Virus record (IMG/VR): IMGVR_UViG_3300017917_001616
Coordinates: 1-64,000 of that record
Source: a virus
Length of the DNA stretch: 64,000 nt
Direction: 5' to 3' (one strand)
Shown here: one piece after another, positions 1 through 64,000 of the stretch
How positions within the stretch are numbered: position 1 is the stretch's first letter
How the letters are laid out: every line of letters begins with the position of its first letter
The notes under the pieces: generated by a model
The model's input: the letters and a program-made list of their open reading frames with translations, nothing else
Database searches by the model: none
What the model was told of the DNA's origin: nothing
Made by a program: the position numbers and the translations under genes

Positions 1-1
1 A

Positions 2-1186
2 ACTATCGGTTGGGTAACACACGACAATACTGACCAAACTTCACAACGTGGTGTATTATTTGCAGATATAACTAAAACTGCCGGAAACGCTGGTACATTA
101 CTAGACGGCGCACCGAGCCCAGGGCTTTATCCAAATGGCATGATCGCTATTAACATGGCAAAAAGCAAAAATACACTACGAGTGTATAATTCAACAGACG
201 GAGCATGGAGAAATGCCGTAAGCAATCATGCAGACGGTAGCGGAAGATTCGGTCGTTTTGCACAACGCCAATATATTGCTAATGCAATGCAAGCGGCTGC
301 AGCGGGTGAAGATTTAAGAGATCCACAATACACCTTTAGCTTACTTGCTGCACCAGGCTATCCTGAACTAACTGATGAACTAGTATCACTTAACAGTGAT
401 CGTGGCGAAACTGCGTTCATCATCATTGACTCGCCAATGCGTAAAAATCCAACACAAGTTGTGCAATGGGTTCAAAACGCAGATGTTGCAACAGAAAATG
501 GTGAAGATGGACTTGTAACAAATAACACATACAGTGCGGTTTATTACCCTGCAGCAACTACAACTGAACCAGTAAACGGTAACACAGTAGTTGTTCCTCC
601 AAGCCATGTTGCGTTGTATACATATGCATATAATGATAATATTAGCTATGTATGGTTCCCGCCAGCAGGAACAACACGTGGTGTAGTTCAAAACGCAAGC
701 GCAGTTGGTTATTTGACTACAGAGAACGAGTTTAAAGCAATTTCTCTAACACAAGGTCAACGTGACGCAATGTATCAAAATAAACTTAATCCGATTACTA
801 CATTTGTTGGTAACGGAACAGTTGTTTTTGGTCAAAAAACACTGCACACTTCAACTAGTGCGCTAGATCGTGTTAACGTTGCAAGACTTGTTGCGTATCT
901 AAGAGAGCGGTTCGATGCTTTAGCTCGTCCTTTCTTGTTTGAATTAAACGATGCACAAACTAGAGAAAGAGCAAAGCTAGTATTTGAAAAGTTCTTAGCT
1001 GATATTTTAGCAAAGCGTGGTGTTTATGACTATGCTGTTGTTTGTGATGAATCAAACAATACCCCTGCTAGAATTGATCGTAACGAACTATGGATTGATA
1101 TTGCAATTGAACCAGCTAAAGCTGTTGAATTTATCTATATCCCAATCCGTATTGTCAATACAGGAACACTTTCAACTACTGTATAA
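2..1186 (+). CDS. Tail sheath protein (T4 gp18-like), C-terminal part; frame is open from the window start
   Basis: Sheath C-terminal motifs (WFPPAG..RG, LNPI, FGQKT, RVNVARL, VVCDESNNTP, IEPAKAVEFIYI); no stop upstream of 140 in this frame. Confidence 0.93.
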   Translation, partial: TIGWVTHDNTDQTSQRGVLFADITKTAGNAGTLLDGAPSPGLYPNGMIAINMAKSKNTLRVYNSTDGAWRNAVSNHADGSGRFGRFAQRQYIANAMQAAAAGEDLRDPQYTFSLLAAPGYPELTDELVSLNSDRGETAFIIIDSPMRKNPTQVVQWVQNADVATENGEDGLVTNNTYSAVYYPAATTTEPVNGNTVVVPPSHVALYTYAYNDNISYVWFPPAGTTRGVVQNASAVGYLTTENEFKAISLTQGQRDAMYQNKLNPITTFVGNGTVVFGQKTLHTSTSALDRVNVARLVAYLRERFDALARPFLFELNDAQTRERAKLVFEKFLADILAKRGVYDYAVVCDESNNTPARIDRNELWIDIAIEPAKAVEFIYIPIRIVNTGTLSTTV

Positions 1187-1208
1187 TATATACTATTAAC
1201 ATAGTATT

Positions 1209-1239
1209 TAATGGGCGATTTCGGTCGCCCATTTTTTTT
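1209..1239 (+). terminator. Rho-independent terminator after the sheath gene
   Basis: aatgggcga-tttcgg-tcgcccatt hairpin followed by a T run. Confidence 0.85.
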
Positions 1240-1252
1240 CACTAAATTTTAA

Positions 1253-1258
1253 TAAATA
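1253..1258 (+). promoter_or_regulatory. T4-like late promoter core TAAATA (also at 3549, 7106, 17821, 21569, 27349, 45051, 52118, 52522, 53801, 56315, 61665)
   Basis: Recurs shortly upstream of structural-gene starts; resembles the T4 late TATAAATA box. Confidence 0.65.
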
Positions 1259-1287
1259 CATACAGCCAGTATTAAGAGGAGATTAAA

Positions 1288-1878
1288 ATGGCAGTTTTAA
1301 CAACACTAGGCGTTCCTGATAACACAGGTAACACTACAACACTTATGCCAAAACTAGCATACCGCTTCCGTGTAACATTTATCGGCGGTGCGTTCACTGC
1401 AACACCTACTCGTAGCGTCATTAGCGCAGGACGTCCGTCACTACAACACGATCCAGTTCAACTTGATGCATATAACAGCAGAATATATCTAGCTGGTAAG
1501 CACACATGGCAAGAAGTTGGTATTATGCTAAGAGACGATATTGATGGAATTATTGTAAGAGAACTTAACGCTCAAATGAATCGTCAGATTGACCATGCAA
1601 ATCAATCAAGTCCAAGAGCAGGATCTGCATATAAGTTTACAACTGTAGTTGAAAACCTTGACGGTGCAAGTCCTAACCCAGGCGTTCTTAACAGATACGA
1701 ATTGTCAGGTTGCTATATTAGTAGCATTTCATACGGTGATATGAATTACGCATCCAGTGACCAAGTTGCAATACAGATTAGTATTCGCTACGACAATGCA
1801 GAAATTTACGATGCAGCAGGTCTACCAACGCTAACAGGCGCTACAATTGACCAAACTGCAGGACTAGCAACAGGTTAA
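1288..1878 (+). CDS. Tail tube protein (gp19-like)
   Basis: Follows the sheath gene; PKLAYRFRVTF, YLAGKHTW, GCYI..ISYGDMNY pattern. Confidence 0.85.
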   Translation: MAVLTTLGVPDNTGNTTTLMPKLAYRFRVTFIGGAFTATPTRSVISAGRPSLQHDPVQLDAYNSRIYLAGKHTWQEVGIMLRDDIDGIIVRELNAQMNRQIDHANQSSPRAGSAYKFTTVVENLDGASPNPGVLNRYELSGCYISSISYGDMNYASSDQVAIQISIRYDNAEIYDAAGLPTLTGATIDQTAGLATG

Positions 1879-1894
1879 TAGATAGATTTAAACA

Positions 1895-2590
1895 ATGGTT
1901 GGAGCAATTTTTAATACTGGCCCTTTTAACGCTGCCGCTGCAGTATACGGTGCAGATTCAGATCCGCAAATATTCATGCCAAGGCAGCGTTTTCAGTTCC
2001 AACTTCAATTGGGTATTAACCCATCTATAAGTATACCTGGTTTAGATGATTTAAAAGCAGAAAACTTTATATTTCATCGAGTTCAATCAGTTGCATTACC
2101 AGATTATCAACATAACGTAGTGCCTGTTAATCAATATAACAGGATACGTTATGTTCCGACACGTATGACTCCTACGCCTTTCAATGTTGTATTTTATGAT
2201 ACAAGAGACAATATGTTTCAAATCATATTAGAATCATATAATAAACATTATTTTCACGGAGCAAACTTAGATCCTAATCAGATTTTTAATTACGATGCGT
2301 TGTCGGATCAAACAAATAATGTATACGGAACAAAACTATTAACAACTGCTACACGCTATTTCTTTGACTTTGTAAGAATTAGAACAAGAGATACTCCTAC
2401 AACAGGTAGAGAAATTACTTGCTTTAATTGCACAATATCAAGTGTCAATCATGACATGGTAAATTATAGCGATAGTAATCCAGTGACATGGCAAGTGCAG
2501 TTTCAACCAGAGCAAGTTAATATTGTTTCGGTCGTTATTGATAGTAACGGAGTTGCATCAACTTCTCCTACATCAAATGCTATAAGGTAA
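1895..2590 (+). CDS. Tail tube-like / baseplate tube initiator protein
   Basis: Tube-fold pattern (VALP..NQYNR, VFYDT, CTISSVNHD..Y) and position. Confidence 0.55.
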   Translation: MVGAIFNTGPFNAAAAVYGADSDPQIFMPRQRFQFQLQLGINPSISIPGLDDLKAENFIFHRVQSVALPDYQHNVVPVNQYNRIRYVPTRMTPTPFNVVFYDTRDNMFQIILESYNKHYFHGANLDPNQIFNYDALSDQTNNVYGTKLLTTATRYFFDFVRIRTRDTPTTGREITCFNCTISSVNHDMVNYSDSNPVTWQVQFQPEQVNIVSVVIDSNGVASTSPTSNAIR

Positions 2591-2592
2591 TA

Positions 2593-3024
2593 ATGTCCAA
2601 GTTTCAGCAAGGAATATTTGAACCTAAAAATCCTACCAAGTATATAGGTAAACACACACCTAGATATCGATCTAGTTGGGAATTAAAATTTATGCGAGTG
2701 CTAGATTCGCACCCATACGTCTTAGCGTGGGCAAGCGAAAGCCATCGAATCCCTTACTTTAATCCGTTAACAAACAGACATACAGTTTATGTCCCTGATT
2801 TTTTCATGATATACGAAGACAAAATGGGGAAGCGTCATGCTGAGTTTATCGAAATAAAACCTGCTGGCCAAGTATTAGGAAAAGCTAAGAGCCAACAACA
2901 AAAAGCACAAGCAATTGTAAACGAAGCAAAATGGAAGGCTGCAAAAACGTTTGCAGAAAAGCAAGGAGTAGGTTTTAGAGTCCTAACTGAAAACGAACTC
3001 TTTAATAATCCAGGAAAAAGATAA
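2593..3024 (+). CDS. Head completion nuclease (T4 gp4 / TnsA N-terminal-like)
   Basis: PKNPTKYIG, YRSSWE, WASE, YVPDF, IEIKP, NEAKW..A motifs. Confidence 0.85.
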   Translation: MSKFQQGIFEPKNPTKYIGKHTPRYRSSWELKFMRVLDSHPYVLAWASESHRIPYFNPLTNRHTVYVPDFFMIYEDKMGKRHAEFIEIKPAGQVLGKAKSQQQKAQAIVNEAKWKAAKTFAEKQGVGFRVLTENELFNNPGKR

Positions 3025-3548
3025 TGTCAAGAAAAATAGAAGAAGTTTTTAACTTACCGCCAAATGAAGAAGTTGACGATAGTGAAATTGATAAGCCAAT
3101 AGCTGATGATGAGACTGGTTTTGATTTAATGTCTCTGCAGCATACTTTAGACGTAGCGGATAAGATAGACCAAGCATTGCCCGTTGTTCGTGATCTAGAA
3201 ACATTAGACAAAGACATGGACAAGTATGCAGAAGAAGCAATGAAAGCATTTAAAGACTTAATGGATTTAGGTCAAAATGTTGACGACAGGAATGCCGCTG
3301 CTATCTTCGACGTTGCGGGTAAAATGATGAGCAATGCTATTGTTGCAAAACAAACAAAGTTAGATAAAAAATTAAAAATGATTGAATTGCAGATGCGTAA
3401 AGCGAAACTTGATCTCGATACACGTAAAGTAGATGCAGCACTTAAAGAAAAAGAGGACAGCCCACTCGAAGGTCAAGCAGAAGAATTTGAAGATAGAAAT
3501 AGTTTAATCAATGCTGTCATCGAACGAATGAAAACAGGCAAAGCGTGA
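3024..3548 (+). CDS. Hypothetical coiled-coil protein, possibly small terminase subunit
   Basis: Helical 174 aa protein with a DRNSLI C-terminal motif, upstream of TerL. Confidence 0.4.
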   Translation: MSRKIEEVFNLPPNEEVDDSEIDKPIADDETGFDLMSLQHTLDVADKIDQALPVVRDLETLDKDMDKYAEEAMKAFKDLMDLGQNVDDRNAAAIFDVAGKMMSNAIVAKQTKLDKKLKMIELQMRKAKLDLDTRKVDAALKEKEDSPLEGQAEEFEDRNSLINAVIERMKTGKA

Positions 3549-3575
3549 TAAATAATTACAACAGGTAGGATTATC

Positions 3576-4073
3576 ATGAAGAGTCTAAAACATTATTTGG
3601 CAGAAAATGAAAAGAGCTACGAATTTAGAATTCGCACAGTAGTCGAAATGTCAAGCGAACAACTTGACAAGTTAGAACAACATCTGATGAAGTATAACGT
3701 TGAAAGCGTTAGTGCTCCAAAGAAAACTATTATGCAAAAGTCACCATATGGCTTTGCTGAATGGGGGCCTGCAGAGGTTTACATATTTGACATTACAGCA
3801 AAGTTACCGGTTACAAGTAACGTTCTTCATGAAGAAATATCAAAGGCAACCGGTTTGCCAATGCAAGCAATTCTAGTTCGTAATAAATTAGAAGATGAAA
3901 ATATTAGTGCAGTTCAAGAAGAGCCTGCAGATTCAAAAAGCGTGTTAGCAGATGCAGACTATAGCGATTCCGCTAAAGTAAAGCACGATGATTATTATGG
4001 TAACGGCTTTGTTGCAAAGTTTGTAAAAAACTTACCAAAGACTGAGTTGTCAAAAGAGTATAAGGTAAAATAA
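3576..4073 (+). CDS. Hypothetical late/virion protein
   Basis: ORF preceded by TAAATA and an SD; MKSLKHYLAE N-terminus. Confidence 0.6.
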   Translation: MKSLKHYLAENEKSYEFRIRTVVEMSSEQLDKLEQHLMKYNVESVSAPKKTIMQKSPYGFAEWGPAEVYIFDITAKLPVTSNVLHEEISKATGLPMQAILVRNKLEDENISAVQEEPADSKSVLADADYSDSAKVKHDDYYGNGFVAKFVKNLPKTELSKEYKVK

Positions 4074-4074
4074 A

Positions 4075-4644
4075 ATGGACTTAATGGATCTATTAAAATT
4101 AGCAGGCATCAGTGTTCAAATGCAACCAGCAGACGAACCATCATGTGGCTGCGGCGGCACATGCGGATGCGGCATGAGTGAATCGGAAGGTGCAGGGTTT
4201 GATGACGCAACAACTGAACCAAACCCAGAAGAATTTCCGGACGGTATTAGCACACTTGGTAGTGTAAGTGATACTAGCTTACGTCGTTATTTGAAAGCAA
4301 GAGGCGATCATGTAACTGTTGATGAAGACATTTATCCAGATTATACAGTTGAAGATATAGCAGAATCTTATAAGTCATTTACAGAAAAAGCAAAGAGTCC
4401 ATATGCAGTTGGCATGGCACAGGCAATGAAATCAACAGGTGACGAACCACCACTCAAGAAATCGACAATCAAAAAAGCACATGATATTGCAAAGGCAGTT
4501 GACGAAGCAGCAAAACCAGATTATATTGATATTGATGGCGATGGGGATAAGAAGGAGCCGATGAAAAAAGCGGCTAAAGATAAAGAAGAAACTAAGGCAA
4601 ACGAATCACTCGAATACCTAAAAAAACTAGCAGGAGTAGCATAA
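4075..4644 (+). CDS. Acidic head-associated hypothetical protein
   Basis: LLKLAGI and NESLEYLKKLAGV motifs; DIDGDGD motif. Confidence 0.55.
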   Translation: MDLMDLLKLAGISVQMQPADEPSCGCGGTCGCGMSESEGAGFDDATTEPNPEEFPDGISTLGSVSDTSLRRYLKARGDHVTVDEDIYPDYTVEDIAESYKSFTEKAKSPYAVGMAQAMKSTGDEPPLKKSTIKKAHDIAKAVDEAAKPDYIDIDGDGDKKEPMKKAAKDKEETKANESLEYLKKLAGVA

Positions 4645-4645
4645 G

Positions 4646-5497
4646 ATGTCAGAGCAGAAAATCGCAAACACATTTGAAAAAATGAGAACTACTATCGATC
4701 AATATACTACTGTTGTTCGTCAGGGTGGTGCTCTTTGGAAATCGATCGAAGAACTTGGCGGCGACCCTGCGTGGCTTAATGACATTAAAACTGCGCTCGA
4801 CGCAGTGTATAGTGCAATCGACGAAGCAGACATGGGTGCAAGAATGCATTTAGATATGCAAGACGAGTCTGCAGACTTAAGCGAAGAGCCAAATGAAGGT
4901 AACGAATTCAGTGGTGCATTGGCACAAGCAAAGCAAGCAGGAAAAAAAGAATTCGAAGTAGACGGCAAAAAATACAAAGTGCAAGAAGGCGCAACTATTA
5001 GCCCAACTTATATCAAACATTTAAAATTTAAATACGGCGATAAGCAAAGCCTAACACCTAAAGAACAGCGTGAAATTGTTAAAGACATTCTAAATAGATG
5101 GGACTTTAAAAATATTGAAACTATCATGAACGCAGACATTCCGCACGTAAGTCAAATGGCAAAAATGTATTTGAAAAAGAGAACACCGGGCGGTATGAAC
5201 AAATACAACGAAAATAACATGTTTATGGGCGCAGTTGGCAAGCCATATGAAGACGAAGACAATCCAGTAAAAGATGCTATCATACATCGACTAAGTGTAA
5301 GTTATGGCATGGAAGATTTACTAAAGAAATACGGGCTAGATCGTGTAGAAGCTGCAATTGATGATGTTGCTGGTTTCCATGACGATGTAGAAGAACTAGG
5401 CTCAAGCGATATTAGTATTATGGTTAAACAAGTAATGAATAACCTAGAATCAACTAACGAAAGTTTAGATTACCTTAAAAAACTCGCAGGCATTTAA
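4646..5497 (+). CDS. Acidic head-associated hypothetical protein
   Basis: Ends in NESLDYLKKLAGI, shared with the upstream ORF. Confidence 0.55.
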   Translation: MSEQKIANTFEKMRTTIDQYTTVVRQGGALWKSIEELGGDPAWLNDIKTALDAVYSAIDEADMGARMHLDMQDESADLSEEPNEGNEFSGALAQAKQAGKKEFEVDGKKYKVQEGATISPTYIKHLKFKYGDKQSLTPKEQREIVKDILNRWDFKNIETIMNADIPHVSQMAKMYLKKRTPGGMNKYNENNMFMGAVGKPYEDEDNPVKDAIIHRLSVSYGMEDLLKKYGLDRVEAAIDDVAGFHDDVEELGSSDISIMVKQVMNNLESTNESLDYLKKLAGI

Positions 5498-5557
5498 GGT
5501 TAGTTTACAGGTAGGGGCAGTGTATTAACACTGCCTCTTATCTTGATAAGTAGTTAT

Positions 5558-7108
5558 ATGTCAGTTGATACAAATTTAATCAAAAAACCCTATAGTAAAG
5601 AAAAGTTTACACCCCAGCAGCTACAAGAACTTGCAATGTCGGCTGTTGATCCCCAATATTTTATCAAAAATTTTTGTTATATTCAACATCCTACTAAAGG
5701 TAGGATGAAGTTTATGCTGTTTGAATATCAAGAACGATTAGTAGATGTATATCACAACTATCGTTATAGTATTGCAATGTTGCCCAGACAGACAGGTAAG
5801 TCTACGTGTGCAGCGGCATATTTGCTATGGTATGCAATGTTTAAGCCAGATAGCACTATTCTCATTGCAGCACACAAAATGAGCGGTGCTCAAGAAATTA
5901 TGCAACGTATACGTTTTATGTATGAATGTTGCCCTAATCATATACGTGCAGGTTCTACTGCGTATAACAAAGGTTCGTTGGAATTTGACAACGGCAGTCG
6001 TATTATTGCACAAGCCACTACAGAAAATACAGGTCGTGGGTTATCGCTCACCTTAGTTTACTTAGACGAATTTGCATTCGTTCCGCCACGCATTGCTAGC
6101 GAGTTTTGGACATCGCTATCGCCCACATTAAGCACAGGTGGTAAGTGTTTTATTACATCAACCCCAAACCAAGACAACGACCAGTTTGCACAAATTTGGA
6201 AGCAAGCAAATAAAACACAAGACGAATATGGTAACGAGACAGATGTTGGAGTTAACGGGTTTAAGAGTATACTTGTTGATTGGCGTGAACACCCAGACAG
6301 AGATGAAAAGTGGGCAGCAGAAGAACAAGGCAAAATCGGCGAAGAACGTTTCAGACGTGAACACGGTTGCGAGTTTATTACTGCAGACGAAACATTAATT
6401 AGCAGCCTTAAACTTAGTGTTATGGAAGGCAGAGACCCGTATCAGAGAACAGGCCAAGTTCGTTGGTATAAGAACATACAAAAAGGAAAAACATATATTG
6501 CAGGACTAGACCCGAGTTTAGGAACTGGCGGCGACAATGCTGCAATACAAGTATACGAACTGCCTGGCATGAAACAAGTTGCAGAATGGAAGCACAACAA
6601 AACAGCAATCACAGAGCAAATACGTATATTGAAAAGCATACTGCAAGCAATAAAAGATGAAGCACCGGACGCTGAAATATATTGGAGTGTAGAAAATAAT
6701 ACCCTAGGAGAGGCAGCGTTAGTTGTTATTAATGAAGTGGGTGAGGACAATATTCCGGGAACGTTTATTAGTCAGCCTAAATCTGCAGGTAGAATTCATA
6801 GAAAAGGATTCACAACAACTAACAAGTCGAAGTTGAGTGCATGTAGTAAATTGAAAACTTGGGTTGAAGGTAACAAGATCGAAATATCTAGTAACGCATT
6901 ATTAAGAGAACTAAAAACATTTGTTTCACGTGGTAGTAGTTTCTCTGCTAAAGATGGCGAAACAGACGATTTAGTAATGGCACTATTGTTAGTAGTCAGA
7001 ATTGCTCAACAAGTTGCACAGTATGATGAAACCACTTACAACGAATTAAAAGATACATTTGATGAGGATGAAGATCTTGCCCCTATGCCTTTTGTGTTTT
7101 TAACATAA
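5558..7108 (+). CDS. terL: Terminase large subunit (gp17-like)
   Basis: Walker A PRQTGKST, Walker B VYLDEFAF, ITSTP motif, nuclease GLDPS...DDLVMA. Confidence 0.95.
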   Translation: MSVDTNLIKKPYSKEKFTPQQLQELAMSAVDPQYFIKNFCYIQHPTKGRMKFMLFEYQERLVDVYHNYRYSIAMLPRQTGKSTCAAAYLLWYAMFKPDSTILIAAHKMSGAQEIMQRIRFMYECCPNHIRAGSTAYNKGSLEFDNGSRIIAQATTENTGRGLSLTLVYLDEFAFVPPRIASEFWTSLSPTLSTGGKCFITSTPNQDNDQFAQIWKQANKTQDEYGNETDVGVNGFKSILVDWREHPDRDEKWAAEEQGKIGEERFRREHGCEFITADETLISSLKLSVMEGRDPYQRTGQVRWYKNIQKGKTYIAGLDPSLGTGGDNAAIQVYELPGMKQVAEWKHNKTAITEQIRILKSILQAIKDEAPDAEIYWSVENNTLGEAALVVINEVGEDNIPGTFISQPKSAGRIHRKGFTTTNKSKLSACSKLKTWVEGNKIEISSNALLRELKTFVSRGSSFSAKDGETDDLVMALLLVVRIAQQVAQYDETTYNELKDTFDEDEDLAPMPFVFLT

Positions 7109-7130
7109 ATATAACAAAGGAATAATGTAA

Positions 7131-8495
7131 ATGTTAAGTTCGGAATCAGTTGCAGAAAAAGTTTTTAAAATCATTAAAGGCAATGGCTTTAATGTAGAGT
7201 TGTTCACTGACGAAGGTAAAAATACAGTAGATCCACAAGAAGCTCGTCGTTTTTATATACCTGATACTTTTACTATGGTGAATTTAGATGAAACTGATAG
7301 TAAGCGTGAACTCAAAGTTAGCTTGAGTGCAGGCACACAAATGGATCAAGTTAAAGATGTAATCAGACAACTTAAAACTTTGGCCAACCAAAGTATTATC
7401 GAATACACCTTAAAAACATTTACAAAAGAAATTACTCCAAAAGACTTTGATTATCAAGCACAGAAAGTTAGAGACATGAACGTTCAAGAATCCATCGGTG
7501 TAGCATACGGCAGCACAAAAAGCAGCTACCAAAAATTAGAAAATGCAAAACTTATCATTAAACACAAAAAGCCAGTAAATGAGGAACAACGTGGTAGCCG
7601 TAGTCGTAACATCAGTGCCATTTATATTGAAAATGCAGATGGAGAACGCTACAAATTTCCTAGCAATAACCTTGCTGGCGGTCGTGCAATGTTACGTCAT
7701 GTTAAAGAAGGCGGTAACCCATATGATGAGCTTGGACAACACATCATCGAAATGTGCGACGAATTAAAGCAGTTAAAAGAATTCAAGCGTTACAGTTTGC
7801 GTAACAATTTAGTAAGCGAAGACACATTTGATATTATCGAAGCAGTTTCGTCTAGAATAGTTTCTGTTCGTGAAAAATTAAATAAAAGCAAGGGCAGTAA
7901 AGGTTATGCTCGTATGGCGGAAGAGTTTAAAGCTGAAGAACAAACTATTAACGAAGATGACATTGCTACCATCAAAGATAAATTCACTGTAAGAACATTT
8001 GATGAAGGTCTTGACAGTGCGCTACCGTATGTCAATGCACTAATCAAAGAAATGGAAGCAGTGCGTGAGCGTGATGACTTTGCAAAAGAAACACTAGATA
8101 ATTTAACAAATTTAGTTAACAGAGTATCTAAAGTAAATTTAAGAGCTGGGGTGGAAATTAAATCAGATCCTGAAAATCCGATGAATAATACTACTTTAGC
8201 AAAAGCACCTTACCAACAACAATTGGGTGCAATATTCGAATACCTCAGCGGTATAATTGCTGGCGGTAAAGACGACGACGAATTATCAGTCACTCTCGCA
8301 AGAATGGGTGATTTGGTTGACAAAATTACAGACCGTGCTATGCTAGTGAAAGCAGCAAATGCTATTAAAGCACTGATGCCTAAGCTACAGCAAGGTGGTA
8401 ATGAGTCAATTGAAAGAGAATCAGTTATTACAACTGTCGAAAGCAAAATTAATAAAGTGTTCGACGGCTATAATTTTAAGAAACTTTTTAATTGA
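7131..8495 (+). CDS. Conserved hypothetical phage protein (late)
   Basis: 454 aa ORF with TAAATA and an AAGGA SD. Confidence 0.6.
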   Translation: MLSSESVAEKVFKIIKGNGFNVELFTDEGKNTVDPQEARRFYIPDTFTMVNLDETDSKRELKVSLSAGTQMDQVKDVIRQLKTLANQSIIEYTLKTFTKEITPKDFDYQAQKVRDMNVQESIGVAYGSTKSSYQKLENAKLIIKHKKPVNEEQRGSRSRNISAIYIENADGERYKFPSNNLAGGRAMLRHVKEGGNPYDELGQHIIEMCDELKQLKEFKRYSLRNNLVSEDTFDIIEAVSSRIVSVREKLNKSKGSKGYARMAEEFKAEEQTINEDDIATIKDKFTVRTFDEGLDSALPYVNALIKEMEAVRERDDFAKETLDNLTNLVNRVSKVNLRAGVEIKSDPENPMNNTTLAKAPYQQQLGAIFEYLSGIIAGGKDDDELSVTLARMGDLVDKITDRAMLVKAANAIKALMPKLQQGGNESIERESVITTVESKINKVFDGYNFKKLFN

Positions 8496-8595
8496 CAAGA
8501 TAAATAAAACACGTTACATTAGTGGTAATAAGTATTTTGCCACTAAGGTATACTTAGGCACAAAACATTATAGGCACATATAAGGAGAAAAAACT

Positions 8596-9624
8596 ATGGC
8601 TACATTGGCAGAAATTCGTGCAAAACTAAAAGAACAAGAAGCTCGCTCACAAGGAGCGTCTACCGGTGGAACAAGCGATAACGCTATCTTCCCATTTTGG
8701 AATATCCCAGAAAATTCAACAAGTGTGATTCGTTTCCTACCAGACGGAGATGCATCTAACACATACTTCTGGCGTGAACGTCTGATGATTAAAATTGAAT
8801 TTAACGGTGTTAAAGGTCAGCCAGATTCACGTAAAGTTACAGTAAATGTTCCATGTAACGAAATGTGGGGTCCTGTGGGCAGTTGCCCAGTTCTTAGCGA
8901 AGTTCGTGGGTGGTTTAAAGATCCTAACCTAGAAGAACTTGGTCGCAAATACTGGAAGAAAAAGAGCTATGTGTTCCAAGGCTTTGTAACAGAAAACAGC
9001 CTACAAGAAGAATCTGTTCCAGAAAATCCAATTCGCAGATTCATCATTAATCCAAGCATCTTTAAGATTATCAAAGGTGCGCTAATGGATACAGACTTTG
9101 AAAACATTCCAACTGATTATGAAGCTGGAACAGACTTCCGTCTTACTAAGTCACAAAAAGGTCAATATGCTGACTATAGCACTAGCTCTTGGGCCCGTCG
9201 TGAACGTAGCCTGAATAGCGAAGAACGTGCAGCTATTGAAAAGTTTGGTCTATTTAATCTTAACGATTATCTGCCAAAGCAGCCTAGCGAAGATGAGCTA
9301 CGTGCAATTCAAGAAATGTTTGAAGCAAGTGTTGACGGTCAAATGTATGACCCTGATCGTTGGGGTAACTTCTATCGTCCTGCAGGCGTTCAAATTGATA
9401 CTAGCAATAGTGCAGCAAACAACAGTGCATCTAAGCCGGCACCAAAGAGTATAGCGCAACCTTCACGTCCTGCGCCTGAAGCTCATGTTGACGAGGATGA
9501 CGAAATCCCTTTTGAAGGATCGGCTCCAAAGCCCAGTGCGCCGATTGTTAAGCCGGCCACAAGTGACGCTAAACCTAGCGCACAAGACATTCTAGCAGCG
9601 ATTCGTGCTAGAGGTTCAAACTAA
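8596..9624 (+). CDS. Single-stranded DNA-binding protein (T4 gp32-like)
   Basis: IRFLPD, CPV, YWKKKSY, G.DF.L.K...YADYSTS motifs; directly upstream of UvsX. Confidence 0.88.
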   Translation: MATLAEIRAKLKEQEARSQGASTGGTSDNAIFPFWNIPENSTSVIRFLPDGDASNTYFWRERLMIKIEFNGVKGQPDSRKVTVNVPCNEMWGPVGSCPVLSEVRGWFKDPNLEELGRKYWKKKSYVFQGFVTENSLQEESVPENPIRRFIINPSIFKIIKGALMDTDFENIPTDYEAGTDFRLTKSQKGQYADYSTSSWARRERSLNSEERAAIEKFGLFNLNDYLPKQPSEDELRAIQEMFEASVDGQMYDPDRWGNFYRPAGVQIDTSNSAANNSASKPAPKSIAQPSRPAPEAHVDEDDEIPFEGSAPKPSAPIVKPATSDAKPSAQDILAAIRARGSN

Positions 9625-9638
9625 TAAAATTTGAAAAT

Positions 9639-9672
9639 ATATAGGGCGGCATCAGTCGCCCTATATGTCTTT
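9639..9672 (+). terminator. Hairpin / probable terminator after the SSB gene
   Basis: atatagggcg...cgccctatat inverted repeat. Confidence 0.55.
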
Positions 9673-9689
9673 CTAATAGGAGATATATT

Positions 9690-10808
9690 GTGGCTAAGCC
9701 TTTTGATATTAGTAAATTCCGTAAAAGTATTACTAAAAGTGTTCCTGGTATGAGTATCGGATTTCGTGATCCGGATACTTGGATTAGCACAGGTAACTAT
9801 ACATTAAACAAGCTAATCAGTGGTAGATTTGATGGCGGTGTTCCGCTTGGTAAGGTAACTGTATTTGCAGGCGAATCTGGTGCAGGTAAATCATTTATTT
9901 GTTCTGGTAACTTAGTTCGTGAAGCACAACGTCAAGGCATCTTTGTTGTGCTTGTTGATACTGAAAACGCACTCGACGAGCAATGGCTTCGTGCATTGGA
10001 TGTAGATACTGCTGAAGATAAACTACTTAAACTAAACGTTGCTATGATCGATGATGTTGCAAAAATCATCAACGATTTTATGACAGATTATAAAAAAGAA
10101 TATGCAGACAAGACAGCAAACGAACGTCCTAAAATTCTTTTCGTTTTAGATTCTTTAGGCATGATGCTTACGCCCACTGATGTTAATCAGTTTCAATCAG
10201 GTGACCTTAAAGGCGATATGGGTCGTAAACCCAAAGCACTAACTGCACTTGTTAGGAACTGTGTAAATATGTTCGGCGATTATAACGTCGGGCTTGTTGC
10301 TACGAACCATACTTATGCAAGCCAGGATATGTTTGATCCAGATGACAAGATCAGTGGCGGGTCTGGCTTTATCTATGCATCTTCTATTGTTGTAGCGATG
10401 AAAAAACTAAAACTTAAAGAAGATGAAGACGGTAACAAAATTAGCGAAGTTAGAGGTATCCGTGCTTCGTGTAAGATTATGAAAACACGTTATGCAAAAC
10501 CTTTCGAATCTGTCCAAGTTAAAATTCCTTATGAAACAGGTATGAGCCCATACAGTGGATTGGTCGACTTTTGTGAAGCTAAAGGCGTGTTAACTAAAAG
10601 CGGCAATAGACTACAATACATCGACAAAGAAACAGGAGAAGCAATTCTTAAGTTTCGTAAAGCATGGGAATCTAATGAAGGAAACTCGCTAGATTTGATC
10701 ATGAAGCAGTGGAACGACCACGATACAGATTCTGTTGTTGAAGAACTAAATATCCAGGATGAAAATCAAACCATCTTGGAGGAACGCACTAATTATGAAA
10801 CTGAATGA
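9690..10808 (+). CDS. uvsX: RecA/UvsX recombinase
   Basis: Walker A AGESGAGKS, VDTENA, LDSLG, TNHTY, SGGSG motifs. Confidence 0.93.
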   Translation: MAKPFDISKFRKSITKSVPGMSIGFRDPDTWISTGNYTLNKLISGRFDGGVPLGKVTVFAGESGAGKSFICSGNLVREAQRQGIFVVLVDTENALDEQWLRALDVDTAEDKLLKLNVAMIDDVAKIINDFMTDYKKEYADKTANERPKILFVLDSLGMMLTPTDVNQFQSGDLKGDMGRKPKALTALVRNCVNMFGDYNVGLVATNHTYASQDMFDPDDKISGGSGFIYASSIVVAMKKLKLKEDEDGNKISEVRGIRASCKIMKTRYAKPFESVQVKIPYETGMSPYSGLVDFCEAKGVLTKSGNRLQYIDKETGEAILKFRKAWESNEGNSLDLIMKQWNDHDTDSVVEELNIQDENQTILEERTNYETE

Positions 10809-11049
10809 AACCGAAATCCAAACATATGTCGATATTTGGATGGCAATGAAATCATACCTTAACCCTAAAGAAAAAGACACTGCATGTGAAAAGTTTCTAG
10901 ACATTATAAATGAAAACGTGTGCGACTTGTCAGAAACTGCAGATGAATGGGTAGGGTATGATAGCACACTTGACAGAGTCTTAAGAGAAGTATATATTGA
11001 TAGTGAAAACTATGAAGATTATGACTCAGATGACGAAGATAAATGGTAA
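10795..11049 (+). CDS. Hypothetical protein
   Basis: ORF between uvsX and uvsY with an acidic tail. Confidence 0.6.
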   Translation: MKLNETEIQTYVDIWMAMKSYLNPKEKDTACEKFLDIINENVCDLSETADEWVGYDSTLDRVLREVYIDSENYEDYDSDDEDKW

Positions 11050-11052
11050 GTA

Positions 11053-11508
11053 ATGAACTGGTTTAGAGAAATCCGTCAGGACATATCTCAAATTATTCCT
11101 GCAATTGATTATTACGAGTCGCAACTTGCACAAGCTCGTATTGAGTGCGGTCTTAAAGGCAATGTCGAAAAACATAGCCGTGACATGCCGGGTATAGTTG
11201 AACATAGGTTTAATCAATTGCAGGAAATCGAAGCAATATTAGAATATCTAAATATTGAACTTCGTAAAAAAAGAACCGAGCATTACAAGAAATTTTTAGA
11301 ACACTATAACCGTGCATTGACCAGTCGTGATGCTGAAAAGTATGTAGACGGCGTCCAAGAAGTTGTAGATCAACAGCACATCGTAAATGAATTTGCACTC
11401 ATCCGTAACAAGTATATGGGTTTAATCAAAGCCCTTGATGCGAAGCAATTTCAGATTAATAACATAGTAAAATTAAGAGCAGCAGGACTAGAAGATGTCT
11501 CATTATAA
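11053..11508 (+). CDS. uvsY: UvsY recombination mediator
   Basis: Helical 151 aa protein ending KQFQINNIVKLRAAG; synteny with uvsX. Confidence 0.8.
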   Translation: MNWFREIRQDISQIIPAIDYYESQLAQARIECGLKGNVEKHSRDMPGIVEHRFNQLQEIEAILEYLNIELRKKRTEHYKKFLEHYNRALTSRDAEKYVDGVQEVVDQQHIVNEFALIRNKYMGLIKALDAKQFQINNIVKLRAAGLEDVSL

Positions 11509-11944
11509 TATTGCAATCGGTTCCGATCACGGGGGCTATGAACTAAAAACTGCCATTGTAAAGCATCTGTCGGGCCGAGATCCGTTTGCAGACTTTTATA
11601 CATGCAGCGTGACTGATTTCGGATGTTATAGCACTGAAAGTGTAGATTATCCAGACTACGCTCATGCAGTGTGTGGCGCAGTTGGCGAGCATGACAATTT
11701 TGGTATTTTAATTTGTGGAACTGGCATTGGGATTAGTATTGCAGCCAACCGTCATGCCCACATTCGGGCAGGACTTTGCCATACTGTCGAAACTGCAAAG
11801 CTAACGAGACAGCACAACAATGCAAATGTGTTGTGTTTAGGCGGTCGCATTACTTCAGTTGAAGATGCTATTAAGATAGTTGATGCATTTTTGACTACCG
11901 AGTTTGAAGGTGGACGACACCAAAAAAGATTAGATAAATTGTAA
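11495..11944 (+). CDS. rpiB: Ribose-5-phosphate isomerase B
   Basis: GSDHGG, DYPD, ICGTGIG, ANR, HNNANVLCLGGR, FEGGRH motifs. Confidence 0.95.
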   Translation: MSHYNIAIGSDHGGYELKTAIVKHLSGRDPFADFYTCSVTDFGCYSTESVDYPDYAHAVCGAVGEHDNFGILICGTGIGISIAANRHAHIRAGLCHTVETAKLTRQHNNANVLCLGGRITSVEDAIKIVDAFLTTEFEGGRHQKRLDKL

Positions 11945-11952
11945 AATAGTTC

Positions 11953-11981
11953 TTGCAATCCAAGAGCTCATACACTATATT
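11953..11981 (+). promoter_or_regulatory. Sigma70-like early promoter with conserved spacer
   Basis: TTGCAA-17-TATATT; spacer contains caagagctca. Confidence 0.7.
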
Positions 11982-12010
11982 ATAAATGTAGGCGATAGAG
12001 GAGACTGCCA

Positions 12011-12298
12011 ATGACGAAACCCGCTCGTAAGACTGTTGAAGTTGGTAAAGTTCTTAAGATTGCAAATAACTTCCTTGCTGCGAAGCACACCACTGCCGAC
12101 GAGCGTGAAGCTGTTGCTGCAGTGATGGAAGCTATCCTGTTTGAAACAGGTAACTATCGTGGGTATGCATACCTTCCCAAGGAGAACTACCCCGACGAAG
12201 TTGACGGGCTCGGCACTCGTCGTCGTTACTTTGTAAGCGGCACTATCGACGCTGACTACGAGGCAGAAGACCGCAACATCAACAAGATTCGTGTGTGA
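12011..12298 (+). CDS. Hypothetical early protein
   Basis: GAGGAG SD, upstream promoter. Confidence 0.7.
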   Translation: MTKPARKTVEVGKVLKIANNFLAAKHTTADEREAVAAVMEAILFETGNYRGYAYLPKENYPDEVDGLGTRRRYFVSGTIDADYEAEDRNINKIRV

Positions 12299-12309
12299 GG
12301 AGAATAAAC

Positions 12310-12543
12310 ATGCGTAACTTTGGCCATAGGAAAGATGGAATGGACTGGTTCTTTGACAGGGTGTTTCCTAAATTGTTTATGACAATTTTTGCAATTGCCT
12401 TTATCGCTATCCTTGTGCAGTTTGCAGTCATTGGATATGCCGGCTATAAGTTGGTAACCGATCCTAGCGGAACTGCCAACTTCGTAGGAACGATTGCAGG
12501 CGAGGCTATCCGTCCTGTTGCTGACGCTGTTCGTGGAGAATGA
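12310..12543 (+). CDS. Small membrane protein
   Basis: GAGGAG SD; one hydrophobic TM segment. Confidence 0.65.
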   Translation: MRNFGHRKDGMDWFFDRVFPKLFMTIFAIAFIAILVQFAVIGYAGYKLVTDPSGTANFVGTIAGEAIRPVADAVRGE

Positions 12544-12823
12544 TTTTGAGATATACTGTTGCAATTGACTATGCAGATAACAGTCCTACTAAGTGGCACT
12601 CTGCAATTTTAGAGTGGCAAATGTTAAGTAACACTCTTTATTTACGTGGTAGTGATATTGAAATTTTGATTCCTATGACAGAAAATATCATTAACGTTAA
12701 TATAACTAAAGACGAGGACTGACATGGACTGGACCATCGAAGAATATCTAGCGTTCGAGAGACACCTACTTGAGCAAATGGAAGAAGACGAAGAAGACGA
12801 AGAACCCATCTACTGGTGCTAAT

Positions 12824-13153
12824 ATGTCGGAATTTCTTATCTCATGGGATATAAATGGCATCGAAGCTATTATTCCCATTGGTGAACAACGCAATGTAAA
12901 TTTAGTAGCTAAGTTGTCTGGGCAACGAGAACCCTATAACATTGGATCGACATACAATATGCTATGTATGCGAGCTCGATTCAACCCGCAACGTTCTCCA
13001 CAAATTTGGGGTATCAATGTAGACGACAGTATCACCGAAGCAATGCTTCGTGAGATTGCAGACGCCGACCCACAAGTTCTTGTTGATCTTGTGAAGGAAA
13101 AAGGAGTCAAACTTTACGGAGATAAAATCCAAAAAAGTGTGATTTCTTATTGA
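12824..13153 (+). CDS. Hypothetical protein
   Basis: ORF; probable start MSEFLISW. Confidence 0.6.
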   Translation: MSEFLISWDINGIEAIIPIGEQRNVNLVAKLSGQREPYNIGSTYNMLCMRARFNPQRSPQIWGINVDDSITEAMLREIADADPQVLVDLVKEKGVKLYGDKIQKSVISY

Positions 13154-13160
13154 ATAGCGG

Positions 13161-13189
13161 TTGACATTCAAGAGCTCTTACACTATATA
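13161..13189 (+). promoter_or_regulatory. Sigma70-like early promoter with palindromic spacer AAGAGCTCTT
   Basis: TTGACA-17-TATATA; identical to 37512-37540. Confidence 0.8.
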
Positions 13190-13223
13190 TAATATGTAGG
13201 CAGAAAAGAAGAGGACTTCAAAG

Positions 13224-13637
13224 ATGGCTTATGTGTCCCAAGAAATGAAACGTGCTAAAGCCCCTGCTATCAAAGCAGTGCTTAAAAAGTATGGCATGAA
13301 AGGCACGATCAGTGTTGATAACCATTCGTCGCTTGTTGTGACTCTTAAAGAAGGTGTGCTGGATCTGATCGGCGAAGCTAACCGTTCCAACAAAGAATAC
13401 GCCGAACGGCGCAATGAACGTTTTTACCCTGTAGAGGGTAACTACAGCGTTAACACTTACTGGATCGATGAAAACTACAAAGGTAAGATCCGGTCGTTCT
13501 TTAAAGAGCTGCTTGCTGCTATGCGGGGCGATGACTGGTTTGATGAGAGCGATGCGATGACCGATTACTTCCACACTGCGTTCTACATCAACATCAATGT
13601 TGGTCGTTGGAACAAGCCCTACGTTCATTCGAAATAA
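13224..13637 (+). CDS. Hypothetical early protein
   Basis: GAGGA SD; D.SD.MTDYF motif common in phage early proteins. Confidence 0.7.
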   Translation: MAYVSQEMKRAKAPAIKAVLKKYGMKGTISVDNHSSLVVTLKEGVLDLIGEANRSNKEYAERRNERFYPVEGNYSVNTYWIDENYKGKIRSFFKELLAAMRGDDWFDESDAMTDYFHTAFYININVGRWNKPYVHSK

Positions 13638-13648
13638 GGAGAAATAAA

Positions 13649-13984
13649 ATGCCTTGCAGATCTGATGGTTGGGATACTCCTGAAACTCCGAAACGTAACG
13701 GTCTAGATATTGATCAGTTTGAAGCAACCCTCTGTGCGTTGTTCACTATGATTGAAGTTAATGCCCCAGAGGGCGAAAGCCTAAAAGAAGCTCTTGACAA
13801 GGTCGACTGGCGAGAAGCAGGCGTAAAGCGTGGACATGTTGAGGCGTGGTGGACACGCCACAAGCGCCAAGATGAAGATCGCCGCAAGCGTGAAGCTGCT
13901 GAAAAGCGTAAGGCTGAATTGCGTAAAGTTGCTATCGGAAAACTAACGCCAGAAGAACTTGACGTCCTCGGTATTCGACTATAA
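13649..13984 (+). CDS. Hypothetical protein
   Basis: AAGGAG SD, MPCRSD start. Confidence 0.65.
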   Translation: MPCRSDGWDTPETPKRNGLDIDQFEATLCALFTMIEVNAPEGESLKEALDKVDWREAGVKRGHVEAWWTRHKRQDEDRRKREAAEKRKAELRKVAIGKLTPEELDVLGIRL

Positions 13985-14355
13985 TATAATGACACAAGCA
14001 ACGGAGAAGACTATGGAAAATATTCACAGTGGTTATCTTCCTTACCTAACTCGTTTGCAACGGACGAAATACGGTAAGCACAAATACTGGATGAAAATGC
14101 TGAAGCAATGGTCTGACGGAAGAATGACTGTCCAGTTTATTCCATACGAAACGGGAGACAACTAATGGCATATTATATCCGTATTGAAGGTGAAATTATT
14201 GCCGTTGCAACCGATGAAAAGGATGCAGTTGCTATTGCTACCGGTATGGCTATTGATCCCGATAAAAAAGATAAAAAAGTTACAGTTACAAAAGAATAAC
14301 GTTGACAAACTAGCGAAAACAAGATATAAATAATACTGTAACAAGAGATACAAAA

Positions 14356-14649
14356 ATGAAACTAGCAGATTACTTTATGATTCGAAAAGATTTGTTTAGA
14401 GAAGGTAACCAAGTTCTACTGGACTTCGGTAACTATCATCTAAGCATTGTTGACGACGGCATGGGTAAAACTGCAAATCTCTTTGAAATCGCAACCTTTA
14501 ATTCCAATGACGGAATTGCATCGGACTTTGTTGAACTGCCTGGCATTACTGATAAGCGTGGTGTTCGTGGTTACTTGACAGAAGACGATGTTGACGCTAT
14601 TATTAAAAAGATGTATAGTGTAACTGGTCGATTACCTGTTCAGATATAA
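14356..14649 (+). CDS. Hypothetical protein
   Basis: ORF downstream of a TTGACA promoter at 14302. Confidence 0.6.
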   Translation: MKLADYFMIRKDLFREGNQVLLDFGNYHLSIVDDGMGKTANLFEIATFNSNDGIASDFVELPGITDKRGVRGYLTEDDVDAIIKKMYSVTGRLPVQI

Positions 14650-14684
14650 AAGTTGTTTTTTGCTGGTTTGGGAGTTTTTCTGAT

Positions 14685-14761
14685 CTGCCCGTAGCACAAC
14701 TGGATGGTGCAAGGCACTTCTAATGCCAAGGTTGGGGGTTCGAGTCCCTCCGGGCAGGCCA
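14685..14761 (+). tRNA. tRNA-Arg(TCT)
   Basis: Cloverleaf, loop CTTCTAA, TTCGA T-loop, CCA. Confidence 0.9.
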
Positions 14762-14814
14762 AAAAAACTTCTTATCTTGCGCTCTTATTATAAATATAAT
14801 AAAAGGAGTGCAAG

Positions 14815-15294
14815 ATGCCAGGACCAAAACCTACTGTATCTAAAGAAGATATTATTGATCTTATAAGCCAAGGATATCTCAAAAAAGAAATTGCTACTAA
14901 GTTAAATGTATCGTTATCGACTATTAAAAGACACAGTTCGGGACTAATTACAAAAAGAATAAGCTCTAAATATATTTGTCGAACATGTAGTATAGAAGGT
15001 AAAGAACATTTTTATAAAGATGCAAAGTATCAATGTAAATCTTGTTGGAATAAAAGATCATATACTGCTACTAAATCTAGAATTGCAGAATATATGGAAT
15101 CTAGAGGTGGTGCAAAATGTCAAATATGTGGTTATGATAAATGTGTAGCTGCTTTAGATTTTCATCATAGAGATCCTAATGAAAAGGATCCGTCATGGAA
15201 CAGAAGTTGGAGTATTAAAAGATTAAAAACTGAACTTGACAAATGTGATATATTATGTTCAAATTGTCATAGAGAATTACATTGGTTAAGTTAA
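14815..15294 (+). CDS. HNH homing endonuclease with N-terminal HTH, inserted in the tRNA block
   Basis: HTH (KEIATKLNVSLSTIKR), CxxC pairs, LDFHH...LCSNCHRELH. Confidence 0.85.
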   Translation: MPGPKPTVSKEDIIDLISQGYLKKEIATKLNVSLSTIKRHSSGLITKRISSKYICRTCSIEGKEHFYKDAKYQCKSCWNKRSYTATKSRIAEYMESRGGAKCQICGYDKCVAALDFHHRDPNEKDPSWNRSWSIKRLKTELDKCDILCSNCHRELHWLS

Positions 15295-15298
15295 AAAT

Positions 15299-15381
15299 GC
15301 GGGCATGGTGAAATGGTAGCCACGAGAGACTTAAAATCTCTTGCTCAATGCGTCCCGGTTCGAGTCCGGGTGCCCGCACCA
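15299..15381 (+). tRNA. tRNA-Leu(TAA), long variable region
   Basis: Cloverleaf, loop CTTAAAA, CCA. Confidence 0.9.
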
Positions 15382-15388
15382 GAAATAC

Positions 15389-15465
15389 GCCCTTGTAGCC
15401 CAACCGGTAGAGGCAGGAGACTTAAAATCTCTGTGTTGTTGGTTCGAATCCGACCAGGGGCACCA
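15389..15465 (+). tRNA. tRNA-Leu(TAA), short variable loop
   Basis: 77-nt cloverleaf, loop CTTAAAA, A73, CCA. Confidence 0.88.
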
Positions 15466-15471
15466 AAGTTT

Positions 15472-15548
15472 GGGGGATTAGCTCAATTGGTTAGAGCGTC
15501 CGACTCATAATCGGCAGGTTATCGGTTCAAGTCCGGTATCCCCTACCA
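15472..15548 (+). tRNA. tRNA-CAT (probably Ile2/lysidine, or Met)
   Basis: Loop CTCATAA; adjacent to tilS. Confidence 0.85.
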
Positions 15549-15552
15549 AAAC

Positions 15553-15629
15553 GGAAGGATAGTATAATTGGTGAATGCATACGTCTCATAAACGTAACTA
15601 TCTGGGTTCGAGTCCCAGTCCTTCCACCA
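15553..15629 (+). tRNA. tRNA-CAT (Met or Ile2)
   Basis: Cloverleaf, loop CTCATAA, CCA. Confidence 0.85.
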
Positions 15630-15644
15630 AAATAGAGTAATACG

Positions 15645-16250
15645 ATGATTAAAGTCCAAGGCAAACTTCCTAGAGACGTAGTAGTTGCTTGCAGCGGCGG
15701 CGTTGATAGTATGGCTATTGTTGATTTTCTAAAAAGAAATCATCGTATTACTCTACAGTTTGTGCATCATGGCACGGAAACTAGTGAACAAGCACACCAG
15801 TTTCTAGTGCAATATGCTGCAGATAATCAACTTAAACTATACACGTCACATATCAACACTGATCTTCCTAAAGGCGTAAGTCAAGAAGAACACTGGAGAA
15901 ACGAACGTTATAAAATTTTTAATGCTTGGCAGAAACCGGTTATTACTTGTCATCATTTAGATGATTGTGTAGAGACTTGGATTTGGTCAAGTATGCACGG
16001 CGAGGGTAAAGTTATTCCCTACCAAAATGAAAATGTAATTAGGCCTTTTAGACTAAACAAAAAACATGAGTTTATCAATTGGTGTAAACGAAAAAATGTA
16101 AGTTGGATTGAAGATAAATCAAATCTTGACACATCATATATTAGAAACTATATTCGTAACAATATTGTAGAACAACTGTTAGTTATTAATCCAGGCTTAC
16201 ATAAAGTAATCGCAAAGAAAATTGAACAAGAACACAAAGGACACATGTAA
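15645..16250 (+). CDS. tilS: tRNA(Ile)-lysidine synthetase, minimal catalytic domain
   Basis: PP-loop SGGVDS, R..RY, HHLDD.ET, IRP, WIEDKSN...RN.IR. Confidence 0.9.
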   Translation: MIKVQGKLPRDVVVACSGGVDSMAIVDFLKRNHRITLQFVHHGTETSEQAHQFLVQYAADNQLKLYTSHINTDLPKGVSQEEHWRNERYKIFNAWQKPVITCHHLDDCVETWIWSSMHGEGKVIPYQNENVIRPFRLNKKHEFINWCKRKNVSWIEDKSNLDTSYIRNYIRNNIVEQLLVINPGLHKVIAKKIEQEHKGHM

Positions 16251-16822
16251 TGGAAATCTCACTACGTAAAGCAAACGCACTACAACACGCCATCAACGAG
16301 ATGCTAGGCACACTAGACCTTAGCACTGAAGTCTCGATTAATGAATTCGAGAAGCCAAGCGAAAAGGTAACCGAAGCAACTGCTCGCTTTGCTACACACA
16401 TGGCTACTCGTAGCAAGCTAATTGCTGTGCTTTACGAGATTCGCAAGGCTGTTGCAGATGCAAATGCAGCGTCTGGGATCGACGGGCACCTTGCAGACGT
16501 AGCAATGCTAGACAAAGATATCCAGCTATATGGGCGTCTAAGCAAGCTAGAGCCTGCAGTGGCTAACGATGTGCTAGTCGGTAAGCTAGGCAAGATTAAG
16601 GGACGTGACAAAGCAGACGTTTACGGGCGTTTCGGCGACGACACTGTCACAACTAACATCTTCGATAAGGAAAAGATCGAAGAATTCAAGTCAGAGCTTG
16701 CTCGTCTGAAGCGAGCAAAGACTGCACTGCAAGATGAATTGCTAGAGCTTAACGTAAGCACTACAATCACACTGGACGACGAAACAGAGCGTTTCCTTGT
16801 TCGTGCAGGAATCGTAGAATAA
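16250..16822 (+). CDS. Hypothetical coiled-coil protein
   Basis: 190 aa ORF translationally coupled to tilS. Confidence 0.7.
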   Translation: MEISLRKANALQHAINEMLGTLDLSTEVSINEFEKPSEKVTEATARFATHMATRSKLIAVLYEIRKAVADANAASGIDGHLADVAMLDKDIQLYGRLSKLEPAVANDVLVGKLGKIKGRDKADVYGRFGDDTVTTNIFDKEKIEEFKSELARLKRAKTALQDELLELNVSTTITLDDETERFLVRAGIVE

Positions 16823-17112
16823 GTTTTGGTAGATGCAGGGCAAGGTAACTTGCCCGAAACTACCCGGAGTAGGAGAGAGAAACGAGAATAAAGGCGGGCA
16901 AGCGTTACTTGCATATTCAAACGATCGGTTTTTGATCTCCGCTGTGTGTTCCGATTTTATTATATTCGTCTTAATTGACACTGCATTTTGATAATCGGAA
17001 ATATAGGCATTGTAGATTGCGTGTTGTTTGTTGCAAAAGTAGGTCTGTATACCACGCTACATGCACTTTGCTGGATCTTTATTACTCACTCTTTCCTCTC
17101 TGTTTTAGTTTA

Positions 17113-17189
17113 GCCCTTGTAGGCCAATTGGTAGAGTCGGCGGATTCAAAATCCGCATAGTGTCGGTTCGAGTCCGACCAAGGGCACCA
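17113..17189 (+). tRNA. tRNA-Leu(CAA), short variable loop
   Basis: 77-nt cloverleaf, loop TTCAAAA, CCA. Confidence 0.88.
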
Positions 17190-17239
17190 AATATTTTGTA
17201 TTAAGGAAGTATAATATGCGTAGAGATGGGAGAAATGCA

Positions 17240-17599
17240 ATGCGTAGTGTTAAGATGAATCGTGACGAACTTTTAAAGATTGTCAAAGAAAATAAGATTA
17301 AGCACGTTGCCGAATACGAAGAAGCAGTGAATGATTATAAAGCACTTGCTGTTAAGATTACAAAAGAAAATGTGAAGCTAGCAAACACCGGCGACTTGGA
17401 TAAAATTAAAGATATCAAAAGCATTCCGTCTGCACCACGTAGCTACGAGAACGATTACAATCGTGCAGCACGTATGCTTGAACTAAGCGTAGAAGACGTT
17501 ATCGAACTTGAAGATGATGTATTCAACCAACTAGTGCTTGACGAATGGTCTTGGAAACAATCATTTACTGTAAGCAACAGTATGTATAAATCAATGTAA
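17240..17599 (+). CDS. Hypothetical protein
   Basis: GGAG SD, 119 aa ORF. Confidence 0.7.
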   Translation: MRSVKMNRDELLKIVKENKIKHVAEYEEAVNDYKALAVKITKENVKLANTGDLDKIKDIKSIPSAPRSYENDYNRAARMLELSVEDVIELEDDVFNQLVLDEWSWKQSFTVSNSMYKSM

Positions 17600-17852
17600 T
17601 ACTCTGTAAAGAGTAACCAAGTTTAGTCTGCGTCTTGTAGTTTATAACTGAGATTCACTACTTAAGGCGTAACAATGGACCGATAAGAACATTCGAAGTA
17701 AGAAGTCCTAACACTGCTGGTAAAACCGTTAAATGCTTTCTCAGGCTGTGCAGTTGCCGGACGCAGACTAAATAATTTAAGATGATAAATAAAAGTGTAA
17801 GATAATTTTATCTCAGATGATAAATAAACTTATATAAGGAATACAAAGTTCA

Positions 17853-17942
17853 ATGATTACATGCGGAACCACAGCACAGAATACATGGTCACTAGGGGGC
17901 AATCCTAGTGTCGATTCCGTGCGGGCGGGCCGAGGTAGTTAA
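17853..17942 (+). CDS. Putative attenuator leader peptide 1 (MITCGTTAQNTWSLGGNPSVDSVRAGRGS, 29 aa)
   Basis: AAGGA SD at 17836; terminator 25 nt after the stop; codons match the downstream tRNAs. Confidence 0.7.
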   Translation: MITCGTTAQNTWSLGGNPSVDSVRAGRGS

Positions 17943-17967
17943 GAACAAACCAAAAAGTTCGAACACC

Positions 17968-17999
17968 AAGGCCCCAAGCGAAAGCAGAGGGGCTTTTTT
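17968..17999 (+). terminator. Attenuator terminator 1
   Basis: aaggcccc-aa-gc-gaaa-gc-aga-ggggcttt plus T run; 5' arm can instead pair with leader 17896-17914. Confidence 0.8.
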
Positions 18000-18037
18000 A
18001 ATGGCTCAAAAAAAGATAAAAAAAGACAAAATAACAG

Positions 18038-18196
18038 TTGACAGGCAAGAACTCATACACTATATGTAACTAGTAAGGAACGCAGACGCAGCAACGCAGA
18101 GCTTCCAAACAAAAAAGAAAAAAGTTGTTGACAAGGCAAAAACAAGACGCTAAGTTAACAAGGTAAGCAAGAAGTTGTTTACACGCTCTTTGACAA
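18038..18196 (+). promoter_or_regulatory. Tandem sigma70 promoters with A-tract UP elements and a boxA-like element (18184-18196)
   Basis: TTGACA-17-TATATG (18038), TTGACA-17-TAAGTT (18128), CGCTCTTTGACAA. Confidence 0.7.
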
Positions 18197-18297
18197 TTTA
18201 GACGTATTACGGTAAGCTATAGTAGCTTATCACATTCCTTAGCGAAAGCGATGATAGGGATTGTAAGTAGACAATGTATGCACCAACATACATTAAC

Positions 18298-18431
18298 TAA
18301 CTCTACTTACACGTATGTTAGAAATGGGGGTAGCACGGTTCGACTCCGTGCGTGGTTGGGTTGACCTATGCAAAAAGCCGGCGGGCGCTCGCTGTTTCGA
18401 AGACAGACTAACATACTTGTAAGTAGAGTTA
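18298..18431 (+). ncRNA. Stem-enclosed RNA cassette containing a T-arm-like hairpin
   Basis: 24-nt terminal inverted repeat with 1 mismatch; internal gcacgg-ttcgact-ccgtgc. Confidence 0.6.
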
Positions 18432-18541
18432 ATAACTAGCGCAGGGGGATGACCCCGTAAGACGCAAGAGACTCGGCACTGCTAGGCTTATAGCAGCTAA
18501 GTCGCCCTTGTTGCCTGGGGTAGAGCCCATAACTGTTATGT

Positions 18542-18617
18542 TCCGTCTTAGCTCAGTTGGTAGAGCAGGTGACTGTTAATCACCGGGTCGCTGGTTCGAG
18601 CCCAGCAGACGGAGCCA
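18542..18617 (+). tRNA. tRNA-Asn(GTT)
   Basis: Canonical cloverleaf, CCA. Confidence 0.95.
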
Positions 18618-18625
18618 AAAATTAT

Positions 18626-18704
18626 CTGGGTGTAGCTCAGCTTGTGTTAGAGTGCTCGCCTTGGAAGCGAGAGGTCGAAGGTTCAAATCCTTTCACCCAG
18701 ACCA
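18626..18704 (+). tRNA. tRNA-Pro(TGG)
   Basis: Loop CTTGGAA, CCA. Confidence 0.92.
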
Positions 18705-18792
18705 GATACATCACGGTGCTGCATAAGCGAGGCTTAATCATAAATGCAGTTAAATCACTAACGGGCAGCGGTTAGCAGAGCCAAAAACATAC

Positions 18793-18880
18793 GGAGCGGG
18801 GGCAGGATGGTAATGCAGCAGATTGCTAATCTGTAGAGGGGGCAACTCCTCACTGGGTTCGACTCCCAGTCGCTCCGCCA
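18793..18880 (+). tRNA. tRNA-Ser(GCT)
   Basis: Loop TTGCTAA, long V arm, G73, CCA. Confidence 0.92.
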
Positions 18881-18952
18881 ATGGCACACTAGCATCAGGC
18901 TAGTCCAGACCGTAAGGTTAACGGTGACAAGCAGGGAGAGTCCTGCACACAC

Positions 18953-19062
18953 ATTCTACTTTAAACTATGCACAAGGCGTAGGCCACGCCGATGTTATGG
19001 CAACAGGTTGGCATTTGCTGACTAGGTGGTTCGATTCCACAGTGTATAGTTTAAAGTAGAAT
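18953..19062 (+). ncRNA. Stem-enclosed tRNA-like cassette
   Basis: 21-bp terminal stem with one G-U; internal gtgg-ttcgatt-ccac. Confidence 0.6.
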
Positions 19063-19064
19063 AT

Positions 19065-19141
19065 TGCGGGGTAGAGAAGTGGTCATCTCGCTTGGCTCAT
19101 AACCAAGAGATCGCTGGTTCGAATCCAGCCCAACGCAACCA
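19065..19141 (+). tRNA. tRNA-Met(CAT), initiator-like
   Basis: TGCGGGG start, fMet-like D arm, loop CTCATAA; imperfect acceptor stem. Confidence 0.8.
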
Positions 19142-19244
19142 AATTTCCAGTCTTAGTTACTAGGATCTCTCAGTTAAAAGCTGTCCTAGTGTAAAGCAAT
19201 GTCCTAAATGGCTTGCTTCTAAGGTAGCTGGAAAGCCAACAGTT

Positions 19245-19335
19245 GGACACTTGGCAGAGATGGATTATTGCACCGGTCTTGAAAACCGACGACGCTGAAA
19301 GGCGTCCCAGGGTTCGAATCCCTGAGTGTCCGCCA
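19245..19335 (+). tRNA. tRNA-Ser(TGA)
   Basis: Loop CTTGAAA, long V arm, G73, CCA. Confidence 0.92.
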
Positions 19336-19341
19336 TAAATT

Positions 19342-19415
19342 GGCCCTATGGTATATGGGTATTACACTAGGCTGTCTACCTGGTGAACGGGGTTCGAGTC
19401 CCCGTAGGGTCGCCA
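19342..19415 (+). tRNA. tRNA-Asp(GTC)
   Basis: Loop CTGTCTA, G73, CCA. Confidence 0.9.
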
Positions 19416-19616
19416 AGATACTTGAGTGTTAGTAAGTGAAAGGTGCAACAGTTTAGCGGCTGTTGTAACAAGGAGATATGCAATCCTCCGAGTAACTGTA
19501 ATAACGGACCCCAAGGACGCAAGTCCATAACTGCACGGCCGAAAATTTGCAGATAATGCTGTTGATGTTGTGGCAACAGGCTCAAGTAATAAAATAAAAA
19601 AAAGATAAAAAAAGTG

Positions 19617-19689
19617 TTGACAATGACAACAACACATACTATATTAAGAACATAAGCAGCAAACGTGTTGTTTATGCGCTCTTTGAAAA
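19617..19689 (+). promoter_or_regulatory. Sigma70 promoter, hairpin and boxA-like element
   Basis: TTGACA-17-TATATT, hairpin 19652-19675, CGCTCTTTGAAAA at 19677. Confidence 0.7.
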
Positions 19690-19699
19690 TTTGGTAAAC

Positions 19700-19884
19700 A
19701 CTGTGTTTAAAACTAACACGATACTAGATACTGTGTATAATGCACCGTTGGTTAGTGACCAGGTATTAGTAGGCTGAACAGCGTTGGGACGCAACTGTCG
19801 CAAAGACAGGAGGACTGGTTCGATTCCAGCAGTAGCAATTTACTCTCGAGGTGGGTTGCTTATTGTGTTAGTTTTAAACACAGT
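19700..19884 (+). ncRNA. Stem-enclosed RNA cassette with T-arm
   Basis: 24-bp terminal stem with one G-U; internal ctgg-ttcgatt-ccag. Confidence 0.6.
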
Positions 19885-19889
19885 ATAAC

Positions 19890-20746
19890 ATGGGCGGTAT
19901 AGCGTCCGACTTAAGGGTAAGTGCAGTAATGCACCCAAAGCAAGGTTTCCTATAAACTTGCGCTGTAGCAATACAGTCCATCTATGCAAGCCTGAACTAG
20001 AGTTGACTCGGTTATCCGAAAGCAACTCCCGTCCGTAGAAAGGCGGTAGGCAGTAAGTTAGGAATGGTGTCCGAAAGGATAGTCGCAGAGCCAGTCGGTG
20101 AGCGATAAGAGGGTTGGCGCCCAAACACCGTTCAGCCAAACTAACGAATGCTGAAAGTTAACAGGTAGCTACAGAGTCTGAGCCCGCAAGCAAAGGCATG
20201 GTAGCATCTTGAGAGTGGAAGGGTTAGGCCCCGGATACTTGAAAAGACGTTGAGTAGTCCGCAAGACGAAAGACAGTTGGTGTGTTGTATTCTGTATCTA
20301 ACAAGATATGGAGCAACTGGGGCAGCACATCGAAGTAGGTTCGCAATATTGCATAACGGTAATGCAATCGTATTATCAAACGACAGACTGTGGGTTCGAT
20401 TCCCACTGTTGCACACAAAAGCGAAAGACTGTCCCGGTATACTACGAAAGGTGGTTAATGCCACACTCGAAAGAGAATGTGGTCTACAGATGCTCGCAAG
20501 GCGGACGTAGTTGTTCGGAAAGATAGCGTAACTTCTTAGCGGAAGTGAACTGCTCGCAAGGCAGGCGAAGGATAGAAGGACGAGTAGTAGTATGCGACGA
20601 GAGAAACGCCACTCTCCAAAAAAGGCACCACTGGAAGATACAGGATGACCGTAAAAGGCTCCTGTGGATAACGAGAGAACGTGGCTCGCAAGGCTAACGG
20701 TAATGCTCAAAGGCTTCCATCCTATGCTGTAATCTCAAGCTAGGCA
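19890..20746 (+). ncRNA. Large ornate ncRNA, GOLLD-like, with a nested tRNA-like element (20342-20413)
   Basis: About 860 nt, GC-richer, no credible ORF, many GNRA-capped hairpins (gcaa, gaaa), located among tRNAs; boundaries approximate. Confidence 0.6.
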
Positions 20747-20851
20747 AAACATTACGTTTTGATGATACACATATATACTAACAGAGGCTTAGTCCGGAGA
20801 GCGTTATGCCAAGTTTATGTGTATCTTCTAAGCGTAAAATAAATACTTTAC

Positions 20852-20927
20852 GGGCTCTTAGCTCAGTTGGGAGAGCGGTAGCTTTGCAAGCTTCAGGTCA
20901 GCGGTTCGATCCCGCTAGGGTCCACCA
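20852..20927 (+). tRNA. tRNA-Ala(TGC)
   Basis: G3-U70, loop TTTGCAA, CCA. Confidence 0.93.
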
Positions 20928-20934
20928 AAATAAT

Positions 20935-21009
20935 GCGGGTGTAGCTCAGGGGTAGAGCGGCTGCTTGCCAAGCACCAGGTCACGGGTTCGAATCCCGTTA
21001 CCCGCTCCA
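20935..21009 (+). tRNA. tRNA-Gly(GCC)
   Basis: Loop TTGCCAA, U73, CCA. Confidence 0.93.
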
Positions 21010-21063
21010 AGTTAGGTTTTCGGTTAAGCCATTTAAAACCGTAAATGTATGTGAGAGGACAAT

Positions 21064-21318
21064 ATGAAAACTTTAGAAGAAAAAGAACAGTTTTACACTA
21101 AATGTGGAGAACTATTGGGAATAGAACACGTTTACACTACACCGGTTCCTAGACGTAACAGATGGAATACAAGACGATTAGGTAACGGTCGGTATCCCGG
21201 GTTTGGGTTGATACACTGTTATGGTAGTAGTGTGCGAGTTATGAGTAAACACGGAACACGTATGTTTAGCTCATACGAAGCGGTATATGAATATTTGTTA
21301 AAAGTTTTGCCCTTATAG
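21064..21318 (+). CDS. Hypothetical protein; stop codon lies inside tRNA-Thr
   Basis: GAGGA SD, 84 aa. Confidence 0.65.
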   Translation: MKTLEEKEQFYTKCGELLGIEHVYTTPVPRRNRWNTRRLGNGRYPGFGLIHCYGSSVRVMSKHGTRMFSSYEAVYEYLLKVLPL

Positions 21319-21384
21319 CTCAGCTGGTAGAGCATCTGATTTGTAATCAGAGGGTCGGGAGTTCAAGTCTCTCTGGGGGCACCA
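21309..21384 (+). tRNA. tRNA-Thr(TGT)
   Basis: Loop TTTGTAA, CCA. Confidence 0.93.
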
Positions 21385-21390
21385 AAATTT

Positions 21391-21466
21391 GGCTCGGTAG
21401 CAAAAGCGTCGAATGCGTGATCTTGCAAAGATCGAGGTGGTGGTTAAAGTCCATCCTGAGCCTCCA
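21391..21466 (+). tRNA. tRNA-Cys(GCA), atypical D and T loops
   Basis: Loop TTGCAAA, U73, CCA; T-loop TTAAAGT. Confidence 0.75.
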
Positions 21467-21476
21467 AAAACTAAAT

Positions 21477-21560
21477 GGTCGGTGGCCCGGATGGTAAGGG
21501 GATGGACTGCAACTCCATAGCACTGCAAAGTAATGTGTTCGATTCACATACCGACCTCCA
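21477..21560 (+). tRNA. tRNA-Cys(GCA) with long variable arm
   Basis: Loop CTGCAAC, extra arm act-gcaa-agt, U73, CCA. Confidence 0.82.
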
Positions 21561-21579
21561 AGTTTTTATAAATATATGT

Positions 21580-21969
21580 ATGAAGATATTTGAGATCACA
21601 GCAAAACTTGTAAACAAGTATTATCCAGAGCCGGATGAGACTGAAGTTGGGTCTGATGTAAAGAATGTAAGAAATGAAGTAAATCGAGTTGTTACATTGC
21701 CAATGAATCAAATTAAGTCTAGATTCGAAGGCGACGATAAAGCAGATCCTGCGTGGACTACAGCTAGAGCAAATATCGAAAACATTAAAAAACAAATTAA
21801 AAAAGATGTCAAACAGCTACCTCCAATAGTTGTGAGAAGGCTTCCAAGAGAAAATACGTATCAAGTAATAGATGGTCACCATCGTTACTTTGCATTTCGT
21901 GAAATGAATATTAAACTTATACCAGCTATAATACTAAATGCTGGACAAGTTACTGGTGACAAATATTAA
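21580..21969 (+). CDS. ParB/Srx N-terminal (ParBc-like) domain protein
   Basis: PPIVVR...YQVIDGHHR motif; TAAATA upstream; MKIFEI start. Confidence 0.8.
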   Translation: MKIFEITAKLVNKYYPEPDETEVGSDVKNVRNEVNRVVTLPMNQIKSRFEGDDKADPAWTTARANIENIKKQIKKDVKQLPPIVVRRLPRENTYQVIDGHHRYFAFREMNIKLIPAIILNAGQVTGDKY

Positions 21970-21978
21970 AAATACAAT

Positions 21979-22055
21979 GCGGATGTAGGCCAATTGGTAG
22001 AGTCGCTGCGCTTAGAACGCAGATGTTGGGGGTTCGAGTCCCTCCATCCGCACCA
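21979..22055 (+). tRNA. tRNA-Leu(TAG), short variable loop
   Basis: Loop CTTAGAA, A73, CCA. Confidence 0.88.
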
Positions 22056-22063
22056 AAGGTTGA

Positions 22064-22138
22064 TGGGAAGTAGTTCAGTGGTAGAATAACTGACTTTGAA
22101 TCAGCAGGTCGGAGGTTCGAGCCCTCCCTTCCCAACCA
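22064..22138 (+). tRNA. tRNA-Gln(TTG)
   Basis: U1-A72, loop CTTTGAA, CCA. Confidence 0.92.
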
Positions 22139-22146
22139 AAAAATAT

Positions 22147-22223
22147 CCGAGTGTAGCTCAGTTTGGTAGAGCGCCTGGTTTGGGACCAGGATGTCGTGGG
22201 TTCAAATCCTGCTACTCGGACCA
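22147..22223 (+). tRNA. tRNA-Pro(TGG)
   Basis: Loop TTTGGGA, CCA. Confidence 0.92.
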
Positions 22224-22519
22224 ATAAATTGTAGTGTTGAGCAACGACAACAAGACTGCTACAGCGGTCTACTACATTCGGTAAGCGGGACCGTTCGTTG
22301 TAACAGCCAAACAAGACGACCGAAGTAAACTAGTTTAGACCTAGCGAAAAGGGCCAGCTGCCTGTGACGTGCATTCCGGGGTTAGAGAAGCTGGGGATAT
22401 GGTTTCGGTGTTTACCTGAACAAAATATACTGTGGAATGTCGTTTTCTGTCTAAGAATAATCTGTTACAACGAAATAGTAACTCCGGATGATAGTAACCG
22501 GTTTATATAGAGATTCAAT

Positions 22520-22594
22520 GCGGGTGTAACTCAGAGGTAGAGTGTCAGCCTTCCAAGCTGTTCGTCGAGGGTTCGATTCCCTTCGCCCGCTCCA
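22520..22594 (+). tRNA. tRNA-Gly(TCC)
   Basis: Loop CTTCCAA, U73, CCA. Confidence 0.93.
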
Positions 22595-22598
22595 AATT

Positions 22599-22673
22599 GC
22601 CGGTGTAGCTCAGTGGTAGAGCGACGGTCTCCAAAACCGTGCGTAGTGGGTTCGATTCCTACCTCCGGCGCCA
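22599..22673 (+). tRNA. tRNA-Trp(CCA)
   Basis: Loop CTCCAAA, G73, CCA. Confidence 0.93.
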
Positions 22674-22924
22674 AACTTGGGAGTTAGCCGCCCAAAACCA
22701 GTGTCAACGACTTCTCATACAACTTGACACTCTAATAAACTTTTGTATCTGAGACGAGGCCATCTGCGTAGTGATGGCAGGCGTTGGTTGTGTTGGTCTT
22801 GAAAGAAACGCAACGGGTATTGATGCATGCCTAAGGAAAGGGTTGGCCCCCAGCATCGACTATTTTATGACCTAGCGTCACTGTATTGGTCTAGTCACCC
22901 TTATACACCTAGGTCTTCTTATTT

Positions 22925-22999
22925 GCGCCCTTGGACAAGATGGATTGTCAGAGGATTCTAACCCTTAGTAGACGGGATCGTTACCCGTAGGGCGCACCA
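22925..22999 (+). tRNA. Atypical tRNA; anticodon CTA (amber suppressor) in canonical register, TCT (Arg) in shifted register
   Basis: Perfect acceptor, D and T stems; weak anticodon stem around TTCTAAC; CCA. Confidence 0.7.
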
Positions 23000-23128
23000 A
23001 ATATTTCTGGGTTATCCGAGACAATCTCCGCCACGGGCGGCTTGGCTGTTTATAAGTCTAGCAAAGCTAGTTAGATACTATAGGACATAGACGGTAACTT
23101 GGGGCGCTATAAATAAAAGGAGCAATAC

Positions 23129-23305
23129 ATGAGAATGACCAAAGAAGAAATTGAAACCGCAGTTCGAGTTTGGCCAGCTAATGTAAAGGCTCCGATAACT
23201 CGAGACGAACAAATACAACTAATTATTACAGCACGTGAACGTCACGCTGCTAACAGAGAAAAAATTCGACAACTTTTAAAGGAGAATAATAATGTCGTAG
23301 ATTGA
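23129..23305 (+). CDS. Small hypothetical protein (58 aa)
   Basis: TATAAATA and AAGGAG SD upstream. Confidence 0.55.
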   Translation: MRMTKEEIETAVRVWPANVKAPITRDEQIQLIITARERHAANREKIRQLLKENNNVVD

Positions 23306-23885
23306 ATATGCTTGTAAGGAACTAGTTTTCCATTTCAACAAAAAACACTTAGAAGATGATACTATCCCGATGTGGGTTATCAAGTTTCGTGGTGAAACAT
23401 ATTATGTTAACCATGTAGATTGCAGCGTTCCGTGGTCAACCAAAGAAACGCCAGATAACAATCACACCAAAGGCAGTATTAAAGTTAAAAACTGCTTAGT
23501 AGTAATTGATGATTCAAACACAGCAATTATTACACCATTGACTGAAGCAGATAAGAAAAAACTCGAAAGTAAGAAAAAATTTACACGTATTATTACTAGC
23601 TATGGTGCAAAGTTGAAGGCAGCAATCAACGACTTAGGACTTGAAACTGGTTATATTAAAAAAGCAGGCGGTGGCTGTAGCACGTTATGGTTCATCACCG
23701 AGTTGTATAATTACGATGAGTTTTTTCAACTTAAGTTTGCTATGACAGGCACAGACTTGCGAGTGTTAAAAGAAAACGAAGACTACTTCAAAGCGTATGG
23801 TTCATCAACAGATGACCAAGAATATATCGACGACGAAGAAGATTTGTATGATGACGAGGATTACGAATCATTATACGAAACTTAG
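23292..23885 (+). CDS. Hypothetical protein; probable true start 23292 with in-frame TAG at codon 3 (ORF track starts at 23370)
   Basis: AAGGAG SD before ATG TCG TAG ATT GAA...; frame continues open into 23370-23885. Confidence 0.6.
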
Positions 23886-23967
23886 ACTACAAACGTAGCA
23901 GTAACTAGGTTACTGCCCGTATAAAACCCCCGCTGTGATCCCGAGATAAGAACACAGAGGACCAGCA

Positions 23968-23993
23968 CCCCACGCTTTCGAGCGTGGGTTTTT
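23968..23993 (+). terminator. Rho-independent terminator
   Basis: cccacgct-ttcg-agcgtggg followed by TTTTT. Confidence 0.75.
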
Positions 23994-24068
23994 GCGGGAT
24001 TAGCTCAGTGGTAGAGCCGCTCGTTTACACCGAGAAGGTCGGGAGTTCGAACCTCTCATCCCGCACCA
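23994..24068 (+). tRNA. tRNA-Val(TAC)
   Basis: Loop TTTACAC, CCA. Confidence 0.92.
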
Positions 24069-24090
24069 ATTATTTTTATGGACGTTATAT

Positions 24091-24717
24091 ATGGTTAAAA
24101 TGACTTGTTACTCGGATGTTCCTGGATGGGGAGATTTTCCGATAGTATACCGTGATTTAGTTGCGTCACTGCCTGCTAACGCTAGTATACTTGAATTAGG
24201 TGTTGGGTTTGGACGTGGAACATGGACAATGCTCGACGCAATGACGGATACCATGTCACTTTATATAATTGATAGTTTTAATGCAGTAGACACAGTAGAT
24301 TTGTGGGAAAATTATTTCGAAACAGGTAGTCCGGTAACACTAAGTCGGGAAAATATATTAGAGTATGGAAATATGACTAAAATATATAACCACTACGAAA
24401 TCTTTTTACATAATATATGTCAACACACACGTTACTCTCAAATACAAGCAATACATGCTATATCAAGCGACGAGTATATTGCTTCGAATTTTAAGAATGA
24501 TTTTGATCTTGTATTCCTAGACGGCGAGCATTCATATGAAGCTGTAAAGCAAGAACTTGAATACTTTAAAAATTCTGGCATAATTTCTGGACATGACTAC
24601 AATATTGAAACTTGGCCGGGTGTAATACAAGCGGTAACCGAATTTCTTGATAGTAACCCCGATCGGTATTTAAAAGTATACGAAGAAAATGAAGTATTTG
24701 TGATTTGCCGTCGTTAA
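24091..24717 (+). CDS. Class I SAM-dependent methyltransferase (Methyltransf_24-like)
   Basis: ILELGVGFGR, FLDGEHSYE, ISGHDY...WPGV motifs. Confidence 0.85.
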   Translation: MVKMTCYSDVPGWGDFPIVYRDLVASLPANASILELGVGFGRGTWTMLDAMTDTMSLYIIDSFNAVDTVDLWENYFETGSPVTLSRENILEYGNMTKIYNHYEIFLHNICQHTRYSQIQAIHAISSDEYIASNFKNDFDLVFLDGEHSYEAVKQELEYFKNSGIISGHDYNIETWPGVIQAVTEFLDSNPDRYLKVYEENEVFVICRR

Positions 24718-24755
24718 ACTGAATAATAAATAGTTTTAATTACGGAGATTACAAT

Positions 24756-25619
24756 ATGGTCTATCATTTAGAAAATTCTATCTGGAATAAAAAAAATCAT
24801 CCAGAAGGACTTTCGCTGCCTATGATCGAAGATTTACCTAGGGTCAACTTATTATTAAAGCCTGCAATAGAAAGAAAGGCAAAAGACAAGATTGTTATTG
24901 ACCTTGGGTGCGGCAGCGGATTATTGGGACTATATGCTTTTGACTACGGTGCAAAATTTGTTTATTTTGTTGAACAAGACCCTTTCATGATTGATACATT
25001 ACGTAACAGTTTGCCTAAAATACTAGATCCTAACAAATTTAAAATTATTCATAAGTATGCACAAGACTTAACTTATGATGATTTTGATTGTGGCGAACCA
25101 GAGTTATGTGTTAGTGAGTTACAAGGGCCGCAACTGTATGACGAAGGTTGCTATCAATGCACAATTCCTATACGAAGCATGTATCAAAACTTAGTATTCA
25201 TACCAGAAGTGTATCGACTCGATATCATTGAATCAGATGTAGACTATAGCAAATGGCCGTGGCCTCAAAGCGAAACACGTTTGTTAGAGCATTACAAATA
25301 TATGTATTCTAAAATAGGTTGGACAAATGGGTTTATCGGATTAGACCGTCCTATCGAATTAGTAAATCCGAAAAAAATAGGTGAGCTTGTATACGACACA
25401 AGATCTGGTATTTTTAAAAACACATTTTCTACTGTTATTACTGCGCCAGAAGGCAAAATGATTAACATGTTTGGTTTTTGCCAATCTGACGAATTAGAAA
25501 ATGTTACAACTAAATTTGGTTGGTATGTTTATCCCAGACAGGAACAGATGTTATTGACAGTTCATAATCCCAATACAGCTATTGATTCTAGGATTATGTT
25601 TTCTTTAGCATTACAATGA
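24756..25619 (+). CDS. SAM-dependent methyltransferase, PRMT-like
   Basis: M..D..R, VIDLGCGSGLL, GAK.VY.VE, SE..G..L.DEG double-E-like loop. Confidence 0.7.
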   Translation: MVYHLENSIWNKKNHPEGLSLPMIEDLPRVNLLLKPAIERKAKDKIVIDLGCGSGLLGLYAFDYGAKFVYFVEQDPFMIDTLRNSLPKILDPNKFKIIHKYAQDLTYDDFDCGEPELCVSELQGPQLYDEGCYQCTIPIRSMYQNLVFIPEVYRLDIIESDVDYSKWPWPQSETRLLEHYKYMYSKIGWTNGFIGLDRPIELVNPKKIGELVYDTRSGIFKNTFSTVITAPEGKMINMFGFCQSDELENVTTKFGWYVYPRQEQMLLTVHNPNTAIDSRIMFSLALQ

Positions 25620-25625
25620 AATTAT

Positions 25626-25699
25626 GCCGGTATAGCTGAGTGGTTTAGCAGCTGATTAGTAATCAGCCGACGGGAGTTCGATTCTCTCTACCGGCACCA
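25626..25699 (+). tRNA. tRNA-Thr(AGT)
   Basis: Perfect stem gctga/tcagc around loop TTAGTAA, CCA. Confidence 0.88.
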
Positions 25700-25717
25700 A
25701 TACTAAATACATGATAC

Positions 25718-26530
25718 ATGTTTGTAAAGGAATCGGCAATGGGTGTAAAATTTGTAATAGGGTTAACAGATGTAACAATACATGAATCGTTTTATCCGAC
25801 TCCGGACGTTGTTAACACATATCAAGGTCCCGCAGATCAATTTGAAAAAGTGGCATATTATGTTTTACAAAATAATAACGCTTCAATTGAGAAAGCATCG
25901 ATAGAATGGACATTGGATACAACTCTTCCTGCTGTCAATACTGTGTTAGATATCATTGATACTGTAAAAATATCGCCCTTAAATGTTACACACATATATG
26001 CTCACAAGTATACACAAGAAGTATTGCCTAGTTTGTTTGACACAGACTTTATCATTGAAATGAAAAATTTGGTCCCAGTGGATGGGTTAGTGTTCCCTGA
26101 GTATACTAGTGTTGATTATGATAATATTTCAACAAACAAACCTCCGATGTATTGCAGTTTAGAATTAGACGGCACATGTGCTACATTAACAAGTCAGGTT
26201 GAAGATGCACAAACACTTGCATACGCTATGTTTAACAATGATTTATCATATTTGGTTAACGGGCCTATGATAAAATATGTTTATCCTACGTTTAGGGTAA
26301 ATTTTAGACATAATGGAGAAACAGTGTTAAACAAATCTATGTCAGTGCAACAAACACAATGGATGCGTGATAACAAAGATTTTCTTGAATCTAAAGGATA
26401 TTTCGAGTCTGATAATAAAAACAAATTAGGATCTCTTGTGATAGGTCAACTTGTAGGTAGCTATCAAGATGCATTTGCAAAAGCACAACAGTATACCAGA
26501 ATTTGCAGAGTTGAAATAATAAGGGATTAA
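25718..26530 (+). CDS. Hypothetical protein (paralog of the next ORF)
   Basis: KFVIGLTDV...EKASIEW...RICR. Confidence 0.7.
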   Translation: MFVKESAMGVKFVIGLTDVTIHESFYPTPDVVNTYQGPADQFEKVAYYVLQNNNASIEKASIEWTLDTTLPAVNTVLDIIDTVKISPLNVTHIYAHKYTQEVLPSLFDTDFIIEMKNLVPVDGLVFPEYTSVDYDNISTNKPPMYCSLELDGTCATLTSQVEDAQTLAYAMFNNDLSYLVNGPMIKYVYPTFRVNFRHNGETVLNKSMSVQQTQWMRDNKDFLESKGYFESDNKNKLGSLVIGQLVGSYQDAFAKAQQYTRICRVEIIRD

Positions 26531-26536
26531 TATTAC

Positions 26537-27298
26537 ATGCTAAAATTTGTAGTAGGCTTAACAGATGTAGTTGATTACGAAGGGTTTGTATACAACGAGT
26601 CAAACAAAGATGATCCAGGTGTATATTACAACATACGTAAAGCATCTGTAGAAATAGAAAAAGCAAAATTAGAATGGAAGATATACACAGATATTGATGC
26701 TGCTAAAAATTCCATTATGCTTTGGGAAAAAATAATAAGAATACCTCATTTGTGCATGATCGGTTCTCATTCACAAGAATACAAGTTTTATCCAGAGTTT
26801 AAAGAATATAATTTTTCTATCTCTTATGTTAACTTATTGCCAATGGGATTAGAATACGTAAAGAAGTTTACAGATGATGATTATGATAAGTGTAATGGCG
26901 AACCTGACTTTGGAGATCTATGTATACATATGTGCGAAGACATAAACGGGTTACCACAGCACGATTCTAATATTATCGGTGCCTTTAGTGCAAATGATAT
27001 AAATTTGTTACCGGATGCATCAATAAGAGGTGATGTATTACCTAGATACTTTATTAATTTTCCGTTACGTGGAAATTCAAAACCAAATCGTTGGATCAAG
27101 CAAGCAAATTTTGCAGAGTTTGTTGACAACAATAAAGAAACCATCATATCAAAAGGGTATGATATAAGTTCTAATAGAATCGAAAATTATGGTCCTATTA
27201 CAATTGGTAAACTGCTTAACGACCCAAACGAAACTTACGATTTCTTAACAAAATATCCGAGGATATGCAGAACAAGTTTTGTCCAAACAGAAGAATAA
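26537..27298 (+). CDS. Hypothetical protein (paralog of the previous ORF)
   Basis: KFVVGLTDV...EKAKLEW...RICR. Confidence 0.7.
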   Translation: MLKFVVGLTDVVDYEGFVYNESNKDDPGVYYNIRKASVEIEKAKLEWKIYTDIDAAKNSIMLWEKIIRIPHLCMIGSHSQEYKFYPEFKEYNFSISYVNLLPMGLEYVKKFTDDDYDKCNGEPDFGDLCIHMCEDINGLPQHDSNIIGAFSANDINLLPDASIRGDVLPRYFINFPLRGNSKPNRWIKQANFAEFVDNNKETIISKGYDISSNRIENYGPITIGKLLNDPNETYDFLTKYPRICRTSFVQTEE

Positions 27299-27338
27299 TT
27301 TTTTTTGTGTAATACGTCTAAATTGTCAAAGAAAACGG

Positions 27339-27367
27339 TTGACGAAGATAAATAAAAGCACTATATT
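27339..27367 (+). promoter_or_regulatory. Sigma70 promoter with a late TAAATA box embedded in its spacer
   Basis: TTGACG-aagataaataaaagcac-TATATT. Confidence 0.75.
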
Positions 27368-27395
27368 ACTAACATAAGCAAAAGGAAATCAAGAG

Positions 27396-27485
27396 ATGAC
27401 TCACAATACTAAACACATGATTAGCATTAAGCGTTTTGAACGCCACGAGTATCTCTTTGGATTCTCGGAGGGTTATAGCGGATAA
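27396..27485 (+). CDS. Putative attenuator leader peptide 2 (MTHNTKHMISIKRFERHEYLFGFSEGYSG, 29 aa)
   Basis: AAGGA SD, own promoter, terminator 26 nt after the stop, two segments complementary to the terminator. Confidence 0.78.
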   Translation: MTHNTKHMISIKRFERHEYLFGFSEGYSG

Positions 27486-27511
27486 GTGTATATACACATA
27501 AACGCAATGAC

Positions 27512-27543
27512 ACCCTCCAGTAGAGATACTAGGAGGGTTTTTT
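27512..27543 (+). terminator. Attenuator terminator 2
   Basis: accctcc-agta-gaga-tact-a-ggagggt plus T run. Confidence 0.88.
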
Positions 27544-27679
27544 ATTAGGCTAAAGTGGAAATGCGGAACGAGACTGCGAGTAACCACTATAAACAAACTC
27601 AAATGGGCGTGTTAGAAGATGAAACGACCGGTGGTAACGGCGGAGTAAAAATCTAGCAGCAAGCTAATAATTTTGTTTT

Positions 27680-27750
27680 GGCGACACGGCAAGTGCCGAC
27701 TCGGCTCTCATAAGGCTGATGATTTGGAGCGTTACCAAATGTCGCTACCA
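27680..27750 (+). tRNA. tRNA-Met(CAT)-like with reduced D arm
   Basis: Acceptor ggcgaca/tgtcgct, loop CTCATAA, atypical T-loop, CCA. Confidence 0.65.
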
Positions 27751-27752
27751 AC

Positions 27753-27878
27753 AACTCTATTTTTAGAATAGGCAGAGCAAGTAAGCAAAAGTAGTTACAT
27801 TCCCTAGTGTAGCGAAAAGAGGAGCAGGTTTAGGGACCCGGAGCATATCCCCTCGCTGCCTTTTGTAAAAGTAGAGTT
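27753..27878 (+). ncRNA. Stem-enclosed RNA cassette
   Basis: aactctatttttagaataggcag / ctgccttttgtaaaagtagagtt terminal stem. Confidence 0.55.
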
Positions 27879-27882
27879 TTAT

Positions 27883-27957
27883 TGCCTCTTAGCTCAGTGG
27901 TAGAGCAATCCCCTGATAAGGGATAGGTCACTAGTTCGAATCTAGTAGGGGCAACCA
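27883..27957 (+). tRNA. tRNA-Ile(GAT)
   Basis: Loop CTGATAA, CCA. Confidence 0.92.
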
Positions 27958-27964
27958 ATTATAT

Positions 27965-28041
27965 CTCGCATAGGACTACTCGGTGATGGTCGCTGGCCTT
28001 TCAAGTCGGAGAAACGGGTTCGAAACCCGTATGCGGGACCA
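27965..28041 (+). tRNA. tRNA-Glu(TTC)
   Basis: Loop CTTTCAA, T arm, CCA. Confidence 0.85.
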
Positions 28042-28046
28042 ATAAC

Positions 28047-28122
28047 GCTTCTAACTGTCTAATGGAAAGGCAGGCGCCCGATAAGCGTCTAGAAGGAAGT
28101 TCGATTCTTCCTAGAAGCACCA
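28047..28122 (+). tRNA. tRNA-Ile(GAT), C33 variant
   Basis: Loop CCGATAA, CCA. Confidence 0.78.
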
Positions 28123-28129
28123 AACACAT

Positions 28130-28215
28130 GTGCAGGTGGGTGAGTGGCTTAAACCAGCAGACTGTAACTCTGCCGCTGAGAAGCAACGTTGGTTCGAATC
28201 CAACCCTGCACACCA
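28130..28215 (+). tRNA. tRNA-Tyr(GTA)
   Basis: Loop CTGTAAC, V arm, CCA. Confidence 0.9.
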
Positions 28216-28257
28216 AATATAGATCAAGCCTAGTTGATCTCGAAAGTCGCTAGGCCC

Positions 28258-28322
28258 GCCCTTGCAAGAGGTTATAGAAAGGATCGAGACTTTCTATGTG
28301 GGATCGTTCCCCACCAAGGGTA
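28258..28322 (+). ncRNA. D-armless tRNA-like element (possible CGA anticodon), no CCA
   Basis: gcccttg/caagggt acceptor, 8-bp anticodon stem, gtggg-atcgttc-cccac T arm. Confidence 0.5.
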
Positions 28323-28329
28323 TCGTTAC

Positions 28330-28421
28330 GGGGGATGCAAGTAAGGCTAGGTGGTCCTGGCGGCTGGCTGTAAACCAGTCCCTGCAAAGGCAAGGCGTTC
28401 GAATCGTCCCATTCCCCACCA
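28330..28421 (+). tRNA. tRNA-Tyr(GTA), atypical (8-bp acceptor, 6-bp D stem)
   Basis: Loop CTGTAAA, V arm, CCA. Confidence 0.75.
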
Positions 28422-28426
28422 AATAT

Positions 28427-28502
28427 CCCTAGGTAGTTCAGTTGGTAGAACACATGCCTGAAGAGCATGGTGTCGGCGGTTCGATTCCGTCCCTAGGGGC
28501 CA
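28427..28502 (+). tRNA. tRNA-Phe(GAA)
   Basis: Loop CTGAAGA, CCA. Confidence 0.9.
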
Positions 28503-28505
28503 TAT

Positions 28506-28581
28506 CTGTCTGTAGCTCAACTGGAAGAGCAAGGGATTTCTACTCCCTAGGTTGCGAGTTCGACTCTTGCCAGGCAGGCCA
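28506..28581 (+). tRNA. tRNA-Arg(TCT)
   Basis: Loop TTTCTAC, A20, CCA. Confidence 0.9.
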
Positions 28582-28583
28582 AT

Positions 28584-28658
28584 CCTGATGTAGTGATAAT
28601 GGTAGCACACTGAGCTGTGGACTCAGTAGAGTTGGATCGTAACCAACCGTCAGGACCA
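28584..28658 (+). tRNA. tRNA-His(GTG), A73, no G-1
   Basis: Loop CTGTGGA; preceded by T; ends GG-A-CCA. Confidence 0.88.
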
Positions 28659-28748
28659 AAAAAATTAAAAAAAGATGAAAATAGTTGTTGACTCCAAGAT
28701 GTCTTGAATGTAGTGTGTATATGTAAGTTGAGAACAACGGAGACAACA

Positions 28749-29105
28749 ATGAAAGTTATCGTCCAGCATATCGACCAAGATCGTGATACTGGTGCTGTTT
28801 TGGGCTTTACTAATGTTGCAGAAGTTAACGTGTGGCACACCGAAGACATCGACGAAGCACTCGAATACGCTTATCGTTGGACCAACAACGTGTCAGGTTC
28901 GTGGAGCATCAAGTTGCGAGATATGCGACTGCGTGATGGCACTATGTTTGAGAATGGTGACTACAACGATGATGTAACTGTGCTTGTTCCCTTGCATAAG
29001 GGCGGAGTTGGTTTGCGTAGCACTTCGATGTTTGACCGTATGATTCTTAACGGCAAGACATACAAAGTATCGATGGTTGGGTTTACTGAAATGGAGACTG
29101 CATAA
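28749..29105 (+). CDS. Hypothetical early protein
   Basis: GGAG SD, promoter at 28688. Confidence 0.7.
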   Translation: MKVIVQHIDQDRDTGAVLGFTNVAEVNVWHTEDIDEALEYAYRWTNNVSGSWSIKLRDMRLRDGTMFENGDYNDDVTVLVPLHKGGVGLRSTSMFDRMILNGKTYKVSMVGFTEMETA

Positions 29106-29510
29106 TGTCGGACGTTACTAAGTTTTTTGCAATCGCACTTAATAGTGCGCTAGCAATTGTTGTAATCGGGATGGTGGTTAACTACGATCCCATGCGGGCA
29201 GCAATCGATCATGCTGTGCTAGTTGCAATTATGAGCGAGTAATGAAGTTAGACCCCGAAGAAAGAATACTGTTAACAAAGGAGGAAGCTGAGCGTATTGA
29301 AGACATATGTAAAAATCCTCCCGAGCCGACCGACTACGTAAGACGATATATTAACGCATATAGGAAGAAAGATGAAACGAAAACGCCAAAAGGTTCCTAA
29401 GGAAAGGAACGTGTTTGTAGCTGCCGCATTGTTTCGCAAGGCAGGCGCACACACTAAAACAAACAAAGCGAAACGAAAACGTGAAAAACAAGACTTCACA
29501 GAAAACATTA

Positions 29511-29597
29511 GGACCGGTGCCCGAGAGGCCGATGGGGACAGACTTTTAATCTGTAGCAGCAATGCCAACGAAGGTTCGAATCCTTCCCGGTTCACCA
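29511..29597 (+). tRNA. tRNA-Lys(TTT) on a Tyr-like long-V-arm body
   Basis: Loop CTTTTAA in acaga/tctgt stem, long V region, CCA. Confidence 0.85.
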
Positions 29598-29908
29598 TTA
29601 CTTTGATGATACGTAAAATATGGGTTCGATTCCCGGCACTATACCTCGCAAGGGTGAAGGGCTCCTTTAAGGTAGGATTGAACGTATCTTCTAAGTAATG
29701 ATTATTTTGACGATAACAGAATAGCAGATCCTGGGTAATTAAGTTTGCTTTAGAGTGGGATCAGGGATATGTTGCGAGCCCTGCTGTTATCTTCTAAGTA
29801 ATGACATTGTTTTGATGATATATTGATACCGAAGGGCACGACGGTTTGGTTAGTAACCCTGATGCCGGGTGAACGGTTCGAATCCAACAATATATCTTCT
29901 AAGTAATG
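29596..29908 (+). repeat. Three tandem ~104-nt stem-enclosed RNA units with shared termini TTTGA(T/C)GATA...TATCTTCTAAGTAATG
   Basis: TATCTTCTAAGTAATG ends at 29700, 29803 and 29908; a related unit lies at 20752-20837. Confidence 0.8.
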
Positions 29909-29982
29909 CGCCGGTAGCTCAGAGGCAGAGCAGGGGGCTCTTAATCCCAAGGTCGAGGTTTCGAAATCCTCCCGGCACACCA
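29908..29982 (+). tRNA. tRNA-Lys(CTT)
   Basis: Loop CTCTTAA, CCA. Confidence 0.88.
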
Positions 29983-29990
29983 AAGAATAT

Positions 29991-30068
29991 TGTCCTAGAG
30001 TCGTCCAGGTGACGGCACCTGGCTGTTAACCAGGATGGAGAGAGGTTCGAGTCCTCTTAGGACAGCCA
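29991..30068 (+). tRNA. tRNA-Asn(GTT), atypical D arm
   Basis: Loop CTGTTAA, G73, CCA. Confidence 0.85.
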
Positions 30069-30270
30069 AAATAGAATAGTGAACTCGAGAGGATAAAAAC
30101 TAAAACACTGCAAGCTGATCACTTGCTGATTTAAAAAAACAATACTAAATCAGTTTTAGTTTGACTTTCGATGTAGCTTAGTAGGGCGGCCACTAAAACT
30201 CCGGAGAGATGGCTCATTACCATCCAGTGCCCTACGACCAATTACTGTGTTATAAATAAAATTAAAAGGT

Positions 30271-30816
30271 ATGTTTATGACACTAAGACACGTTTTTCTA
30301 GACTACGATTTTTCATTATTTCTAGGTGCAAACTATCACATACACGAAGGAAGTTGCATTAAGCATCAAGTGTATGAACTCACTGATATTCACAATGAAT
30401 ACGGCGGCTTTCCTGACTCTTACAGTTTTGAAAATACACGTATTCATCAGCTCTGGTGGAATGAAGAACAAGTTGATTTTGTCGAGTTAGGAAATCAACT
30501 TGGCATGGATGTAGTGACTATAAGCACTATACTGCAGCCGCCGGGAAATGTTATTCCTATACACCGAGATACGTTTTTTCAAATAAAAAACAAATATCCA
30601 GATGACAGTAGAGTTAAGGTCAGGGCTAACATATACTTAGAAGAATGGGCAGTCGGTCACCTTATACAATACAAAGAGAACGGTGAGTGGAAAAATTCTA
30701 CACATTGGAAGGCTGGCGAAGGCTGGTTATGGGATAGCAGTATTTTGCATCTTAGTGCCAATGCAGGAATGAAAAACAAATATACTATGCAAATAAGCGG
30801 CTTCTTACGAGAATGA
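30271..30816 (+). CDS. Cupin / 2OG-Fe(II) oxygenase-like protein
   Basis: PGNVIPIHRD ... HLSANAG (HxD...H triad). Confidence 0.6.
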   Translation: MFMTLRHVFLDYDFSLFLGANYHIHEGSCIKHQVYELTDIHNEYGGFPDSYSFENTRIHQLWWNEEQVDFVELGNQLGMDVVTISTILQPPGNVIPIHRDTFFQIKNKYPDDSRVKVRANIYLEEWAVGHLIQYKENGEWKNSTHWKAGEGWLWDSSILHLSANAGMKNKYTMQISGFLRE

Positions 30817-32012
30817 TTTCTAAGGATGTTTTTGTTGTGTTAAGCAACACTGTTGAAAGTTATCATTCTTTTTTATCTGTTAAAAATGAACGTATAAACA
30901 GCATAGAAAATACTTTAGGTTTTTATCCAGGGTTTGACTATAACTTACTTGTAAATTTTAAATTTGCAAAGTTTTTACCCGTCGATTCGTTAAAGTTAGT
31001 ATTAAATTTAACTATGTTACCAAATTACGTTAATATATACCTAGATAGTGAAGTAATCGATTATATAAATCAAACAGACAACGTATATCTTTGGTTATAT
31101 TCGCCGCACGAATCTACATTACGATTTGATTTATTGTTCGACGAATTACAAAAACATAATATAAAATTTGAAAAAGTCATTATATCTAACAGTAGTGATC
31201 GCTATCATCATAAAATAGTAGATGGTGTAAAGTTTACTTGTTTATATAATTGGTGGGAACAATATTATAAGTTTCATTTACAGACCTTTACAGACGTTTC
31301 CTTTGTGACTCCGGAACAAAGATTAGCAACTATTAGCACTGCAAATAAAAAGTTCTTAAACTTAAACCGGAATTTAAAAAACTTCAGAGTTTGGTTCTAT
31401 TACAAAATGATAGAACACGGCGTCGTAGATCAAGGACATGTAAGTTACCATTTGCCTACAATAGCAAATAGTTTTGAAGATTATAATTTGTTTTTAGAAA
31501 AAGAACTATCTAAACTAAACAACAATACATTAAAAAATAAAATTTTACTAACACCTGAAATTTATAAAGTCAAAGAACTTGATGCGTTAAACCATAATAT
31601 GATAATCAATTACCAAAATAGTATTGCAGATTATTATAATGACAGTTTAGTATCTTTTACTTGCGAAAGTTTATTAGAAGAAAACTTTATAACGGAAAAA
31701 ACATTTAAGTCTATAACACATTCGCATCCGTTTATAATGATAGGCAACGATAAGATAACACAACGATTAAGATTAGCGGGCTATAAAACCTTTGAATCAA
31801 TATTTGGGTTAGATCACGTATCTACCTTAGATGCTGCAGATGAATTGTTATATGCAGTAAAGAATACAACGTTAGACAATTTAAAGAAAATTGTTAGAGA
31901 AGAATGTTTTGAAGATGTGACGTATAATTACAATCATTTTTTTAATCGAAAAGTTCATTTCAACGAAATACTCGACGATATTAAAAAAGTGGTTGACTTC
32001 AAGACATCATGA
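30813..32012 (+). CDS. Hypothetical glycosyltransferase-like protein
   Basis: FLNLNR, ES...FITEKTFK...HPF..G motif reminiscent of GT10-like enzymes. Confidence 0.5.
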   Translation: MISKDVFVVLSNTVESYHSFLSVKNERINSIENTLGFYPGFDYNLLVNFKFAKFLPVDSLKLVLNLTMLPNYVNIYLDSEVIDYINQTDNVYLWLYSPHESTLRFDLLFDELQKHNIKFEKVIISNSSDRYHHKIVDGVKFTCLYNWWEQYYKFHLQTFTDVSFVTPEQRLATISTANKKFLNLNRNLKNFRVWFYYKMIEHGVVDQGHVSYHLPTIANSFEDYNLFLEKELSKLNNNTLKNKILLTPEIYKVKELDALNHNMIINYQNSIADYYNDSLVSFTCESLLEENFITEKTFKSITHSHPFIMIGNDKITQRLRLAGYKTFESIFGLDHVSTLDAADELLYAVKNTTLDNLKKIVREECFEDVTYNYNHFFNRKVHFNEILDDIKKVVDFKTS

Positions 32013-32034
32013 AAGTATATATAAATTAACAAAT

Positions 32035-32109
32035 GCCTCTGTAGCTCAGTGGAAGAGCTCTGGTCTTCGAAACCAAGGGTCGGGAGTTCGAATCTCTCTA
32101 GGGGCACCA
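32035..32109 (+). tRNA. tRNA-Arg(TCG)
   Basis: Loop CTTCGAA, CCA. Confidence 0.9.
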
Positions 32110-32114
32110 AATAT

Positions 32115-32190
32115 ACTTCCGTAGCTCAATTGGAAGAGTGCCGCCCTACGAAGGCGATTGTTGGGGGTTCGAGTCCCTCCGGGAGTGCCA
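32115..32190 (+). tRNA. tRNA-Arg(ACG)
   Basis: Loop CTACGAA, CCA. Confidence 0.9.
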
Positions 32191-32197
32191 ATTTTAT

Positions 32198-32273
32198 AGG
32201 CCGTAACTATGGTGTAGTCGGACAATATGACATGTTGTCGTCGGAGATGGGTTCGATCCCCGCAGGCCTACCA
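32198..32273 (+). tRNA. Atypical tRNA-Val(GAC)-like
   Basis: gacaat-ATGACAT-gttgtc arm, T-loop TTCGATC, CCA; irregular acceptor and D arm. Confidence 0.55.
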
Positions 32274-32277
32274 ATTT

Positions 32278-32351
32278 GCTGCTATAGTATAAAGGTATTA
32301 TGCGTCTTTGGTAAGGACGAGACGGAGGATCGTTACCTCCTAGCAGCACCA
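32278..32351 (+). tRNA. tRNA-Thr(GGT)
   Basis: Loop TTGGTAA, CCA; T-loop ATCGTTA. Confidence 0.87.
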
Positions 32352-32371
32352 GAAAAAAGATAAAAAAGATG

Positions 32372-32433
32372 TTGACATTTATAACGTCTTACTTTAAATG
32401 TAACATGTAGACGATGAAGATGCTCTTTGACAA
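32372..32433 (+). promoter_or_regulatory. Promoter and boxA-like element ahead of an ncRNA block
   Basis: A-tract, TTGACA, TGCTCTTTGACAA at 32421. Confidence 0.65.
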
Positions 32434-33101
32434 ATTAAACAAATGACTTGGTTGTGTGCAGAACACGTAAACCCAAGTTGCGTAAATAACAGAAGCTGGT
32501 GACTATAGCATATTGTTAATGCGCTACATTGAAGGAAAGATGGCGTGGCGACCATCCAGAGCAAAGGCTCTGCAAGCACAAATCAGCTAACATGTGCGTC
32601 AGTTGTAGAGAAACTTGTCGATTCAAGTCAATGGTCGCTTCTGTTTTCACATGCACATGCGGTAGGCGCCGCTTCGAAAAGGTATGAAAGACCTAACGCC
32701 GAAAGGATAGCGAAAGACACTCTGCAGGGTGGCTCGAGTAACTAACATGTGCAGCTGAAAGCAGAAATACCTGGGCGATGACTCGAGTAAAGCAATCTTT
32801 ACCAGAGGTTGTTTGAAAGACGGCGTCAGGCTCGATACTCTAATTGTAGGGGTGCATAACGTCTACTACTACGGGCATCGGGCGGCAAGATAAGGTGCTG
32901 GTAACACTGGACTTGCTGGTGGGTTCAACTTCCCATGCCTTGGTCAAAATAATAGATTGGCCTGAGTTTGATGTTTCTCGAGATAAATCATTCCAGGACG
33001 ACGTCGGCCTGTGTTCCCACCGTGCTTGAGCCGACGATAAAAAAGCAGAGTGAAAATGCTTGAGAGACTGTTCAGTTAACGGTGGGCCGTAATTTAGTTA
33101 C

Positions 33102-33207
33102 GCTGGGTCTAGCATGGTGCTGTCGAAGAGGTTGATCTCTCCTAGACGAAGTAGAGAAATGAAACGCTCATGTGCTTCATCCCGTTCGAATCGGACGCCC
33201 GGCGCCA
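33102..33207 (+). ncRNA. CCA-ended tRNA-like RNA with a Y-RNA-like GUCGAAG/CUAGAC helix
   Basis: gctgggt/gcccggc-G-CCA acceptor, ccg-ttcgaat-cgg T arm. Confidence 0.55.
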
Positions 33208-33409
33208 ATTAACACCCATGTTCGTCTTGCTTAGTTTAGCATGTATGACTTGGGCACCAAATATTCACTATACAGGGGGTCGACATTCTGTGTAGAGAGA
33301 ACACTGCCTAGCCCGTGGGACCTCGGGGTAGCATTAAGGCGAAATACCAGTTCGTGCAGGGGTAAAAGTCCTAACGGGGGGTCCCAGGAAATTTTTAAGG
33401 TAATAGAAG

Positions 33410-33931
33410 ATGAAAGAAGCACGTAAATACCTAGTATTTTTGGATGTTGATGGCGTGTTTACTTCGTCACGTGTTCATTATGGTCACAATGCTAGCTACG
33501 ATATGTGGCACAGGTTTGATCCAGTTGCAGTAGACTTTATGAATAAGATTCATGATCGGTATCCAGTTGAGTTTGTTCTAATGTCAACTTGGAAAAACTA
33601 TATCGATGTAAAAAGTCATATGATCCAGCATTGGGTTCGTGCTGCATTTGGTAATAGCGGTTTCAGGGGGCAACTTGCAACTCCGTGGAAAACAGATCCT
33701 GACGAACTTTGGATCAACAGAAAAAACTTTGACCGAGGCGACGAAGTAAAAGAGTATTTAGATGTATACGGACAGGATGTCAACGATTTCATCTTATTTG
33801 ACGACAATGCTTATAACTTCGATAAAGCACTAGGAGTTAAGCGGCTAGTAAGAACAGATCATGAAAATGGACTGTTATACAAGCATATGCTACATGCCCA
33901 GAGTATCATGGGACAATGGCATGAACGATAG
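33410..33931 (+). CDS. HAD-family phosphatase (RNA-repair-associated type)
   Basis: FLDVDGV, MSTW, RG.E, ILFDD motifs. Confidence 0.8.
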   Translation: MKEARKYLVFLDVDGVFTSSRVHYGHNASYDMWHRFDPVAVDFMNKIHDRYPVEFVLMSTWKNYIDVKSHMIQHWVRAAFGNSGFRGQLATPWKTDPDELWINRKNFDRGDEVKEYLDVYGQDVNDFILFDDNAYNFDKALGVKRLVRTDHENGLLYKHMLHAQSIMGQWHER

Positions 33932-33995
33932 GTAGCTGCAACTACCTTGGCTAGGAGACTATCTTTAACGAACTTTGCAGAGTTGTTGATAGGTA

Positions 33996-34067
33996 GACTG
34001 TTTCGTCTAACGGAGAGGACGCTGCCTAGAGGTGGCAGAGATATAGGTTCGAATCCTGTAGCAGTTT
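33996..34067 (+). pseudogene. tRNA pseudogene / tRNA-like element (Glu/Asp-type D arm, no U33, no CCA)
   Basis: Cloverleaf with loop TAGAGGT. Confidence 0.55.
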
Positions 34068-34086
34068 TGCTCTTAGCCAGAAATTA

Positions 34087-34165
34087 GTCCTTGTAACGGA
34101 AATTGGTAAACCTCTTCCGTCGAGAGCGGCAGGATTTGTGGGTTCGAGTCCCACCAAGGACACCA
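34087..34165 (+). tRNA. tRNA-Leu(GAG), short variable region
   Basis: Loop TCGAGAG, A73, CCA. Confidence 0.75.
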
Positions 34166-34228
34166 ATTAATATCTTGACATTATACCAAATGTAATTTAC
34201 AATTTAGTAGAAATATGAAAGGTATAGC

Positions 34229-34795
34229 ATGACAAAAGATATTTGGGTTATTAGTGATACGCACTTTAACCACGCAAACATTCTAAAATTTACAGATAGT
34301 AACACAGGCGAATTGATTCGTGGCGCTAAATTTCAGTCAGTGACTGAAATGGACGAATATATGGTAGACCGTTGGAACAGCACAGTAAAGCCCGGGGATA
34401 AGGTTTATCATCTAGGCGATGTTATGTTCGGAGATAAAGAGTATTTCCAAAAGCTATGGCCTAAGCTACACGGACAAAAGCGTCTTATTGTGGGAAACCA
34501 TGACGACATTAAGTATCTATCTAGTGGCGGGTTCTTTGCAAAGGTTCATATGTGGCGTATGATGACTGAGTTTGGCTTGCTGCTAACACATGTTCCTGTT
34601 CATCCTAGCAACTTGCGAGTATACGCTGTAGAAGGCGAATACAACGAGGGTGATGTAGGAACAGTTCAAAAGACGTTTCTTAATGTTCATGGACATATTC
34701 ACCAAAATCCAAGCCCAGAAGGGCCATATCGCAATATGAGCGTAGAGGCCATTGATTATACTCCTGTTAACATCGAAGAACTGAGGATTAAGTAA
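34229..34795 (+). CDS. Calcineurin-like metallophosphoesterase
   Basis: SDTH, LGD, GNHD, THVP, HGHIH motifs. Confidence 0.9.
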   Translation: MTKDIWVISDTHFNHANILKFTDSNTGELIRGAKFQSVTEMDEYMVDRWNSTVKPGDKVYHLGDVMFGDKEYFQKLWPKLHGQKRLIVGNHDDIKYLSSGGFFAKVHMWRMMTEFGLLLTHVPVHPSNLRVYAVEGEYNEGDVGTVQKTFLNVHGHIHQNPSPEGPYRNMSVEAIDYTPVNIEELRIK

Positions 34796-34953
34796 ATGCT
34801 AGAAATTATTCTGTGGTATGTGTTGCCTAATGTTGCACTGTTTGGCAGTCTTTATCTACTTGGTAAAGGCATTGAGCGAGCAACATGGTTTTTTATTGAA
34901 AACTATGACGATATTGTCTCTGGTAAACTCACTCTAAAAAAGAATCGTTAATA

Positions 34954-35190
34954 ATGCGTTGGAAATCATATCAAGGGCCCAAGTCGGGTGAGAAGCGTGT
35001 AGTAGAATGTTTTGCAATTCTTCCAACAAGACTAGATGATGGTTATACAGTATGGTTAGAAAAATACTATGCTGTAGAAACATGGGATGATGGCACAACT
35101 AGCACTGGGTTCGGTTATTGGAAAACAAATAGCACTTCGTCAGAACATCCACACAAACCTGACACTGGAAGTAATTATCGGAGAACATAA
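34954..35190 (+). CDS. Hypothetical protein
   Basis: 78 aa ORF within an operon. Confidence 0.55.
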   Translation: MRWKSYQGPKSGEKRVVECFAILPTRLDDGYTVWLEKYYAVETWDDGTTSTGFGYWKTNSTSSEHPHKPDTGSNYRRT

Positions 35191-35840
35191 TGACACTAAC
35201 AAGACTAATCGGCGACATTCACGGAATGGTAAATGATTATAAGGCATACTCCATTGGAGATTTCGCCGGGCCTACTATCCAAATAGGAGACTTTGGCATT
35301 GGCTTTGGTCAGAGCGATTACTGGCATGAAAGCGTTAATGAGTTTCACACTATTGGTGGGCATCGTTTTATTCGTGGCAATCACGATAATCCTGCAACTT
35401 GTAAGACAATGTCTGGATATATCCCAGATGGTCTAGTAGAAAACGATGTGATGTTTATCGGCGGCGCATGGAGTATCGATAACCCAAATGCTCCTCCGGG
35501 GTGGTATCGCAGAACTGCTAATTATGACTGGTGGGACGATGAAGAATGTTCGGATAAACAATTTCGACATTTCCTTGAAATTTATGCTACTGTAAAGCCT
35601 CGAGTTATGATTACACATGACTGTCCTGCTAAAGTTTCTTACCCTATGTTTTGGGGAAGCGGCTTTATCAAAGGACCGGTGTATCCTAACCGCACTAGCG
35701 CATGGTTTGATAAGTTTATCGATGTTCACGAGCCTGAAGAATGGTATTTTGGACATTGGCACAAAACCATGGCACACAAACACGGTCGCACAATGTTTCA
35801 GTGTATTGGCGAACTAGATTATATGGATGTAGAGCTATGA
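35190..35840 (+). CDS. Metallophosphoesterase
   Basis: GDIHG, GDFG, GNHD, THDCP, FGHWH motifs. Confidence 0.9.
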   Translation: MTLTRLIGDIHGMVNDYKAYSIGDFAGPTIQIGDFGIGFGQSDYWHESVNEFHTIGGHRFIRGNHDNPATCKTMSGYIPDGLVENDVMFIGGAWSIDNPNAPPGWYRRTANYDWWDDEECSDKQFRHFLEIYATVKPRVMITHDCPAKVSYPMFWGSGFIKGPVYPNRTSAWFDKFIDVHEPEEWYFGHWHKTMAHKHGRTMFQCIGELDYMDVEL

Positions 35841-36013
35841 TACATGGCGGTCATTTGCTGTTATTTTGTATCTTGTTTTGGGTGCTTGTGATTTTCTTTA
35901 GTTTTCAGTATATCGGTTGTTCAAATTACTTACTTATGTGGTATCAAATTACAGAATGTGTGTTGACTACAAATCAAACACCATTCTTTAAGTAAAGATT
36001 ACAATATTTTCTA

Positions 36014-36042
36014 TTGACAACCGAGATGTCTTACACTATATT
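36014..36042 (+). promoter_or_regulatory. Sigma70-like early promoter
   Basis: TTGACA-17-TATATT; spacer gagatgtcttacac. Confidence 0.75.
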
Positions 36043-36072
36043 ATAAGTGTAGACAGCGAAGAGAGGCACTAG

Positions 36073-36468
36073 ATGGCTTGGGGCGATTTCGAAACTGCGG
36101 TCGGTAAAGAAGTTGGCATCGTTCGTCGTAACCGTTCCTATGGCGGCTTGTCGCTTGCCAAGTTTGGCACTGTGACCAAGATCAACGGTCATGGTCACAT
36201 TTTTGTCAAAGCTGGAGATAAAGAATTTCGTTTCACTCGGCGGGGCGATGCTTACAAAGATAATTGGGGCCCGCACTTGTGTCATGCAGATCAGCTTCGT
36301 GAAGAAGTTGCTCGTGAAGAACGGCGTAAAGCAGTCAACACTGTTGCTCGTGAGATTGAGCAGACGCTGAAGAATGGTTGGGGATACAGCGGCACGTTTC
36401 ATGCTAGTAAAGAAACTGTTGCTGAACTCGAAGCACTCGTTGCTAAACTTAAAGAAAATGTAAAATAA
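36073..36468 (+). CDS. Hypothetical early protein
   Basis: GAGG SD downstream of a promoter. Confidence 0.7.
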   Translation: MAWGDFETAVGKEVGIVRRNRSYGGLSLAKFGTVTKINGHGHIFVKAGDKEFRFTRRGDAYKDNWGPHLCHADQLREEVAREERRKAVNTVAREIEQTLKNGWGYSGTFHASKETVAELEALVAKLKENVK

Positions 36469-36858
36469 ATGGAACCTAGACTTTATATCATTATGCGCCG
36501 TGACCTGTGGGATATGAACCCAGGTAAAGGTATGGCACAAGCCGCTCACGCTCAAGCAGACTTTGACGCACATCTGTTTCCAATGGATATTCCAGATGCA
36601 GATGAATTTCAAGCTGCTGTAATGGCTTGGCGTGAAAACCGTAATTTTGGCACCACGCTAGTTCTTCACGAACCGCTTGATAAGTTTGGGCTGATTTCGA
36701 TGAATGTAGCACATTGGGGATTCGTCACTGATCCTACATATCCATACCGTAACTACTACGGCGAAGTGTTTACTCGCAGCGAAGTTACTTGCATGTGGGT
36801 ATTTGTGTATACAGAGGAAGAACTGGAATATATGCGTCAATGGGATCTACATAAGTGA
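36469..36858 (+). CDS. Peptidyl-tRNA hydrolase, Pth2 family
   Basis: YIIMRRDL..MNPGK.MAQAAHA, V.D...T motif. Confidence 0.8.
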   Translation: MEPRLYIIMRRDLWDMNPGKGMAQAAHAQADFDAHLFPMDIPDADEFQAAVMAWRENRNFGTTLVLHEPLDKFGLISMNVAHWGFVTDPTYPYRNYYGEVFTRSEVTCMWVFVYTEEELEYMRQWDLHK

Positions 36859-37226
36859 GTGAAGATATATACCAATTCCTAGCTTGCGATTACTATGCCA
36901 CCGGTGAAGGGAGAACTATTATGCTTCTTATCACTCGTGCATATCCACGATCAGACGACTACGAATATCACGGACATATTGACGAAAATGGCCAATGGGT
37001 CAGCGGCAAACTAAAAGATCATCATACGCCTAAGGTGATTGCTGCTAAAGAATTTATCGAACAGTTCGGTGACTATTTTGCACAAGGGGCTGAAAACCTG
37101 CCACGGGAAGAATTTTTAAAACGATTTGGACATCACCTTCCGGAATATATTAAAAAGATGCTATCAGAATCTGATCAGCCAGGAAATTTGCATTTTGTGC
37201 AATCATTCCATTTTAACTTTTCATGA
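36855..37226 (+). CDS. Hypothetical protein
   Basis: ORF coupled to the Pth2 gene. Confidence 0.6.
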   Translation: MSEDIYQFLACDYYATGEGRTIMLLITRAYPRSDDYEYHGHIDENGQWVSGKLKDHHTPKVIAAKEFIEQFGDYFAQGAENLPREEFLKRFGHHLPEYIKKMLSESDQPGNLHFVQSFHFNFS

Positions 37227-37281
37227 TGCCATAAATATCCTTATACGTTTAATCGTATAATCAATCATGTGAGGATACCAA

Positions 37282-37506
37282 ATGAAAGCTCTTTCTACTT
37301 TTACCAGTGATTGCGGCAGCAAAAAAGCTGTTATTCGCATTTCAAAAGAAACTCTTGTAGTTGACTTTTATCACAACGGACAACGTATCGGAGAAATCGA
37401 ATACCCTAATTACAGTTATCCTTATGTAAGAGATGCTGCTGATAATTGGGTAACCGGTGTTATGACCGAAGAGACAATTCAAAAATATTCACAATTTGCT
37501 GCATAA
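37282..37506 (+). CDS. Hypothetical protein
   Basis: GAGGA SD. Confidence 0.6.
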   Translation: MKALSTFTSDCGSKKAVIRISKETLVVDFYHNGQRIGEIEYPNYSYPYVRDAADNWVTGVMTEETIQKYSQFAA

Positions 37507-37511
37507 ACAGG

Positions 37512-37540
37512 TTGACATTCAAGAGCTCTTACACTATATA
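37512..37540 (+). promoter_or_regulatory. Sigma70-like early promoter, copy of 13161
   Basis: ttgacattcaagagctcttacactatata. Confidence 0.8.
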
Positions 37541-37565
37541 TAACATGTAGACAGCGAAACAAAGG

Positions 37566-38003
37566 GTGATGCAGATGACCTATACCTTCGATGAGCAGAT
37601 CGTTTCCGACCTTCACAAAGACGCCTACGGTTATCGTCCTTCCTCTTACTGGTGGAGCCTGTGGATGACCTCCACAGACGACGAGAAGCAGTCGACTTGG
37701 GACAACCTACTTGTTGAACTTCGCCACTCGATGGACGAAGAGCGTGATCGTCACGCTCGTGCCGAAGCTCGTTTTGGCGAGCTTATTGCTAAGAATATGC
37801 AGCTCGGTGCCCGAGACGAAGAGACCGCCGTCCGTTGGATCCTCGACGCCGAAGAACTGAGTGACGTGGACCGGATGTATGGCTCGGACTATGTGGCCTA
37901 CCTGTTCGACCTGCCCTACAAGGGCCGCTACGATAACATGATCCAAACGGTGCTGGCAGGGATGGAACCTGCCCGCCGCATCGCTGAAGAAGTCGACCTC
38001 TAA
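37566..38003 (+). CDS. Hypothetical early protein (GC-rich codons)
   Basis: SDLHKDAYGYRP motif. Confidence 0.7.
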   Translation: MMQMTYTFDEQIVSDLHKDAYGYRPSSYWWSLWMTSTDDEKQSTWDNLLVELRHSMDEERDRHARAEARFGELIAKNMQLGARDEETAVRWILDAEELSDVDRMYGSDYVAYLFDLPYKGRYDNMIQTVLAGMEPARRIAEEVDL

Positions 38004-38018
38004 CCAAAGGAACACACC

Positions 38019-38246
38019 GTGAACGTCTCCGATAAGCGACTGAACACTCTGATCGACAATTCCATCAACGCCGCAATGGCTGTGCTTACTGTGGGTCTGC
38101 CTGAGTTCCCCAAAGCCTTGCTGAAACAACTGCGAGAGGATATCGAGATGCACCTCTCGGACACAATCGAAAGCCACGTGGCTGGGCTGACCGAAGAAGA
38201 GTATCGCAAGCCCAAAGAACCGCACCCGTTTGAGGCTGAAGAATAA
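38019..38246 (+). CDS. Hypothetical protein
   Basis: AAGGA SD, GTG start. Confidence 0.55.
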   Translation: MNVSDKRLNTLIDNSINAAMAVLTVGLPEFPKALLKQLREDIEMHLSDTIESHVAGLTEEEYRKPKEPHPFEAEE

Positions 38247-38313
38247 CGGTTGACAACCACGCAGAATGCGTGTTAACTTAGTATTATAGCTGGACAAGAA
38301 AACCTAGGATAAG

Positions 38314-39015
38314 ATGAAAATGAAAGTATCTAAGACTACGTATAACACAGATTCGGTTCTTGCGCTGTCTGTTGCAATTGACCGTGAACAAGGCTTTATT
38401 AAGAGCGGGTTTGGATACTACGATTACGGTCGTGGAGTTCAAATTCATGATAACAAAACAGCTATCTCGCTGGCACTTACTGCAACGGAAAAAACTGTTG
38501 TCGTAACTGACGAAGACCGTGAGCTTGCACAAGTGATTAAAACTTCTTTCAAAGAAGAACTCATTGCTAAGAAGCTAATGAATAAGCTGAACCAGTTCGA
38601 GGAAAGCGTTCTTAATTCTATTGCAAATGATAATGTAGATAACTTTGGGGTTAGCATTCTTGCAAGCCTGCCCAATAGTTATCGTGTGCAAAAGAAGCGG
38701 CAGACCCTGGACAACTGGTTTGATGCACACCGTGCTACTAGTGAGTTTGTTGGAAAGATCGGCGACCGTGTGAAATTTGAAGTCGAAGTTAAGGATGTCA
38801 AGTTCATTGCCAAGTTTGGCATTCACCTTGTTACTTGCATCAACGATGATGGTAACATCGTAAAATTCTTCTTCAATCGGGAACCTGACATTGCAGGGCT
38901 GCTCGAAGGCAAGCGCATTGTTCTGACCGGCAAAGTTAAGACACACGATGTTAGCAAGTTTAGCGACTGTAAAGAAACAGTGCTGAATTATGTAAAGATC
39001 GAAAATAAAGGTTGA
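38314..39015 (+). CDS. Hypothetical protein with C-terminal OB-fold-like region
   Basis: SEFVGKIGDR...GKVK.H...ETVLNYV. Confidence 0.6.
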   Translation: MKMKVSKTTYNTDSVLALSVAIDREQGFIKSGFGYYDYGRGVQIHDNKTAISLALTATEKTVVVTDEDRELAQVIKTSFKEELIAKKLMNKLNQFEESVLNSIANDNVDNFGVSILASLPNSYRVQKKRQTLDNWFDAHRATSEFVGKIGDRVKFEVEVKDVKFIAKFGIHLVTCINDDGNIVKFFFNREPDIAGLLEGKRIVLTGKVKTHDVSKFSDCKETVLNYVKIENKG

Positions 39016-39071
39016 CTCTACTGTCGCATATGTTAATGTAAATTGTAGGCAGAAAAAAGAGGGTGACACCG

Positions 39072-40082
39072 ATGCAAAAAGTTCTAGTTCATAGCGGCAG
39101 CTATCGCAATCTTGAGATTAAGGATACCGTTTTTACTTTGGTTAAAGAATACACAGAAGGCAAAGACAGCAACTACATTACTGTCGACGGTGCTGAACAC
39201 GCCGGTCTTCCGAATTCCAAAGTTCGTATCAAAGTAAATCCTGAGGACTTCGAAATTCTCGAGGGCGAATACGAAGCACCGCACCCTGTCAAAGCTAAGG
39301 CAGAGTCGGACGAAGAGATTATGGATCGGCTTCGTGAACGATTCCAGATCCTAGACGACATGAGCTATGCTGCATGTGACGGTGTTGTGCGGGGTATGAT
39401 TGTTTCAGGTCCTCCGGGCGTGGGTAAATCATATGGCGTCGAGAAAGTCATGCGTGAAGCAGAAATGATGAACAAGATGAGCGGCAGTCAAAGCACTACC
39501 GGGCGTAAGTTCGGTGTAGAGAAGGGTGCTGCTAGTCCGATCGGCTTGTATAAACTGCTTTACGAATACTCGGGTGCAGGCAGTGTGCTTGTTATGGACG
39601 ACTGCGATAGTGTGCTGTATGACGAACAGTCGCTGAACTTGCTCAAGGCAGCACTGGACAGCGGCACCAAGCGTTGGTTGAGCTGGCGTTCAGAAAGCCG
39701 TGTGCTTAAAAATGAAGGCATCCCTGACAAGTTTGAGTTCAAGGGTTCGATCATCTTTATTACCAACCTTAAGTTCGATAAAGTAAAAGGTAAAATTGGT
39801 CACCATCTTGAGGCTGTCATGTCACGTTGTCACTATATTGATCTCACTATCGAGACCTTCCGTGACAAGTTTCTTCGCTGCCGTCAAATTGTGCAAGATG
39901 GTATGCTGTATCAATACGGATTTAATCAAGTAGAGCAAGACGAACTGCTAGATTACATTTACGATAACCGGAACAAGTTGCGTGAAATCAGCTTGCGTAT
40001 GGTTCTAAAAATTGCCGATCTCAAGAAGATGAACGGCAATAAATGGAAACGTTATGCAGAGACGACCTGCATGAGGCGTTAA
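39072..40082 (+). CDS. AAA+ ATPase
   Basis: Walker A GPPGVGKS, Walker B VMDDCD, FITN sensor, SR finger. Confidence 0.85.
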   Translation: MQKVLVHSGSYRNLEIKDTVFTLVKEYTEGKDSNYITVDGAEHAGLPNSKVRIKVNPEDFEILEGEYEAPHPVKAKAESDEEIMDRLRERFQILDDMSYAACDGVVRGMIVSGPPGVGKSYGVEKVMREAEMMNKMSGSQSTTGRKFGVEKGAASPIGLYKLLYEYSGAGSVLVMDDCDSVLYDEQSLNLLKAALDSGTKRWLSWRSESRVLKNEGIPDKFEFKGSIIFITNLKFDKVKGKIGHHLEAVMSRCHYIDLTIETFRDKFLRCRQIVQDGMLYQYGFNQVEQDELLDYIYDNRNKLREISLRMVLKIADLKKMNGNKWKRYAETTCMRR

Positions 40083-40150
40083 TCCAGACCGCTCCGGCAG
40101 TGGCTCCTCTGTCACTGTCACTCTCACTCAACCACTGTCGGGGCTACCTA

Positions 40151-40184
40151 AGGGCTAGTAAGATGTCTTACTAGCCCTTCTTTT
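40151..40184 (+). terminator. Terminator hairpin
   Basis: agggctagtaag-atgt-cttactagccct plus T run. Confidence 0.75.
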
Positions 40185-40240
40185 ATATAAGTATTTACGT
40201 AAAGATTGACAAATATTAACAGTTGCTTTATATTGATAAA

Positions 40241-41743
40241 ATGAAGTGTAACATTATTTTAAAAGACGAAGTTAATTGTAAAATAGAAAACCTGCAATTA
40301 ACAACTCGTCGCAAATTAGAAAAAAAACTAAAGTTTCTCTTACCGTATGCGTTTCATAGTCCTGCATATAAACTAGGGCGTTGGGATGGCTGTGTAGGCT
40401 TTTTCACTACGGGCGGTAATACTTTTATCAACTGTTTGCCTACCATTCTGCCTGTGTTAGAGGAAGATGGTTACAGTATTGATATTGAAGATCAGAGAAC
40501 ACCGTGGAAACTTGAATTTCCAGAAATACAAGAAGACCATTTTAGTCATAAAGTCTGGCCTGCAAAACACCCTGCTGCAGGTGAGCCTGTTGTGTTGCGA
40601 GACTATCAGGTTGAGATTATTAACAAGTTTTTAGCTAACCCACAATCGCTACAGGAGATTGCAACAGGCGCTGGGAAAACATTGATTACTGCCGCATTGA
40701 GCAACTTAGTTGAAACTTCAATTGATCTTGATACTAAAGTGCAACTAAAACTGTCAACAGGCAAAAGCGGCGCTCGTAGTATTGTAGTTGTCCCCAATAA
40801 AGACCTTGTTGTCCAGACCGAAGCAGATTACATCAACTTAGGGCTAGATGTGGGTGTATACTTTGGTGACCGCAAAGACTTAAACAAAACACATACAATT
40901 TGCACTTGGCAAAGTCTTAACGTTATCGACAAGAGATTTAAAGACGGCGAAAGCGACTACAGTTTAGCAGATTTTGCAGAAGGTGTAGTTTGTATTATTG
41001 TAGACGAAGTTCACCAAGCAAAAGCAGATGTATTAAAAAAGCTACTAACAGGGCCGTTTAGTAACATACCAATACGTTGGGGACTGACAGGAACCGTTCC
41101 TAAAGAGCAGTGGGAACGACTATCGCTTGAAGTTAGCTTAGGCGAAGTTGTTCATCAGTTAGCAGCAAGTGAACTGCAAGAGCAAGGAGTTCTTGCACAA
41201 TGCGAAGTTAATATATTACAGTTACAAGACAACGTTACATATAATAACTACCAAAGCGAACTTACTTATCTTACCACTAACGCACAACGGCTAGATTACT
41301 TAGCAAATCTTATACAAACGTTAGCCCAAGACGGAAACACGTTAGTTCTTGTTGACCGTATCAAAACAGGCGAAGGTCTATTAGAACGGCTAGGCGACGA
41401 TGTAGTGTTTATTAGCGGTAGTATGAAAAGCAAAGATCGTAAAGACGAGTATGATGGAGTATCGGAAGCAAACAACAAGATCATCGTCGCTACATATGGT
41501 GTAGCGGCAGTTGGTATTAACATACCAAGAATTTTCAATCTTGTATTACTTGAACCAGGTAAAAGTTTTGTAAGAGTTATCCAAAGTATTGGTCGTGGTA
41601 TCCGTAAAGCAAAAGATAAAGATAGTGTCCGTATATGGGATATTACTAGCAGTGCAAAGTTCAGCAAGCGACATTTAACTGAACGTAAAAAATTCTACAA
41701 AGAAGCGAATTATCCTTTTGTAGTAGACAAGGTAAACTATTAA
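40241..41743 (+). CDS. uvsW: UvsW-like SF2 DNA helicase
   Basis: LRDYQ, ATGAGKT, DEVH, LTGT, GINIP, QSIGRGIR. Confidence 0.9.
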   Translation: MKCNIILKDEVNCKIENLQLTTRRKLEKKLKFLLPYAFHSPAYKLGRWDGCVGFFTTGGNTFINCLPTILPVLEEDGYSIDIEDQRTPWKLEFPEIQEDHFSHKVWPAKHPAAGEPVVLRDYQVEIINKFLANPQSLQEIATGAGKTLITAALSNLVETSIDLDTKVQLKLSTGKSGARSIVVVPNKDLVVQTEADYINLGLDVGVYFGDRKDLNKTHTICTWQSLNVIDKRFKDGESDYSLADFAEGVVCIIVDEVHQAKADVLKKLLTGPFSNIPIRWGLTGTVPKEQWERLSLEVSLGEVVHQLAASELQEQGVLAQCEVNILQLQDNVTYNNYQSELTYLTTNAQRLDYLANLIQTLAQDGNTLVLVDRIKTGEGLLERLGDDVVFISGSMKSKDRKDEYDGVSEANNKIIVATYGVAAVGINIPRIFNLVLLEPGKSFVRVIQSIGRGIRKAKDKDSVRIWDITSSAKFSKRHLTERKKFYKEANYPFVVDKVNY

Positions 41744-42243
41744 TGAAAATTTTAACAGTAGAAAATAAGCCATACGACTTAGATTACGTCCCGGAAGAAA
41801 TTGACGATATCCGATACTGTGTGTTAGACTATAGCGATAAGGATAATGCAGATTACATATTTGTGCCGCTTGTCTTTTTGGAAAGTTTCAATAGTCCGGC
41901 TGCAGTATTGAGGTTAGGAAAACACACGATAACTGTTCCACTAGATTGGAGTCTTATAGTATGTGACCCCGAAGTAGGCGATCCGGAAGTGTTGCCTATT
42001 ACAAGTTTAAACGACAGGGGATTTAAAGCATTCTTGTTTAACCCGATTACAGGATTTATTCCAGATTTTGTAGAAATTGAAATTGTCAATATATACCAAG
42101 ATATGAGATGGTATTTTCCTAAACTAAAGTATGGACATATTTTAACTATTCCTGTTCAAACAACAGATAACCCGAAGTGTGCATTTTTTGTTAAAGAGAC
42201 AAGCAAAGTGCCGGACGTATTAAGCACAGATGACCTATGGTAA
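41743..42243 (+). CDS. Conserved hypothetical protein
   Basis: 166 aa ORF coupled to uvsW. Confidence 0.65.
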   Translation: MKILTVENKPYDLDYVPEEIDDIRYCVLDYSDKDNADYIFVPLVFLESFNSPAAVLRLGKHTITVPLDWSLIVCDPEVGDPEVLPITSLNDRGFKAFLFNPITGFIPDFVEIEIVNIYQDMRWYFPKLKYGHILTIPVQTTDNPKCAFFVKETSKVPDVLSTDDLW

Positions 42244-42701
42244 ACAAACTAGACATCAAAGAAGAGATGCGAGCAATAGATTGCCGAGACAAGTCTTGGT
42301 GGGATAGCTTAACAGAAGAAGAACAAGGCAAAGTTAGTATCTTTGTTCTTATGCGATATACTAGTGCTGTTGATAGCAAAAACTTCGACATCCAAGCGCA
42401 TTATTTGACAATGACAAATGAATTTGTTAATGTTCATAATAATATATTGCGCCATCATCCGCAACTGCAGCATCAGTTACTACAACTGGTGGGCATAGGG
42501 GCACCGCAGTATCACCCTTGGATTGCGCCAGGTAAACGTGGTAAGAAAAACAAATTACTAGAATGGCTTGCTGCACAATATCCAATATATAATGACGATG
42601 AGCTAGATTTACTTGTTGCAACAAACACTAAAGAAGATTTGATCGATTTAATGGAGCAACAAGGCATGACTACTAAGGAAATTAAAGAACTGTTCAAATG
42701 A
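42237..42701 (+). CDS. Clamp-loader small subunit-like (T4 gp62-like)
   Basis: LMRY.S, NE.VN, HPQLQ..LL, W pattern; replication-gene context. Confidence 0.55.
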   Translation: MVNKLDIKEEMRAIDCRDKSWWDSLTEEEQGKVSIFVLMRYTSAVDSKNFDIQAHYLTMTNEFVNVHNNILRHHPQLQHQLLQLVGIGAPQYHPWIAPGKRGKKNKLLEWLAAQYPIYNDDELDLLVATNTKEDLIDLMEQQGMTTKEIKELFK

Positions 42702-43348
42702 TTACATGTGAATACTGCAAACAAACATTTAAAACAGAGCGCACCGCAGCGGTGCATATGTGTGATAAAAAACGCAGATGGATGCAAAAGTCTATGCCCG
42801 AATCAATTGCCGGATTCGATGCATTTGATTTGTTTTATAGGTTGGGTATGCAAAGTAAACCTAAAACATTTGATGACTTTGCAAATAGTCAGTATTATAG
42901 TGCATTTGTTAAATTTGGTAGTTATTGTATTAACACTCGTGTTATTGATGCTGAAGCATATGCCCGTTGGCTAATCCGTAATCAAGCAAAACTTAAAGAT
43001 TGGCCCACTGATCGAATGTATGGATTATTTGTCAAAGAACATTTGAAGAAAGAAACTGTAGAACGGGCATTAGAACGTTTTGTAGAACATGCAAGCGAGC
43101 TATCGTATTTCGATACATTTTGGGAAGATGCGAGCGGATATTTAATTGCAGATTGGACAGAAACTGGAAAAATTAGTCCATGGCTACTTATATGCAGTAA
43201 ACGTGGTCAAGCTGCAATTGAGCGCCTTAATAACGAACAACTAGACAGAGTAGCAGCATGTGTTGATGCTGACTACTGGGCCCGTAAACGTGATCTTAAT
43301 CCAGCAGATGCTGCATGGGTCAGCCATATTATTGATGGGACAACATAA
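42698..43348 (+). CDS. Zn-finger hypothetical protein
   Basis: CEYC...H.C N-terminus. Confidence 0.6.
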   Translation: MITCEYCKQTFKTERTAAVHMCDKKRRWMQKSMPESIAGFDAFDLFYRLGMQSKPKTFDDFANSQYYSAFVKFGSYCINTRVIDAEAYARWLIRNQAKLKDWPTDRMYGLFVKEHLKKETVERALERFVEHASELSYFDTFWEDASGYLIADWTETGKISPWLLICSKRGQAAIERLNNEQLDRVAACVDADYWARKRDLNPADAAWVSHIIDGTT

Positions 43349-43905
43349 TGGATATTGATATCGACTTAGCAAATCGTAACGACATTTTGAAATTACTTAA
43401 ACATGTTCCTGCAAGACTAGGAGACCGTAAACATAACACAGGTGTTTATTTTCATCGTGTCCCAGTTGATCCTTTTAAAAATGTTTGCACAATAGATCAT
43501 AAAGATGGTGAGGGTCACGGTTATTTTAAAATCGACTTGCTCAATGTAAATATATATAAAGAAGTTCAAAACGAAACACATCTTAACACATTAATGAATA
43601 CTGAGCCATTATGGGAATTATTAGAACACGACGAATTTTGCTCGCAAGTATTTCACTTAGCAGGTAACGAAGATTTAGTAAAACGGCTAGCGCCTAAGAA
43701 TTTAGAACAATTAGCTGTTACTTTGGCATTGATTAGACCGTCGAAACGATACTTAACAAGAGATATTGATTGGAATCGTATACAAAAGGAAGTATGGCTC
43801 AAACCCTCGGACGGTAGTTATTATTTTAAAAAGGCACACGCCTTTAGTTATGCAATGGCAGTAGTAGTGCATATGAATTTGATATGTGAAAAGTTACAAA
43901 GGTAA
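43348..43905 (+). CDS. Miniature DNA polymerase III alpha (DnaE) catalytic-core fragment
   Basis: DIDID, H.TGV, GYFKIDLL, LALIRP, Y.FKKAHA.SY motifs. Confidence 0.8.
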   Translation: MDIDIDLANRNDILKLLKHVPARLGDRKHNTGVYFHRVPVDPFKNVCTIDHKDGEGHGYFKIDLLNVNIYKEVQNETHLNTLMNTEPLWELLEHDEFCSQVFHLAGNEDLVKRLAPKNLEQLAVTLALIRPSKRYLTRDIDWNRIQKEVWLKPSDGSYYFKKAHAFSYAMAVVVHMNLICEKLQR

Positions 43906-43913
43906 ATAAATTT

Positions 43914-44657
43914 ATGGAAGTAGATAGAGAAAAATTTATTAGGGAAATAACAGATATTGGATTTACTACACATGAGTCTGTGTTTCCAATTGAAATGATA
44001 CAAGAACTGAATATCTATGCAGAAACATTAAAGCCAGAGCGTGGTCATGACATGAATCATAAATGGCACGGGTGGAATGAAGTTGAAAAATTACAAGATC
44101 CGTTCAGCGTAAATTGGGCATATTACTGGACTCCCCATGCAGAGCACCCTCATATAGAAACAATTAAACAGACGCTGGAACCGTTAGCTGATGCTGCCTT
44201 TGGAAAAGACAATTGGGTATGGCATGTTCAAGATTTCATTACTACTATGCCGGGAATGAATTTTTATAGGCCTCATATTGATACGCCTTATAGATTTAAA
44301 GAATTTCGTTATGCTACCGAGCTGTTAGGGTTGCAGTTTATGGTCATGATGTGCGACTTCAACGAGTGGTCAGGTGCAACAGGTTACGTTCCGGGAACTC
44401 ACAAATATACATATGATGGTATTCATATGCGTGATAAACAAGAAAGTTGGAAAATATTTTTTGGTGATAATTATCAGCAATTTACAGCACCGGCCGGAAG
44501 TTTTGTGTGCTGGCACCCTAGATTAATTCACAGCACTATGCCTAATAGAACTAAACAACCCAGACGTGCGTTGTTAATACATGCTGCGGAACGTGTTACT
44601 GCAAGACGACTAGATGTAATAGATCCGCAAGTAAACAGTGTGTTGAGAACAACCTAA
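43914..44657 (+). CDS. Phytanoyl-CoA dioxygenase-family 2OG-Fe(II) oxygenase
   Basis: PHIDTPY, GAT..VPGTH, H.R..H...N...RR. Confidence 0.85.
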   Translation: MEVDREKFIREITDIGFTTHESVFPIEMIQELNIYAETLKPERGHDMNHKWHGWNEVEKLQDPFSVNWAYYWTPHAEHPHIETIKQTLEPLADAAFGKDNWVWHVQDFITTMPGMNFYRPHIDTPYRFKEFRYATELLGLQFMVMMCDFNEWSGATGYVPGTHKYTYDGIHMRDKQESWKIFFGDNYQQFTAPAGSFVCWHPRLIHSTMPNRTKQPRRALLIHAAERVTARRLDVIDPQVNSVLRTT

Positions 44658-45034
44658 AGTTTTCGTATAAGCTGAATGTTTCTGCGCTTAACCCGGCGCT
44701 GAATAATATTACTCAAACTAACAACAGGCCCGTGTATTACTTCAAAGTCTTTAAGACTGAATGTAACTAATGCGGGCCTAAACTTTTCAAACCGGGCTTT
44801 AAAGATAATGTTGATGGGTATCATCCTGTTGGTCCCCCACCACCATTCCTCGCCTAATTCTAAAAATTCTTTTCGGTCGTCTAATGTCTTAACATTTTCA
44901 AAATTATACATACTTGCTAGATTGTTATCTACATTTTGTATAATACCTATATACTCGTTTCCACCATAAGAAACTAGTGTTAAGAACGGAAAATCATCTA
45001 AAAGTGTTTGATATTTTTTTGGCAGTGTTGTCAT
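44654..45034 (-). CDS. Conserved hypothetical protein
   Basis: Clear minus-strand gene; WWWGTNRMIPINI. Confidence 0.7.
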   Translation of the reverse strand: MTTLPKKYQTLLDDFPFLTLVSYGGNEYIGIIQNVDNNLASMYNFENVKTLDDRKEFLELGEEWWWGTNRMIPINIIFKARFEKFRPALVTFSLKDFEVIHGPVVSLSNIIQRRVKRRNIQLIRKL

Positions 45035-45074
45035 ATTATTACTTAGCAAATAAATAGTATTGGAGATTTAAAAA

Positions 45075-45869
45075 ATGAATTATCAAGGCACCGCATACAG
45101 CTATAACCAACGAGCAGAAATACTTGTTCCTAATAGAAAAGGAACAACATACTTTGTTCCGCAAAATGCAAGAAATTTAGTTATATATACCGGTCTAGAT
45201 ACTGATATTGAATTTTTTATAGCCGACAGTAGCAGAAAACCAGTTAACCTTAGCGGCAAGACTTTTGTAGCCCAATTAGTAGATAGAACTACTGATACTG
45301 TTCGTTTGACAGAAACCCTTGTTCCAATTAATTACGAAACTAGTAATCTAGTTATGCGTGTTTCACAAGATGATACAGTTGACTTAACTGAAGGACTATA
45401 CGATCTTGTAATTACTTATACAGACGCACAAAACAGAACTTTTGGACTTTTAAGTGACCAAAACAATAGAATAACTTTTGTTCTAGAAGTTAAAGAAAAC
45501 CCACTGCCTGAATTAAGAGAGAGCGCAACACTTAATACTTTCACAACAATCAGCGGCGGCTATTATACAAGCAGAACTGCAGGAACAGCGCAATCATTCA
45601 ACAAGGACGGCACTAACACTTGTGCAGTATACTTAGATGGTTATACAGGTGTGTTTTATGCACAAGGCACACTGGAATTAAATCCAACAGAATCGGACTG
45701 GTTTACTATACAGTTAGATCCAGAAAATGCAGAAGACGGTTATACGTTTACCAATGAATCAGGTGTTATCCCGTTTACATGGGACGGTATGTTCATGTGG
45801 GTAAGATTCTATCATATGCCAGATGTTGCTAACACCGGAACACTTGACAAAGTATTATATAGAAACTAA
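45075..45869 (+). CDS. Probable virion/baseplate protein
   Basis: TAAATA and GGAG SD; beta-rich, Thr-rich. Confidence 0.55.
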   Translation: MNYQGTAYSYNQRAEILVPNRKGTTYFVPQNARNLVIYTGLDTDIEFFIADSSRKPVNLSGKTFVAQLVDRTTDTVRLTETLVPINYETSNLVMRVSQDDTVDLTEGLYDLVITYTDAQNRTFGLLSDQNNRITFVLEVKENPLPELRESATLNTFTTISGGYYTSRTAGTAQSFNKDGTNTCAVYLDGYTGVFYAQGTLELNPTESDWFTIQLDPENAEDGYTFTNESGVIPFTWDGMFMWVRFYHMPDVANTGTLDKVLYRN

Positions 45870-45878
45870 TATTATTGC

Positions 45879-46895
45879 ATGTTAGCCTTAGAATTTATTC
45901 GACAGCAAATACCACACGGCTGGCGGCAAACGCCTAGCGGTTGGATCAGTGGAAACTGTCCAATGTGTGCTACTCGTGGTCATCGCCCCGACACTCGTCG
46001 GCGTGGCGGTATCATGTTTGTTGACGACAAGTTCCAATACAATTGCTTTAACTGCAGTTATAAAACAGGTTGGAGTCCAGGTAAGCGTATCAATGATAGA
46101 TTGAAAGACTTACTTGTGCAGTTTGGAACTGATCCTGCACAAATCCAACGAGTCAATTTCGAACTTCTTAAAGAAGCCGACGCTGAAAATATTGCTAAAC
46201 AGTTTCTTCCTGTCGCTACAGTTGAAGAAGTAAAGGTATATTGGAAAGAATACGAACTACCTCCTCATTCGAAGTTGCTGCAAGAAGTAGATACAACAGA
46301 ACTCACTGACGAACAATTAGAAAAGTTCATCGTTGCATGTGAATATGTTGCAAGTCGTAGTTTAGACTTTTACGATAAATGGCATTGGTCCCCGCATAGT
46401 CATTTTGTAAATCGGGTCATCTTGCCCTTTTATCATAATGACATGGTAGTCGGTTATACTGCTCGGTGGACGTTACCTGACCGCTCGGCAGAAATGCCTA
46501 AGTATTATTTGCAAAGTCCAAAAAACTTTGTGTATAACTTAGATGCACAAGGTGATCATGAATATGTTATTGTTACTGAAGGTCAGCTAGACGCACTGCT
46601 AGTTGGTGGCGTTGCACTGAATGGTAATACTCCAAATCCGACACAATGTAGCATTATTGACCAGTTAAACAAAAAAGTTATTTTGTTGCCGGATTTTGAC
46701 AAGCCAGGGCTCGAAACAGTTAAGATTGCAATTAAGAGAAACTGGTCAGTTAGTTTCCCTCCATGGGAGAACTGCAAGGACGCAGGCGATGCGGTTGCTA
46801 AATATGGCAGACTGTTCACTGTGCGTAGTATCTTAGATAGTGCTGAGACTAGCAGCACAAAGATTCAGATTTTAGCAAAGCAATATTGTAGATGA
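45879..46895 (+). CDS. DNA primase
   Basis: Zn finger CPMC...CFNC; TOPRIM VTEG.LDA, PDFD, KDAGD. Confidence 0.88.
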   Translation: MLALEFIRQQIPHGWRQTPSGWISGNCPMCATRGHRPDTRRRGGIMFVDDKFQYNCFNCSYKTGWSPGKRINDRLKDLLVQFGTDPAQIQRVNFELLKEADAENIAKQFLPVATVEEVKVYWKEYELPPHSKLLQEVDTTELTDEQLEKFIVACEYVASRSLDFYDKWHWSPHSHFVNRVILPFYHNDMVVGYTARWTLPDRSAEMPKYYLQSPKNFVYNLDAQGDHEYVIVTEGQLDALLVGGVALNGNTPNPTQCSIIDQLNKKVILLPDFDKPGLETVKIAIKRNWSVSFPPWENCKDAGDAVAKYGRLFTVRSILDSAETSSTKIQILAKQYCR

Positions 46896-47094
46896 AATAT
46901 GTGGGTGTTATGGGAATACATTGGGCAGGAGATAAACGATTTGCGTGGCGACCAATAAAGCTAGATTCGAACAAATATGTTTGGTTGACACATTATTATG
47001 TAGTTGTTACATTTACAGGGTTAACTAATTATTACGAAATATTAGATTGTGAAAAGTTGTCAGTAGACGAATACATTGTTAGGAAGTTGTCGAG

Positions 47095-48492
47095 ATGAGT
47101 GAAGAATATACAGATGAATTACAAAAATTATATATTGAGTTCTTGTTAGCCGAGAAGGATCTGTATGTTCGGTGTAATGCGATCACGAACCCAAAATACT
47201 TTTCTAGGAAGTTTCAACCTACTATTACGTTTATTGACGAGCATGTTAGAAAATATAACGACTTGCCTACACTTGAACAAATCAAAGCAAAAACACAACA
47301 GCAGTTCGACGACATCACTGGTAAAGTAACAGATGACCACAAAAAGTGGTTTATGGACGAATACGAAAAGTTTTGTCGACATAAGGCACTTGAAAACGCA
47401 ATTTTACAAAGTGCTGATAAACTCGAGAAACACGAATACGGTGCAGTTGAACAATTAATCAAAGATGCAGTAGGCATTGGTCTTGCTAAAAACTTTGGTC
47501 TTAACTACTGGGATGACCCTGCAGGACGTATTCAAAAGATTAAAGACAATAGAGGTCAAAACAGCACTGGCTGGGCAAGCCTTGATAAAATTTTGTATGG
47601 TGGATTTAACCCGGGCGAATTAAATATTTTCGCAGGTGGTTCTGGATCCGGTAAATCGTTGTTCATGCAAAACATGGCATTGAACTGGGCGCTACAAGGT
47701 AAGAACGTTGTTTACGTAAGTTTAGAACTTAGCGAAGAACTATGCTCTATGCGTCTTGATGCTATGCTTACAAACATGAGCACCGTCAATGTTATGCGTA
47801 ATCCAGAAGATGTAGAACTTAAAGTTAAGATAGCATCTAAAAAAGCAGGCATATTACAGATCATTCAAATGCCTAACGGTTCTACTGTCAACGACATTAG
47901 AGCTTATATTAAAGAGTATCAGATACAAAAGCGTATCAAAGTCGATGCGCTGTTCGTTGACTACCTGGACCTTATGATGCCAGTTAGTGTAAAAGTAAAT
48001 CCTAGCGATCAGTTTATTAAAGACAAGTATGTATCGGAAGAGTTACGTAACTTGGCAATTGAATTGCATATCTTGTTTGTTACGGCATCGCAGTTAAACC
48101 GTAGCGCAGTTGATGAAATTGAGTTTGACCATAGCCACATTGCAGGTGGTATTTCTAAGATCAATACAGCAGATAACTTGATTGGTATTTTTAGTAGCCG
48201 TGCAATGCGTGAGCGTGGTCGTGTTCAAATTCAGTTTATGAAAACACGTAGTAGCAGTGGTGTGGGCACCAAGCTGGACTTAGGTTACAACATGGAAACG
48301 TTGCGTATTACTGATTTGGATGAAGATGAACAAGACAGCAGTGAAAACCAAGTAACTAGCATTTATCAAAAGCTAAAAACAAAAAGCTCTATTACACCAG
48401 GAGAGCAAGCTGCACAGCCAGCAGCGCCTGTAATGACACATTCTAATGTTAATACAGATAAACTAAAAAGTTTACTTAAACGAAGAGAGTAA
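47095..48492 (+). CDS. Replicative DnaB/gp41-like helicase
   Basis: GGSGSGKS, SLEL, VDYLDL, TASQLNR, KTR. Confidence 0.93.
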   Translation: MSEEYTDELQKLYIEFLLAEKDLYVRCNAITNPKYFSRKFQPTITFIDEHVRKYNDLPTLEQIKAKTQQQFDDITGKVTDDHKKWFMDEYEKFCRHKALENAILQSADKLEKHEYGAVEQLIKDAVGIGLAKNFGLNYWDDPAGRIQKIKDNRGQNSTGWASLDKILYGGFNPGELNIFAGGSGSGKSLFMQNMALNWALQGKNVVYVSLELSEELCSMRLDAMLTNMSTVNVMRNPEDVELKVKIASKKAGILQIIQMPNGSTVNDIRAYIKEYQIQKRIKVDALFVDYLDLMMPVSVKVNPSDQFIKDKYVSEELRNLAIELHILFVTASQLNRSAVDEIEFDHSHIAGGISKINTADNLIGIFSSRAMRERGRVQIQFMKTRSSSGVGTKLDLGYNMETLRITDLDEDEQDSSENQVTSIYQKLKTKSSITPGEQAAQPAAPVMTHSNVNTDKLKSLLKRRE

Positions 48493-48755
48493 GTGCTGAA
48501 GCAAAGATGTTGTTGACCTTATCTTTATCTATATATGATTCTGAACGACGAGCAGAGCCAAACGGAGTCAATAAGTATGAGCCTGTGTGTGCCAAATCGT
48601 AAGCCTGTATTTTGCTCGCCTGTCATTGATGTTCTAGTTCTTATAAGCAATGAATCTGTTGTCCAGGTATCAGGTTGTCCGTAACTGCCATAAGTGCTGA
48701 TCATCAATGCTTCAGCTAAAAATATTTACCAGCTAAACCGCTAAATAGTGTTATA

Positions 48756-49028
48756 ATGAAGAAAAATACGAGATCTATTTTAGAAGAAATCAATGCAATG
48801 TCTCCCAAAAGAGACAAAAAGCAAATTGTTGAATCTAATGCACAGCAAGTTATCATTACTGCGATTAATCTTATAAAGTTGATTAATGAAAGTTTTGATC
48901 CAGAAGTTGCAGAAGATTTAAACAAGCGTTTGCTAGCTAGTATTCGACTACAGGATCCGAAAAAATTTAGTAGAGGAATAGCAAAAATTGAAGATAAGAG
49001 ACATCCTAAGTGGGACAAAGAAGCGTAG
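48756..49028 (+). CDS. Hypothetical protein
   Basis: TAAATA upstream. Confidence 0.6.
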   Translation: MKKNTRSILEEINAMSPKRDKKQIVESNAQQVIITAINLIKLINESFDPEVAEDLNKRLLASIRLQDPKKFSRGIAKIEDKRHPKWDKEA

Positions 49029-49749
49029 GGCAGGACGTGGCCCACGTGTTAAGCGTCTACTTCAACACGATTTGATAATTAAAGAAGGCGGCAACGTCTT
49101 CTCAGATGCACAGCCTTTTGCACACGAAATGATTCCTACTATTGTTGCAACAGTTAATAAAGTGCTGGCGCAAACAGGAGCAAAAGCTATTCCGATTGGC
49201 AGTGGTGCTACACCAACGCCTGGTAAAGTTAGCGGCGACTTAGATTTAATCGTCGATCAAGATACACTAGCCCGTGAATTCAAATTAGAAGATCCAAAAT
49301 TAATAAGAAAAAAATTACGTCAAGTATTTGACCTTGCAGGTTTGCAAACAGGTCAAAGCGGTGTTAGTGTTCATGTTAGAGTGCCAATGGAAGATCACTC
49401 GCATCAAGTTGACATTATGGTTGTTCCTAATGCAGAAGATGTTTCTAAATTCCATACACATGCTATTCCCCAAGGTAGTCCTTTTAAAGGTGTTAATAAA
49501 CATATTGCAATGTCATACCTTGCAAAACAAAAAGGCTTAAAGTGGAGCGGTTTTAAAGGTTTACTAAAGCGTGACGACGACAGTATGGTATCAAAAGATG
49601 TTAACGATGTTGCTAAAATATTATTAGGACCGTCTGCGTCGGCTGCAGATTTAGGTAGCGTCGAAGCAATTATGAATGCGTTGCCAGATAAAGGACAACA
49701 AATGCTAGCGGATTTGAGAGCAGATCCGAACTGGAAGGAAATAGCGTAA
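48988..49749 (+). CDS. Nucleotidyltransferase-like protein (Pol beta superfamily)
   Basis: GS...SGDLDL...QVDIM motif. Confidence 0.6.
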   Translation: MKIRDILSGTKKRRAGRGPRVKRLLQHDLIIKEGGNVFSDAQPFAHEMIPTIVATVNKVLAQTGAKAIPIGSGATPTPGKVSGDLDLIVDQDTLAREFKLEDPKLIRKKLRQVFDLAGLQTGQSGVSVHVRVPMEDHSHQVDIMVVPNAEDVSKFHTHAIPQGSPFKGVNKHIAMSYLAKQKGLKWSGFKGLLKRDDDSMVSKDVNDVAKILLGPSASAADLGSVEAIMNALPDKGQQMLADLRADPNWKEIA

Positions 49750-50931
49750 ATGAAAGCCAATGAGTTTTTAGCAGAAGCATGGAGCGAAAAATACAAGCGT
49801 AGTATTAATTGCAACAACCCGAAAGGATTTTCGCAAAAAGCTCATTGCGCTGGCCGTAAAAAAAATGAAAGTGTAACCGAAGCAACAAAGGTCGGCCGTG
49901 AATGGCAACACTTGGAAGACCTAGTATTTGTTGATGGAAGTCAAGGCGCATTGCAAGCTGCAAAAATATTGCAAGATATGGGTAGCGGGGCTACCGCACT
50001 CAACATCAAGTGGGACGGTAGAATTGCAGTTTATTGGGGTCGTGAACCAGACGGCACATTTGTATTAGTCGGAAAAAATGGATGGGGTAAAGACAAATAC
50101 ACATCTCCCGAAGAAATGCAAACCGCTATAACAACTGCAGGAAAAGGCGAAGAATGGCGGCAAAAGCTAGGTGCAGACATGGCACAAGTATTTGCTATCA
50201 TGGAGCGTAACACACCTGCTAATTTTAAAGGGTATGCGTTCGGCGACTTGCTATGGTATCCCGGAGAACCGTTTGCTGTAACTAAACAAGGCATTTCATT
50301 TACCCCAAACAAAGTTACATATACCGTCAATCCTCAAAGTGAATTAGGTAAGCGTGTTGCAAATAGTAGTGTAGGAATCGCTGCACATTTATACTATAAA
50401 AATTTCGGCGATGCAGAAGGCTCGCCTTTAACTGATGTAACAGCATTAAACTCTGCAGACGCTGTTGTGTTAAATTCTAGAATCACTTCATACAAAACAA
50501 AAATAGATACAAGTGCAGTTAACGAGATTGTATCCCTAGCTAAAGCACATGCAAATGAAATCGACGACTTGTTAGCACCACAGCCTGGGTTAAGTGATAT
50601 GAAAAATATCATATACACTTATGTTAATCAAATGAGCAGAGCAGGACGCTTAAATGAACTTGCGACCGGATTTACAGACTGGCTTAAAACTAGCAAAGTA
50701 AGTCCGCAAAAGCAAGCTAAAATTCTTGCAATGCCACAAAGCAAGTCTATACCTTTGCTCTTTGAACTAGTGTTAAAAGTGCAAAGTGTTAAAAACGATA
50801 TTATTGACCAATTGGATCAGCAAACAGCAGATATAACTGCTACTACTGACGGACAACCAGGCGGCGAAGGTTACGCAGCAAACATAGAAAAAGTTAAACT
50901 GGTGCCACGTCACCGCTGGACCCCAAGCTAA
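49750..50931 (+). CDS. Hypothetical protein with ligase-like KWDG motif
   Basis: HLEDL, KWDG, GDLL, GEGY, KLV.R. Confidence 0.55.
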   Translation: MKANEFLAEAWSEKYKRSINCNNPKGFSQKAHCAGRKKNESVTEATKVGREWQHLEDLVFVDGSQGALQAAKILQDMGSGATALNIKWDGRIAVYWGREPDGTFVLVGKNGWGKDKYTSPEEMQTAITTAGKGEEWRQKLGADMAQVFAIMERNTPANFKGYAFGDLLWYPGEPFAVTKQGISFTPNKVTYTVNPQSELGKRVANSSVGIAAHLYYKNFGDAEGSPLTDVTALNSADAVVLNSRITSYKTKIDTSAVNEIVSLAKAHANEIDDLLAPQPGLSDMKNIIYTYVNQMSRAGRLNELATGFTDWLKTSKVSPQKQAKILAMPQSKSIPLLFELVLKVQSVKNDIIDQLDQQTADITATTDGQPGGEGYAANIEKVKLVPRHRWTPS

Positions 50932-50944
50932 GGTAAATATCGAT

Positions 50945-51664
50945 ATGGAACAACGATACACAGCAAATGAATATGCACAATTAGCAGGCGGACACACTGT
51001 AGAAGAAACTAAACCTTCACTACAACTAAGTATCATTTCGGATTTAAATGAAAGCACTATGTTCAGATCAAAGCAACAAGTGCAAACAACAGACGCAAGA
51101 TTTATGATTGATTTTGCGTTTATCAATCTGTTAACAATCGAGTTATTATTCAACGAAGGCGAAACTAATTCATCTGCACAGTCGTATGCAGCTAAGACAA
51201 TACAGTATCAAAACTTTAATAGTTACCAACAATCAGGAACAGATTTGTATATTGCATTGAATAGTATTTTGACAAAAAAATTAGTAGGTGACCGTCTTGT
51301 TGCTAGCAAAATAAACAAACTAGCTGTTCCGTATAGTAAAATTAAAGATTACTTAATAAAGTTAAGCAATGGTGTTTCTTATCCGGGCGCTAATGCATTT
51401 TTCTTTTCGTTAGAGCGTAGTTTCGATATTACTAACTCGAACTATAAAGATTTGAGAAGATTAATTACTAACTGGTCAAATTTAGACGATAATCAACAAA
51501 AGTTAGTAGTAACTCGTTTATTACAGTTTTATAGAACAACTGCAATACGTAGCGAATTATATCAAGTGCTAAATGATTACGCAAGAGAACAGGATCTAGA
51601 ATTGAAAAATGTTAAAAACGCAGAACAACCAAGATCATCAGTTTCTCCGTTAAGTAAACTTTAA
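50945..51664 (+). CDS. Hypothetical late protein
   Basis: TAAATA upstream. Confidence 0.6.
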   Translation: MEQRYTANEYAQLAGGHTVEETKPSLQLSIISDLNESTMFRSKQQVQTTDARFMIDFAFINLLTIELLFNEGETNSSAQSYAAKTIQYQNFNSYQQSGTDLYIALNSILTKKLVGDRLVASKINKLAVPYSKIKDYLIKLSNGVSYPGANAFFFSLERSFDITNSNYKDLRRLITNWSNLDDNQQKLVVTRLLQFYRTTAIRSELYQVLNDYAREQDLELKNVKNAEQPRSSVSPLSKL

Positions 51665-51692
51665 TAGTTCGTGATATTTTATAGGTTACTAG

Positions 51693-52109
51693 TTGACACA
51701 GCAATTCACAGCATACACGTTAGTTGATATTACAGAAACAAATGTTTTTAATAGTAAAACTTTAGATACTAAAGGTTACAATCAACAACAAAATTTAAAC
51801 ACATTGATACAATTAATAAGTATGCGTAGTCAGCCTATTAATATCCGTGTGACTGCATTACAGACACAAGATTTAGTTAATTTTAGATTCGGAAAACAAT
51901 TTTCAGGACTACATAGTGTGTGGAAACTCGACTTTGCATCTGAGCATACGGATGTATACAATCATAATGAAGATGCTGTTTATTTTTTAAAAGAAGATAG
52001 TGATGGTGCTGCATTTGTATCTAATTTAACTGAAACTGTTAAGTTTAAGCGTGGCACGTTCGAAACTAAAAATAAACATAGTATAAACTTATACTTTTTA
52101 AATTGGTAG
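51693..52109 (+). CDS. Hypothetical protein
   Basis: YTLVDIT.T...QQQN motif. Confidence 0.6.
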   Translation: MTQQFTAYTLVDITETNVFNSKTLDTKGYNQQQNLNTLIQLISMRSQPINIRVTALQTQDLVNFRFGKQFSGLHSVWKLDFASEHTDVYNHNEDAVYFLKEDSDGAAFVSNLTETVKFKRGTFETKNKHSINLYFLNW

Positions 52110-52216
52110 TAAAGTAATAAATATATTAATAAAATTAGGCACAACATTTAGGCACAACATCTAAGGCTCCTATAAACAAATTAGCTAGAAGCTAATGAAG
52201 AAGTAGGCAGTGAACC

Positions 52217-52507
52217 ATGTCTGTTACAATGACAACACAATTAGAGAAAACTAATTTGGAAGCACATGTTGACCTATGCGCTGAAAGATATCGTGTCTTG
52301 GAAGAAAAAGTAAAAAATATTAGTGACCGGTTAGATAACATAGAAGACAAAGTCACTGCCTTACGTGAAGAAGGCATCAAAGCATTTGCACAAATGCGTG
52401 AAGATAACCTTAAGCAAAACCAAACAACTAATAAAATATTGCTAGGCTCTGCAGCAAGCGTTGTTGCAGGCATACTAACAACCATCGTTGTTATATTAAT
52501 GAGCTGA
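52217..52507 (+). CDS. Coiled-coil protein with C-terminal TM helix (holin/XhlA-like architecture)
   Basis: LEAHVDLCAERY, coiled coil, hydrophobic C-terminus. Confidence 0.55.
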   Translation: MSVTMTTQLEKTNLEAHVDLCAERYRVLEEKVKNISDRLDNIEDKVTALREEGIKAFAQMREDNLKQNQTTNKILLGSAASVVAGILTTIVVILMS

Positions 52508-52532
52508 GCATGTAACTGTAATAAATAGTTAT

Positions 52533-52820
52533 ATGGATTTAGATGATTTAACACCAAACAAACCAATTGTCGAGGCACAACTAGTTTGGGCCCGTAAAGG
52601 TAAAACATTGGCTAGAAAATACCGCTGTAGCGTTGGACATAGATCCGGAAGACTAGTTAGCAACCCGGGGCAATGCACACAGCCAGTTGATCTAAAAAAG
52701 CAAATTATATTGCGTAGAACTAAAGCAAAAATGGGTGTAAGATTACAAAAGAAAGCAAAGTTTACTAAACGATTTAATCCGGCAAGCATTGCAGTTCGTA
52801 AACTTAATAAGGTGAAATAA
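52533..52820 (+). CDS. Basic hypothetical protein
   Basis: TAAATA upstream; K/R-rich. Confidence 0.6.
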   Translation: MDLDDLTPNKPIVEAQLVWARKGKTLARKYRCSVGHRSGRLVSNPGQCTQPVDLKKQIILRRTKAKMGVRLQKKAKFTKRFNPASIAVRKLNKVK

Positions 52821-52821
52821 A

Positions 52822-53097
52822 ATGAAAGTTAGTGATATAGTCGAAGCATACGGATTAAATGATGAACCAAATCGAGGCATTTCTAGTGCTTCTATTAGAC
52901 AACAACAATCCGGCGATCCTGCAAATCAGAATAAACGTGCTAATAATGATAACAAAAATGCAAACGACGAAGCTAACATCAAAGCAGCACACGAATATTA
53001 TAAAGAAAAGCGTAGACAATACGCACCCACCGGAATTCCTAATAGGTTATTAAATCCACAGCCCGCCGCTGCACCTGCACAAGGACAGCAAAAATGA
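52822..53097 (+). CDS. Hypothetical protein
   Basis: MKVSDIVE start. Confidence 0.55.
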   Translation: MKVSDIVEAYGLNDEPNRGISSASIRQQQSGDPANQNKRANNDNKNANDEANIKAAHEYYKEKRRQYAPTGIPNRLLNPQPAAAPAQGQQK

Positions 53098-53321
53098 AAA
53101 CATTTGTTACAAAGGGCGGATTTCATACATGGATTAATAGTAGAGAAAGCAAGTTTCTCGAAGAACATTTTAACGACAAAGAGTTACTAGATAAAAAAGA
53201 CTTAAACGAACGTGATGAGTATATTGCCCAAACACTTGTTAGTAGAGGAGTGTTGGACAAAGTTGTAGACCGTAAGTCGGTTAATTATAAGTTAAATGTT
53301 AATAATCTAAATAGGGAATAA
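53094..53321 (+). CDS. Hypothetical protein
   Basis: Translationally coupled ORF. Confidence 0.6.
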   Translation: MKTFVTKGGFHTWINSRESKFLEEHFNDKELLDKKDLNERDEYIAQTLVSRGVLDKVVDRKSVNYKLNVNNLNRE

Positions 53322-53803
53322 TGAAAGATTTACTTAAAGAGCTAGACAAACTAAGTCACGTGATTGATAAGCAATTGCGTGAAGCTGTTGATGACTTGGC
53401 TAAAGAAGCGTTAAAAGATGTTGAGCTTTCGATAGCTATGACTCAAGTAGTAACCGAAAACAGTATAGAAGTTCAGAATTACAGAGTAGATATAGTAGAA
53501 CACGATTTTGCAGGTCGTAAAAAAAAGTTTTATAATATAATTGATACTGAAATTAATGAAACATTGCAAACAGAACTAGGGTTATTTGAAACTGCATTAG
53601 CAATGGTCAAAGCGTATATGTTAGGTAAGTCTAATACAATTCTAGAATTAGAAAAGCATGATCTAGATTATTGTAATGCGTTATATGAAGTATACATGTA
53701 TAAGAATAAACCATACTTGTCAGAAGACATCAGTTTAGCTAAAATCGATAACGCTACTCGTAAGTTGCAAGAAGCGAAACGGAAAATTATTAGAAAACTA
53801 TAA
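53321..53803 (+). CDS. Hypothetical protein
   Basis: Translationally coupled ORF. Confidence 0.6.
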   Translation: MKDLLKELDKLSHVIDKQLREAVDDLAKEALKDVELSIAMTQVVTENSIEVQNYRVDIVEHDFAGRKKKFYNIIDTEINETLQTELGLFETALAMVKAYMLGKSNTILELEKHDLDYCNALYEVYMYKNKPYLSEDISLAKIDNATRKLQEAKRKIIRKL

Positions 53804-53834
53804 ATATACTATAACAGAATCAGGAACCACTATC

Positions 53835-54677
53835 ATGTATTTAAATGACTTAAATTCATCACAGCATAATGTCCAAAAGATTAATAGTGTTCTTGCAAAC
53901 ACTTTTGGGCATAATGTAAATTTGGAAGAAATGAGCACCGATGCATTGCACCGTATGCTAAGAACTACAAACGCTAAAATGGAAGCTATTAAAGAGAGCG
54001 ACCTCAAGTATTGGGAAAATGCACAATACAATAAATTAAACTTAATCGCACACTCATTGAAAACATATATTAGTGAAGTTGCGCCAGCAAGAAAAGATGG
54101 AAAAGCTATGAAAAAGAAAACAATGGAAAGCAGACGAATAATGGAACAAGATTTAGCACAAGCTGAAGTTCTATTAGCAGCACAAGAATTGGTAGACAAG
54201 CTACAAAAAATGGTCGAAGATGTTGCAGCAATGCAAGTTCAAGAACTAATGCCAATTACTGATGCGATGAAAGAGCAAATTGGTTTTGATGTAGCTGAAC
54301 AATACAACAGCGCAGCAGATTCAGCATTGGGATCATTATTAGATCAACTAAAAGCAGCTAAAGAATCACTTGAAAATGCTACACTTCAGGCACAAGGAAA
54401 GCCAGTTAATGCACCTGCACCAACTGACATGGGGCCAGCAGCACCTGAAGATATGGACATGGACATGGGCGACGATTTCGAAGGCGATGATGCTGCCGCA
54501 GGCGCAGACAACACTGTCGGCCGTGAATTAAAAGCTGAAAGTGTTATGGACCGTATGGAAAAAGATGCACTTAAAGAGCAAAGAGTTATCAATGCTAAGA
54601 AAAAAGTGTTAGAAGCAGCAAGAGCAGCAGGCTATACAAGACCACAACTAGAAAAACTATTAAAGCAAATCAGATGA
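53835..54677 (+). CDS. Helical acidic late protein (scaffold/prohead-core-like)
   Basis: TATAAATA upstream; coiled coil plus acidic linker. Confidence 0.5.
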   Translation: MYLNDLNSSQHNVQKINSVLANTFGHNVNLEEMSTDALHRMLRTTNAKMEAIKESDLKYWENAQYNKLNLIAHSLKTYISEVAPARKDGKAMKKKTMESRRIMEQDLAQAEVLLAAQELVDKLQKMVEDVAAMQVQELMPITDAMKEQIGFDVAEQYNSAADSALGSLLDQLKAAKESLENATLQAQGKPVNAPAPTDMGPAAPEDMDMDMGDDFEGDDAAAGADNTVGRELKAESVMDRMEKDALKEQRVINAKKKVLEAARAAGYTRPQLEKLLKQIR

Positions 54678-55000
54678 GATTTTCAGATTTAGTTGAATCC
54701 ACAGTTGAGCAAGATGATATTGCTAACGATCTTGAGGAAATAATCACTCGAGCAAAGGCTCGTGGATACACTAAACTCAATACACCATCCGTGTTATCTA
54801 AATTACAAACAATGGGCTATAGTGTAGATATTATTAGTTTAAAAAGTTTGTTGAAAGATATAAAAAGTGTAGGCGCAGCATCTGATACTGAAATCACTCT
54901 TGATACAGCGGTTCCTGATTCACCAAACGCTGATAAAGAAAAAGACAAAGATACAGTTAGTAAGTTAGCTAACAAGCAAATTAAGAAAAGAATGCCATGA
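54674..55000 (+). CDS. Hypothetical protein
   Basis: MRFSDLVE start. Confidence 0.6.
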   Translation: MRFSDLVESTVEQDDIANDLEEIITRAKARGYTKLNTPSVLSKLQTMGYSVDIISLKSLLKDIKSVGAASDTEITLDTAVPDSPNADKEKDKDTVSKLANKQIKKRMP

Positions 55001-55611
55001 CATATAGTTTTAATAGTAAACAAGCATTAACAGTAGCAAGGAATGATCTTGTAATATTCCGTGAAATAAACACAATCATGGAGCAAGTTATATCCGACGC
55101 AAGCAATGGTTTATATGAAACTACAATAAGCGACGGAACAACAATGACAGAATCAACTCCTGACATTGTTGTTACTGGCACGGTATCAAACCCTACTATT
55201 ACAGTTGGTCAGACTCTTATACTTAATGGCACAACACTTACACTTGGAACTACTGGCACTAGTTTAAAAGCAATCATTGCTGATATCAACGGATATTTTC
55301 CTGGGGTAGTAGCAAGTGCAAATGCTTCTAATAGACTTGTGCTTACAAAAACTACTACTGCAGGTGCATGGACATTTACTGTAGGCGCAGGCACTGCAAA
55401 TACTGCACTTGGGTTAACTGCTACAACACATACTGCAACAAACCCAGACAGCGTATCATATTTCAATGTTTGGAATGGCTCAACAACTGATCGTTCAAAA
55501 ACAGATCAAATGAGCCAAGTTATTGCACATTTTGAAAGTTTAGGGTATAGCATCGAACAACAAACAAATGCATCTACCACTAACACATTCAAATGGGTAA
55601 TTACTTATTGA
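54997..55611 (+). CDS. Probable virion structural protein
   Basis: Thr/Gly/Ala-rich beta protein. Confidence 0.55.
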   Translation: MTYSFNSKQALTVARNDLVIFREINTIMEQVISDASNGLYETTISDGTTMTESTPDIVVTGTVSNPTITVGQTLILNGTTLTLGTTGTSLKAIIADINGYFPGVVASANASNRLVLTKTTTAGAWTFTVGAGTANTALGLTATTHTATNPDSVSYFNVWNGSTTDRSKTDQMSQVIAHFESLGYSIEQQTNASTTNTFKWVITY

Positions 55612-55642
55612 CAATATTGTTACAATACTATATTGTCAAAAC

Positions 55643-56317
55643 ATGTTAACAATAACCACACCATATCCATATCAAGAATTAAAGCGTAAATCGTTAAACG
55701 GAAAGCGCCTATATGAGAACCCATGGGGCGAACCTGTTCCTAGTGTCACTACTATTCTCGACAAAACAAAGCCAAAAGAAAAACGTGAAGCTTTAAACAA
55801 TTGGAAACAACGAGTTGGTGAAGAAGAAGCCCAACGTGTGGTTACTGAGGCAGCAAATACAGGAACGTATATGCATGCCATATTAGAGCATTGGGTCAAA
55901 AACGAAACATATACAGGTGAAGCAACTGTTCAGTCTAAACTCATGGCTGATACAGTAATTAAAAATATTCAGCCGCATATTTCAGAAGTTTGGGGAAGCG
56001 AAGTTAATCTTTGTTATCCTGGACTATACGCAGGGACTACTGACCTTGTTGGAGTGTGGAAAGGCAAGCCTGCTATAATGGATTTTAAACAAACCAATAA
56101 GCCAAAAAAACGAGAATGGATTGAAGATTATTTTATGCAAGCTGCCGCATATGGAATGGCACATAACGAGCTATACAAAACAAATATTGAACATGCTGCA
56201 ATTTTTATGTGCAGTAGAGATTGCGAATGGCAACTGTTCGAAGTAGAGCCCGACGAGTTTAAATTTTGGGAAGAAAAATGGGCTACTCGAGTTGCTGAGT
56301 TTTATAAACTCAACTAA
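55643..56317 (+). CDS. PD-(D/E)XK exonuclease (RecB/Cas4-like fold)
   Basis: PSVTTIL, GT.MH, E, AGTTD, IMDFK, Q.AAY. Confidence 0.88.
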   Translation: MLTITTPYPYQELKRKSLNGKRLYENPWGEPVPSVTTILDKTKPKEKREALNNWKQRVGEEEAQRVVTEAANTGTYMHAILEHWVKNETYTGEATVQSKLMADTVIKNIQPHISEVWGSEVNLCYPGLYAGTTDLVGVWKGKPAIMDFKQTNKPKKREWIEDYFMQAAAYGMAHNELYKTNIEHAAIFMCSRDCEWQLFEVEPDEFKFWEEKWATRVAEFYKLN

Positions 56318-56340
56318 ATATGTTATCGAGGGAATAAAAA

Positions 56341-57000
56341 ATGGCAACTACACGTATTAGTAAAATGAAAGTAAAGCAAGGTAATTTTGCAGATTTGCCT
56401 TTGTTAGATGCGGGCGAGTTTGGATATGCAAAAGACCAACGTAGATTATTCATAGGCAACGATACGATTGCAGTAGGCACAGGTAACGGGTCTACCACTG
56501 CATTTGTTCTTCCTGTGGATTTTAGTAATCACAACGTTATCGGTGTTTACTTAAACGGAACAATTACAACTGCATACACTATATCTGGAACTACAATAAC
56601 ATTTAACACTGCACCAGGATCAGGTGTTGCCATTACTGCAAAGTTCAATGGTGAACTTGACTTCTTAAACGATATTGTAACACCTAGCAGTATTCAGTTA
56701 GCTGCAAATGGATCTGCAGCAAACACAGGCTTTAGTTTTAATACAACTGTTGCGGATGTGTGTATTATTGATTACACACTAAAATCAGCAAATGGACTTA
56801 GAGTAGGTCAATTGCGTATCGCAGTAAACACAACGGGGCCTACTGCAGCTATTGATGACAACTATACTGAAGTAGGCACAGTTGATATATCATTCGGAAC
56901 TAACGTTGCAACTGCAAATACACTAAGATTGACATATACAGATAATGCCAACGCCGTAGCAAAATTCAAATATACATATCAACTTTGGAACAGCAATTAA
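56341..57000 (+). CDS. Virion/tail-fibre-associated protein
   Basis: LP.L.AGEFGYA.D.RRLFIG N-terminal module. Confidence 0.65.
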   Translation: MATTRISKMKVKQGNFADLPLLDAGEFGYAKDQRRLFIGNDTIAVGTGNGSTTAFVLPVDFSNHNVIGVYLNGTITTAYTISGTTITFNTAPGSGVAITAKFNGELDFLNDIVTPSSIQLAANGSAANTGFSFNTTVADVCIIDYTLKSANGLRVGQLRIAVNTTGPTAAIDDNYTEVGTVDISFGTNVATANTLRLTYTDNANAVAKFKYTYQLWNSN

Positions 57001-57440
57001 GACATAGAGCATGGTTTGAATCTCCTAGCGTAAGATTAAATCGCTGGAGAGAATTCAGACGTGGATTAGATACAACAAACACACTTGATGTGTGTAAGAC
57101 TGTAGTGACTTGGTGGGAGACTGCACCGTTGGTTAGTATAACTATCGATCCTGTCGACTGCCGTCAGTGGCCAACTCCTTGGGAAATGTTACACCAAGGA
57201 GATTTTTGTGAAAATAGTTTAGCGTTAGGAATGGCATACACAATATATTATGCTAATCAAGAAATACCAAACGAACTAGTTTATGTAACATGCAATGGCA
57301 GAAGTTTCCAAAAACTTTGTGCCTTAATAGATAATAAACACTTGCTTAATTATGAGCGAGGAACGATAAGTAGTTTTCACGACAGCGAATGTTCGATATC
57401 TTATCGTATTTCCGTTAACGATATTATAAAAAATTTATAA
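56985..57440 (+). CDS. Conserved hypothetical protein
   Basis: WPTPWE...FC...LGM.YT (transglutaminase-like pattern). Confidence 0.6.
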   Translation: MEQQLRHRAWFESPSVRLNRWREFRRGLDTTNTLDVCKTVVTWWETAPLVSITIDPVDCRQWPTPWEMLHQGDFCENSLALGMAYTIYYANQEIPNELVYVTCNGRSFQKLCALIDNKHLLNYERGTISSFHDSECSISYRISVNDIIKNL

Positions 57441-57504
57441 TTTAAACCTTGCGTTATACTAACGCATAGGAAGCCTATTTTATTCTAAAAGGGAAAAGTA
57501 TGTT

Positions 57505-59817
57505 ATGAGCAATATACAAGTAATTAAACGAAATGGTTCGAAAGAAATTTTAAACTTAGACAAGCTACACAAAGTAGTATTCCACGCCTGCGAAGGCATA
57601 TCCGGCGTTAGCCCCAGCGAAGTTGAATTAAAAAGTGCTATTCAATTTTACAATGGCATCACAACTGACGAAATTCAAGAAACTTTAATAAAAGCTGCGG
57701 CAGATTTAATTAGTGAAGAAACACCAAACTATCAATCTGTTGCAGGCAGACTAATTGTATACCACCTACGTAAAATGGTATACGGATCATACGAACCATG
57801 CCACATACTTGAGCTTATTAAGAGAAACATTGCAGAAGGATTTTACGATCCAGAATTGCTCACTGCATACACTGAAAATGAATGGAACGAATTAAATAGC
57901 TACGTAAGACACGACAGAGACGAATCACTAACCTATGTTAGCATGGAACAGTGGCGTGGAAAGTATCTTGTTCAAAACAGAGTGACAAACGAGATAAAAG
58001 AAACGCCCCAAATGGCATACATGCTGATAGCAGCAACGCTATTCAGTAATTATCCAACTGAAACCCGTCTCCGCTGGGTGAAGGATTATTACGATGCTAT
58101 TAGTATGCACGATATTAGTTTGCCTACTCCTATTATGGCGGGAGTCAGAACTCCGCAAAGGCAATTTTCTAGTTGCGTTCTCATTGAAACTGGCGATTCT
58201 CTCGATAGTATTAACGCTACTACTAGCAGTATCGTTAAGTATGTATCTCAAAAAGCAGGGATTGGTATCGGAGCAGGATCAATTAGAGCTATTGGCTCCC
58301 CAATTCGTAAAGGAGATGCTTACCACACAGGAGTAATTCCTTTTTATAAAATGTTCCAGGCAGCAACTCGTTCTTGCAGCCAAGGCGGCGTCCGCAATGG
58401 TGCAGCTACATTATATTACCCTATATGGCATTTAGAAGTCGAAGATTTACTTGTTTTGAAAAACAATAAAGGCATCGAGGATAACCGTGTTCGTCATATG
58501 GACTACGGGGTTCAGTTTAACAAGCTAATGTATGAGCGTCTAATCACTGGCGGTAATATTACACTGTTTTCGCCGAGCGATGTTCCCGGACTTTACGATG
58601 CGTTCTTTGCTGACCAAGATAAGTTTAAAGAACTATACGAAACTGCTGAACGCAATACAAGACTACGTAAGAAGGTAGTTAGTGCATTAGAACTTTTCAG
58701 TTCATTTATGAGCGAACGTAAAGATACTGGTCGCATTTACTTAATGAATGTTGACCATGCAAACACACACGGTTCGTTTAAACCTGATCTTGCACCAATT
58801 AAGCAAAGCAACCTTTGCACTGAAATCGACTTACCGACCAAGCCGTTGAATGATTTCAACGATGAAGAAGGTGAAATTGCACTTTGCACTCTGTCGGCAA
58901 TTAATTGGGGTAATATCAAAAAACCTTCCGACTTTGCAAAAATATGCGAACTTGCTGTCCGTGGACTAGACGCATTGTTAAGTTACCAGAGCTATCCTGT
59001 TAAAGCAGCATACCGTGCAACAATGGGTAGACGTCCATTGGGTATTGGTATCATTAACCTTGCATACTGGATGGCTAAAAATGACATGACTTATAGCAAT
59101 CCAAATCTAGCAATGATTGACGAGTATGCAGAGGCTTGGAGTTATTACCTAATTAAAGCTAGTGCCGATTTGGCGGCAGAGCAAGGTGCATGTATATGGA
59201 ACGATCAGACAAAGTATAGTGATGGTATATTGCCAATTGATACTTATAAGCGTGATGTCGACGAACTCGTTGCACATCAAGAACGCATGGATTGGGACGG
59301 TTTAAGAAAACAATTGCGTAACACTGGTATTCGCAATTCAACTCTTATGGCGCTAATGCCAGCAGAAACATCTGCACAGATTTCAAACTCAACAAACGGC
59401 ATCGAACCTCCACGCTCCTTAGTGTCAGTGAAGCAGTCAAAGCACGGCGTATTGAAACAAGTTGTGCCTGGTATTCATAAACTAAAAAACAAATACGAAT
59501 TACTATGGGAGCAAAAGAGTCCAGAAGGCTATCTAAAGATTATGGCAATACTACAAAAATATATTGACCAAGGTATCTCTGTAAACACTTCTTATAATCC
59601 ACAGTTTTTCGAAGACGAAAAAATTCCGATGTCTACAATGATCCAGCACATGTTAATGTTCTATAAGTATGGCGGCAAACAATTGTATTACTTCAATACA
59701 TATGACGGCGCAGGCGAAATTGACATTGACAAATTTGCACAATCAAATATAGTGGTCGAAACAGAAAATGTAAATGGTTTCGCAGATGAAGCCGCTTGCG
59801 ATAGTTGCACAATTTAA
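57505..59817 (+). CDS. nrdA: Ribonucleotide reductase class Ia alpha subunit
   Basis: ATP cone, SSCVL, SNLCTEI, LYY, C-terminal CDSC. Confidence 0.97.
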   Translation: MSNIQVIKRNGSKEILNLDKLHKVVFHACEGISGVSPSEVELKSAIQFYNGITTDEIQETLIKAAADLISEETPNYQSVAGRLIVYHLRKMVYGSYEPCHILELIKRNIAEGFYDPELLTAYTENEWNELNSYVRHDRDESLTYVSMEQWRGKYLVQNRVTNEIKETPQMAYMLIAATLFSNYPTETRLRWVKDYYDAISMHDISLPTPIMAGVRTPQRQFSSCVLIETGDSLDSINATTSSIVKYVSQKAGIGIGAGSIRAIGSPIRKGDAYHTGVIPFYKMFQAATRSCSQGGVRNGAATLYYPIWHLEVEDLLVLKNNKGIEDNRVRHMDYGVQFNKLMYERLITGGNITLFSPSDVPGLYDAFFADQDKFKELYETAERNTRLRKKVVSALELFSSFMSERKDTGRIYLMNVDHANTHGSFKPDLAPIKQSNLCTEIDLPTKPLNDFNDEEGEIALCTLSAINWGNIKKPSDFAKICELAVRGLDALLSYQSYPVKAAYRATMGRRPLGIGIINLAYWMAKNDMTYSNPNLAMIDEYAEAWSYYLIKASADLAAEQGACIWNDQTKYSDGILPIDTYKRDVDELVAHQERMDWDGLRKQLRNTGIRNSTLMALMPAETSAQISNSTNGIEPPRSLVSVKQSKHGVLKQVVPGIHKLKNKYELLWEQKSPEGYLKIMAILQKYIDQGISVNTSYNPQFFEDEKIPMSTMIQHMLMFYKYGGKQLYYFNTYDGAGEIDIDKFAQSNIVVETENVNGFADEAACDSCTI

Positions 59818-59826
59818 GGAAACATT

Positions 59827-60957
59827 ATGACATCAGTATTTGATATTAACAACAAAAGTGATCACACAACAGTAAAGGCCTTCCTCGATCCAAGCGGAGG
59901 GCCAACTATTCAACGTTACGATACAATGAAGTATCCTAGCTTTGACAAGTTTACAGATAAGCAGTTGGGGTTCTTTTGGCGTCCCGAAGAAGTAGATGTT
60001 ATGAAGGATGCAAAAGACTTCAAAGCACTTACAGAACACGAACAACATATTTTTACATCAAACCTAAAGCGTCAAATTCTACTTGATTCTGTGCAAGGTC
60101 GAGCACCAGTCGAAGCCTTCGGCAGTATTGTTAGTCTGCCTGAACTTGAAAACTGGATTATGACTTGGACTTTCAGCGAAACAATTCATAGTCGCAGTTA
60201 TACTCATATTATTCGAAACATTTATAGTAATCCTAGTAAAATTTTCGATGGGATGATGGACATCGAAGAAATCGTTGATTGTGCAGAAGACATTTCTAAA
60301 AATTATGATGAACTAATTGAGCTTGCAGGTTACTACAACCTATTAGGCGAAGGAACACACACTGTAAATGGCAACACAGTTGTTGTGGATCTATATGAAC
60401 TAAAAAAGAAGCTATGGCTTGCACTTATGAGTGTAAACATTCTTGAAGGCGTTCGTTTCTATGTTAGCTTTGCATGTAGCTGGGCATTTGCTGAATTGAA
60501 AAAGATGGAAGGCAATGCTAAGATCATCAAGCTAATTGCTCGTGATGAAAACTTGCATCTTGGTAGCACACAGTTGCTACTAAAAACACTACGCAAGGAC
60601 GATTCTGATTTCGAGAAAATTGCAGTTGAAACAGAAGAAGCGTGTATCAAAATGTTTGTTGACGCAGTTGAGCAAGAAAAAGCATGGGCAGAATACTTGT
60701 TTAAAGACGGTAGCATGTTAGGCCTTAACAAGCAATTACTATGCGAATATATTGAACATATTGCAGCAAAGCGTATGTCGCATGTATCTTTGCCTAAAGT
60801 ATACAGCCAAGCAACCAACCCACTACCATGGACACAAAAATGGATTGCTGGGGCAGAAGTCCAAGTTGCACCACAAGAAACCGAGATTAGTTCGTATACT
60901 ATCGGTGCAGTTAAACAAGATGTTAGTGGCGACACATTTAAAGGATTTAGTCTATAA
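59827..60957 (+). CDS. nrdB: Ribonucleotide reductase class Ia beta subunit
   Basis: FFWRPEE, ETIHSRSY, EGVRFY, RDENLH. Confidence 0.97.
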   Translation: MTSVFDINNKSDHTTVKAFLDPSGGPTIQRYDTMKYPSFDKFTDKQLGFFWRPEEVDVMKDAKDFKALTEHEQHIFTSNLKRQILLDSVQGRAPVEAFGSIVSLPELENWIMTWTFSETIHSRSYTHIIRNIYSNPSKIFDGMMDIEEIVDCAEDISKNYDELIELAGYYNLLGEGTHTVNGNTVVVDLYELKKKLWLALMSVNILEGVRFYVSFACSWAFAELKKMEGNAKIIKLIARDENLHLGSTQLLLKTLRKDDSDFEKIAVETEEACIKMFVDAVEQEKAWAEYLFKDGSMLGLNKQLLCEYIEHIAAKRMSHVSLPKVYSQATNPLPWTQKWIAGAEVQVAPQETEISSYTIGAVKQDVSGDTFKGFSL

Positions 60958-61090
60958 TGGAAATATTGCTAGGAATGCTTATTGCATGGTTAGTGCCAAG
61001 ACCGGCATTTATCGGCAAGATCGAAAGAGCTATTTGGGAACCAGTTAAACAAAAGTTACCAGATAGCTTTAGAAAGTTATGGGGATAAAA

Positions 61091-61354
61091 ATGATTACAG
61101 TTTATAGTAAAGCAGGATGCGGGTATTGTGACCTTGCAAAAAACTATCTTACTAAAAATAATATTCAATTCGAAGAAATTAGAGTTGACCTGGACGCTGC
61201 TCAACGAGAGTGGATTATGGCGCAAGGACACAAGACTGTTCCACAAATTTATTATAAAGGAAAGGTTTTAGTTGAAGGCGGCGGCATGCCATTGAGCAAG
61301 ATGAATCCAGCAGAGGTAAAACAATTAATGGAAAATATTGATGCTCAATCTTAA
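61091..61354 (+). CDS. Glutaredoxin
   Basis: CGYC, TVPQI. Confidence 0.9.
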   Translation: MITVYSKAGCGYCDLAKNYLTKNNIQFEEIRVDLDAAQREWIMAQGHKTVPQIYYKGKVLVEGGGMPLSKMNPAEVKQLMENIDAQS

Positions 61355-61664
61355 ACCAACTTATGTTGTAAATGACGTAGTCACACTTAAATTAGTTACC
61401 GGTGAAGAAATTATCGGTAAACTAATCGAAAATAAAGCCGATGCGTTGACACTCACTCGGCCATTGGTCTTTACAGTTAATCCACAAAATGGTCAAGCAA
61501 TGCTTATTCCGTGGTTAATGAGTATCGATCCTAAGGATACTACGCCTATCGACATTTACAAAAACAATGTTGTTATGGTTACAAAAACAGTTAAACAAAT
61601 ATCTGACAATTATACACAAGCTACATCTGGTATTGTAGCAGCACCTGCAGGTCTTGTTCTGTAA
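61338..61664 (+). CDS. Hypothetical Sm-like fold protein
   Basis: VTLKLVTGEEIIGK motif. Confidence 0.55.
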   Translation: MMLNLKPTYVVNDVVTLKLVTGEEIIGKLIENKADALTLTRPLVFTVNPQNGQAMLIPWLMSIDPKDTTPIDIYKNNVVMVTKTVKQISDNYTQATSGIVAAPAGLVL

Positions 61665-61675
61665 TAAATATATGC

Positions 61676-61963
61676 ATGGGATACGTGCATAGAGACAGGG
61701 ATTCGAGAAGTTGCGGCGCACAAACTATCGCAACAGGTGTTAACGTTAGAGTAAACGGTAAAACTGTTGCAGTAGATGGTGATAAAAATACACACGGCGG
61801 CGGTGCGCTAATTACATCTAATCCAAAAATTCGAATCGGTGGGAAGCCAATTATTGTTTTAAACGATAATGCTTCCCCTGACCGATTATGCCCGATAGTC
61901 GGCCCGCCTCATTGCAATCCTAAGGCAACAGGTGCAAGTGGCAATGTAAGAGCAGGTGGATAA
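61676..61963 (+). CDS. PAAR-like spike tip protein
   Basis: R..D...CG, NVRVNG, H, GS.NV.AG. Confidence 0.8.
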   Translation: MGYVHRDRDSRSCGAQTIATGVNVRVNGKTVAVDGDKNTHGGGALITSNPKIRIGGKPIIVLNDNASPDRLCPIVGPPHCNPKATGASGNVRAGG

Positions 61964-61965
61964 CA

Positions 61966-63531
61966 ATGACTACATTTACAGATTTCCAAGCAGGTTTGCA
62001 AAATGCAAACGATTATTTAGATGCAACACAATTTGGCGGGGGTATTGGTATAGATGCCGGCCCTGTGAAAATTATTGCATCGGCTGAGTATAGTTTTACA
62101 CTCAGAGAACTTATTTGTGGATTGCTAAGTGGTAGCGGGTTTAAGTTGCCTAACTTGCAAATTTGTATGTATGCTAACATACAAGAATTACTAGGTTTGC
62201 CAAACTTACAAGCTGCATTGTATTCTGCGTTAGACAAACTTGCAGGTGCATTGCAGTCATTTATGGATCACACTAAAATAGATGATATTTTAGGCAGACT
62301 AAATGCCATTATTGCAGAGGCTCAAAACGTTGCAGCAATGATTAACTTTTGTGCTTCTCCTGTAAATCCTATTGCTATTCCAAATATTATCGGAAATGCG
62401 TTTGGTAGTTTTCTCGGTGCAGGCAAAGCTATAATTGATCAGATCGGCAGTATTGTTCCAGGTCAAGTATGCGGTTGCTTAAGCACAGGCGGATTTAATA
62501 CCGGCGTGTTCAATGGCGGTATTTTAGGAACAATTGCAGACAACTTTGAAGCTGTTAGCCTTGGAACTTTAAGTCAAAGTGTTATTGACAGCATCACAAA
62601 TGACGTAAATGTTGTTGCAGATGCTATATCTAACATAATTAGTTTTGAGAACAATATACTAGGTTCTTATAACACAGGCGGCAGCAACTTTACTTCTGGA
62701 GCATGTAATACTGAAGTAGGTGTAATGTATAACTCTGGCGGATCGATAACATCAACTGCTAGTGTTGTTTCATCCCTGAAAAGTGTTTACGATAATCTAG
62801 CATCGTATCCTGTTACTTACAAGTATAATTACAACCCAGTGACCGGCGGTCCGTTATTTACAAATACACAAACTGTTATCGGTGAGCCAATAACATACCC
62901 TAACATATTTCACTTATTAGTAGAACCTGAGATTTTAGATATCTTAGACAGAGACGACGAACCTAATCCTAATATATCTCAGCAGGTGCCTATATATGAT
63001 TATTGTGGAACTATAACCGGTTACCGAACTGTTTACTCACAAAAGCAAACTGAAAGAAGCACAGGCGCAGAACCTGTTGAATCTACCAATCCGGGCTTCA
63101 ACGGCGGCGACATAGTAACTACAACACCGCTTACTTCTACTAGTGCAGTTATACAAACAGATACAGTTTCGGGCAGCGATCCTTATACAAAATATTCTAT
63201 TAAAACCGTCGGTGCTTCACAGTCTGTGGTAAAATTTGACAATGTAGAGATGACACCTGCTTTAAATAAAATATGGTCTTATACCGTAGAAGCTGTTGGA
63301 TCAAATAATGCAAGAACTGAATTGCAAAAAATAAAAATAGAAGGCGTTGTTCAAAATAATAACGGCGGATATGTCTTACCAGTGACTCCTACTAAAACAT
63401 ATACCTTTTCTAATGCAAACGGGTGGGATATAGACACAGTAATAGATAACGGTCAGTTCAAAATTTATGCGAACGGGTCTGCTACCGCAGATGTTACATG
63501 GTCATTAAAGTTTTCGTATATCGAACTTTAA
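61966..63531 (+). CDS. Probable virion/baseplate protein
   Basis: 521 aa ORF directly after the PAAR gene. Confidence 0.55.
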   Translation: MTTFTDFQAGLQNANDYLDATQFGGGIGIDAGPVKIIASAEYSFTLRELICGLLSGSGFKLPNLQICMYANIQELLGLPNLQAALYSALDKLAGALQSFMDHTKIDDILGRLNAIIAEAQNVAAMINFCASPVNPIAIPNIIGNAFGSFLGAGKAIIDQIGSIVPGQVCGCLSTGGFNTGVFNGGILGTIADNFEAVSLGTLSQSVIDSITNDVNVVADAISNIISFENNILGSYNTGGSNFTSGACNTEVGVMYNSGGSITSTASVVSSLKSVYDNLASYPVTYKYNYNPVTGGPLFTNTQTVIGEPITYPNIFHLLVEPEILDILDRDDEPNPNISQQVPIYDYCGTITGYRTVYSQKQTERSTGAEPVESTNPGFNGGDIVTTTPLTSTSAVIQTDTVSGSDPYTKYSIKTVGASQSVVKFDNVEMTPALNKIWSYTVEAVGSNNARTELQKIKIEGVVQNNNGGYVLPVTPTKTYTFSNANGWDIDTVIDNGQFKIYANGSATADVTWSLKFSYIEL

Positions 63532-63661
63532 ATAAATACTATAACCAAACATTATTGGTTGACAAGTAAGTCATCTTGCCATAGTATCTTAATACAAGAT
63601 AATCATGGAGAGATGTCATGGCACATCAGAATTTAACATATTGGCAACGAAAGGCATAACT

Positions 63662-63952
63662 ATGAGGTCAAAAGATACTGGCACTGGGCGAAAGATTTTA
63701 GCTAAAGTAGAAGTCCCACTTAGCGTAAAAGATATTACTGTATATGCATTGCGATATCTAGATGATATCGGCGACAATGATATGCAAGACACACTACTCC
63801 AAAGCAATAAACGAGAAATTTTTGGATTTGCGAAAAACGCAATTTTTCGTTGGGGAACAGAAGAACCCCATGTTTACGTGAAAAATAAACTCAATGGGCA
63901 TTTTTCTGGCATGGAGCAAATTGTAAAACATAAGTTTCCTGAATGTGACTGA
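63662..63952 (+). CDS. Hypothetical protein
   Basis: ORF downstream of a TTGACA promoter at 63559. Confidence 0.6.
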   Translation: MRSKDTGTGRKILAKVEVPLSVKDITVYALRYLDDIGDNDMQDTLLQSNKREIFGFAKNAIFRWGTEEPHVYVKNKLNGHFSGMEQIVKHKFPECD

Positions 63953-64000
63953 ACTAATTGTTTTTTGCTTTCAAAGAACTGGATCGAGTGTATTTGGCAA

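Follow-up and report, generated by a model that had tools for sequence, protein, structure and literature searches.

The window, i.e., the whole stretch of DNA analysed (64,000 nucleotides), is part of a 74,982-b IMG/VR contig, which amounts to ~19% of a jumbo phage. The source is an uncultured giant phage whose TerL is 58% identical to that of PA5oct. ARAGORN called 41 tRNAs, and two blocks of tRNA genes are each preceded by a small unit with a Shine-Dalgarno (SD) site, a short open reading frame (referred to here as leader) and an intrinsic terminator. The features of the two units and their blocks, all on the plus strand, are the following:

17784-17793 and 17819-17828, plus strand: phage promoter-like motif GATAAATAAA, present twice upstream of leader 1 and conserved at both sites in L002
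17836-17840, plus strand: SD site AAGGA of leader 1, with the ATG 12 nt downstream
17853-17942, plus strand: leader ORF 1, 29 codons, with homologues in L002/G007, G012, G015, G021, G024, G025 and G029
17927-17974, plus strand: candidate antiterminator 1, GGGCC (17927-17931) pairing with GGCCC (17970-17974) and closing a spacer hairpin (17934-17967)
17968-17999, plus strand: intrinsic terminator 1, hairpin 17968-17996 and U run 17994-17999
18038-18156, plus strand: two sigma70-like promoters behind terminator 1, TTGACA-17-TATATG (18038-18066) and TTGACA-17-TAAGTT (18128-18156), conserved in L002
18542-25699, plus strand: tRNA block 1, 19 typed tRNAs (N, P, S, M, D, A, G, T, C, L(tag), Q, W, R(tct), V) plus a tRNA-like call within a GOLLD RNA
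27339-27367, plus strand: leader 2 promoter, TTGACG-17-TATATT, the spacer of which holds GATAAATAAA (27347-27356)
27382-27386, plus strand: SD site AAGGA of leader 2, with the ATG 9 nt downstream
27396-27485, plus strand: leader ORF 2, 29 codons, with 100% nucleotide identity in L107 and G006
27448-27530, plus strand: nested candidate antiterminator 2, AGTATCTCT (27448-27456) pairing with AGAGATACT (27522-27530), and GGAGGGT (27467-27473) with ACCCTCC (27512-27518)
27512-27543, plus strand: intrinsic terminator 2, hairpin 27512-27538 followed by a U run
27883-34165, plus strand: tRNA block 2, 15 tRNAs (I, E, Y, F, R, H, K, N, T(ggt), L(gag))

The call "tRNA-???" at 20342 falls within the GOLLD RNA. 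A tRNA-like gene with a CAU anticodon at 27680-27750 was missed by tRNA calling.

The first-pass annotation of this DNA had described two ORFs of exactly 29 codons, each with an AAGGA SD site, and their lengths, coordinates and SD sites were all verified. An SD site of this type (mostly AAAGGA) is retained in nearly all homologous units; among 48 long genes only 19 have an SD-like site. The motif GATAAATAAA is present in four copies in the window, where 0.48 are expected, and its core ATAAATAA occurs eight times, always on the plus strand; those copies that were placed against the ORF list are approximately 20–100 nt upstream of an ORF start. In L107 the spacer of the leader 2 promoter carries a 5-nt insert with the ATAAATAAA motif retained. 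Tandem runs of regulatory codons are absent from both leaders: within each, no amino acid is found more than four times and no run is longer than two, which bears out the earlier remark that the leaders sample many codons instead of repeating one.

The terminator hairpins have predicted stabilities of −13 to −16 kcal/mol and start 26 nt past the stop codon in both units, the distance having previously been put at about 25 nt. An unbiased scan of the region from 12 to 36 kb found no more than three strong terminators on the plus strand, of which two belong to the leader units, and the combination of SD site, 29-codon ORF and terminator 26 nt past the stop was found twice and not elsewhere in the 24 kb scanned. 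Both units are predicted to fold far better than shuffled sequences (z −3.3 and −4.8).

It had also been proposed that the 3′ coding sequence of each leader is complementary to its terminator. For leader 2 this stands: the predicted antiterminator comprises 9 + 7 bp (16 bp), its duplex scores −23.3 versus −10.9 ± 2.5 for shuffles (P < 5e-4), the enforced antiterminator fold is at −38.5 kcal/mol and the terminator fold at −42.3 kcal/mol, the former being the minimum free energy (MFE) structure at transcript ends 27520 and 27531. A local hairpin (27445-27466) takes up part of the outer strand, while GGAGGGT stays free. For leader 1 the complementarity is weak, the duplex being only 5 bp long (GGGCC:GGCCC) and only weakly better than shuffles (P 0.03–0.18); the fold is the MFE structure when the 3′ arm of the terminator is withheld, and its architecture is retained in L002, there with a different hairpin sequence, and in G012. 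With the 3′ arm withheld, four units representing all three leader families share a helix of leader strand, spacer hairpin and terminator 5′ arm as MFE structure. In the duplex test across the families, 9 of 19 units reached P ≤ 0.04, the result being non-significant for several homologues. The terminator-complementary leader strand ends 4–13 nt (mostly 8 nt) ahead of the stop codon in 18 of the 19 units tested and 8–9 nt ahead of it in the window units. It should be noted that the terminator fold is always favoured at equilibrium and that an attenuator model therefore requires kinetic control; a pause site or signal was not identified in the leader units.

The codons of the leaders correspond to the tRNAs of the block that follows. 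With wobble allowed, block 1 tRNAs read 23 of 28 codons in leader 1 and block 2 tRNAs read 6; of the 28 codons in leader 2, block 2 tRNAs read 21 and block 1 tRNAs 10. Relative to real gene segments the own- versus other-block match of the two leaders has a P of about 2.5e-4, and permutation of the labels, which had been suggested as a check on the correspondence, gives P about 5e-4. Among pairs made of random peptides, of small ORFs or of segments of real proteins, at most 5 per million scored equally high or higher, and none of 50,000 shuffles of the leaders' own composition did. Ordinary genes lying within either block have no codon bias toward their own block. Over codons 2–21 either leader matches its own block at 18 of 20 positions. 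All seven residues present only in leader 1 (A, C, D, P, Q, V, W) have tRNAs in block 1 only, and all five present only in leader 2 (E, F, H, K, Y) have tRNAs in block 2 only, so that the exclusive sets listed in the first-pass annotation yield 12 matches and no mismatch. The isoacceptor pairs named there (CTA/TAG, ACA/TGT, CTC/GAG, ACT/GGT and AAA+AAG/TTT+CTT) all hold as well. Codons left unmatched are ATT, GTC, TCC, CGG and CGA in leader 1, and ATG, AGC (twice), GGA (twice), TCG and GGT in leader 2.

A search of homologous loci for the ORF, which had been recommended, found frame, SD site and terminator spacing retained in approximately 20 diverged IMG/VR contigs, which fall into three leader families. 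In the homologues the SD site and the ATG are retained, and one strand of the leader remains complementary to the terminator's 5′ arm; their frames have mostly 27–34 codons, the exceptions being 19 (G017) and 39 (G013), and the gap between stop and terminator is 25–31 nt with one exception. No such unit was found in G005, Phosso and PA5oct, which are related more distantly and have large tRNA islands. Where the order of the blocks is swapped (G021, G023, G024 and G025), each leader type nevertheless travels with its own type of tRNA block. In the six genomes with two units (the window and five more) the fit of a leader to its own block is far better than its fit to the other block, with P values from <5e-5 to 3e-3 that are not independent because the genomes are related. 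In relatives with a single unit the leader has 34 codons and includes every one of the 20 amino acids (P about 1.1e-3). Amino acids for which a block has a tRNA are nearly all present in the leader of that block. Cys codons and tRNA-Cys co-vary across the units, and the leader of G017 is the only L2-type leader with Trp and the only one followed by tRNA-Trp. Within the families, changes in the leader track changes in the block only marginally (P 0.058 and 0.048), and some L2-type leaders have Tyr, Phe, His, Ala, Ser or Thr codons without a matching tRNA downstream. Of the two outcomes that the first-pass annotation had named as contradicting its reading, homologous loci devoid of the ORF and a lack of codon/anticodon correspondence, neither was seen, and the reading is supported.

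Anatomy and codon/tRNA match are both conserved in diverged phages, and we consider it reasonably probable (roughly 0.6) that the units act as ribosome-mediated transcription attenuators, each ahead of a phage tRNA block. The transcript would start at a phage promoter of the ATAAATAA type and RNA polymerase would pass the strongly initiated 29-codon frame toward the intrinsic terminator. The G-rich strand located 10–16 nt ahead of the stop codon would pair with the newly made 5′ arm of the terminator, forming the antiterminator that closes the spacer hairpin. A ribosome arriving at the stop codon in time would cover the G-rich strand, the terminator could fold and the transcript would end; a ribosome slowed at any of approximately the first 20 codons would let the antiterminator persist, and the polymerase would continue into the tRNA genes. 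We infer that the frame is translated, that the two folds compete kinetically and that the response runs in this direction. Since the leader codons are almost exactly those read by the downstream tRNAs, the supply of a block's own tRNAs would feed back on that block, slow reading of a leader written in the codons of its own block probably letting transcription enter that block. That the cue sensed is the loss of tRNAs to host defences, with anticodon nucleases as the selective reason, is speculative.

In the geometry proposed, any delay of the ribosome would yield read-through, as also expected if the units were translated attenuators or insulators sensing the overall capacity for translation (availability of ribosomes, host shut-off or coupling of transcription and translation), with the codon partition as a by-product. 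The marginal fine co-variation within families is in line with this, and so are the promoters behind terminator 1, which lessen the need for a tRNA-specific role. All five TTGAC promoter-like sites that had been put forward as bypasses of the switch (18038, 18128, 19617, 28688 and 31993) are present, and promoter-like sites occur inside both tRNA blocks. A bypass is apparent for leader 1, with the sites at 18038 and 18128 directly behind its terminator, but not for the first sub-block of block 2 (27883-28658), since no promoter was found between terminator 2 and this sub-block. With promoters behind terminator 1 and inside the blocks, the switch could gate only transcripts from the upstream promoters. 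A sensor of general capacity gives no reason, however, why the amino-acid split should mirror the tRNA split across six genomes, whichever block comes first, or why the leaders of single-unit relatives should contain all 20 amino acids, and we regard it as an unlikely explanation.

The units could also be small genes or RNAs that stand alone and lie within the tRNA island only incidentally; their product would be a late peptide of 29 residues or a trans-acting structured RNA of ~170 nt. Each unit has its own promoter, SD site and terminator, both fold well, and leader 2 is 100% identical in phages whose neighbouring protein is only 53–57% identical, as a functional RNA would show. There is also a precedent in rnTrpL of Sinorhizobium, an attenuator-derived small RNA with a function in trans (PMC6614838). 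The terminated leader RNA of the phage units would likewise be stable and structured, comparable in size, and could have a function in trans, but nothing in the phage units suggests a target; such a role is possible as a second function only. Judged by their variation, the leader peptides do not evolve like proteins, the frame being kept and the peptide not: the leaders vary to the same degree at the first, second and third codon positions; in G012 the frame across GGAGG is shifted (peptide SEG to TGG) with the RNA complementarity retained; and between the window and L002 conserved anchors of leader 1 remain in frame despite length differences of 3–6 nt between them. The stand-alone reading is disfavoured by this lack of protein-like purifying selection and by the faster divergence of leader 1 (~45% identity between the window and L002) than of its flanks (~90%). 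Neither unit had a match in Rfam at E ≤ 1, its Trp, His, Thr, Leu and Phe leaders included, or in Pfam or NCBIfam, with their leader peptides, at E ≤ 10. Stand-alone function would moreover leave both the codon/tRNA match and the terminator-complementary strand ~8 nt ahead of the stop unexplained, and it seems to us improbable. Chance ORFs adjoining ordinary terminators of upstream transcription units, matched post hoc among many phage windows, are already disfavoured and very improbable: a random 27-codon frame is open with a probability of ~0.27, but the units were chosen by position and signals, not by match, and are the only ones of their kind in the scanned region, the codon match and, independently, the leader 2 antiterminator are significant, and frame, length and geometry persist in the diverged contigs.

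As attenuators the phage units would most closely resemble the leaders of the enterobacterial amino-acid operons ilvGMEDA (Ile/Leu/Val) and thr (Thr/Ile), which likewise have a short frame with SD site and an intrinsic terminator and sense several amino acids; in these, too, the antiterminator shares a strand with the terminator, and the stop codon lies where a ribosome terminating on it would sit over the antiterminator strand. In sequence the phage units are unrelated to these leaders (no Rfam or Pfam match). The ilvGMEDA and thr leaders control biosynthetic enzymes, whereas the phage units precede tRNA genes, and the phage leaders, without runs of regulatory codons, contain 12–13 different amino acids, each at most four times. 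Unlike in ilvGMEDA and thr, no clear 1:2 anti-antiterminator is seen in the phage units, and an untranslated leader may therefore read through. In pyrBI-type attenuators, which also have a leader ORF beside a terminator and an outcome set by the closeness of ribosome and polymerase, the ribosome blocks the terminator itself; in the phage units the stop codon, 26 nt ahead of the hairpin, is too far away for this, and the ribosome would remove the antiterminator instead. T-box riboswitches also report tRNA status by transcription attenuation (antiterminator versus terminator), but they bind uncharged tRNA directly, free of translation, and control synthetase or amino-acid genes, whereas the proposed sensor in the phage units is the ribosome; the region 13500-35000 had no T-box match in Rfam at E ≤ 1. 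In the literature searched we found no description of tandem-free, block-matched leader attenuation of phage tRNA genes. With trpL, hisL, pheL and leuL the phage units would share the ribosome-position logic and the class of RNA switch. These leaders sense the charging of one tRNA via tandem codons, whereas the phage units would sense the codons of a whole block, with tRNA as the output, and the lack of tandem regulatory codons is their main departure from the classical leader-peptide attenuators.

The IMG/VR contig from which the window derives (its first 64 kb) is 74,982 b long with a CheckV completeness of 19%, and is therefore a fragment of a jumbo phage; its large terminase shares 58% identity with that of Pseudomonas phage PA5oct. 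ARAGORN finds 41 tRNA genes in the window, every one on the plus strand. Two units, each composed of a Shine-Dalgarno (SD) sequence, a short leader ORF and a terminator, precede two of the tRNA blocks, and the distance from stop codon to hairpin is 26 nt in both. Both ORFs are exactly as the first-pass annotation had them, and its SD sequences and terminators are confirmed. The features are:

17853-17942, plus strand: leader ORF 1, 29 codons, ATG start, AAGGA 12 nt upstream
17968-17999, plus strand: terminator 1, strong hairpin and U run
18038 and 18128, plus strand: conserved sigma70-like promoters directly downstream of terminator 1
18542-25699, plus strand: block 1, 19 typed tRNAs and one tRNA-like call inside a GOLLD RNA
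19617, 28688 and 31993: further sigma70-like promoters
23969-23993, plus strand: strong intrinsic terminator, -14 kcal/mol, ending 5 nt before tRNA-Val(tac)
27396-27485, plus strand: leader ORF 2, 29 codons, ATG start, AAGGA 9 nt upstream
27512-27543, plus strand: terminator 2, strong hairpin and U run
27883-34165, plus strand: block 2, 15 tRNAs

When the plus strand from 12 to 36 kb was scanned for hairpin-plus-U-run sites, three strong terminators were obtained, namely those of the two units and the one directly before tRNA-Val at 23969. An SD-led short frame is present only at the first two; it was looked for before the 23969-23993 terminator and none was found. The units stood out by this combination of frame and terminator and were therefore not chosen by codon content. 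No leader was found for block 0 (14685-17189), and Rfam, Pfam and NCBIfam contain no family matching the units.

The residues occurring only in leader 1 (A, C, D, P, Q, V and W) all have their tRNAs confined to block 1, and those occurring only in leader 2 (E, F, H, K and Y) all have theirs confined to block 2. The proposed correspondence of exclusive residues and blocks is thus borne out by 12 agreements and 0 disagreement. Permutation of leader codons against downstream anticodons gave a significant result, with P ~5e-4 when the amino-acid-to-block labels were permuted and P = 2.5e-4 for the combined codon score against pairs of real gene segments from the same phage. A score as high as that of the leaders was reached by 0 of 200,000 random-peptide pairs, 0 of 200,000 real-protein-segment pairs, 1 of 200,000 small-ORF pairs and 0 of 50,000 base shuffles of the leaders themselves. 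With wobble, 23 of the 28 codons of leader 1 are read by block 1 (22/28 under strict wobble) and 6/28 by block 2; for leader 2 the numbers are 21/28 with block 2 and 10/28 with block 1. Within codons 2-21, 18 of 20 match the own block in both leaders, most of the mismatched codons being concentrated in the final eight, which agrees with their earlier assignment to the leader 3' ends. Regional codon bias or GC content as the source of the match is ruled out by the shuffle and permutation nulls and by the ordinary genes inside block 1 or block 2: every one of these lacks such a bias (0.43-0.70 and 0.36-0.56), and a regional composition effect is therefore excluded.

Related genomes were searched for short ORF and terminator units before tRNA arrays, and homologous units were indeed found. 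Searches via flanking proteins yielded the first three homologues and only these (contigs L002, L107 and G006). In L002 the flanks of the leader 1 homologue are ~90% identical and frame and spacer only ~45%; the SD and ATG persist, as do the 27-codon reading frame and the 26-nt gap. In L107 and G006 leader 2 is identical at 90/90 nucleotides, the adjoining protein (253 residues) showing 57% and 53% identity, respectively. A 22-nt query from an ultra-conserved element just 3' of terminator 2 matched 18 IMG/VR contigs, including G006, and a query from the stretch upstream of leader 1 matched three, two of them new; one script mapped the tRNAs and SD-ORF-terminator units in the tRNA islands of the matched contigs. 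Where TerL identity is 66-80%, the syntenic site holds only 3-6 tRNAs, and blastn gave no leader homologue in these relatives. Against deposited phages, megablast of 17-21 kb returned tRNA matches only and distant blastn of the leader 2 unit nothing, no deposited phage with this element being found. No clear unit was seen in the tRNA island of the relative G005, for which ARAGORN gives 22 tRNAs and the record 28 Rfam matches, and none in Phosso or PA5oct.

Cultured relatives offer weak candidates only. In Atu_ph07 (L161, reverse strand; NC_042013.1 339118-339246), gp469, annotated as a 42-residue hypothetical protein, directly precedes the main tRNA cluster. It is accompanied by a GATAAATAA motif, an AAAGGA SD and a terminator whose arm has a 9-bp complement (CCGGTTCCG/CGGAACCGG); its codon match with the main tRNA cluster (25/41, P 0.16) is not significant. 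In Vibrio phage 2.275.O (L163 72-225; MG592671.1 ~167571-167725), a 31-codon frame has a TATAAATA motif and an SD upstream and a terminator downstream. Ser is encoded six times in the frame and Phe twice. Beyond the terminator come a protein gene and then the tRNAs Ser(tga), Phe, Ser(gct) and Ser(gga), with which 8/30 codons match where 3.1 would be expected (P 0.017).

The leaders fall into three families. L1-type leaders (27-29 codons, core W..G.SNPG.D) always precede a block with Asn, Ser, Val, Trp, Asp, Gly, Thr, Leu(tag), Gln, Pro and Ala tRNAs. L2-type leaders, with the motifs KHMF, REC, EY and SEGY and with 29-32 codons in all except that of contig G017 (19), always precede Cys, Met, Glu, Tyr/Phe, Lys, Ile, His and Arg. 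In contigs where a single unit was found, the block is mixed and the leader before it, 34 codons long, contains all 20 amino acids, which 34 residues would do by chance with a probability of ~1.1e-3; this all-20 family was recovered by a pattern search. The L2-type unit with its block comes first in four relatives (G021, G023, G024 and G025) and second in the window and in two others (G012 and G015), and the leader type stays with the matching block in either order. The score for own versus other block is significant in 6/6 two-unit genomes (P <5e-5 to 3e-3), these P values not being independent, since the genomes are related. The L1-type leaders of G024 and the window have only four aligned codons in common, yet the own-block match holds. 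Almost all amino acids with a tRNA in a block are present in its leader, leaving at most two residues per block that the leader lacks. For example, L2-type leaders have Cys codons exactly where tRNA-Cys heads the block; in the window leader 2 lacks Cys codons and tRNA-Cys is in block 1. Likewise, the only L2-type leader with Trp codons, that of G017, is the one with tRNA-Trp downstream. The proposed covariation of codon content with array content thus stands between blocks in six genomes; within families block permutation gave marginal values (P 0.058 and 0.048).

In both families diversity is equal at codon positions 1, 2 and 3, and the peptides are therefore not conserved as proteins, which together with the lack of family matches rejects a conserved small protein. 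Leader 1 contains a T-arm-like stretch; a tRNA remnant is rejected because it has no tRNA or other Rfam match. Frame, length and amino-acid repertoire of the leaders are retained although the peptide sequence is not, a pattern that would be expected where translation matters but the product does not.

The complementarity of the leader 3' coding sequence to the terminator, asserted for both units in the first-pass annotation, is exact in unit 2 and weak in unit 1. In unit 2 an outer strand AGTATCTCT (27448-27456) exactly complements AGAGATACT (27522-27530), and an inner strand GGAGGGT (27467-27473) exactly complements ACCCTCC (27512-27518). The enforced antiterminator fold has -38.5 kcal/mol versus -42.3 for the terminator fold, and it becomes the minimum-energy fold if the nascent RNA stops at 27520 or 27531, short of the terminator 3' arm. 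None of the dinucleotide shuffles reached the leader/terminator duplex (-23.3), which is some five standard deviations away from them. In unit 1, GGGCC (17927-17931) pairs with GGCCC (17970-17974), enclosing a spacer hairpin; this antiterminator is again preferred while the terminator 3' arm is missing, its duplex exceeding shuffles only marginally (P 0.03-0.18). The equilibrium fold is invariably the terminator, so that a switch, if there is one, has to work kinetically. Across all families the strand pairing with the terminator 5' arm is mostly GGAGGG against CCCTCC; in 18 of 19 units its end lies 4-13 nt (usually 8 nt) upstream of the stop codon. Four units, from the three families, adopt a common fold when folded without the terminator 3' arm. 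A one-base shift of the frame over GGAGG in G012 alters the peptide and retains the pairing.

In the most likely mechanism, a ribosome at the stop codon would cover the pairing strand and the terminator would fold; with the ribosome held up somewhere in the first 20 or so codons, the antiterminator would persist and the polymerase would read into the tRNA genes. An untranslated leader may also read through, because no strong anti-antiterminator was seen in the units. In a pyrBI-type mechanism, by contrast, the ribosome itself blocks the terminator; this model is rejected as unlikely, since the stop codon 26 nt before the hairpin is too far away. It should be noted that internal sigma70-like promoters, already suspected of bypassing the switch, are indeed found at all five sites, and that any switch could therefore act only on transcripts from upstream ATAAATAA-type promoters. 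The ATAAATAA motif has 8 copies, all on the plus strand, those placed being ~20-100 nt before an ORF start. Read-through would be the sole route only for the first sub-block after unit 2 (Ile, Glu, Ile, Tyr, Phe, Arg and His).

The predicted role of the units as attenuators is supported by structure, statistics and comparative data. Current work on why phages carry tens of tRNA genes, and on how these are controlled, considers mainly codon compensation and escape from host anticodon nucleases (PMC10264068, PMC11464382, PMC11555353). We give a probability of about one half to the reading that large phage tRNA islands regulate themselves: the leader frames would sample the codons of the downstream tRNAs, the ribosome would gauge supply per codon class and transcription of exactly the deficient set would go up, a homeostat also answering host tRNA-cleaving defences. 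The host anticodon nucleases are a reasonable, putative motive for such a switch. The sampled codons would be split over two leaders where there are two blocks, with all 20 amino acids in one leader where there is one block. A ribosome-read switch ahead of every tRNA block would be the first described cis-regulatory logic for phage tRNA arrays and the first leader-peptide attenuator with tRNAs as output instead of an amino-acid pathway, many codons being sampled together; a full-text literature search found no paper on leader-peptide control of tRNA genes, in phages or otherwise. The conserved geometry (an SD, a frame of ~29 codons, a pairing strand 8 nt upstream of the stop and a hairpin 26 nt downstream) provides a search rule for more switches. 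The units would also be compact natural parts for sensing tRNA supply, and short reporter constructs can test the idea directly.

Some further elements in and around the islands deserve mention. The early-type promoters (18030-18043, 18120-18133, 19610-19622, 28680-28693 and 31985-31998) have a common extended upstream consensus, A-rich and then GT.GTTGAC, with matches at many sites in G005. Block 1 contains a full-length GOLLD RNA (20277-20741, plus strand; RF02032, 195 bits versus a cut-off of 150), within which falls the ARAGORN call "tRNA-???" at 20342-20414 (Rfam tRNA 43.8 bits); in the relative L134 the corresponding position carries an unusual tRNA call. Just 3' of terminator 2 lies the RNA element of ~60 nt (27553-27610, plus strand) that supplied the 22-nt query with 18 matched IMG/VR contigs, near-invariant in 11 diverged phage contigs, with stems AGTGG/CCACT and GCGG/TGCG followed by a covarying hairpin and with no Rfam match; in single-unit relatives it has its own promoter. 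Neither ARAGORN nor Rfam calls a tRNA-like gene at 27680-27750 (plus strand), whose anticodon loop has CAU, whose T loop is atypical and whose CCA end is encoded. Counterparts lie after the terminator in L107, where the call is tRNA-Met, and in single-unit relatives. Unit 1 is flanked by non-coding stretches at 17625-17772 and 18195-18430 (plus strand), 90-100% identical in L002 and L134: the former is closed by a 9-bp long-range stem GTCTGCGTC/GACGCAGAC, and the latter has nested stems GTAAGTAGA/TCTACTTAC around a variable insert with a perfect T-arm-like hairpin at ~18320-18345.

A PP-loop gene (TilS-like, PF01171, E 3e-31; 15645-16250, plus strand) adjoins two tRNA(CAT) genes, and some "Met" tRNAs may therefore be lysidine-modified Ile tRNAs. 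In L002 (8869-9305) a tRNA-like 5' half is followed by a ATAAATAAA promoter motif and a Cys/His-rich ORF within which the contig ends; the arrangement resembles a tRNA gene split by an insert of the homing-endonuclease type. In relatives ARAGORN also calls CUA-anticodon tRNAs ("Pyl", possible amber suppressors; three relatives) and one tRNA with a four-base anticodon (ttac), the loci of these unusual calls being L114 5045-5118, the G015 and Phosso islands and L122 2475-2549.

Follow-up and report, generated by a model that had tools for sequence, protein, structure and literature searches.

A candidate leader-peptide attenuator heading a phage tRNA block, with a leader that may sample the tRNA set

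We propose, with moderate confidence, that positions 17781–17999 of the window, the whole 64,000-nt stretch of viral DNA that was analysed, form a ribosome-mediated leader-peptide transcription attenuator that heads the first large tRNA block of a giant phage and samples its tRNA set, and that this is one of two such modules. Computation shows the architecture of the module and its conservation, covariation between the tail of the leader and an arm of the terminator, and a match between the leader and the tRNA repertoire. The phage is represented in metagenomes only, its record is a partial one of 75 kb, and the evidence base for the attenuator reading is computational throughout.

The features of the module are collected in Table 1; the promoter-like TAAATA, the Shine-Dalgarno sequence and the 29-codon ORF are all present as the initial annotation had described them. 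Within this leader ORF (sORF1), codons 2–21 make up the proposed sensing body and the final eight codons a G-rich tail. In the mechanism that we propose, a late-type promoter with an ATAAATA core would initiate a short transcript, the leader of which would be translated by a ribosome. As the 5′ arm of the terminator emerges, its GGCCC would pair with the GGGCC of the tail, and the resulting hairpin, which holds the stop codon, would block the terminator and permit read-through into the tRNAs. A fast ribosome at the end of the leader would instead cover or melt the G-rich tail, whereupon the terminator would form and transcription would stop at 17999. Roughly the first 20 codons would spell the amino acids of the downstream tRNAs, largely in their own codons, and any shortage would hold the ribosome back and give more read-through. 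We infer that ribosome and polymerase are coupled, and likewise which way, and how strongly, expression would be regulated.

Table 1. Positions in the 64,000-nt window of the features of the leader module, its surroundings and its sister module.
Feature	Position	Strand	Details
Motif copy 1 (GATGATAAATAAA)	17781–17793	+	T4-late-like ATAAATA core at 17785–17791; from sequence and promoter scan
Motif copy 2 (13 nt)	17816–17828	+	Contains TAAATA (17821–17826); likely late-type leader promoter
Shine-Dalgarno AAGGA	17836–17840	+	12 nt 5′ of ATG; followed by AAGTTCA context
Leader ORF sORF1 (29 codons)	17853–17942	+	ATG 17853, TAA 17940
Central hairpin cactagg/cctagtg	17890–17910	+	Arms 17890–17896 and 17904–17910; 7-bp stem, 7-nt loop; mid-ORF
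GGGCC, antiterminator 5′ strand	17927–17931	+	Codons 25–27; 9–13 nt 5′ of stop
Predicted antiterminator hairpin	17927–17975	+	GGGCC pairs with GGCCC (17970–17974); encloses stop codon and an inner hairpin
Intrinsic terminator	17968–17999	+	5′ arm 17968–17975, 3′ arm 17989–17996, T-run 17994–17999 (T6)
A-rich tract and first sigma70-like promoter 3′ of terminator	18008–18066	+	TTGACA 18038–18043, 17 nt, TATATG 18061–18066
tRNA block 1	18542–22999	+	Asn, Pro, Ser, Met, Ser, Asp, Ala, Gly, Thr, Cys, Cys, Leu, Gln, Pro, Gly, Trp, Arg
Sister module	27339–27543	+	Sigma70-like promoter with embedded ATAAATA; sORF2 27396–27485; terminator 27512–27538 and T-run

The module heads a tRNA block in nine related lineages (L005, L006, L013, L014, L015, L016, L017, L018/19 and L020–22), and an ORF of the sORF1 type occurs in 15 more cluster representatives; four of the relatives were found with a search pattern made up of the 13-nt motif and the conserved start context. 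Constant across the lineages are the frame, an ORF length of 27–31 codons and a gap of 20–31 nt between stop and terminator, and the relatives also retain AAGGA with its 12-nt spacing. Indels in the leader ORF keep the frame, with start and stop retained, and comparison of the window with L013 over codons 7–19 gives three synonymous changes and no non-synonymous one. With the frame maintained in about 20 diverged members, comparison strongly supports a leader ORF that is read as protein, from which we infer that it is translated. In the cluster representatives P0003–P0005 the stop is lost and the ORF runs through the terminator. No relatives were found among GenBank phages, whether by DNA or by peptide, and one scan of metagenomes and one of genomes gave truncated copies or chance matches only. 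Two further candidate relatives, L008 and L012, proved to be chance matches within coding genes.

The same comparisons bear on a non-coding reading, in which the stretch is an sRNA or a purely structural 3′ element, such as a stable late sRNA whose 3′ end is formed by the terminator, and the open frame is incidental. The leader stretch is indeed more stable than its shuffles (−50.5 kcal/mol, z −3.1), a long hairpin can be found in the ORF region of each relative, and most of them preserve the nucleotides of the start context AAGTTCAATGA, which is unchanged in L020 and six other relatives but has diverged in L017 and L018. We nevertheless consider this reading very improbable, as the frame survives many indels, the changes in the core are exclusively synonymous, and the consensus fold retains, besides the terminator, just the small central hairpin and a single 3-bp helix. 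The long hairpin across the whole ORF, absent from that fold, was accordingly rejected as a conserved RNA. No Rfam family matches the module at E-values up to 1 (positions 14000–36000 scanned, 17600–18540 free of matches), and no tmRNA was found by ARAGORN or Rfam. A stretch resembling the 3′ part of a tRNA (17911–17931, repeat family D20) was considered as a degenerate tRNA and discarded, since no cloverleaf can be drawn and relatives lack it. The terminator is kept in all relatives, with one pair showing a compensatory C-G to U-A change, and the central hairpin, which the initial annotation had pointed out, is retained in seven. The annotated complementarity of the flanking tgcggaa (17862–17868) and ttccgtg (17915–17921) likewise holds, with two G-U pairs included. 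The central hairpin is possibly an RNA polymerase pause hairpin, a function that we suggest from its form and place only.

The encoded peptide has a conserved core, G-x-x-N-P-x-x-D, which is under purifying selection and in which G, N, P and D are invariant over 19 members; W-T-P-G and D-L-C-x-E-G recur in many members. Such a core is unlike classic leader peptides and, together with the purely synonymous changes against L013 in codons 7–19, it would suit an ordinary small late gene with a working peptide of 27–31 residues, which might for example target translation or the tRNA machinery. The terminator would then end the gene and shield the tRNA promoters, and the pairing of tail and arm would be a by-product of a Gly-rich C-terminus lying near a C-rich arm. 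We think this unlikely, though worth real weight, and return to it below as the evidence requires; as far as the peptide itself is concerned, GenBank phages have no match to it and no modifying enzymes were found. Another reading is a ribosomally made, modified precursor of the lasso type. Lasso precursors have Thr at −2, Gly, Ala, Ser or Cys at 1 and Asp or Glu at 7–9, together with cyclase and peptidase genes; here T stands at −2 in about 10 of the 19 members, with G at core position 1 and D at 7 or 8 in all of them. This reading is next to inconceivable to us, as the leader part is only 11–14 residues long and neither the terminator geometry nor the tRNA match would be accounted for. Additionally, no Asn-synthase-like cyclase (PF00733) was found in the 75-kb record, and searches of five related records, 42–123 kb in length, gave neither a cyclase nor a transglutaminase-like peptidase (PF13471), all of these records being partial. 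A resemblance to SecM-like or TnaC-like arrest motifs was also set aside, as it is not conserved in the family.

An intrinsic terminator lies shortly 3′ of the leader ORF, as the initial annotation had held (stem 17968–17993, −14 kcal/mol), and it is predicted to be mutually exclusive with the antiterminator, which takes up its 5′ arm. In the window the predicted hairpin energies are −19.4 kcal/mol for the antiterminator and −14.0 kcal/mol for the terminator, and the antiterminator reaches P 0.85 in the nascent transcript, to be lost on masking a ribosome over the final codons. When nascent transcripts were folded with the terminator 3′ arm excluded, the 5′ arm paired with the last eight codons in 9/9 and 13/13 modules (P 0.49–1.0). 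The 13-module set excludes the sORF1 of L014 and the sORF2 of L018; the former was scored in the nine-module set and the latter in neither. Across modules, antiterminator hairpins range from −14 to −29 kcal/mol, compared to −14 to −20 kcal/mol for terminators, and with a ribosome masked at the stop the arm pairing falls to 0.18–0.53 in every module except that of L005. Shuffling the order of codons lowers mean pairing to 0.04–0.29, with the observed value reached in 0–15% of shuffles. Nucleotide shuffles of the tail only still pair with a mean of 0.15–0.79, so much of the tail-arm signal is owed to G-richness, which is what a small gene with a Gly-rich C-terminus would give.

The initial annotation had drawn an attenuator here with another antiterminator, in which 17896–17914 pairs with 17959–17975 and the hairpin at 17890–17910 acts as anti-antiterminator. 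Its general layout is supported by comparison: a putatively translated leader, alternative hairpins predicted to vie for the 5′ arm of the terminator, and a probable late-type promoter are found in nine lineages and joined by the leader/tRNA match. The conserved antiterminator is the pairing of GGGCC with GGCCC instead. Though the annotated pairing can be drawn with a duplex energy of −15 kcal/mol, and the hairpin that it invokes is real and conserved, it appears in no minimum-energy structure, whether the ribosome is masked or not, and the homologous stretch has no G-run that could pair with the arm in L005, L014–L018 or L020. Its absence from the minimum-energy folds and from L005 makes it no more than chance, and the scheme built on it is scarcely credible. 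The best duplex between ORF and arm involves the GGGCC region instead, both in the window (−17.6 kcal/mol) and in L005 (−16.2 kcal/mol), and GGGCC is identical in L005 despite about 50% identity elsewhere in the ORF.

The geometry of the tail is also kept. The G-run lies 8–15 nt 5′ of the stop and the terminator arm begins 20–31 nt 3′ of it, a placement in which a terminating ribosome would cover the antiterminator strand and not the terminator. The 20–31 nt gap holds in 14 modules of both families, compared to a spread of 0–63 nt among the record's remaining terminator-like hairpins, and a small gene with its own terminator leaves this fixed distance unexplained. Tail and arm covary over four terminator classes, namely GGGCC with GGCCC, GGAGGG with CCCUCC, AGGGC or GGGGUUU with AAGCCCUU, and GCAGG with CCUGC. 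In two compensated frameshifts (L014 versus L015, and L018 versus L020) the nucleotides of the G-run and the position of the stop are kept while the peptide is altered. Both observations speak against the small-gene reading.

A full-length equilibrium model gives a less uniform picture. In the window, P(terminator) is 0.99 without a ribosome, 0.03–0.46 with a ribosome at codons 1–14 or 18–20, and 0.99–1.0 at codons 21–30. This switch pattern was reproduced in 0/60 cases when the ORF body was swapped for natural phage coding sequence and in 4–10% of composition-preserving shuffles of the body. Among seven relatives, the model shows a switch in just three or four. It finds none in L013, L014 and L016, where P(terminator) is about 1.0 throughout, and only a weak one in L006; the three relatives lacking an equilibrium switch are again what one would expect of a small gene. 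The classical feature of a first segment holding the second is seen in the window as the long hairpin at 17854–17941, which the consensus fold lacks, and only weakly in L005, with a P(terminator) of 0.36–0.39.

Further support for the attenuator comes from the codons of the leader. All 29 together encode 15 different amino acids, Lys and Glu not being among them, with no tandem run of regulatory codons in sORF1, and they correspond to what the operon supplies: 14/14 of the block-1 amino acids, 15/17 anticodons and 17/20 body codons. Under strict wobble, the block-1 tRNAs (18542–22999) read 21 of the 29 codons, compared to 13.6 ± 2.9 for random 29-codon windows of phage genes (P = 0.007). The initial annotation had listed leader codons as all readable by the downstream tRNAs, which thus applies to most codons of the leader but not to CCT and GTG from that list; the eight codons that block 1 does not read are ATT, ACC, CCT, GTC, TCC, GTG, CGG and CGA.

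A similar match is found in the other lineages. For leader 1 against the amino acids of block 1, the counts in seven lineages are 14/14, 13/13, 10/10, 10/10, 12/12, 10/10 and 11/11; for leader 2 against block 2, they are 10/10, 10/11, 9/9, 9/9, 7/8, 7/7 and 7/7. When the two leaders are exchanged within one phage, 7–12 amino acids are missing. In lineages that carry tRNA-Trp, tRNA-Gln and tRNA-Cys in block 2, leader 2 includes W, Q and C, and W is missing from leader 1. Permuting lineage labels gives a mean of 10.5 missing amino acids against the two observed (P = 0.011), and 131 of 146 anticodons are sampled against 121.2 ± 3.3 in synonymously randomised leaders (P = 0.003), though pooled P values are inflated because the lineages share ancestry, and the same permutation over four clades gives only P = 0.08–0.17. 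Codons are served by the leader's own block in 166/230 cases in the body and 36/96 in the tail. Such full coverage of the block, tracking it from lineage to lineage, would be unexpected if the peptide were a small gene product unrelated to the tRNAs.

The relation runs one way: for each tRNA in the block the leader has a codon, but the reverse, residue-by-residue tracking, fails in L014 and L015. The L015 leader keeps Ser at four codons and Asn at one, although neither tRNA-Ser nor tRNA-Asn was found in the 18.5 kb around and downstream of it, and the L014 leader has Tyr with no tRNA-Tyr found.

The sister module heads tRNA block 2, which extends from 27883 onward with tRNA-Ile first; between block 1 and this second leader lie tRNA-Val (23994) and tRNA-Thr (25626). 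No promoter match was found on the + strand between the sORF2 terminator and tRNA-Ile (27541–27882), and in lineages L014 and L015 a tRNA-Trp begins about 24 nt past the T-run. On this layout, transcription of block 2 appears to need read-through in the sister module. A family placed between a promoter and tRNAs that have no second promoter speaks against an ordinary small gene. The tail and terminator of sORF2 are similar to those of the L017 copy of sORF1.

For sORF1 the position is different, as its regulated genes do not depend on read-through, whereas those of the sORF2 module do. Apart from the promoter given in Table 1, sigma70-like promoters lie at 18127 and 18190 (repeat families D16 and D17); a TTGACA promoter is found 3′ of the terminator in 8/9 lineages, L015 being the exception. 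A-rich tracts precede these sigma70-like promoters, which lie 40–190 nt 3′ of the sORF1 terminator. Because the promoters (18038, 18127 and 18190) come after the terminator, block 1 is independent of read-through, and the sORF1 terminator could act only on RNA begun at the late-type promoter upstream. Promoters directly behind the terminator also fit a small gene, and the sORF1 terminator could alternatively be mere insulation of block 1 from upstream transcription.

A late-type promoter for the attenuator is suggested by its core. The 75-kb record has 29 copies of ATAAATA on its + strand and one on its − strand, often 13–30 nt 5′ of start codons. Both motif copies are kept in L005, L006 and L013; L017 and L018 have the 13-mer with one altered base, and L020 retains the GATAAATA core alone. 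Copy 2 probably serves the leader as a late-type promoter, presumably active at late times. The promoter scan also found a weak sigma70-like match, TTAAGA, 18 nt, GATAAT (17777–17806), which copy 1 overlaps.

The proposed module shares much of its logic with known leader-peptide attenuators, among which those of the enterobacterial thr (Thr/Ile) and ilvGMEDA (Leu/Val/Ile) operons are multivalent, and others serve trp, his, leu and phe. As in these attenuators, a short leader, here putatively translated, lies 5′ of an intrinsic terminator, and an alternative hairpin, here a predicted one, takes the terminator 5′ arm. Again as in them, the leader is spelled in amino acids relevant to the regulated product, and a ribosome at the leader end would give termination and one held back read-through. 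Unlike the attenuators of amino-acid operons, the phage module would regulate tRNA genes and not biosynthetic enzymes, and in place of a tandem run its leader represents each of 10–14 amino acids by a single codon or by a few. It differs too in having a conserved peptide core and, for the sORF1 copy, separate promoters past the terminator; moreover, the element is phage-encoded and probably under a late-type promoter. In E. coli pheST, with its pheM leader, one amino acid is sensed through Phe codons and a synthetase is controlled. Leader-peptide attenuation there likewise acts on the translation apparatus and not on amino-acid synthesis, but the phage leader would sample many tRNAs and would control the making of those tRNAs themselves. 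A T-box riboswitch binds one uncharged tRNA directly, with no need of translation, through a specifier loop and the T-box sequence. The phage module would resemble it in that a choice between terminator and antiterminator is set by the state of a tRNA, the genes under T-box control belonging to the aminoacylation system. It is unlike it in that the proposed sensor is a translating ribosome, and Rfam gives no T-box match.

The giant phage that carries the module is a large myovirus, among whose genes are UvsX-like and gp32-like ones. As in the T4 late promoters (TATAAATA), its motif has an ATAAATA core, a strong strand bias and a position 13–30 nt 5′ of start codons, though unlike the T4 octamer TATAAATA both phage copies have G as first base. 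The T4 tRNA cluster is likewise that of a large myovirus, with tRNA genes clustered with stable RNAs; to our knowledge no leader ORF or attenuator has been described for it.

A comparable response is known from the cyanobacterium Anabaena sp. PCC 7120, where the trn operon, a long tRNA array, is induced under translational stress (PMC8421152; PMC10272220), similar to the higher expression of an accessory tRNA array that we propose when translation is impaired. That operon is controlled at its promoter by the repressor TrcR, and attenuation, a leader peptide or a terminator are unmentioned (PMC8421152; PMC10272220). We found no description in the published literature of leader-peptide attenuation for tRNA genes.

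It is an open question why large phages have tRNA genes by the dozen and by what means they control them, and the module would bear on it. We suggest, tentatively and at somewhat short of an even chance, that this phage carries tRNA inventory sensors, in which the leader of each main block lists its tRNAs and shortage of any one of them, through host depletion, codon mismatch or a tRNA-cleaving defence, would raise that block only; for block 1 the feedback would act on late-promoter transcripts only, as a separate, translation-gated late supply. If true, a short ORF that ends in a G-rich tail and is set at a fixed distance from a terminator with a C-rich arm would be a simple signature with which to search other phages, and the module would be a natural compact sensor of translation capacity. 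It would also give a testable link among phage tRNAs, late-gene codon usage and the host defences that destroy tRNAs. The speed of decoding would then feed back directly on the supply of phage tRNAs, by the logic of trp and thr applied to a whole tRNA set rather than one amino acid.

The record that contains the window has 74,982 bases and is rated 19% complete by CheckV, so the full genome is probably near 400 kb in size. Every gene lies on the + strand, and among them are phage genes for tail sheath, large terminase, a gp32-like SSB, a UvsX-like recombinase, helicases and ribonucleotide reductase. Within the window, 41 tRNA genes are found at 14685-34165, an interval that also holds a GOLLD RNA with a tRNA-like domain whose anticodon loop is odd in the ARAGORN call; a GOLLD RNA occurs as well in the related locus L016 (9388-9849). 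The leader module is flanked 5′ by a small first tRNA group (the last being tRNA-Leu, 17189) and 3′ by the first large block, which opens with tRNA-Asn at 18542. The record has 29 + strand copies of the motif ATAAATA and a single - strand copy; it often lies 13-30 nt upstream of start codons, those of structural genes included. The motif fits a T4-type late promoter core and is a likely late promoter core for this phage group.

All the parts listed for the module by the initial annotation (TAAATA, SD, a 29-codon ORF, central hairpin and terminator) were recovered at the DNA level, the TAAATA falling within the second copy of a 13-nt promoter motif. The module stretch folds more stably than its shuffles (z -3.1) and has no family match in Rfam.

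Features of the window and their coordinates
Feature	Coordinates	Details
PP-loop protein ORF	15645-16250	201 residues; PF01171, TilS-like; adjoins two CAT-anticodon tRNAs
ORF upstream of the module	17216-17599	127 residues; phrog_34511, unknown function; between tRNA-Leu and structured RNA
Structured RNA	17625-17770	15-bp closing stem (tagtctgcgtc...gacgcagacta); -44.5 kcal/mol, z -2.9
13-nt promoter motif, two copies	17781-17793, 17816-17828	TAAATA at 17821
SD, leader 1	17836	AAGGA
Leader 1 ORF	17853-17942	29 codons
Central hairpin	17890-17910
Predicted antiterminator helix	17927-17931 : 17970-17974	GGGCC (last codons) : GGCCC (terminator 5′ arm)
Terminator stem	17968-17993	followed by six T
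boxA-like element and long-stem RNA	18176-18320	CGCTCTTTGACAA, then gtaagtagac...tctacttac
T-arm-like hairpin	18331-18352	gcacgg ttcgact ccgtgc; perfect, no cloverleaf
GOLLD RNA	20277-20741	Rfam RF02032, 195 bits
tRNA-like domain of GOLLD RNA	20342-20414
Leader 2 ORF	27396-27485	sigma70-like promoter containing ATAAATA
Conserved RNA after second terminator	27553-27612	agtggaaatgcggaacgagactgcgagtaacc...

No GenBank phage has a sequence similar to the module. In IMG/VR, one copy (L006) is near-identical and another (L005) diverged. Aligning both with the window gives an identity above 90% for the flanks and of only about half for the ORF body; the conserved flanks comprise the upstream structured RNA, promoter motifs and start context on one side, and on the other the terminator, the promoters that follow it and another structured RNA near 18205-18310. 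Searching for the promoter motif plus start context found four further lineages (L013, L014, L015 and L016), L017 was found with a promoter pattern, and a profile search of 1.84 billion proteins gave 15 cluster representatives of the leader family, two of which led to L018/L019 and L020-L022. In 9/9 lineages a tRNA block lies directly downstream of the module in the same orientation, in most of them with tRNA-Asn first.

Several other elements surround these modules. The upstream structured RNA has no Rfam family match, lies directly 3′ of tRNA-Leu(CAA) in L005 and L006, and contains a 42-nt piece with 90% identity to Pseudomonas phages Milchi and Astolliot. The 127-residue ORF before it is missing at that site in L006 and has a different location in L005, which suggests an inserted or mobile gene. 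The long-stem RNA after the downstream promoters is highly conserved, sharing identical runs of 27-39 nt with L005, L006, L013 and L017, and the T-arm-like hairpin recurs in L013 (1124-1145). In L005 (6885-7305), a tRNA-like 5′ half precedes a promoter-like motif and an ORF whose Cys/His pattern is of HNH type; this may be an intron or homing endonuclease within a tRNA gene. L025 (13702-13776, equal to L017 1399-1473) encodes a tRNA with a CTA anticodon, labelled Pyl by ARAGORN, which reads UAG and is a possible amber suppressor of the L017 lineage.

The leader ORF is 27-31 codons long among relatives and stays in frame through several indels. Compared to L013, the window has three synonymous changes and no others in codons 7-19, against eleven non-synonymous changes and one synonymous in the flanking codons, and the G, N, P and D of a core G-x-x-N-P-x-x-D are invariant in 19/19 members. 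Because the frame is kept, the core changes are synonymous and these four residues are invariant, the ORF is very likely translated, and part of its peptide or codon sequence is under selection. The conserved core could point to a working micropeptide; its conservation could also be explained if each sensing codon is present only once and is therefore indispensable.

The probability of the terminator stem was computed with a 28-nt ribosome footprint masked at each codon in turn. For the window this is 0.99 with no ribosome, 0.03-0.46 when one sits at codons 1-14 or 18-20, and the terminator re-forms when the ribosome is at codons 21-30. The competing helix is always the one between the last codons and the terminator 5′ arm, closing a hairpin that encloses the stop codon (-19.4 kcal/mol vs -14.0 for the terminator); L005 has the same arrangement (-18.4 vs -15.2). 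The attenuator proposed in the initial annotation is supported in part: its 2:3 pairing (17896-17914 with 17959-17975) can be drawn as a duplex of -15 kcal/mol but is absent from every predicted structure, ribosome footprint masked or not, and the antiterminator is corrected to the shorter helix. As controls, replacing the ORF body by natural phage coding sequence gave a switch in 0/60 each, and composition-preserving shuffles of the body in 0-10%.

With the full-length equilibrium model, no switch is seen for L013, L014 or L016. Equilibrium folding is poorly suited to attenuators, since the upstream helix forms first, and we therefore also folded transcripts cut just 5′ of the terminator 3′ arm. 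In these, pairing between the 5′ arm and the eight final codons has a probability of 0.49-1.0 throughout two sets (9/9, and 13/13 of the modules correctly parsed), and it drops once the masked ribosome covers the ORF end. For codon-order shuffles the mean pairing is 0.04-0.29, and 0-15% of them pair at least as strongly as observed. Pairing remains fairly good when nucleotides are shuffled within the tail only; the conserved feature is thus a G-rich tail, correctly placed and facing a C-rich arm. Tail and arm covary: GGGCC occurs with GGCCC, GGAGGG with CCCUCC, GCAGG with CCUGC, and AGGGC or GGGGUUU with AAGCCCUU. Compensated frameshifts around the G-run (L014 vs L015; L018 vs L020) leave its nucleotides and the stop position unchanged while altering the encoded residues, which indicates selection on the RNA and the end point of translation rather than on the tail peptide. 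In 14 modules drawn from the two families, 20-31 nt separate the stop from the terminator; for the record's other terminator-like hairpins this gap is 0-63 nt. As a reservation on the attenuator reading, the cluster representatives P0003, P0004 and P0005 have a Gln codon in place of the stop, and their frame continues through the terminator hairpin for 25-50 residues more.

By strict wobble, the tRNAs of 18542-22999 can decode 21/29 leader codons in the window, compared to 13.6 ± 2.9 in random phage-gene windows (P = 0.007). More telling than this count is the relation from block to leader.

Amino acids of each tRNA block that are present in its own leader
Locus or lineage	Block 1 in leader 1	Block 2 in leader 2
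G000 (window)	14/14	10/10
L013	13/13	10/11
L014 lineage	10/10	9/9
L015 lineage	10/10	9/9
L017 lineage	12/12	7/8
L018	10/10	7/7
L019	11/11	7/7

Swapping the leaders within one phage leaves 7-12 amino acids uncovered, and full coverage by a random 29-residue window from phage proteins has a P of 0.001 to 0.27 per pair. The match tracks lineage changes. For instance, the L014 and L015 lineages have tRNA-Trp, Gln and Cys in block 2 and W, Q and C in leader 2, their leader 1 being without W; the window has none of these three tRNAs in block 2 and none of the three residues in leader 2. Similarly, only the window has tRNA-Leu(GAG) in block 2, and only its leader 2 has Leu (CTC). With every pooled P value inflated by shared ancestry, permuting lineage labels gave a mean of 10.5 missing amino acids vs 2 observed (P = 0.011; 0.08-0.17 with four clades), and the leaders sample 131/146 anticodons vs 121.2 ± 3.3 after synonymous randomisation (P = 0.003). 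Codons served by the cognate block number 166/230 in the body and 36/96 in the tail. The reverse direction is imperfect: the L015 leader retains Ser and Asn codons with no tRNA-Ser or tRNA-Asn in the 18.5 kb around and downstream of it, and the L014 leader retains Tyr without a tRNA-Tyr.

A terminator scan revealed a second module of the same layout in 6/6 lineages where both blocks could be examined. Homologues of its ORF form a second peptide family, whose tail and terminator resemble the L017 copy of the first; the 3′ halves of the two families probably share ancestry. The conserved RNA after the second terminator is nearly identical in the L013, L017 and L018 lineages. In the first family the ATAAATA motif lacks a good -35 element; in the second it lies inside or beside a sigma70-like promoter. 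Downstream of the leader 1 terminator are three conserved sigma70-like promoters with A-rich upstream tracts; a fair alternative is that the terminator is a plain insulator behind a small gene. Because they follow the terminator, the leader 1 module, as annotated, can gate only transcripts of its own upstream promoter. For block 2, no + strand promoter match lies between the second terminator and tRNA-Ile (27883), and in the L014 and L015 lineages tRNA-Trp starts about 24 nt past the T-run, so by promoter prediction transcription of this block must traverse the terminator. A terminator between promoter and genes is the classic attenuator position.

On balance we hold ribosome-mediated attenuation to be a moderately probable function of the module. 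The leader transcript would be produced from the late-type promoter, and a ribosome that slows or stalls between codon 2 and about codon 20 would leave the G-rich tail free to capture the emerging terminator 5′ arm, giving read-through into the tRNA genes. A ribosome reaching the tail and stop in time would prevent this helix, and the terminator would form, ending the transcript at 17999. The conserved central hairpin may, as a guess, pause the polymerase and let the ribosome catch up. Since the leader body has at least one codon per tRNA kind of the block, the module would report the supply of the whole tRNA set.

The closest known systems are the multivalent leaders of thr and ilvGMEDA, which share the logic of leader-peptide attenuators; the phage module differs in that it would regulate tRNAs, has no codon run and is viral. 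A tRNA array of Anabaena is induced by translational stress, but under repressor control rather than attenuation (PMC8421152, PMC10272220). A full-text literature search turned up no description of attenuators ahead of phage tRNA genes. The interest of the element is high, since it opens phage tRNA gene control to direct tests.

Follow-up and report, generated by a model that had tools for sequence, protein, structure and literature searches.

We propose that the + strand unit at 27339-27543 is a leader-peptide (ribosome-mediated) transcription attenuator, which gates a block of phage tRNA genes and senses the supply of the tRNAs that it gates. From the sequence and the predicted folds, we put the probability of this reading at roughly 70%. 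The parts of the unit, their conservation, the match of its codons to the downstream tRNAs and the geometry of its folds are what the analysis shows. The window, i.e., the whole 64,000-nt stretch that was analyzed, comprises the initial 64 kb of an IMG/VR contig of 74,982 bp, which is estimated to represent ~19% of the phage genome and carries genes for a T4-type large terminase and a ribonucleotide reductase. All 41 tRNA genes in the window were located on the + strand. Block 1, the upstream group, occupied 18542-25699, and block 2 occupied 27883-34165, with small ORFs interspersed among tRNA genes for Ile, Glu, Ile, Tyr, Phe, Arg, His, Lys, Lys, Asn, Arg, Arg, Thr, Leu and Leu; the attenuator site falls between the two groups. 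Two methyltransferase-like ORFs (Methyltransf_24 and PrmA/MTS-like) were present between the tRNA blocks in the region 24091-25619, and two mutually paralogous ORFs with no assigned function were found between the blocks at 25718-26530 and 26537-27298.

The promoter-leader-terminator unit is small (~230 nt) and self-contained, and all of its elements are on the + strand. An AAGGA Shine-Dalgarno-like site (27382-27386) lies 9 nt 5' of the ATG of a 29-codon leader ORF (27396-27485; stop codon 27483-27485), whose predicted peptide is MTHNTKHMISIKRFERHEYLFGFSEGYSG. A hairpin within the ORF, P1 (GCGUU-UUG-AACGC, 27431-27443), appeared in the MFE folds of all members of the family and is a possible pause hairpin. 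Segment 1 (27448-27456) and segment 2 (GGAGGGU, 27467-27473) are the 5' strands of an outer and an inner antiterminator helix, respectively, and the start-codon region (27384-27400) is an alternative partner of segment 1. The stop codon is in the 5' strand of a further hairpin, P3 (27472-27511), with a predicted energy of -11.4 kcal/mol alone and -20.7 kcal/mol when extended by the inner helix (2:3). An intrinsic terminator at 27512-27543 (-16.2 kcal/mol folded alone) comprises a 7-bp stem, a 4-bp apical stem with a GNRA loop, a bulged A and U6; i.e., ACCCTCC at 27512-27518, AGTA-GAGA-TACT at 27519-27530, the bulged A at 27531, GGAGGGT at 27532-27538 and T6 at 27538-27543. The hairpin at 27512-27538 was missed by a simple terminator scan because its stem is two-tiered and bulged.

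The initial annotation had described AGTATCTCT at 27448-27456 as the exact reverse complement of AGAGATACT at 27522-27530, and GGAGGGT at 27467-27473 as complementary to ACCCTCC at 27512-27518. Both pairings were borne out when checked pair by pair, and all positions that it gave were correct on direct reading. The inner and outer helices nest with an internal loop of 10 x 3 nt. The three-strand arrangement GGAGG..CCTCC..GGAGG occurred once in the 64 kb and in none of 100 shuffles. In addition, the outer duplex, evaluated as the 30 nt 5' of GGAGG against the terminator apex, reached -12.2 kcal/mol compared with -5.4 kcal/mol for shuffles (z -3.5), and 0.6% of the shuffles equalled it.

Relatives were collected by homology to the protein encoded upstream (26537-27298) and by pattern scans of IMG/VR. 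The upstream protein had 11 metagenomic homologues with identities down to 50%. As a single query in IMG/VR, the same protein gave no match, and the exact terminator pattern with A at 27512 gave none either. Among GenBank phages, blastn of 27000-28000 returned matches to tRNA genes only, and Rfam gave no match in 27300-27880 at E values up to 1, T-box included. The 29-codon ORF, the strong terminator and the competing GGAGGGU:ACCCUCC pairing recurred in 12 diverged phage contigs. We assigned to class A the loci with a promoter, an ORF of ~30 codons and a terminator, namely the window, L002, L003, L005, L006, L007 (the same as L008), L009, L012, L016 (the same as L018), L019, L021, L022, L025 and L027. 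L026 was rejected as a member of the family, since it looks unrelated.

The leader frame was open in every class A unit, including eight distinct relatives, and the other two frames carried 0-5 stops each. Indels preserved the frame; in L005 and L006, +4 nt 5' of GGAGG was offset by +2 nt 3' of it. In class A members, the stop codon was located 11 or 13 nt 3' of GGAGG and 52-56 nt 5' of the U tract, and purine-rich sites were present 8-13 nt 5' of the ATG in relatives. GGAGG was kept across all relatives in two reading frames, as Ser-Glu-Gly (SEG) or Thr-Gly-Gly (TGG), and is therefore constrained as RNA. P3 was found in every relative, with an unrelated sequence each time. P1 covaried, with GCGUU:AACGC in the window, L003 and L005 and GCAUU:AAUGC in L006, L008, L012, L018 and L019. 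The terminator loop was GAGA, GCGA or GCAA in most relatives, and L012 and L018 had different apical loops. Selection at the peptide level was weak, as pN/pS was mostly 0.6-0.9 and variability was equal at the three codon positions, which fits a frame that matters for being read and not for its product. On the basis of the same two measures, a conserved functional or arrest peptide was rejected.

The region was nearly identical in L002 and L003, where the upstream protein was 53-57% identical to that of the window, with synonymous differences even in the invariant C terminus, and 27300-27612 was 98-100% identical at the nucleotide level. The few substitutions affected loops of hairpins, a single G-U-compatible site and the GNRA loop. 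Mobile promoter/stem-loop cassettes are found in T4-type phages, and the near-identity with L002 and L003 fits a recent exchange of such a cassette; however, the diverged members represent an old family, and this explanation was rejected.

The promoter region was conserved together with the leader. A sigma70-type promoter on the + strand (27339-27367; scan 10/12) consists of TTGACG at 27339-27344 and TATATT at 27362-27367, separated by 17 nt, and a GATAAATAA box that resembles a T4 late promoter lies in this spacer (27347-27355, + strand). In T4-type late promoters, a TATAAATA-like box replaces the -10 and -35 elements and is read by a gp55-type factor. The initial annotation had reported a sigma70 promoter with a late box inside its 17-bp spacer; the sequence is as described, and both elements are conserved upstream in relatives. 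TTGACN-17-TAnnnN was kept in all diverged relatives that were read except L003, which has a 5-nt insertion. The GATAAATAA box was present in all class A units at varying positions, either inside the spacer or ~28 nt 5' of the -35 box (L012 and L019). In the contig, ATAAATAA occurred 11 times on the + strand and once on the - strand, and TATAAATA occurred 10 times on the + strand and not at all on the - strand; these two lists overlap, and most of the copies were located 19-48 nt 5' of ORF starts. The conserved sigma70-type promoter and the embedded late-type box, as sequence elements, support a putative dual early/late arrangement.

A conserved 24-nt motif lies just 5' of the -35 box (27309-27332, + strand) and has an exact inverted copy at 18187-18210, which reads TTGACA-17-TAAGCT on the + strand. 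The motif was kept upstream of the promoter of this attenuator type (type 2) in L002, L003, L005 and L009, and it adjoins both attenuator types in relatives. Downstream, the promoter scan found no other promoter-like site on the + strand in 27367-29591, a span that covers the first eight called tRNAs, in agreement with the earlier remark that no other obvious promoter precedes the first tRNAs. No (G/T)ATAAATA box was found in 27348-30251.

The two helices had been proposed to form a nested 16-bp antiterminator that excludes the terminator. Both helices are present in the window and the inner one is universal in the family, but the outer helix was missing or weak in L018, L019, L027 and L003. 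The outer helix was above chance, with compensatory changes, in the window, L006, L008, L012 and the type-1 leader of L019. In L006, it reads AGUAUCGCU:AGCGAUACU, which is compensatory relative to the window; in L012, the apical terminator stem was changed to AAGC/GCUU and the leader to GAGCGU. The outer helix was not above chance in L003, L018 (apical stem ACC/GGU with an unchanged leader), the type-2 unit of L019, L027, L023 and L024, and the change of the loop from GAGA to GCGA in L003 breaks one outer-helix pair. Therefore, the 16-bp nested antiterminator fits this lineage and not the family. Judging from these comparisons, the inner helix is the core of the putative switch and the outer helix is its lineage-specific reinforcement.

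A formal count on a MAFFT alignment gave four pairs changed on both sides, which was only weakly above shuffles (reached by 29 of 500). There is little variation in the key strands, and the alignment was wrong for P1, L005/L006 and L018. The covariation argument rests on paralogues with different stems rather than on this count.

We folded the RNA both as a finished transcript and as a nascent one. The finished RNA (27374-27548) folded at -46.8 kcal/mol with the terminator formed (z -4.8), compared with -45.4 kcal/mol when the inner helix was forced and -41.3 kcal/mol when both helices were forced. In full-length equilibrium folds, the terminator had a probability of at least 0.9 in six of eight members, and it was formed in all full-length MFE folds. 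The nascent RNA was defined as the RNA cut just 5' of the 3' strand of the terminator, and a ribosome was represented by a mask from -15 to +11 relative to the A site. In the nascent RNA of the window, the inner helix extended P3 with a probability of 0.99. That is, the suggestion that the antiterminator is competitive in folding held for nascent RNA, but not for finished RNA, where the terminator is more stable. As the terminator is favoured at equilibrium on full-length RNA, the predicted switch depends on the kinetics of nascent RNA.

The position of the modelled ribosome determined the fold of the nascent RNA. Across the eight members, the 2:3 helix had a probability of 0.8-1.0, which fell to ~0 with the A site in the last ~8 codons. 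In a footprint scan of the window, this probability was >0.69 for any codon up to the 20th, 0.78 at the 21st, and ~0 at the last eight codons and the stop; seven diverged relatives showed the same behaviour. The fold predictions thus agree with the initial annotation on two points: a ribosome at the stop (27485) would cover the inner segment and permit termination, as the mask there abolishes 2:3, and a ribosome stalled earlier would leave the pairing free, as 2:3 is kept with footprints up to codon 20. When the ribosome occupied codons 2-8, the competing pairing of segment 1 with the start-codon region was melted, which allowed the outer helix to appear. We found no clear or conserved anti-antiterminator in the folds of the family. 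The candidate elements were a weak local hairpin (27443-27471) and the pairing of segment 1 with the start-codon region; ribosome-free nascent folds still formed 2:3. Therefore, the predicted default of an untranslated leader is read-through.

Next to the geometry of the RNA, the codon content of the leader links it to the tRNAs downstream. We compared codons 2-22 of the leader with the tRNA blocks, using a background of 0.46 from the phage's own long ORFs; the blocks were defined after the data had been seen, and an uncalled tRNA-like element with a CAU anticodon at 27684 was counted. In leader 2 (27396), 19 of the 21 codons were read by block 2 tRNAs (background 0.46, empirical p 7e-4), and two of the 21 had their tRNAs in block 1 alone (p 0.005 for a count this low). 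The 28-residue peptide contains all 11 of the 11 amino-acid identities of block 2, namely His, Asn, Thr, Lys, Met, Ile, Arg, Phe, Glu, Tyr and Leu (joint p 1e-3). The leader codons without a block tRNA were AGC, GGA, TCG and GGT. The match was frame-specific, with 14/22 codons in frame compared with 1 and 5 in the other frames of the window, and it exceeded nucleotide shuffles in seven of the nine loci tested, with p values between 1e-4 and 6e-3. It was weaker (p ~0.1) in L005 and in L009, whose downstream sequence is incomplete. AT-rich composition was rejected as the source of the match, given the results for the shuffles and for the two alternative frames.

A search for similar small ORFs revealed a paralogous attenuator (type 1) at 17784-17999 on the + strand, associated with block 1. 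It has two GATAAATAA boxes (17784 and 17819), a leader ORF of 29 codons (17853-17942), GGGCC as segment 2 (17927-17931), and a terminator composed of GGCCCC (17970-17975) and GGGGC (17989-17993) followed by T6. The GGGCC is 8 nt 5' of the stop and matches the GCCCC/GGGGC terminator stem of this unit, and the U tract follows 51 nt after the stop by the count of the search script, the same spacing as in leader 2. In the type-1 paralogues, segment 2 thus changes together with the terminator stem (GGGCC with GCCCC/GGGGC) at the same location. As promoter elements, type-1 units have late-type boxes alone, and two or three sigma70-like promoters follow 3' of the terminator. In the window, three of these promoters (~18039, 18129 and 18192) precede tRNA-Asn (18542), and part of block 1 expression therefore bypasses the type-1 attenuator.

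The content of block 1 is reproduced in the peptide of leader 1, which is made up of Thr, Cys, Gly, Ala, Gln, Asn, Trp, Ser, Leu, Pro, Val and Asp. The codons of this leader were read by block 1 in 17 of 21 cases and only by block 2 in one of 21, and it covers 13 of the 14 block 1 identities (joint p 8e-5). Both leader types occur together in the window, in L005, in L024 with L008 (one 330-kb contig), in L023 with L006, and in L019. In the pool of these five lineages, the block-exclusive codons of leader 1 were 80/105 for block 1 and 3/105 for block 2, and those of leader 2 were 9/105 for block 1 and 59/105 for block 2; as the loci are related, neither the pooled counts nor the per-locus codon statistics are independent. 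This reciprocal pattern of two paralogous leaders is still difficult to account for in any other way. In addition, the core Cys codon of type-2 leaders was present where tRNA-Cys heads block 2 (L006, L008, L012, L018 and L019-L022) and absent where it does not (the window, L002, L003 and L009). In the window, the Cys codon was found, like the Cys tRNAs, on the block 1 side.

The interval between the terminator and the tRNAs holds a conserved structured RNA, DE (27551-27672, + strand), which is the first product of read-through. It was located at the head of a Cys/Met/Glu/Tyr/Phe/Lys/Ile/His/Arg tRNA block in 16 IMG/VR contigs; the DE loci were the window, L003, L005, L006, L008, L009 and L011-L022. 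Its helix H1 showed compensatory changes, and DE had no match in Rfam. Two exact-pattern matches in bacterial genomes were rejected as chance hits in GC-rich coding DNA. In five class B phages, DE directly follows its own promoter without a leader ORF. Many loci contain a long-range stem module (UUUUCACAUGCAC ... GUGCAGUUGAAAA) with T-loop-like inserts between DE and the first tRNA. The tRNA-like element at 27684-27755 (+ strand) was read by eye; it has a 7-bp acceptor stem, a CAU anticodon, an encoded CCA and an aberrant T loop, and neither ARAGORN nor Rfam called it. L003, L005 and L009 have a true tRNA-Met(CAU) at the corresponding position.

We infer that the leader ORF is translated, that its translation is coupled to transcription, and that regulation runs in the following direction. 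Early transcripts would start at the sigma70-type promoter and late ones at the T4-late-type box embedded in it, and both would carry the 29-codon leader ORF. As the polymerase advances, GGAGGGU (27467-27473) would pair with ACCCUCC (27512-27518) across P3, and in this lineage AGUAUCUCU would additionally pair with AGAGAUACU. The antiterminator pairing would occupy the 5' strand of the terminator, leading to read-through into the DE RNA and the tRNA genes. A ribosome that keeps pace to the last codons or the stop (27483-27485) would cover GGAGGGU and the 5' half of P3 with its footprint; with GGAGGGU covered, the terminator (27512-27543) would form and transcription would end. A shortage of any block 2 tRNA would delay the ribosome and increase read-through, i.e., a block-specific negative feedback on tRNA supply. 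As the leader is written in codons of the downstream tRNAs, more of these tRNAs are probably made when ribosomes read those codons slowly.

Three other accounts of the same sequence were weighed against this attenuator. We considered it unlikely that the unit is a small phage gene of the ordinary kind, or a small RNA with a dual function, in which the peptide or the ~170-nt RNA would be the product, the terminator would be plain, the complementarity would have no switching role, and the tRNAs would be expressed by leak-through or from unrecognised promoters. Such a gene would account for the complete promoter-ORF-terminator cassette and for the dominance of the terminator in equilibrium folds; the near nucleotide identity in L002/L003 would fit a functional RNA, and the DE and tRNAs of class B phages have their own promoter and no leader. 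However, constraint at the amino-acid level is weak, and in five lineages the composition of the leader mirrors the downstream tRNA set and that of its paralogue the other set. The fixed distances from the stop to GGAGG and to the U tract, the change of segment 2 together with the terminator stem, and the lack of promoter-like sites between the terminator and the tRNAs also argue against it.

An RNA switch that works without translation, using the same terminator/antiterminator pair with an incidental ORF and responding to a protein, a small molecule or, as in a T-box, an uncharged tRNA, seems even less probable. The T-box is a known tRNA-sensing leader, the ORF contains much conserved structure (P1, P3 and the pairing of segment 1 with the start-codon region), and conservation is higher for nucleotides than for amino acids. 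Nevertheless, no Rfam family, T-box included, matched at E values up to 1, the ORF with its ATG, purine-rich site and stop position was kept through frame-compensating indels, and the codon match is specific to one frame (14/22 compared with 1 and 5 in the window). The leader may instead be translated as proposed but act on another output, by exposing or hiding a Rho or RNase site, by affecting the stability or processing of the DE-tRNA precursor, or with reversed polarity, so that efficient translation leads to read-through. The geometry of the footprint is the only source for the direction of regulation, DE as a conserved RNA could be the real effector, and the predicted pairing of segment 1 with the start-codon region can block access to the ribosome-binding site. 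Against such an output, a U-tract terminator and an exact copy of its 3' strand within the ORF are what a standard choice between terminator and antiterminator needs, and the spacing of 11 or 13 nt puts the terminating ribosome on segment 2 and not on the terminator; we regard it as improbable, to about the same degree as the small gene.

The preferred reading, a ribosome-mediated attenuator, has counterparts in enterobacteria (trpL, hisL, pheL and leuL, and the multivalent thrL and ilvL/ivbL). These share with the phage unit a short translated leader rich in the sensed codons, an intrinsic terminator, an antiterminator that uses the 5' strand of the terminator, and a stop codon placed such that the terminating ribosome masks the antiterminator. 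By sequence and folding, the phage unit contains a ribosome-binding site with a short ORF, an intrinsic terminator placed between this ORF and the tRNA genes, an antiterminator exclusive with it, codon enrichment and the placement of the stop. In the trp leader, the terminator is the more stable structure and the outcome is decided kinetically; folding predicts the same here. However, the phage device would gate tRNA genes and a structured RNA, whereas the enterobacterial attenuators control biosynthetic enzymes, and its leader draws on 11-13 amino acids, each of them one to three times, whereas theirs have runs of one or two codons. It also lacks a clear 1:2 anti-antiterminator, with read-through as the predicted untranslated default, is phage-encoded behind early-type and late-type promoter elements, and occurs as two paralogues, between which the tRNA set is divided.

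T-box riboswitches similarly respond to the status of tRNA through alternative terminator and antiterminator structures in a 5' leader. However, their Stem I and T-box bulge bind uncharged tRNA directly, translation is not required, and the genes under control are those for aminoacyl-tRNA synthetases and amino acids, whereas the phage unit has a conserved ORF and no T-box match. In pyrBI and pyrE, the outcome is set by how closely the leader ribosome trails RNA polymerase, and a delay anywhere can matter. The phage unit would share this dependence on ribosome-polymerase coupling. In pyrBI/pyrE-type control, a closely trailing ribosome keeps the terminator hairpin from forming, and UTP-dependent pausing of the polymerase provides the signal, whereas in the phage unit a timely ribosome is predicted to favour termination and the signal would be decoding speed.

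Why phages carry tRNAs and how these are controlled is an old open question, and a full-text literature search found no description of such control of phage tRNA genes. A leader that spells out in its codons the tRNAs encoded 3' of it would sense decoding capacity by direct feedback, and it would be a clean natural example of attenuation governing RNA genes instead of enzymes. Two recent papers link phage tRNAs to escape from tRNA-cleaving defences (PMC10264068, PMC11555353). We tentatively suggest, at somewhat short of even odds, that the two leaders provide a two-channel surveillance of decoding capacity, in which the "checklist" leader of each block polls every tRNA identity in that block. 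A host anticodon nuclease or phage-induced tRNA decay that depletes any one of these tRNAs would switch on the matching replacement block, and the pair would thus be a transcriptional counter-defence sensor made of RNA and the ribosome only.

Other structured RNAs were noted in and around the tRNA blocks. In 13000-36000, only tRNA and GOLLD reached the Rfam gathering score. The GOLLD RNA (RF02032, 195 bits, full length) is located at 20277-20741 within block 1, and an ARAGORN tRNA-like call with an odd anticodon lies inside it at 20342-20414. The spacer between tRNA-Tyr and tRNA-Phe (28216-28426) is also structured and contains a tRNA-like element with a long variable arm and a GUA anticodon at 28332-28415. 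This element gave a weak Rfam match to tRNA-Sec (27.9 bits), and comparable weak matches were obtained in L011, L015, L018 and L020.
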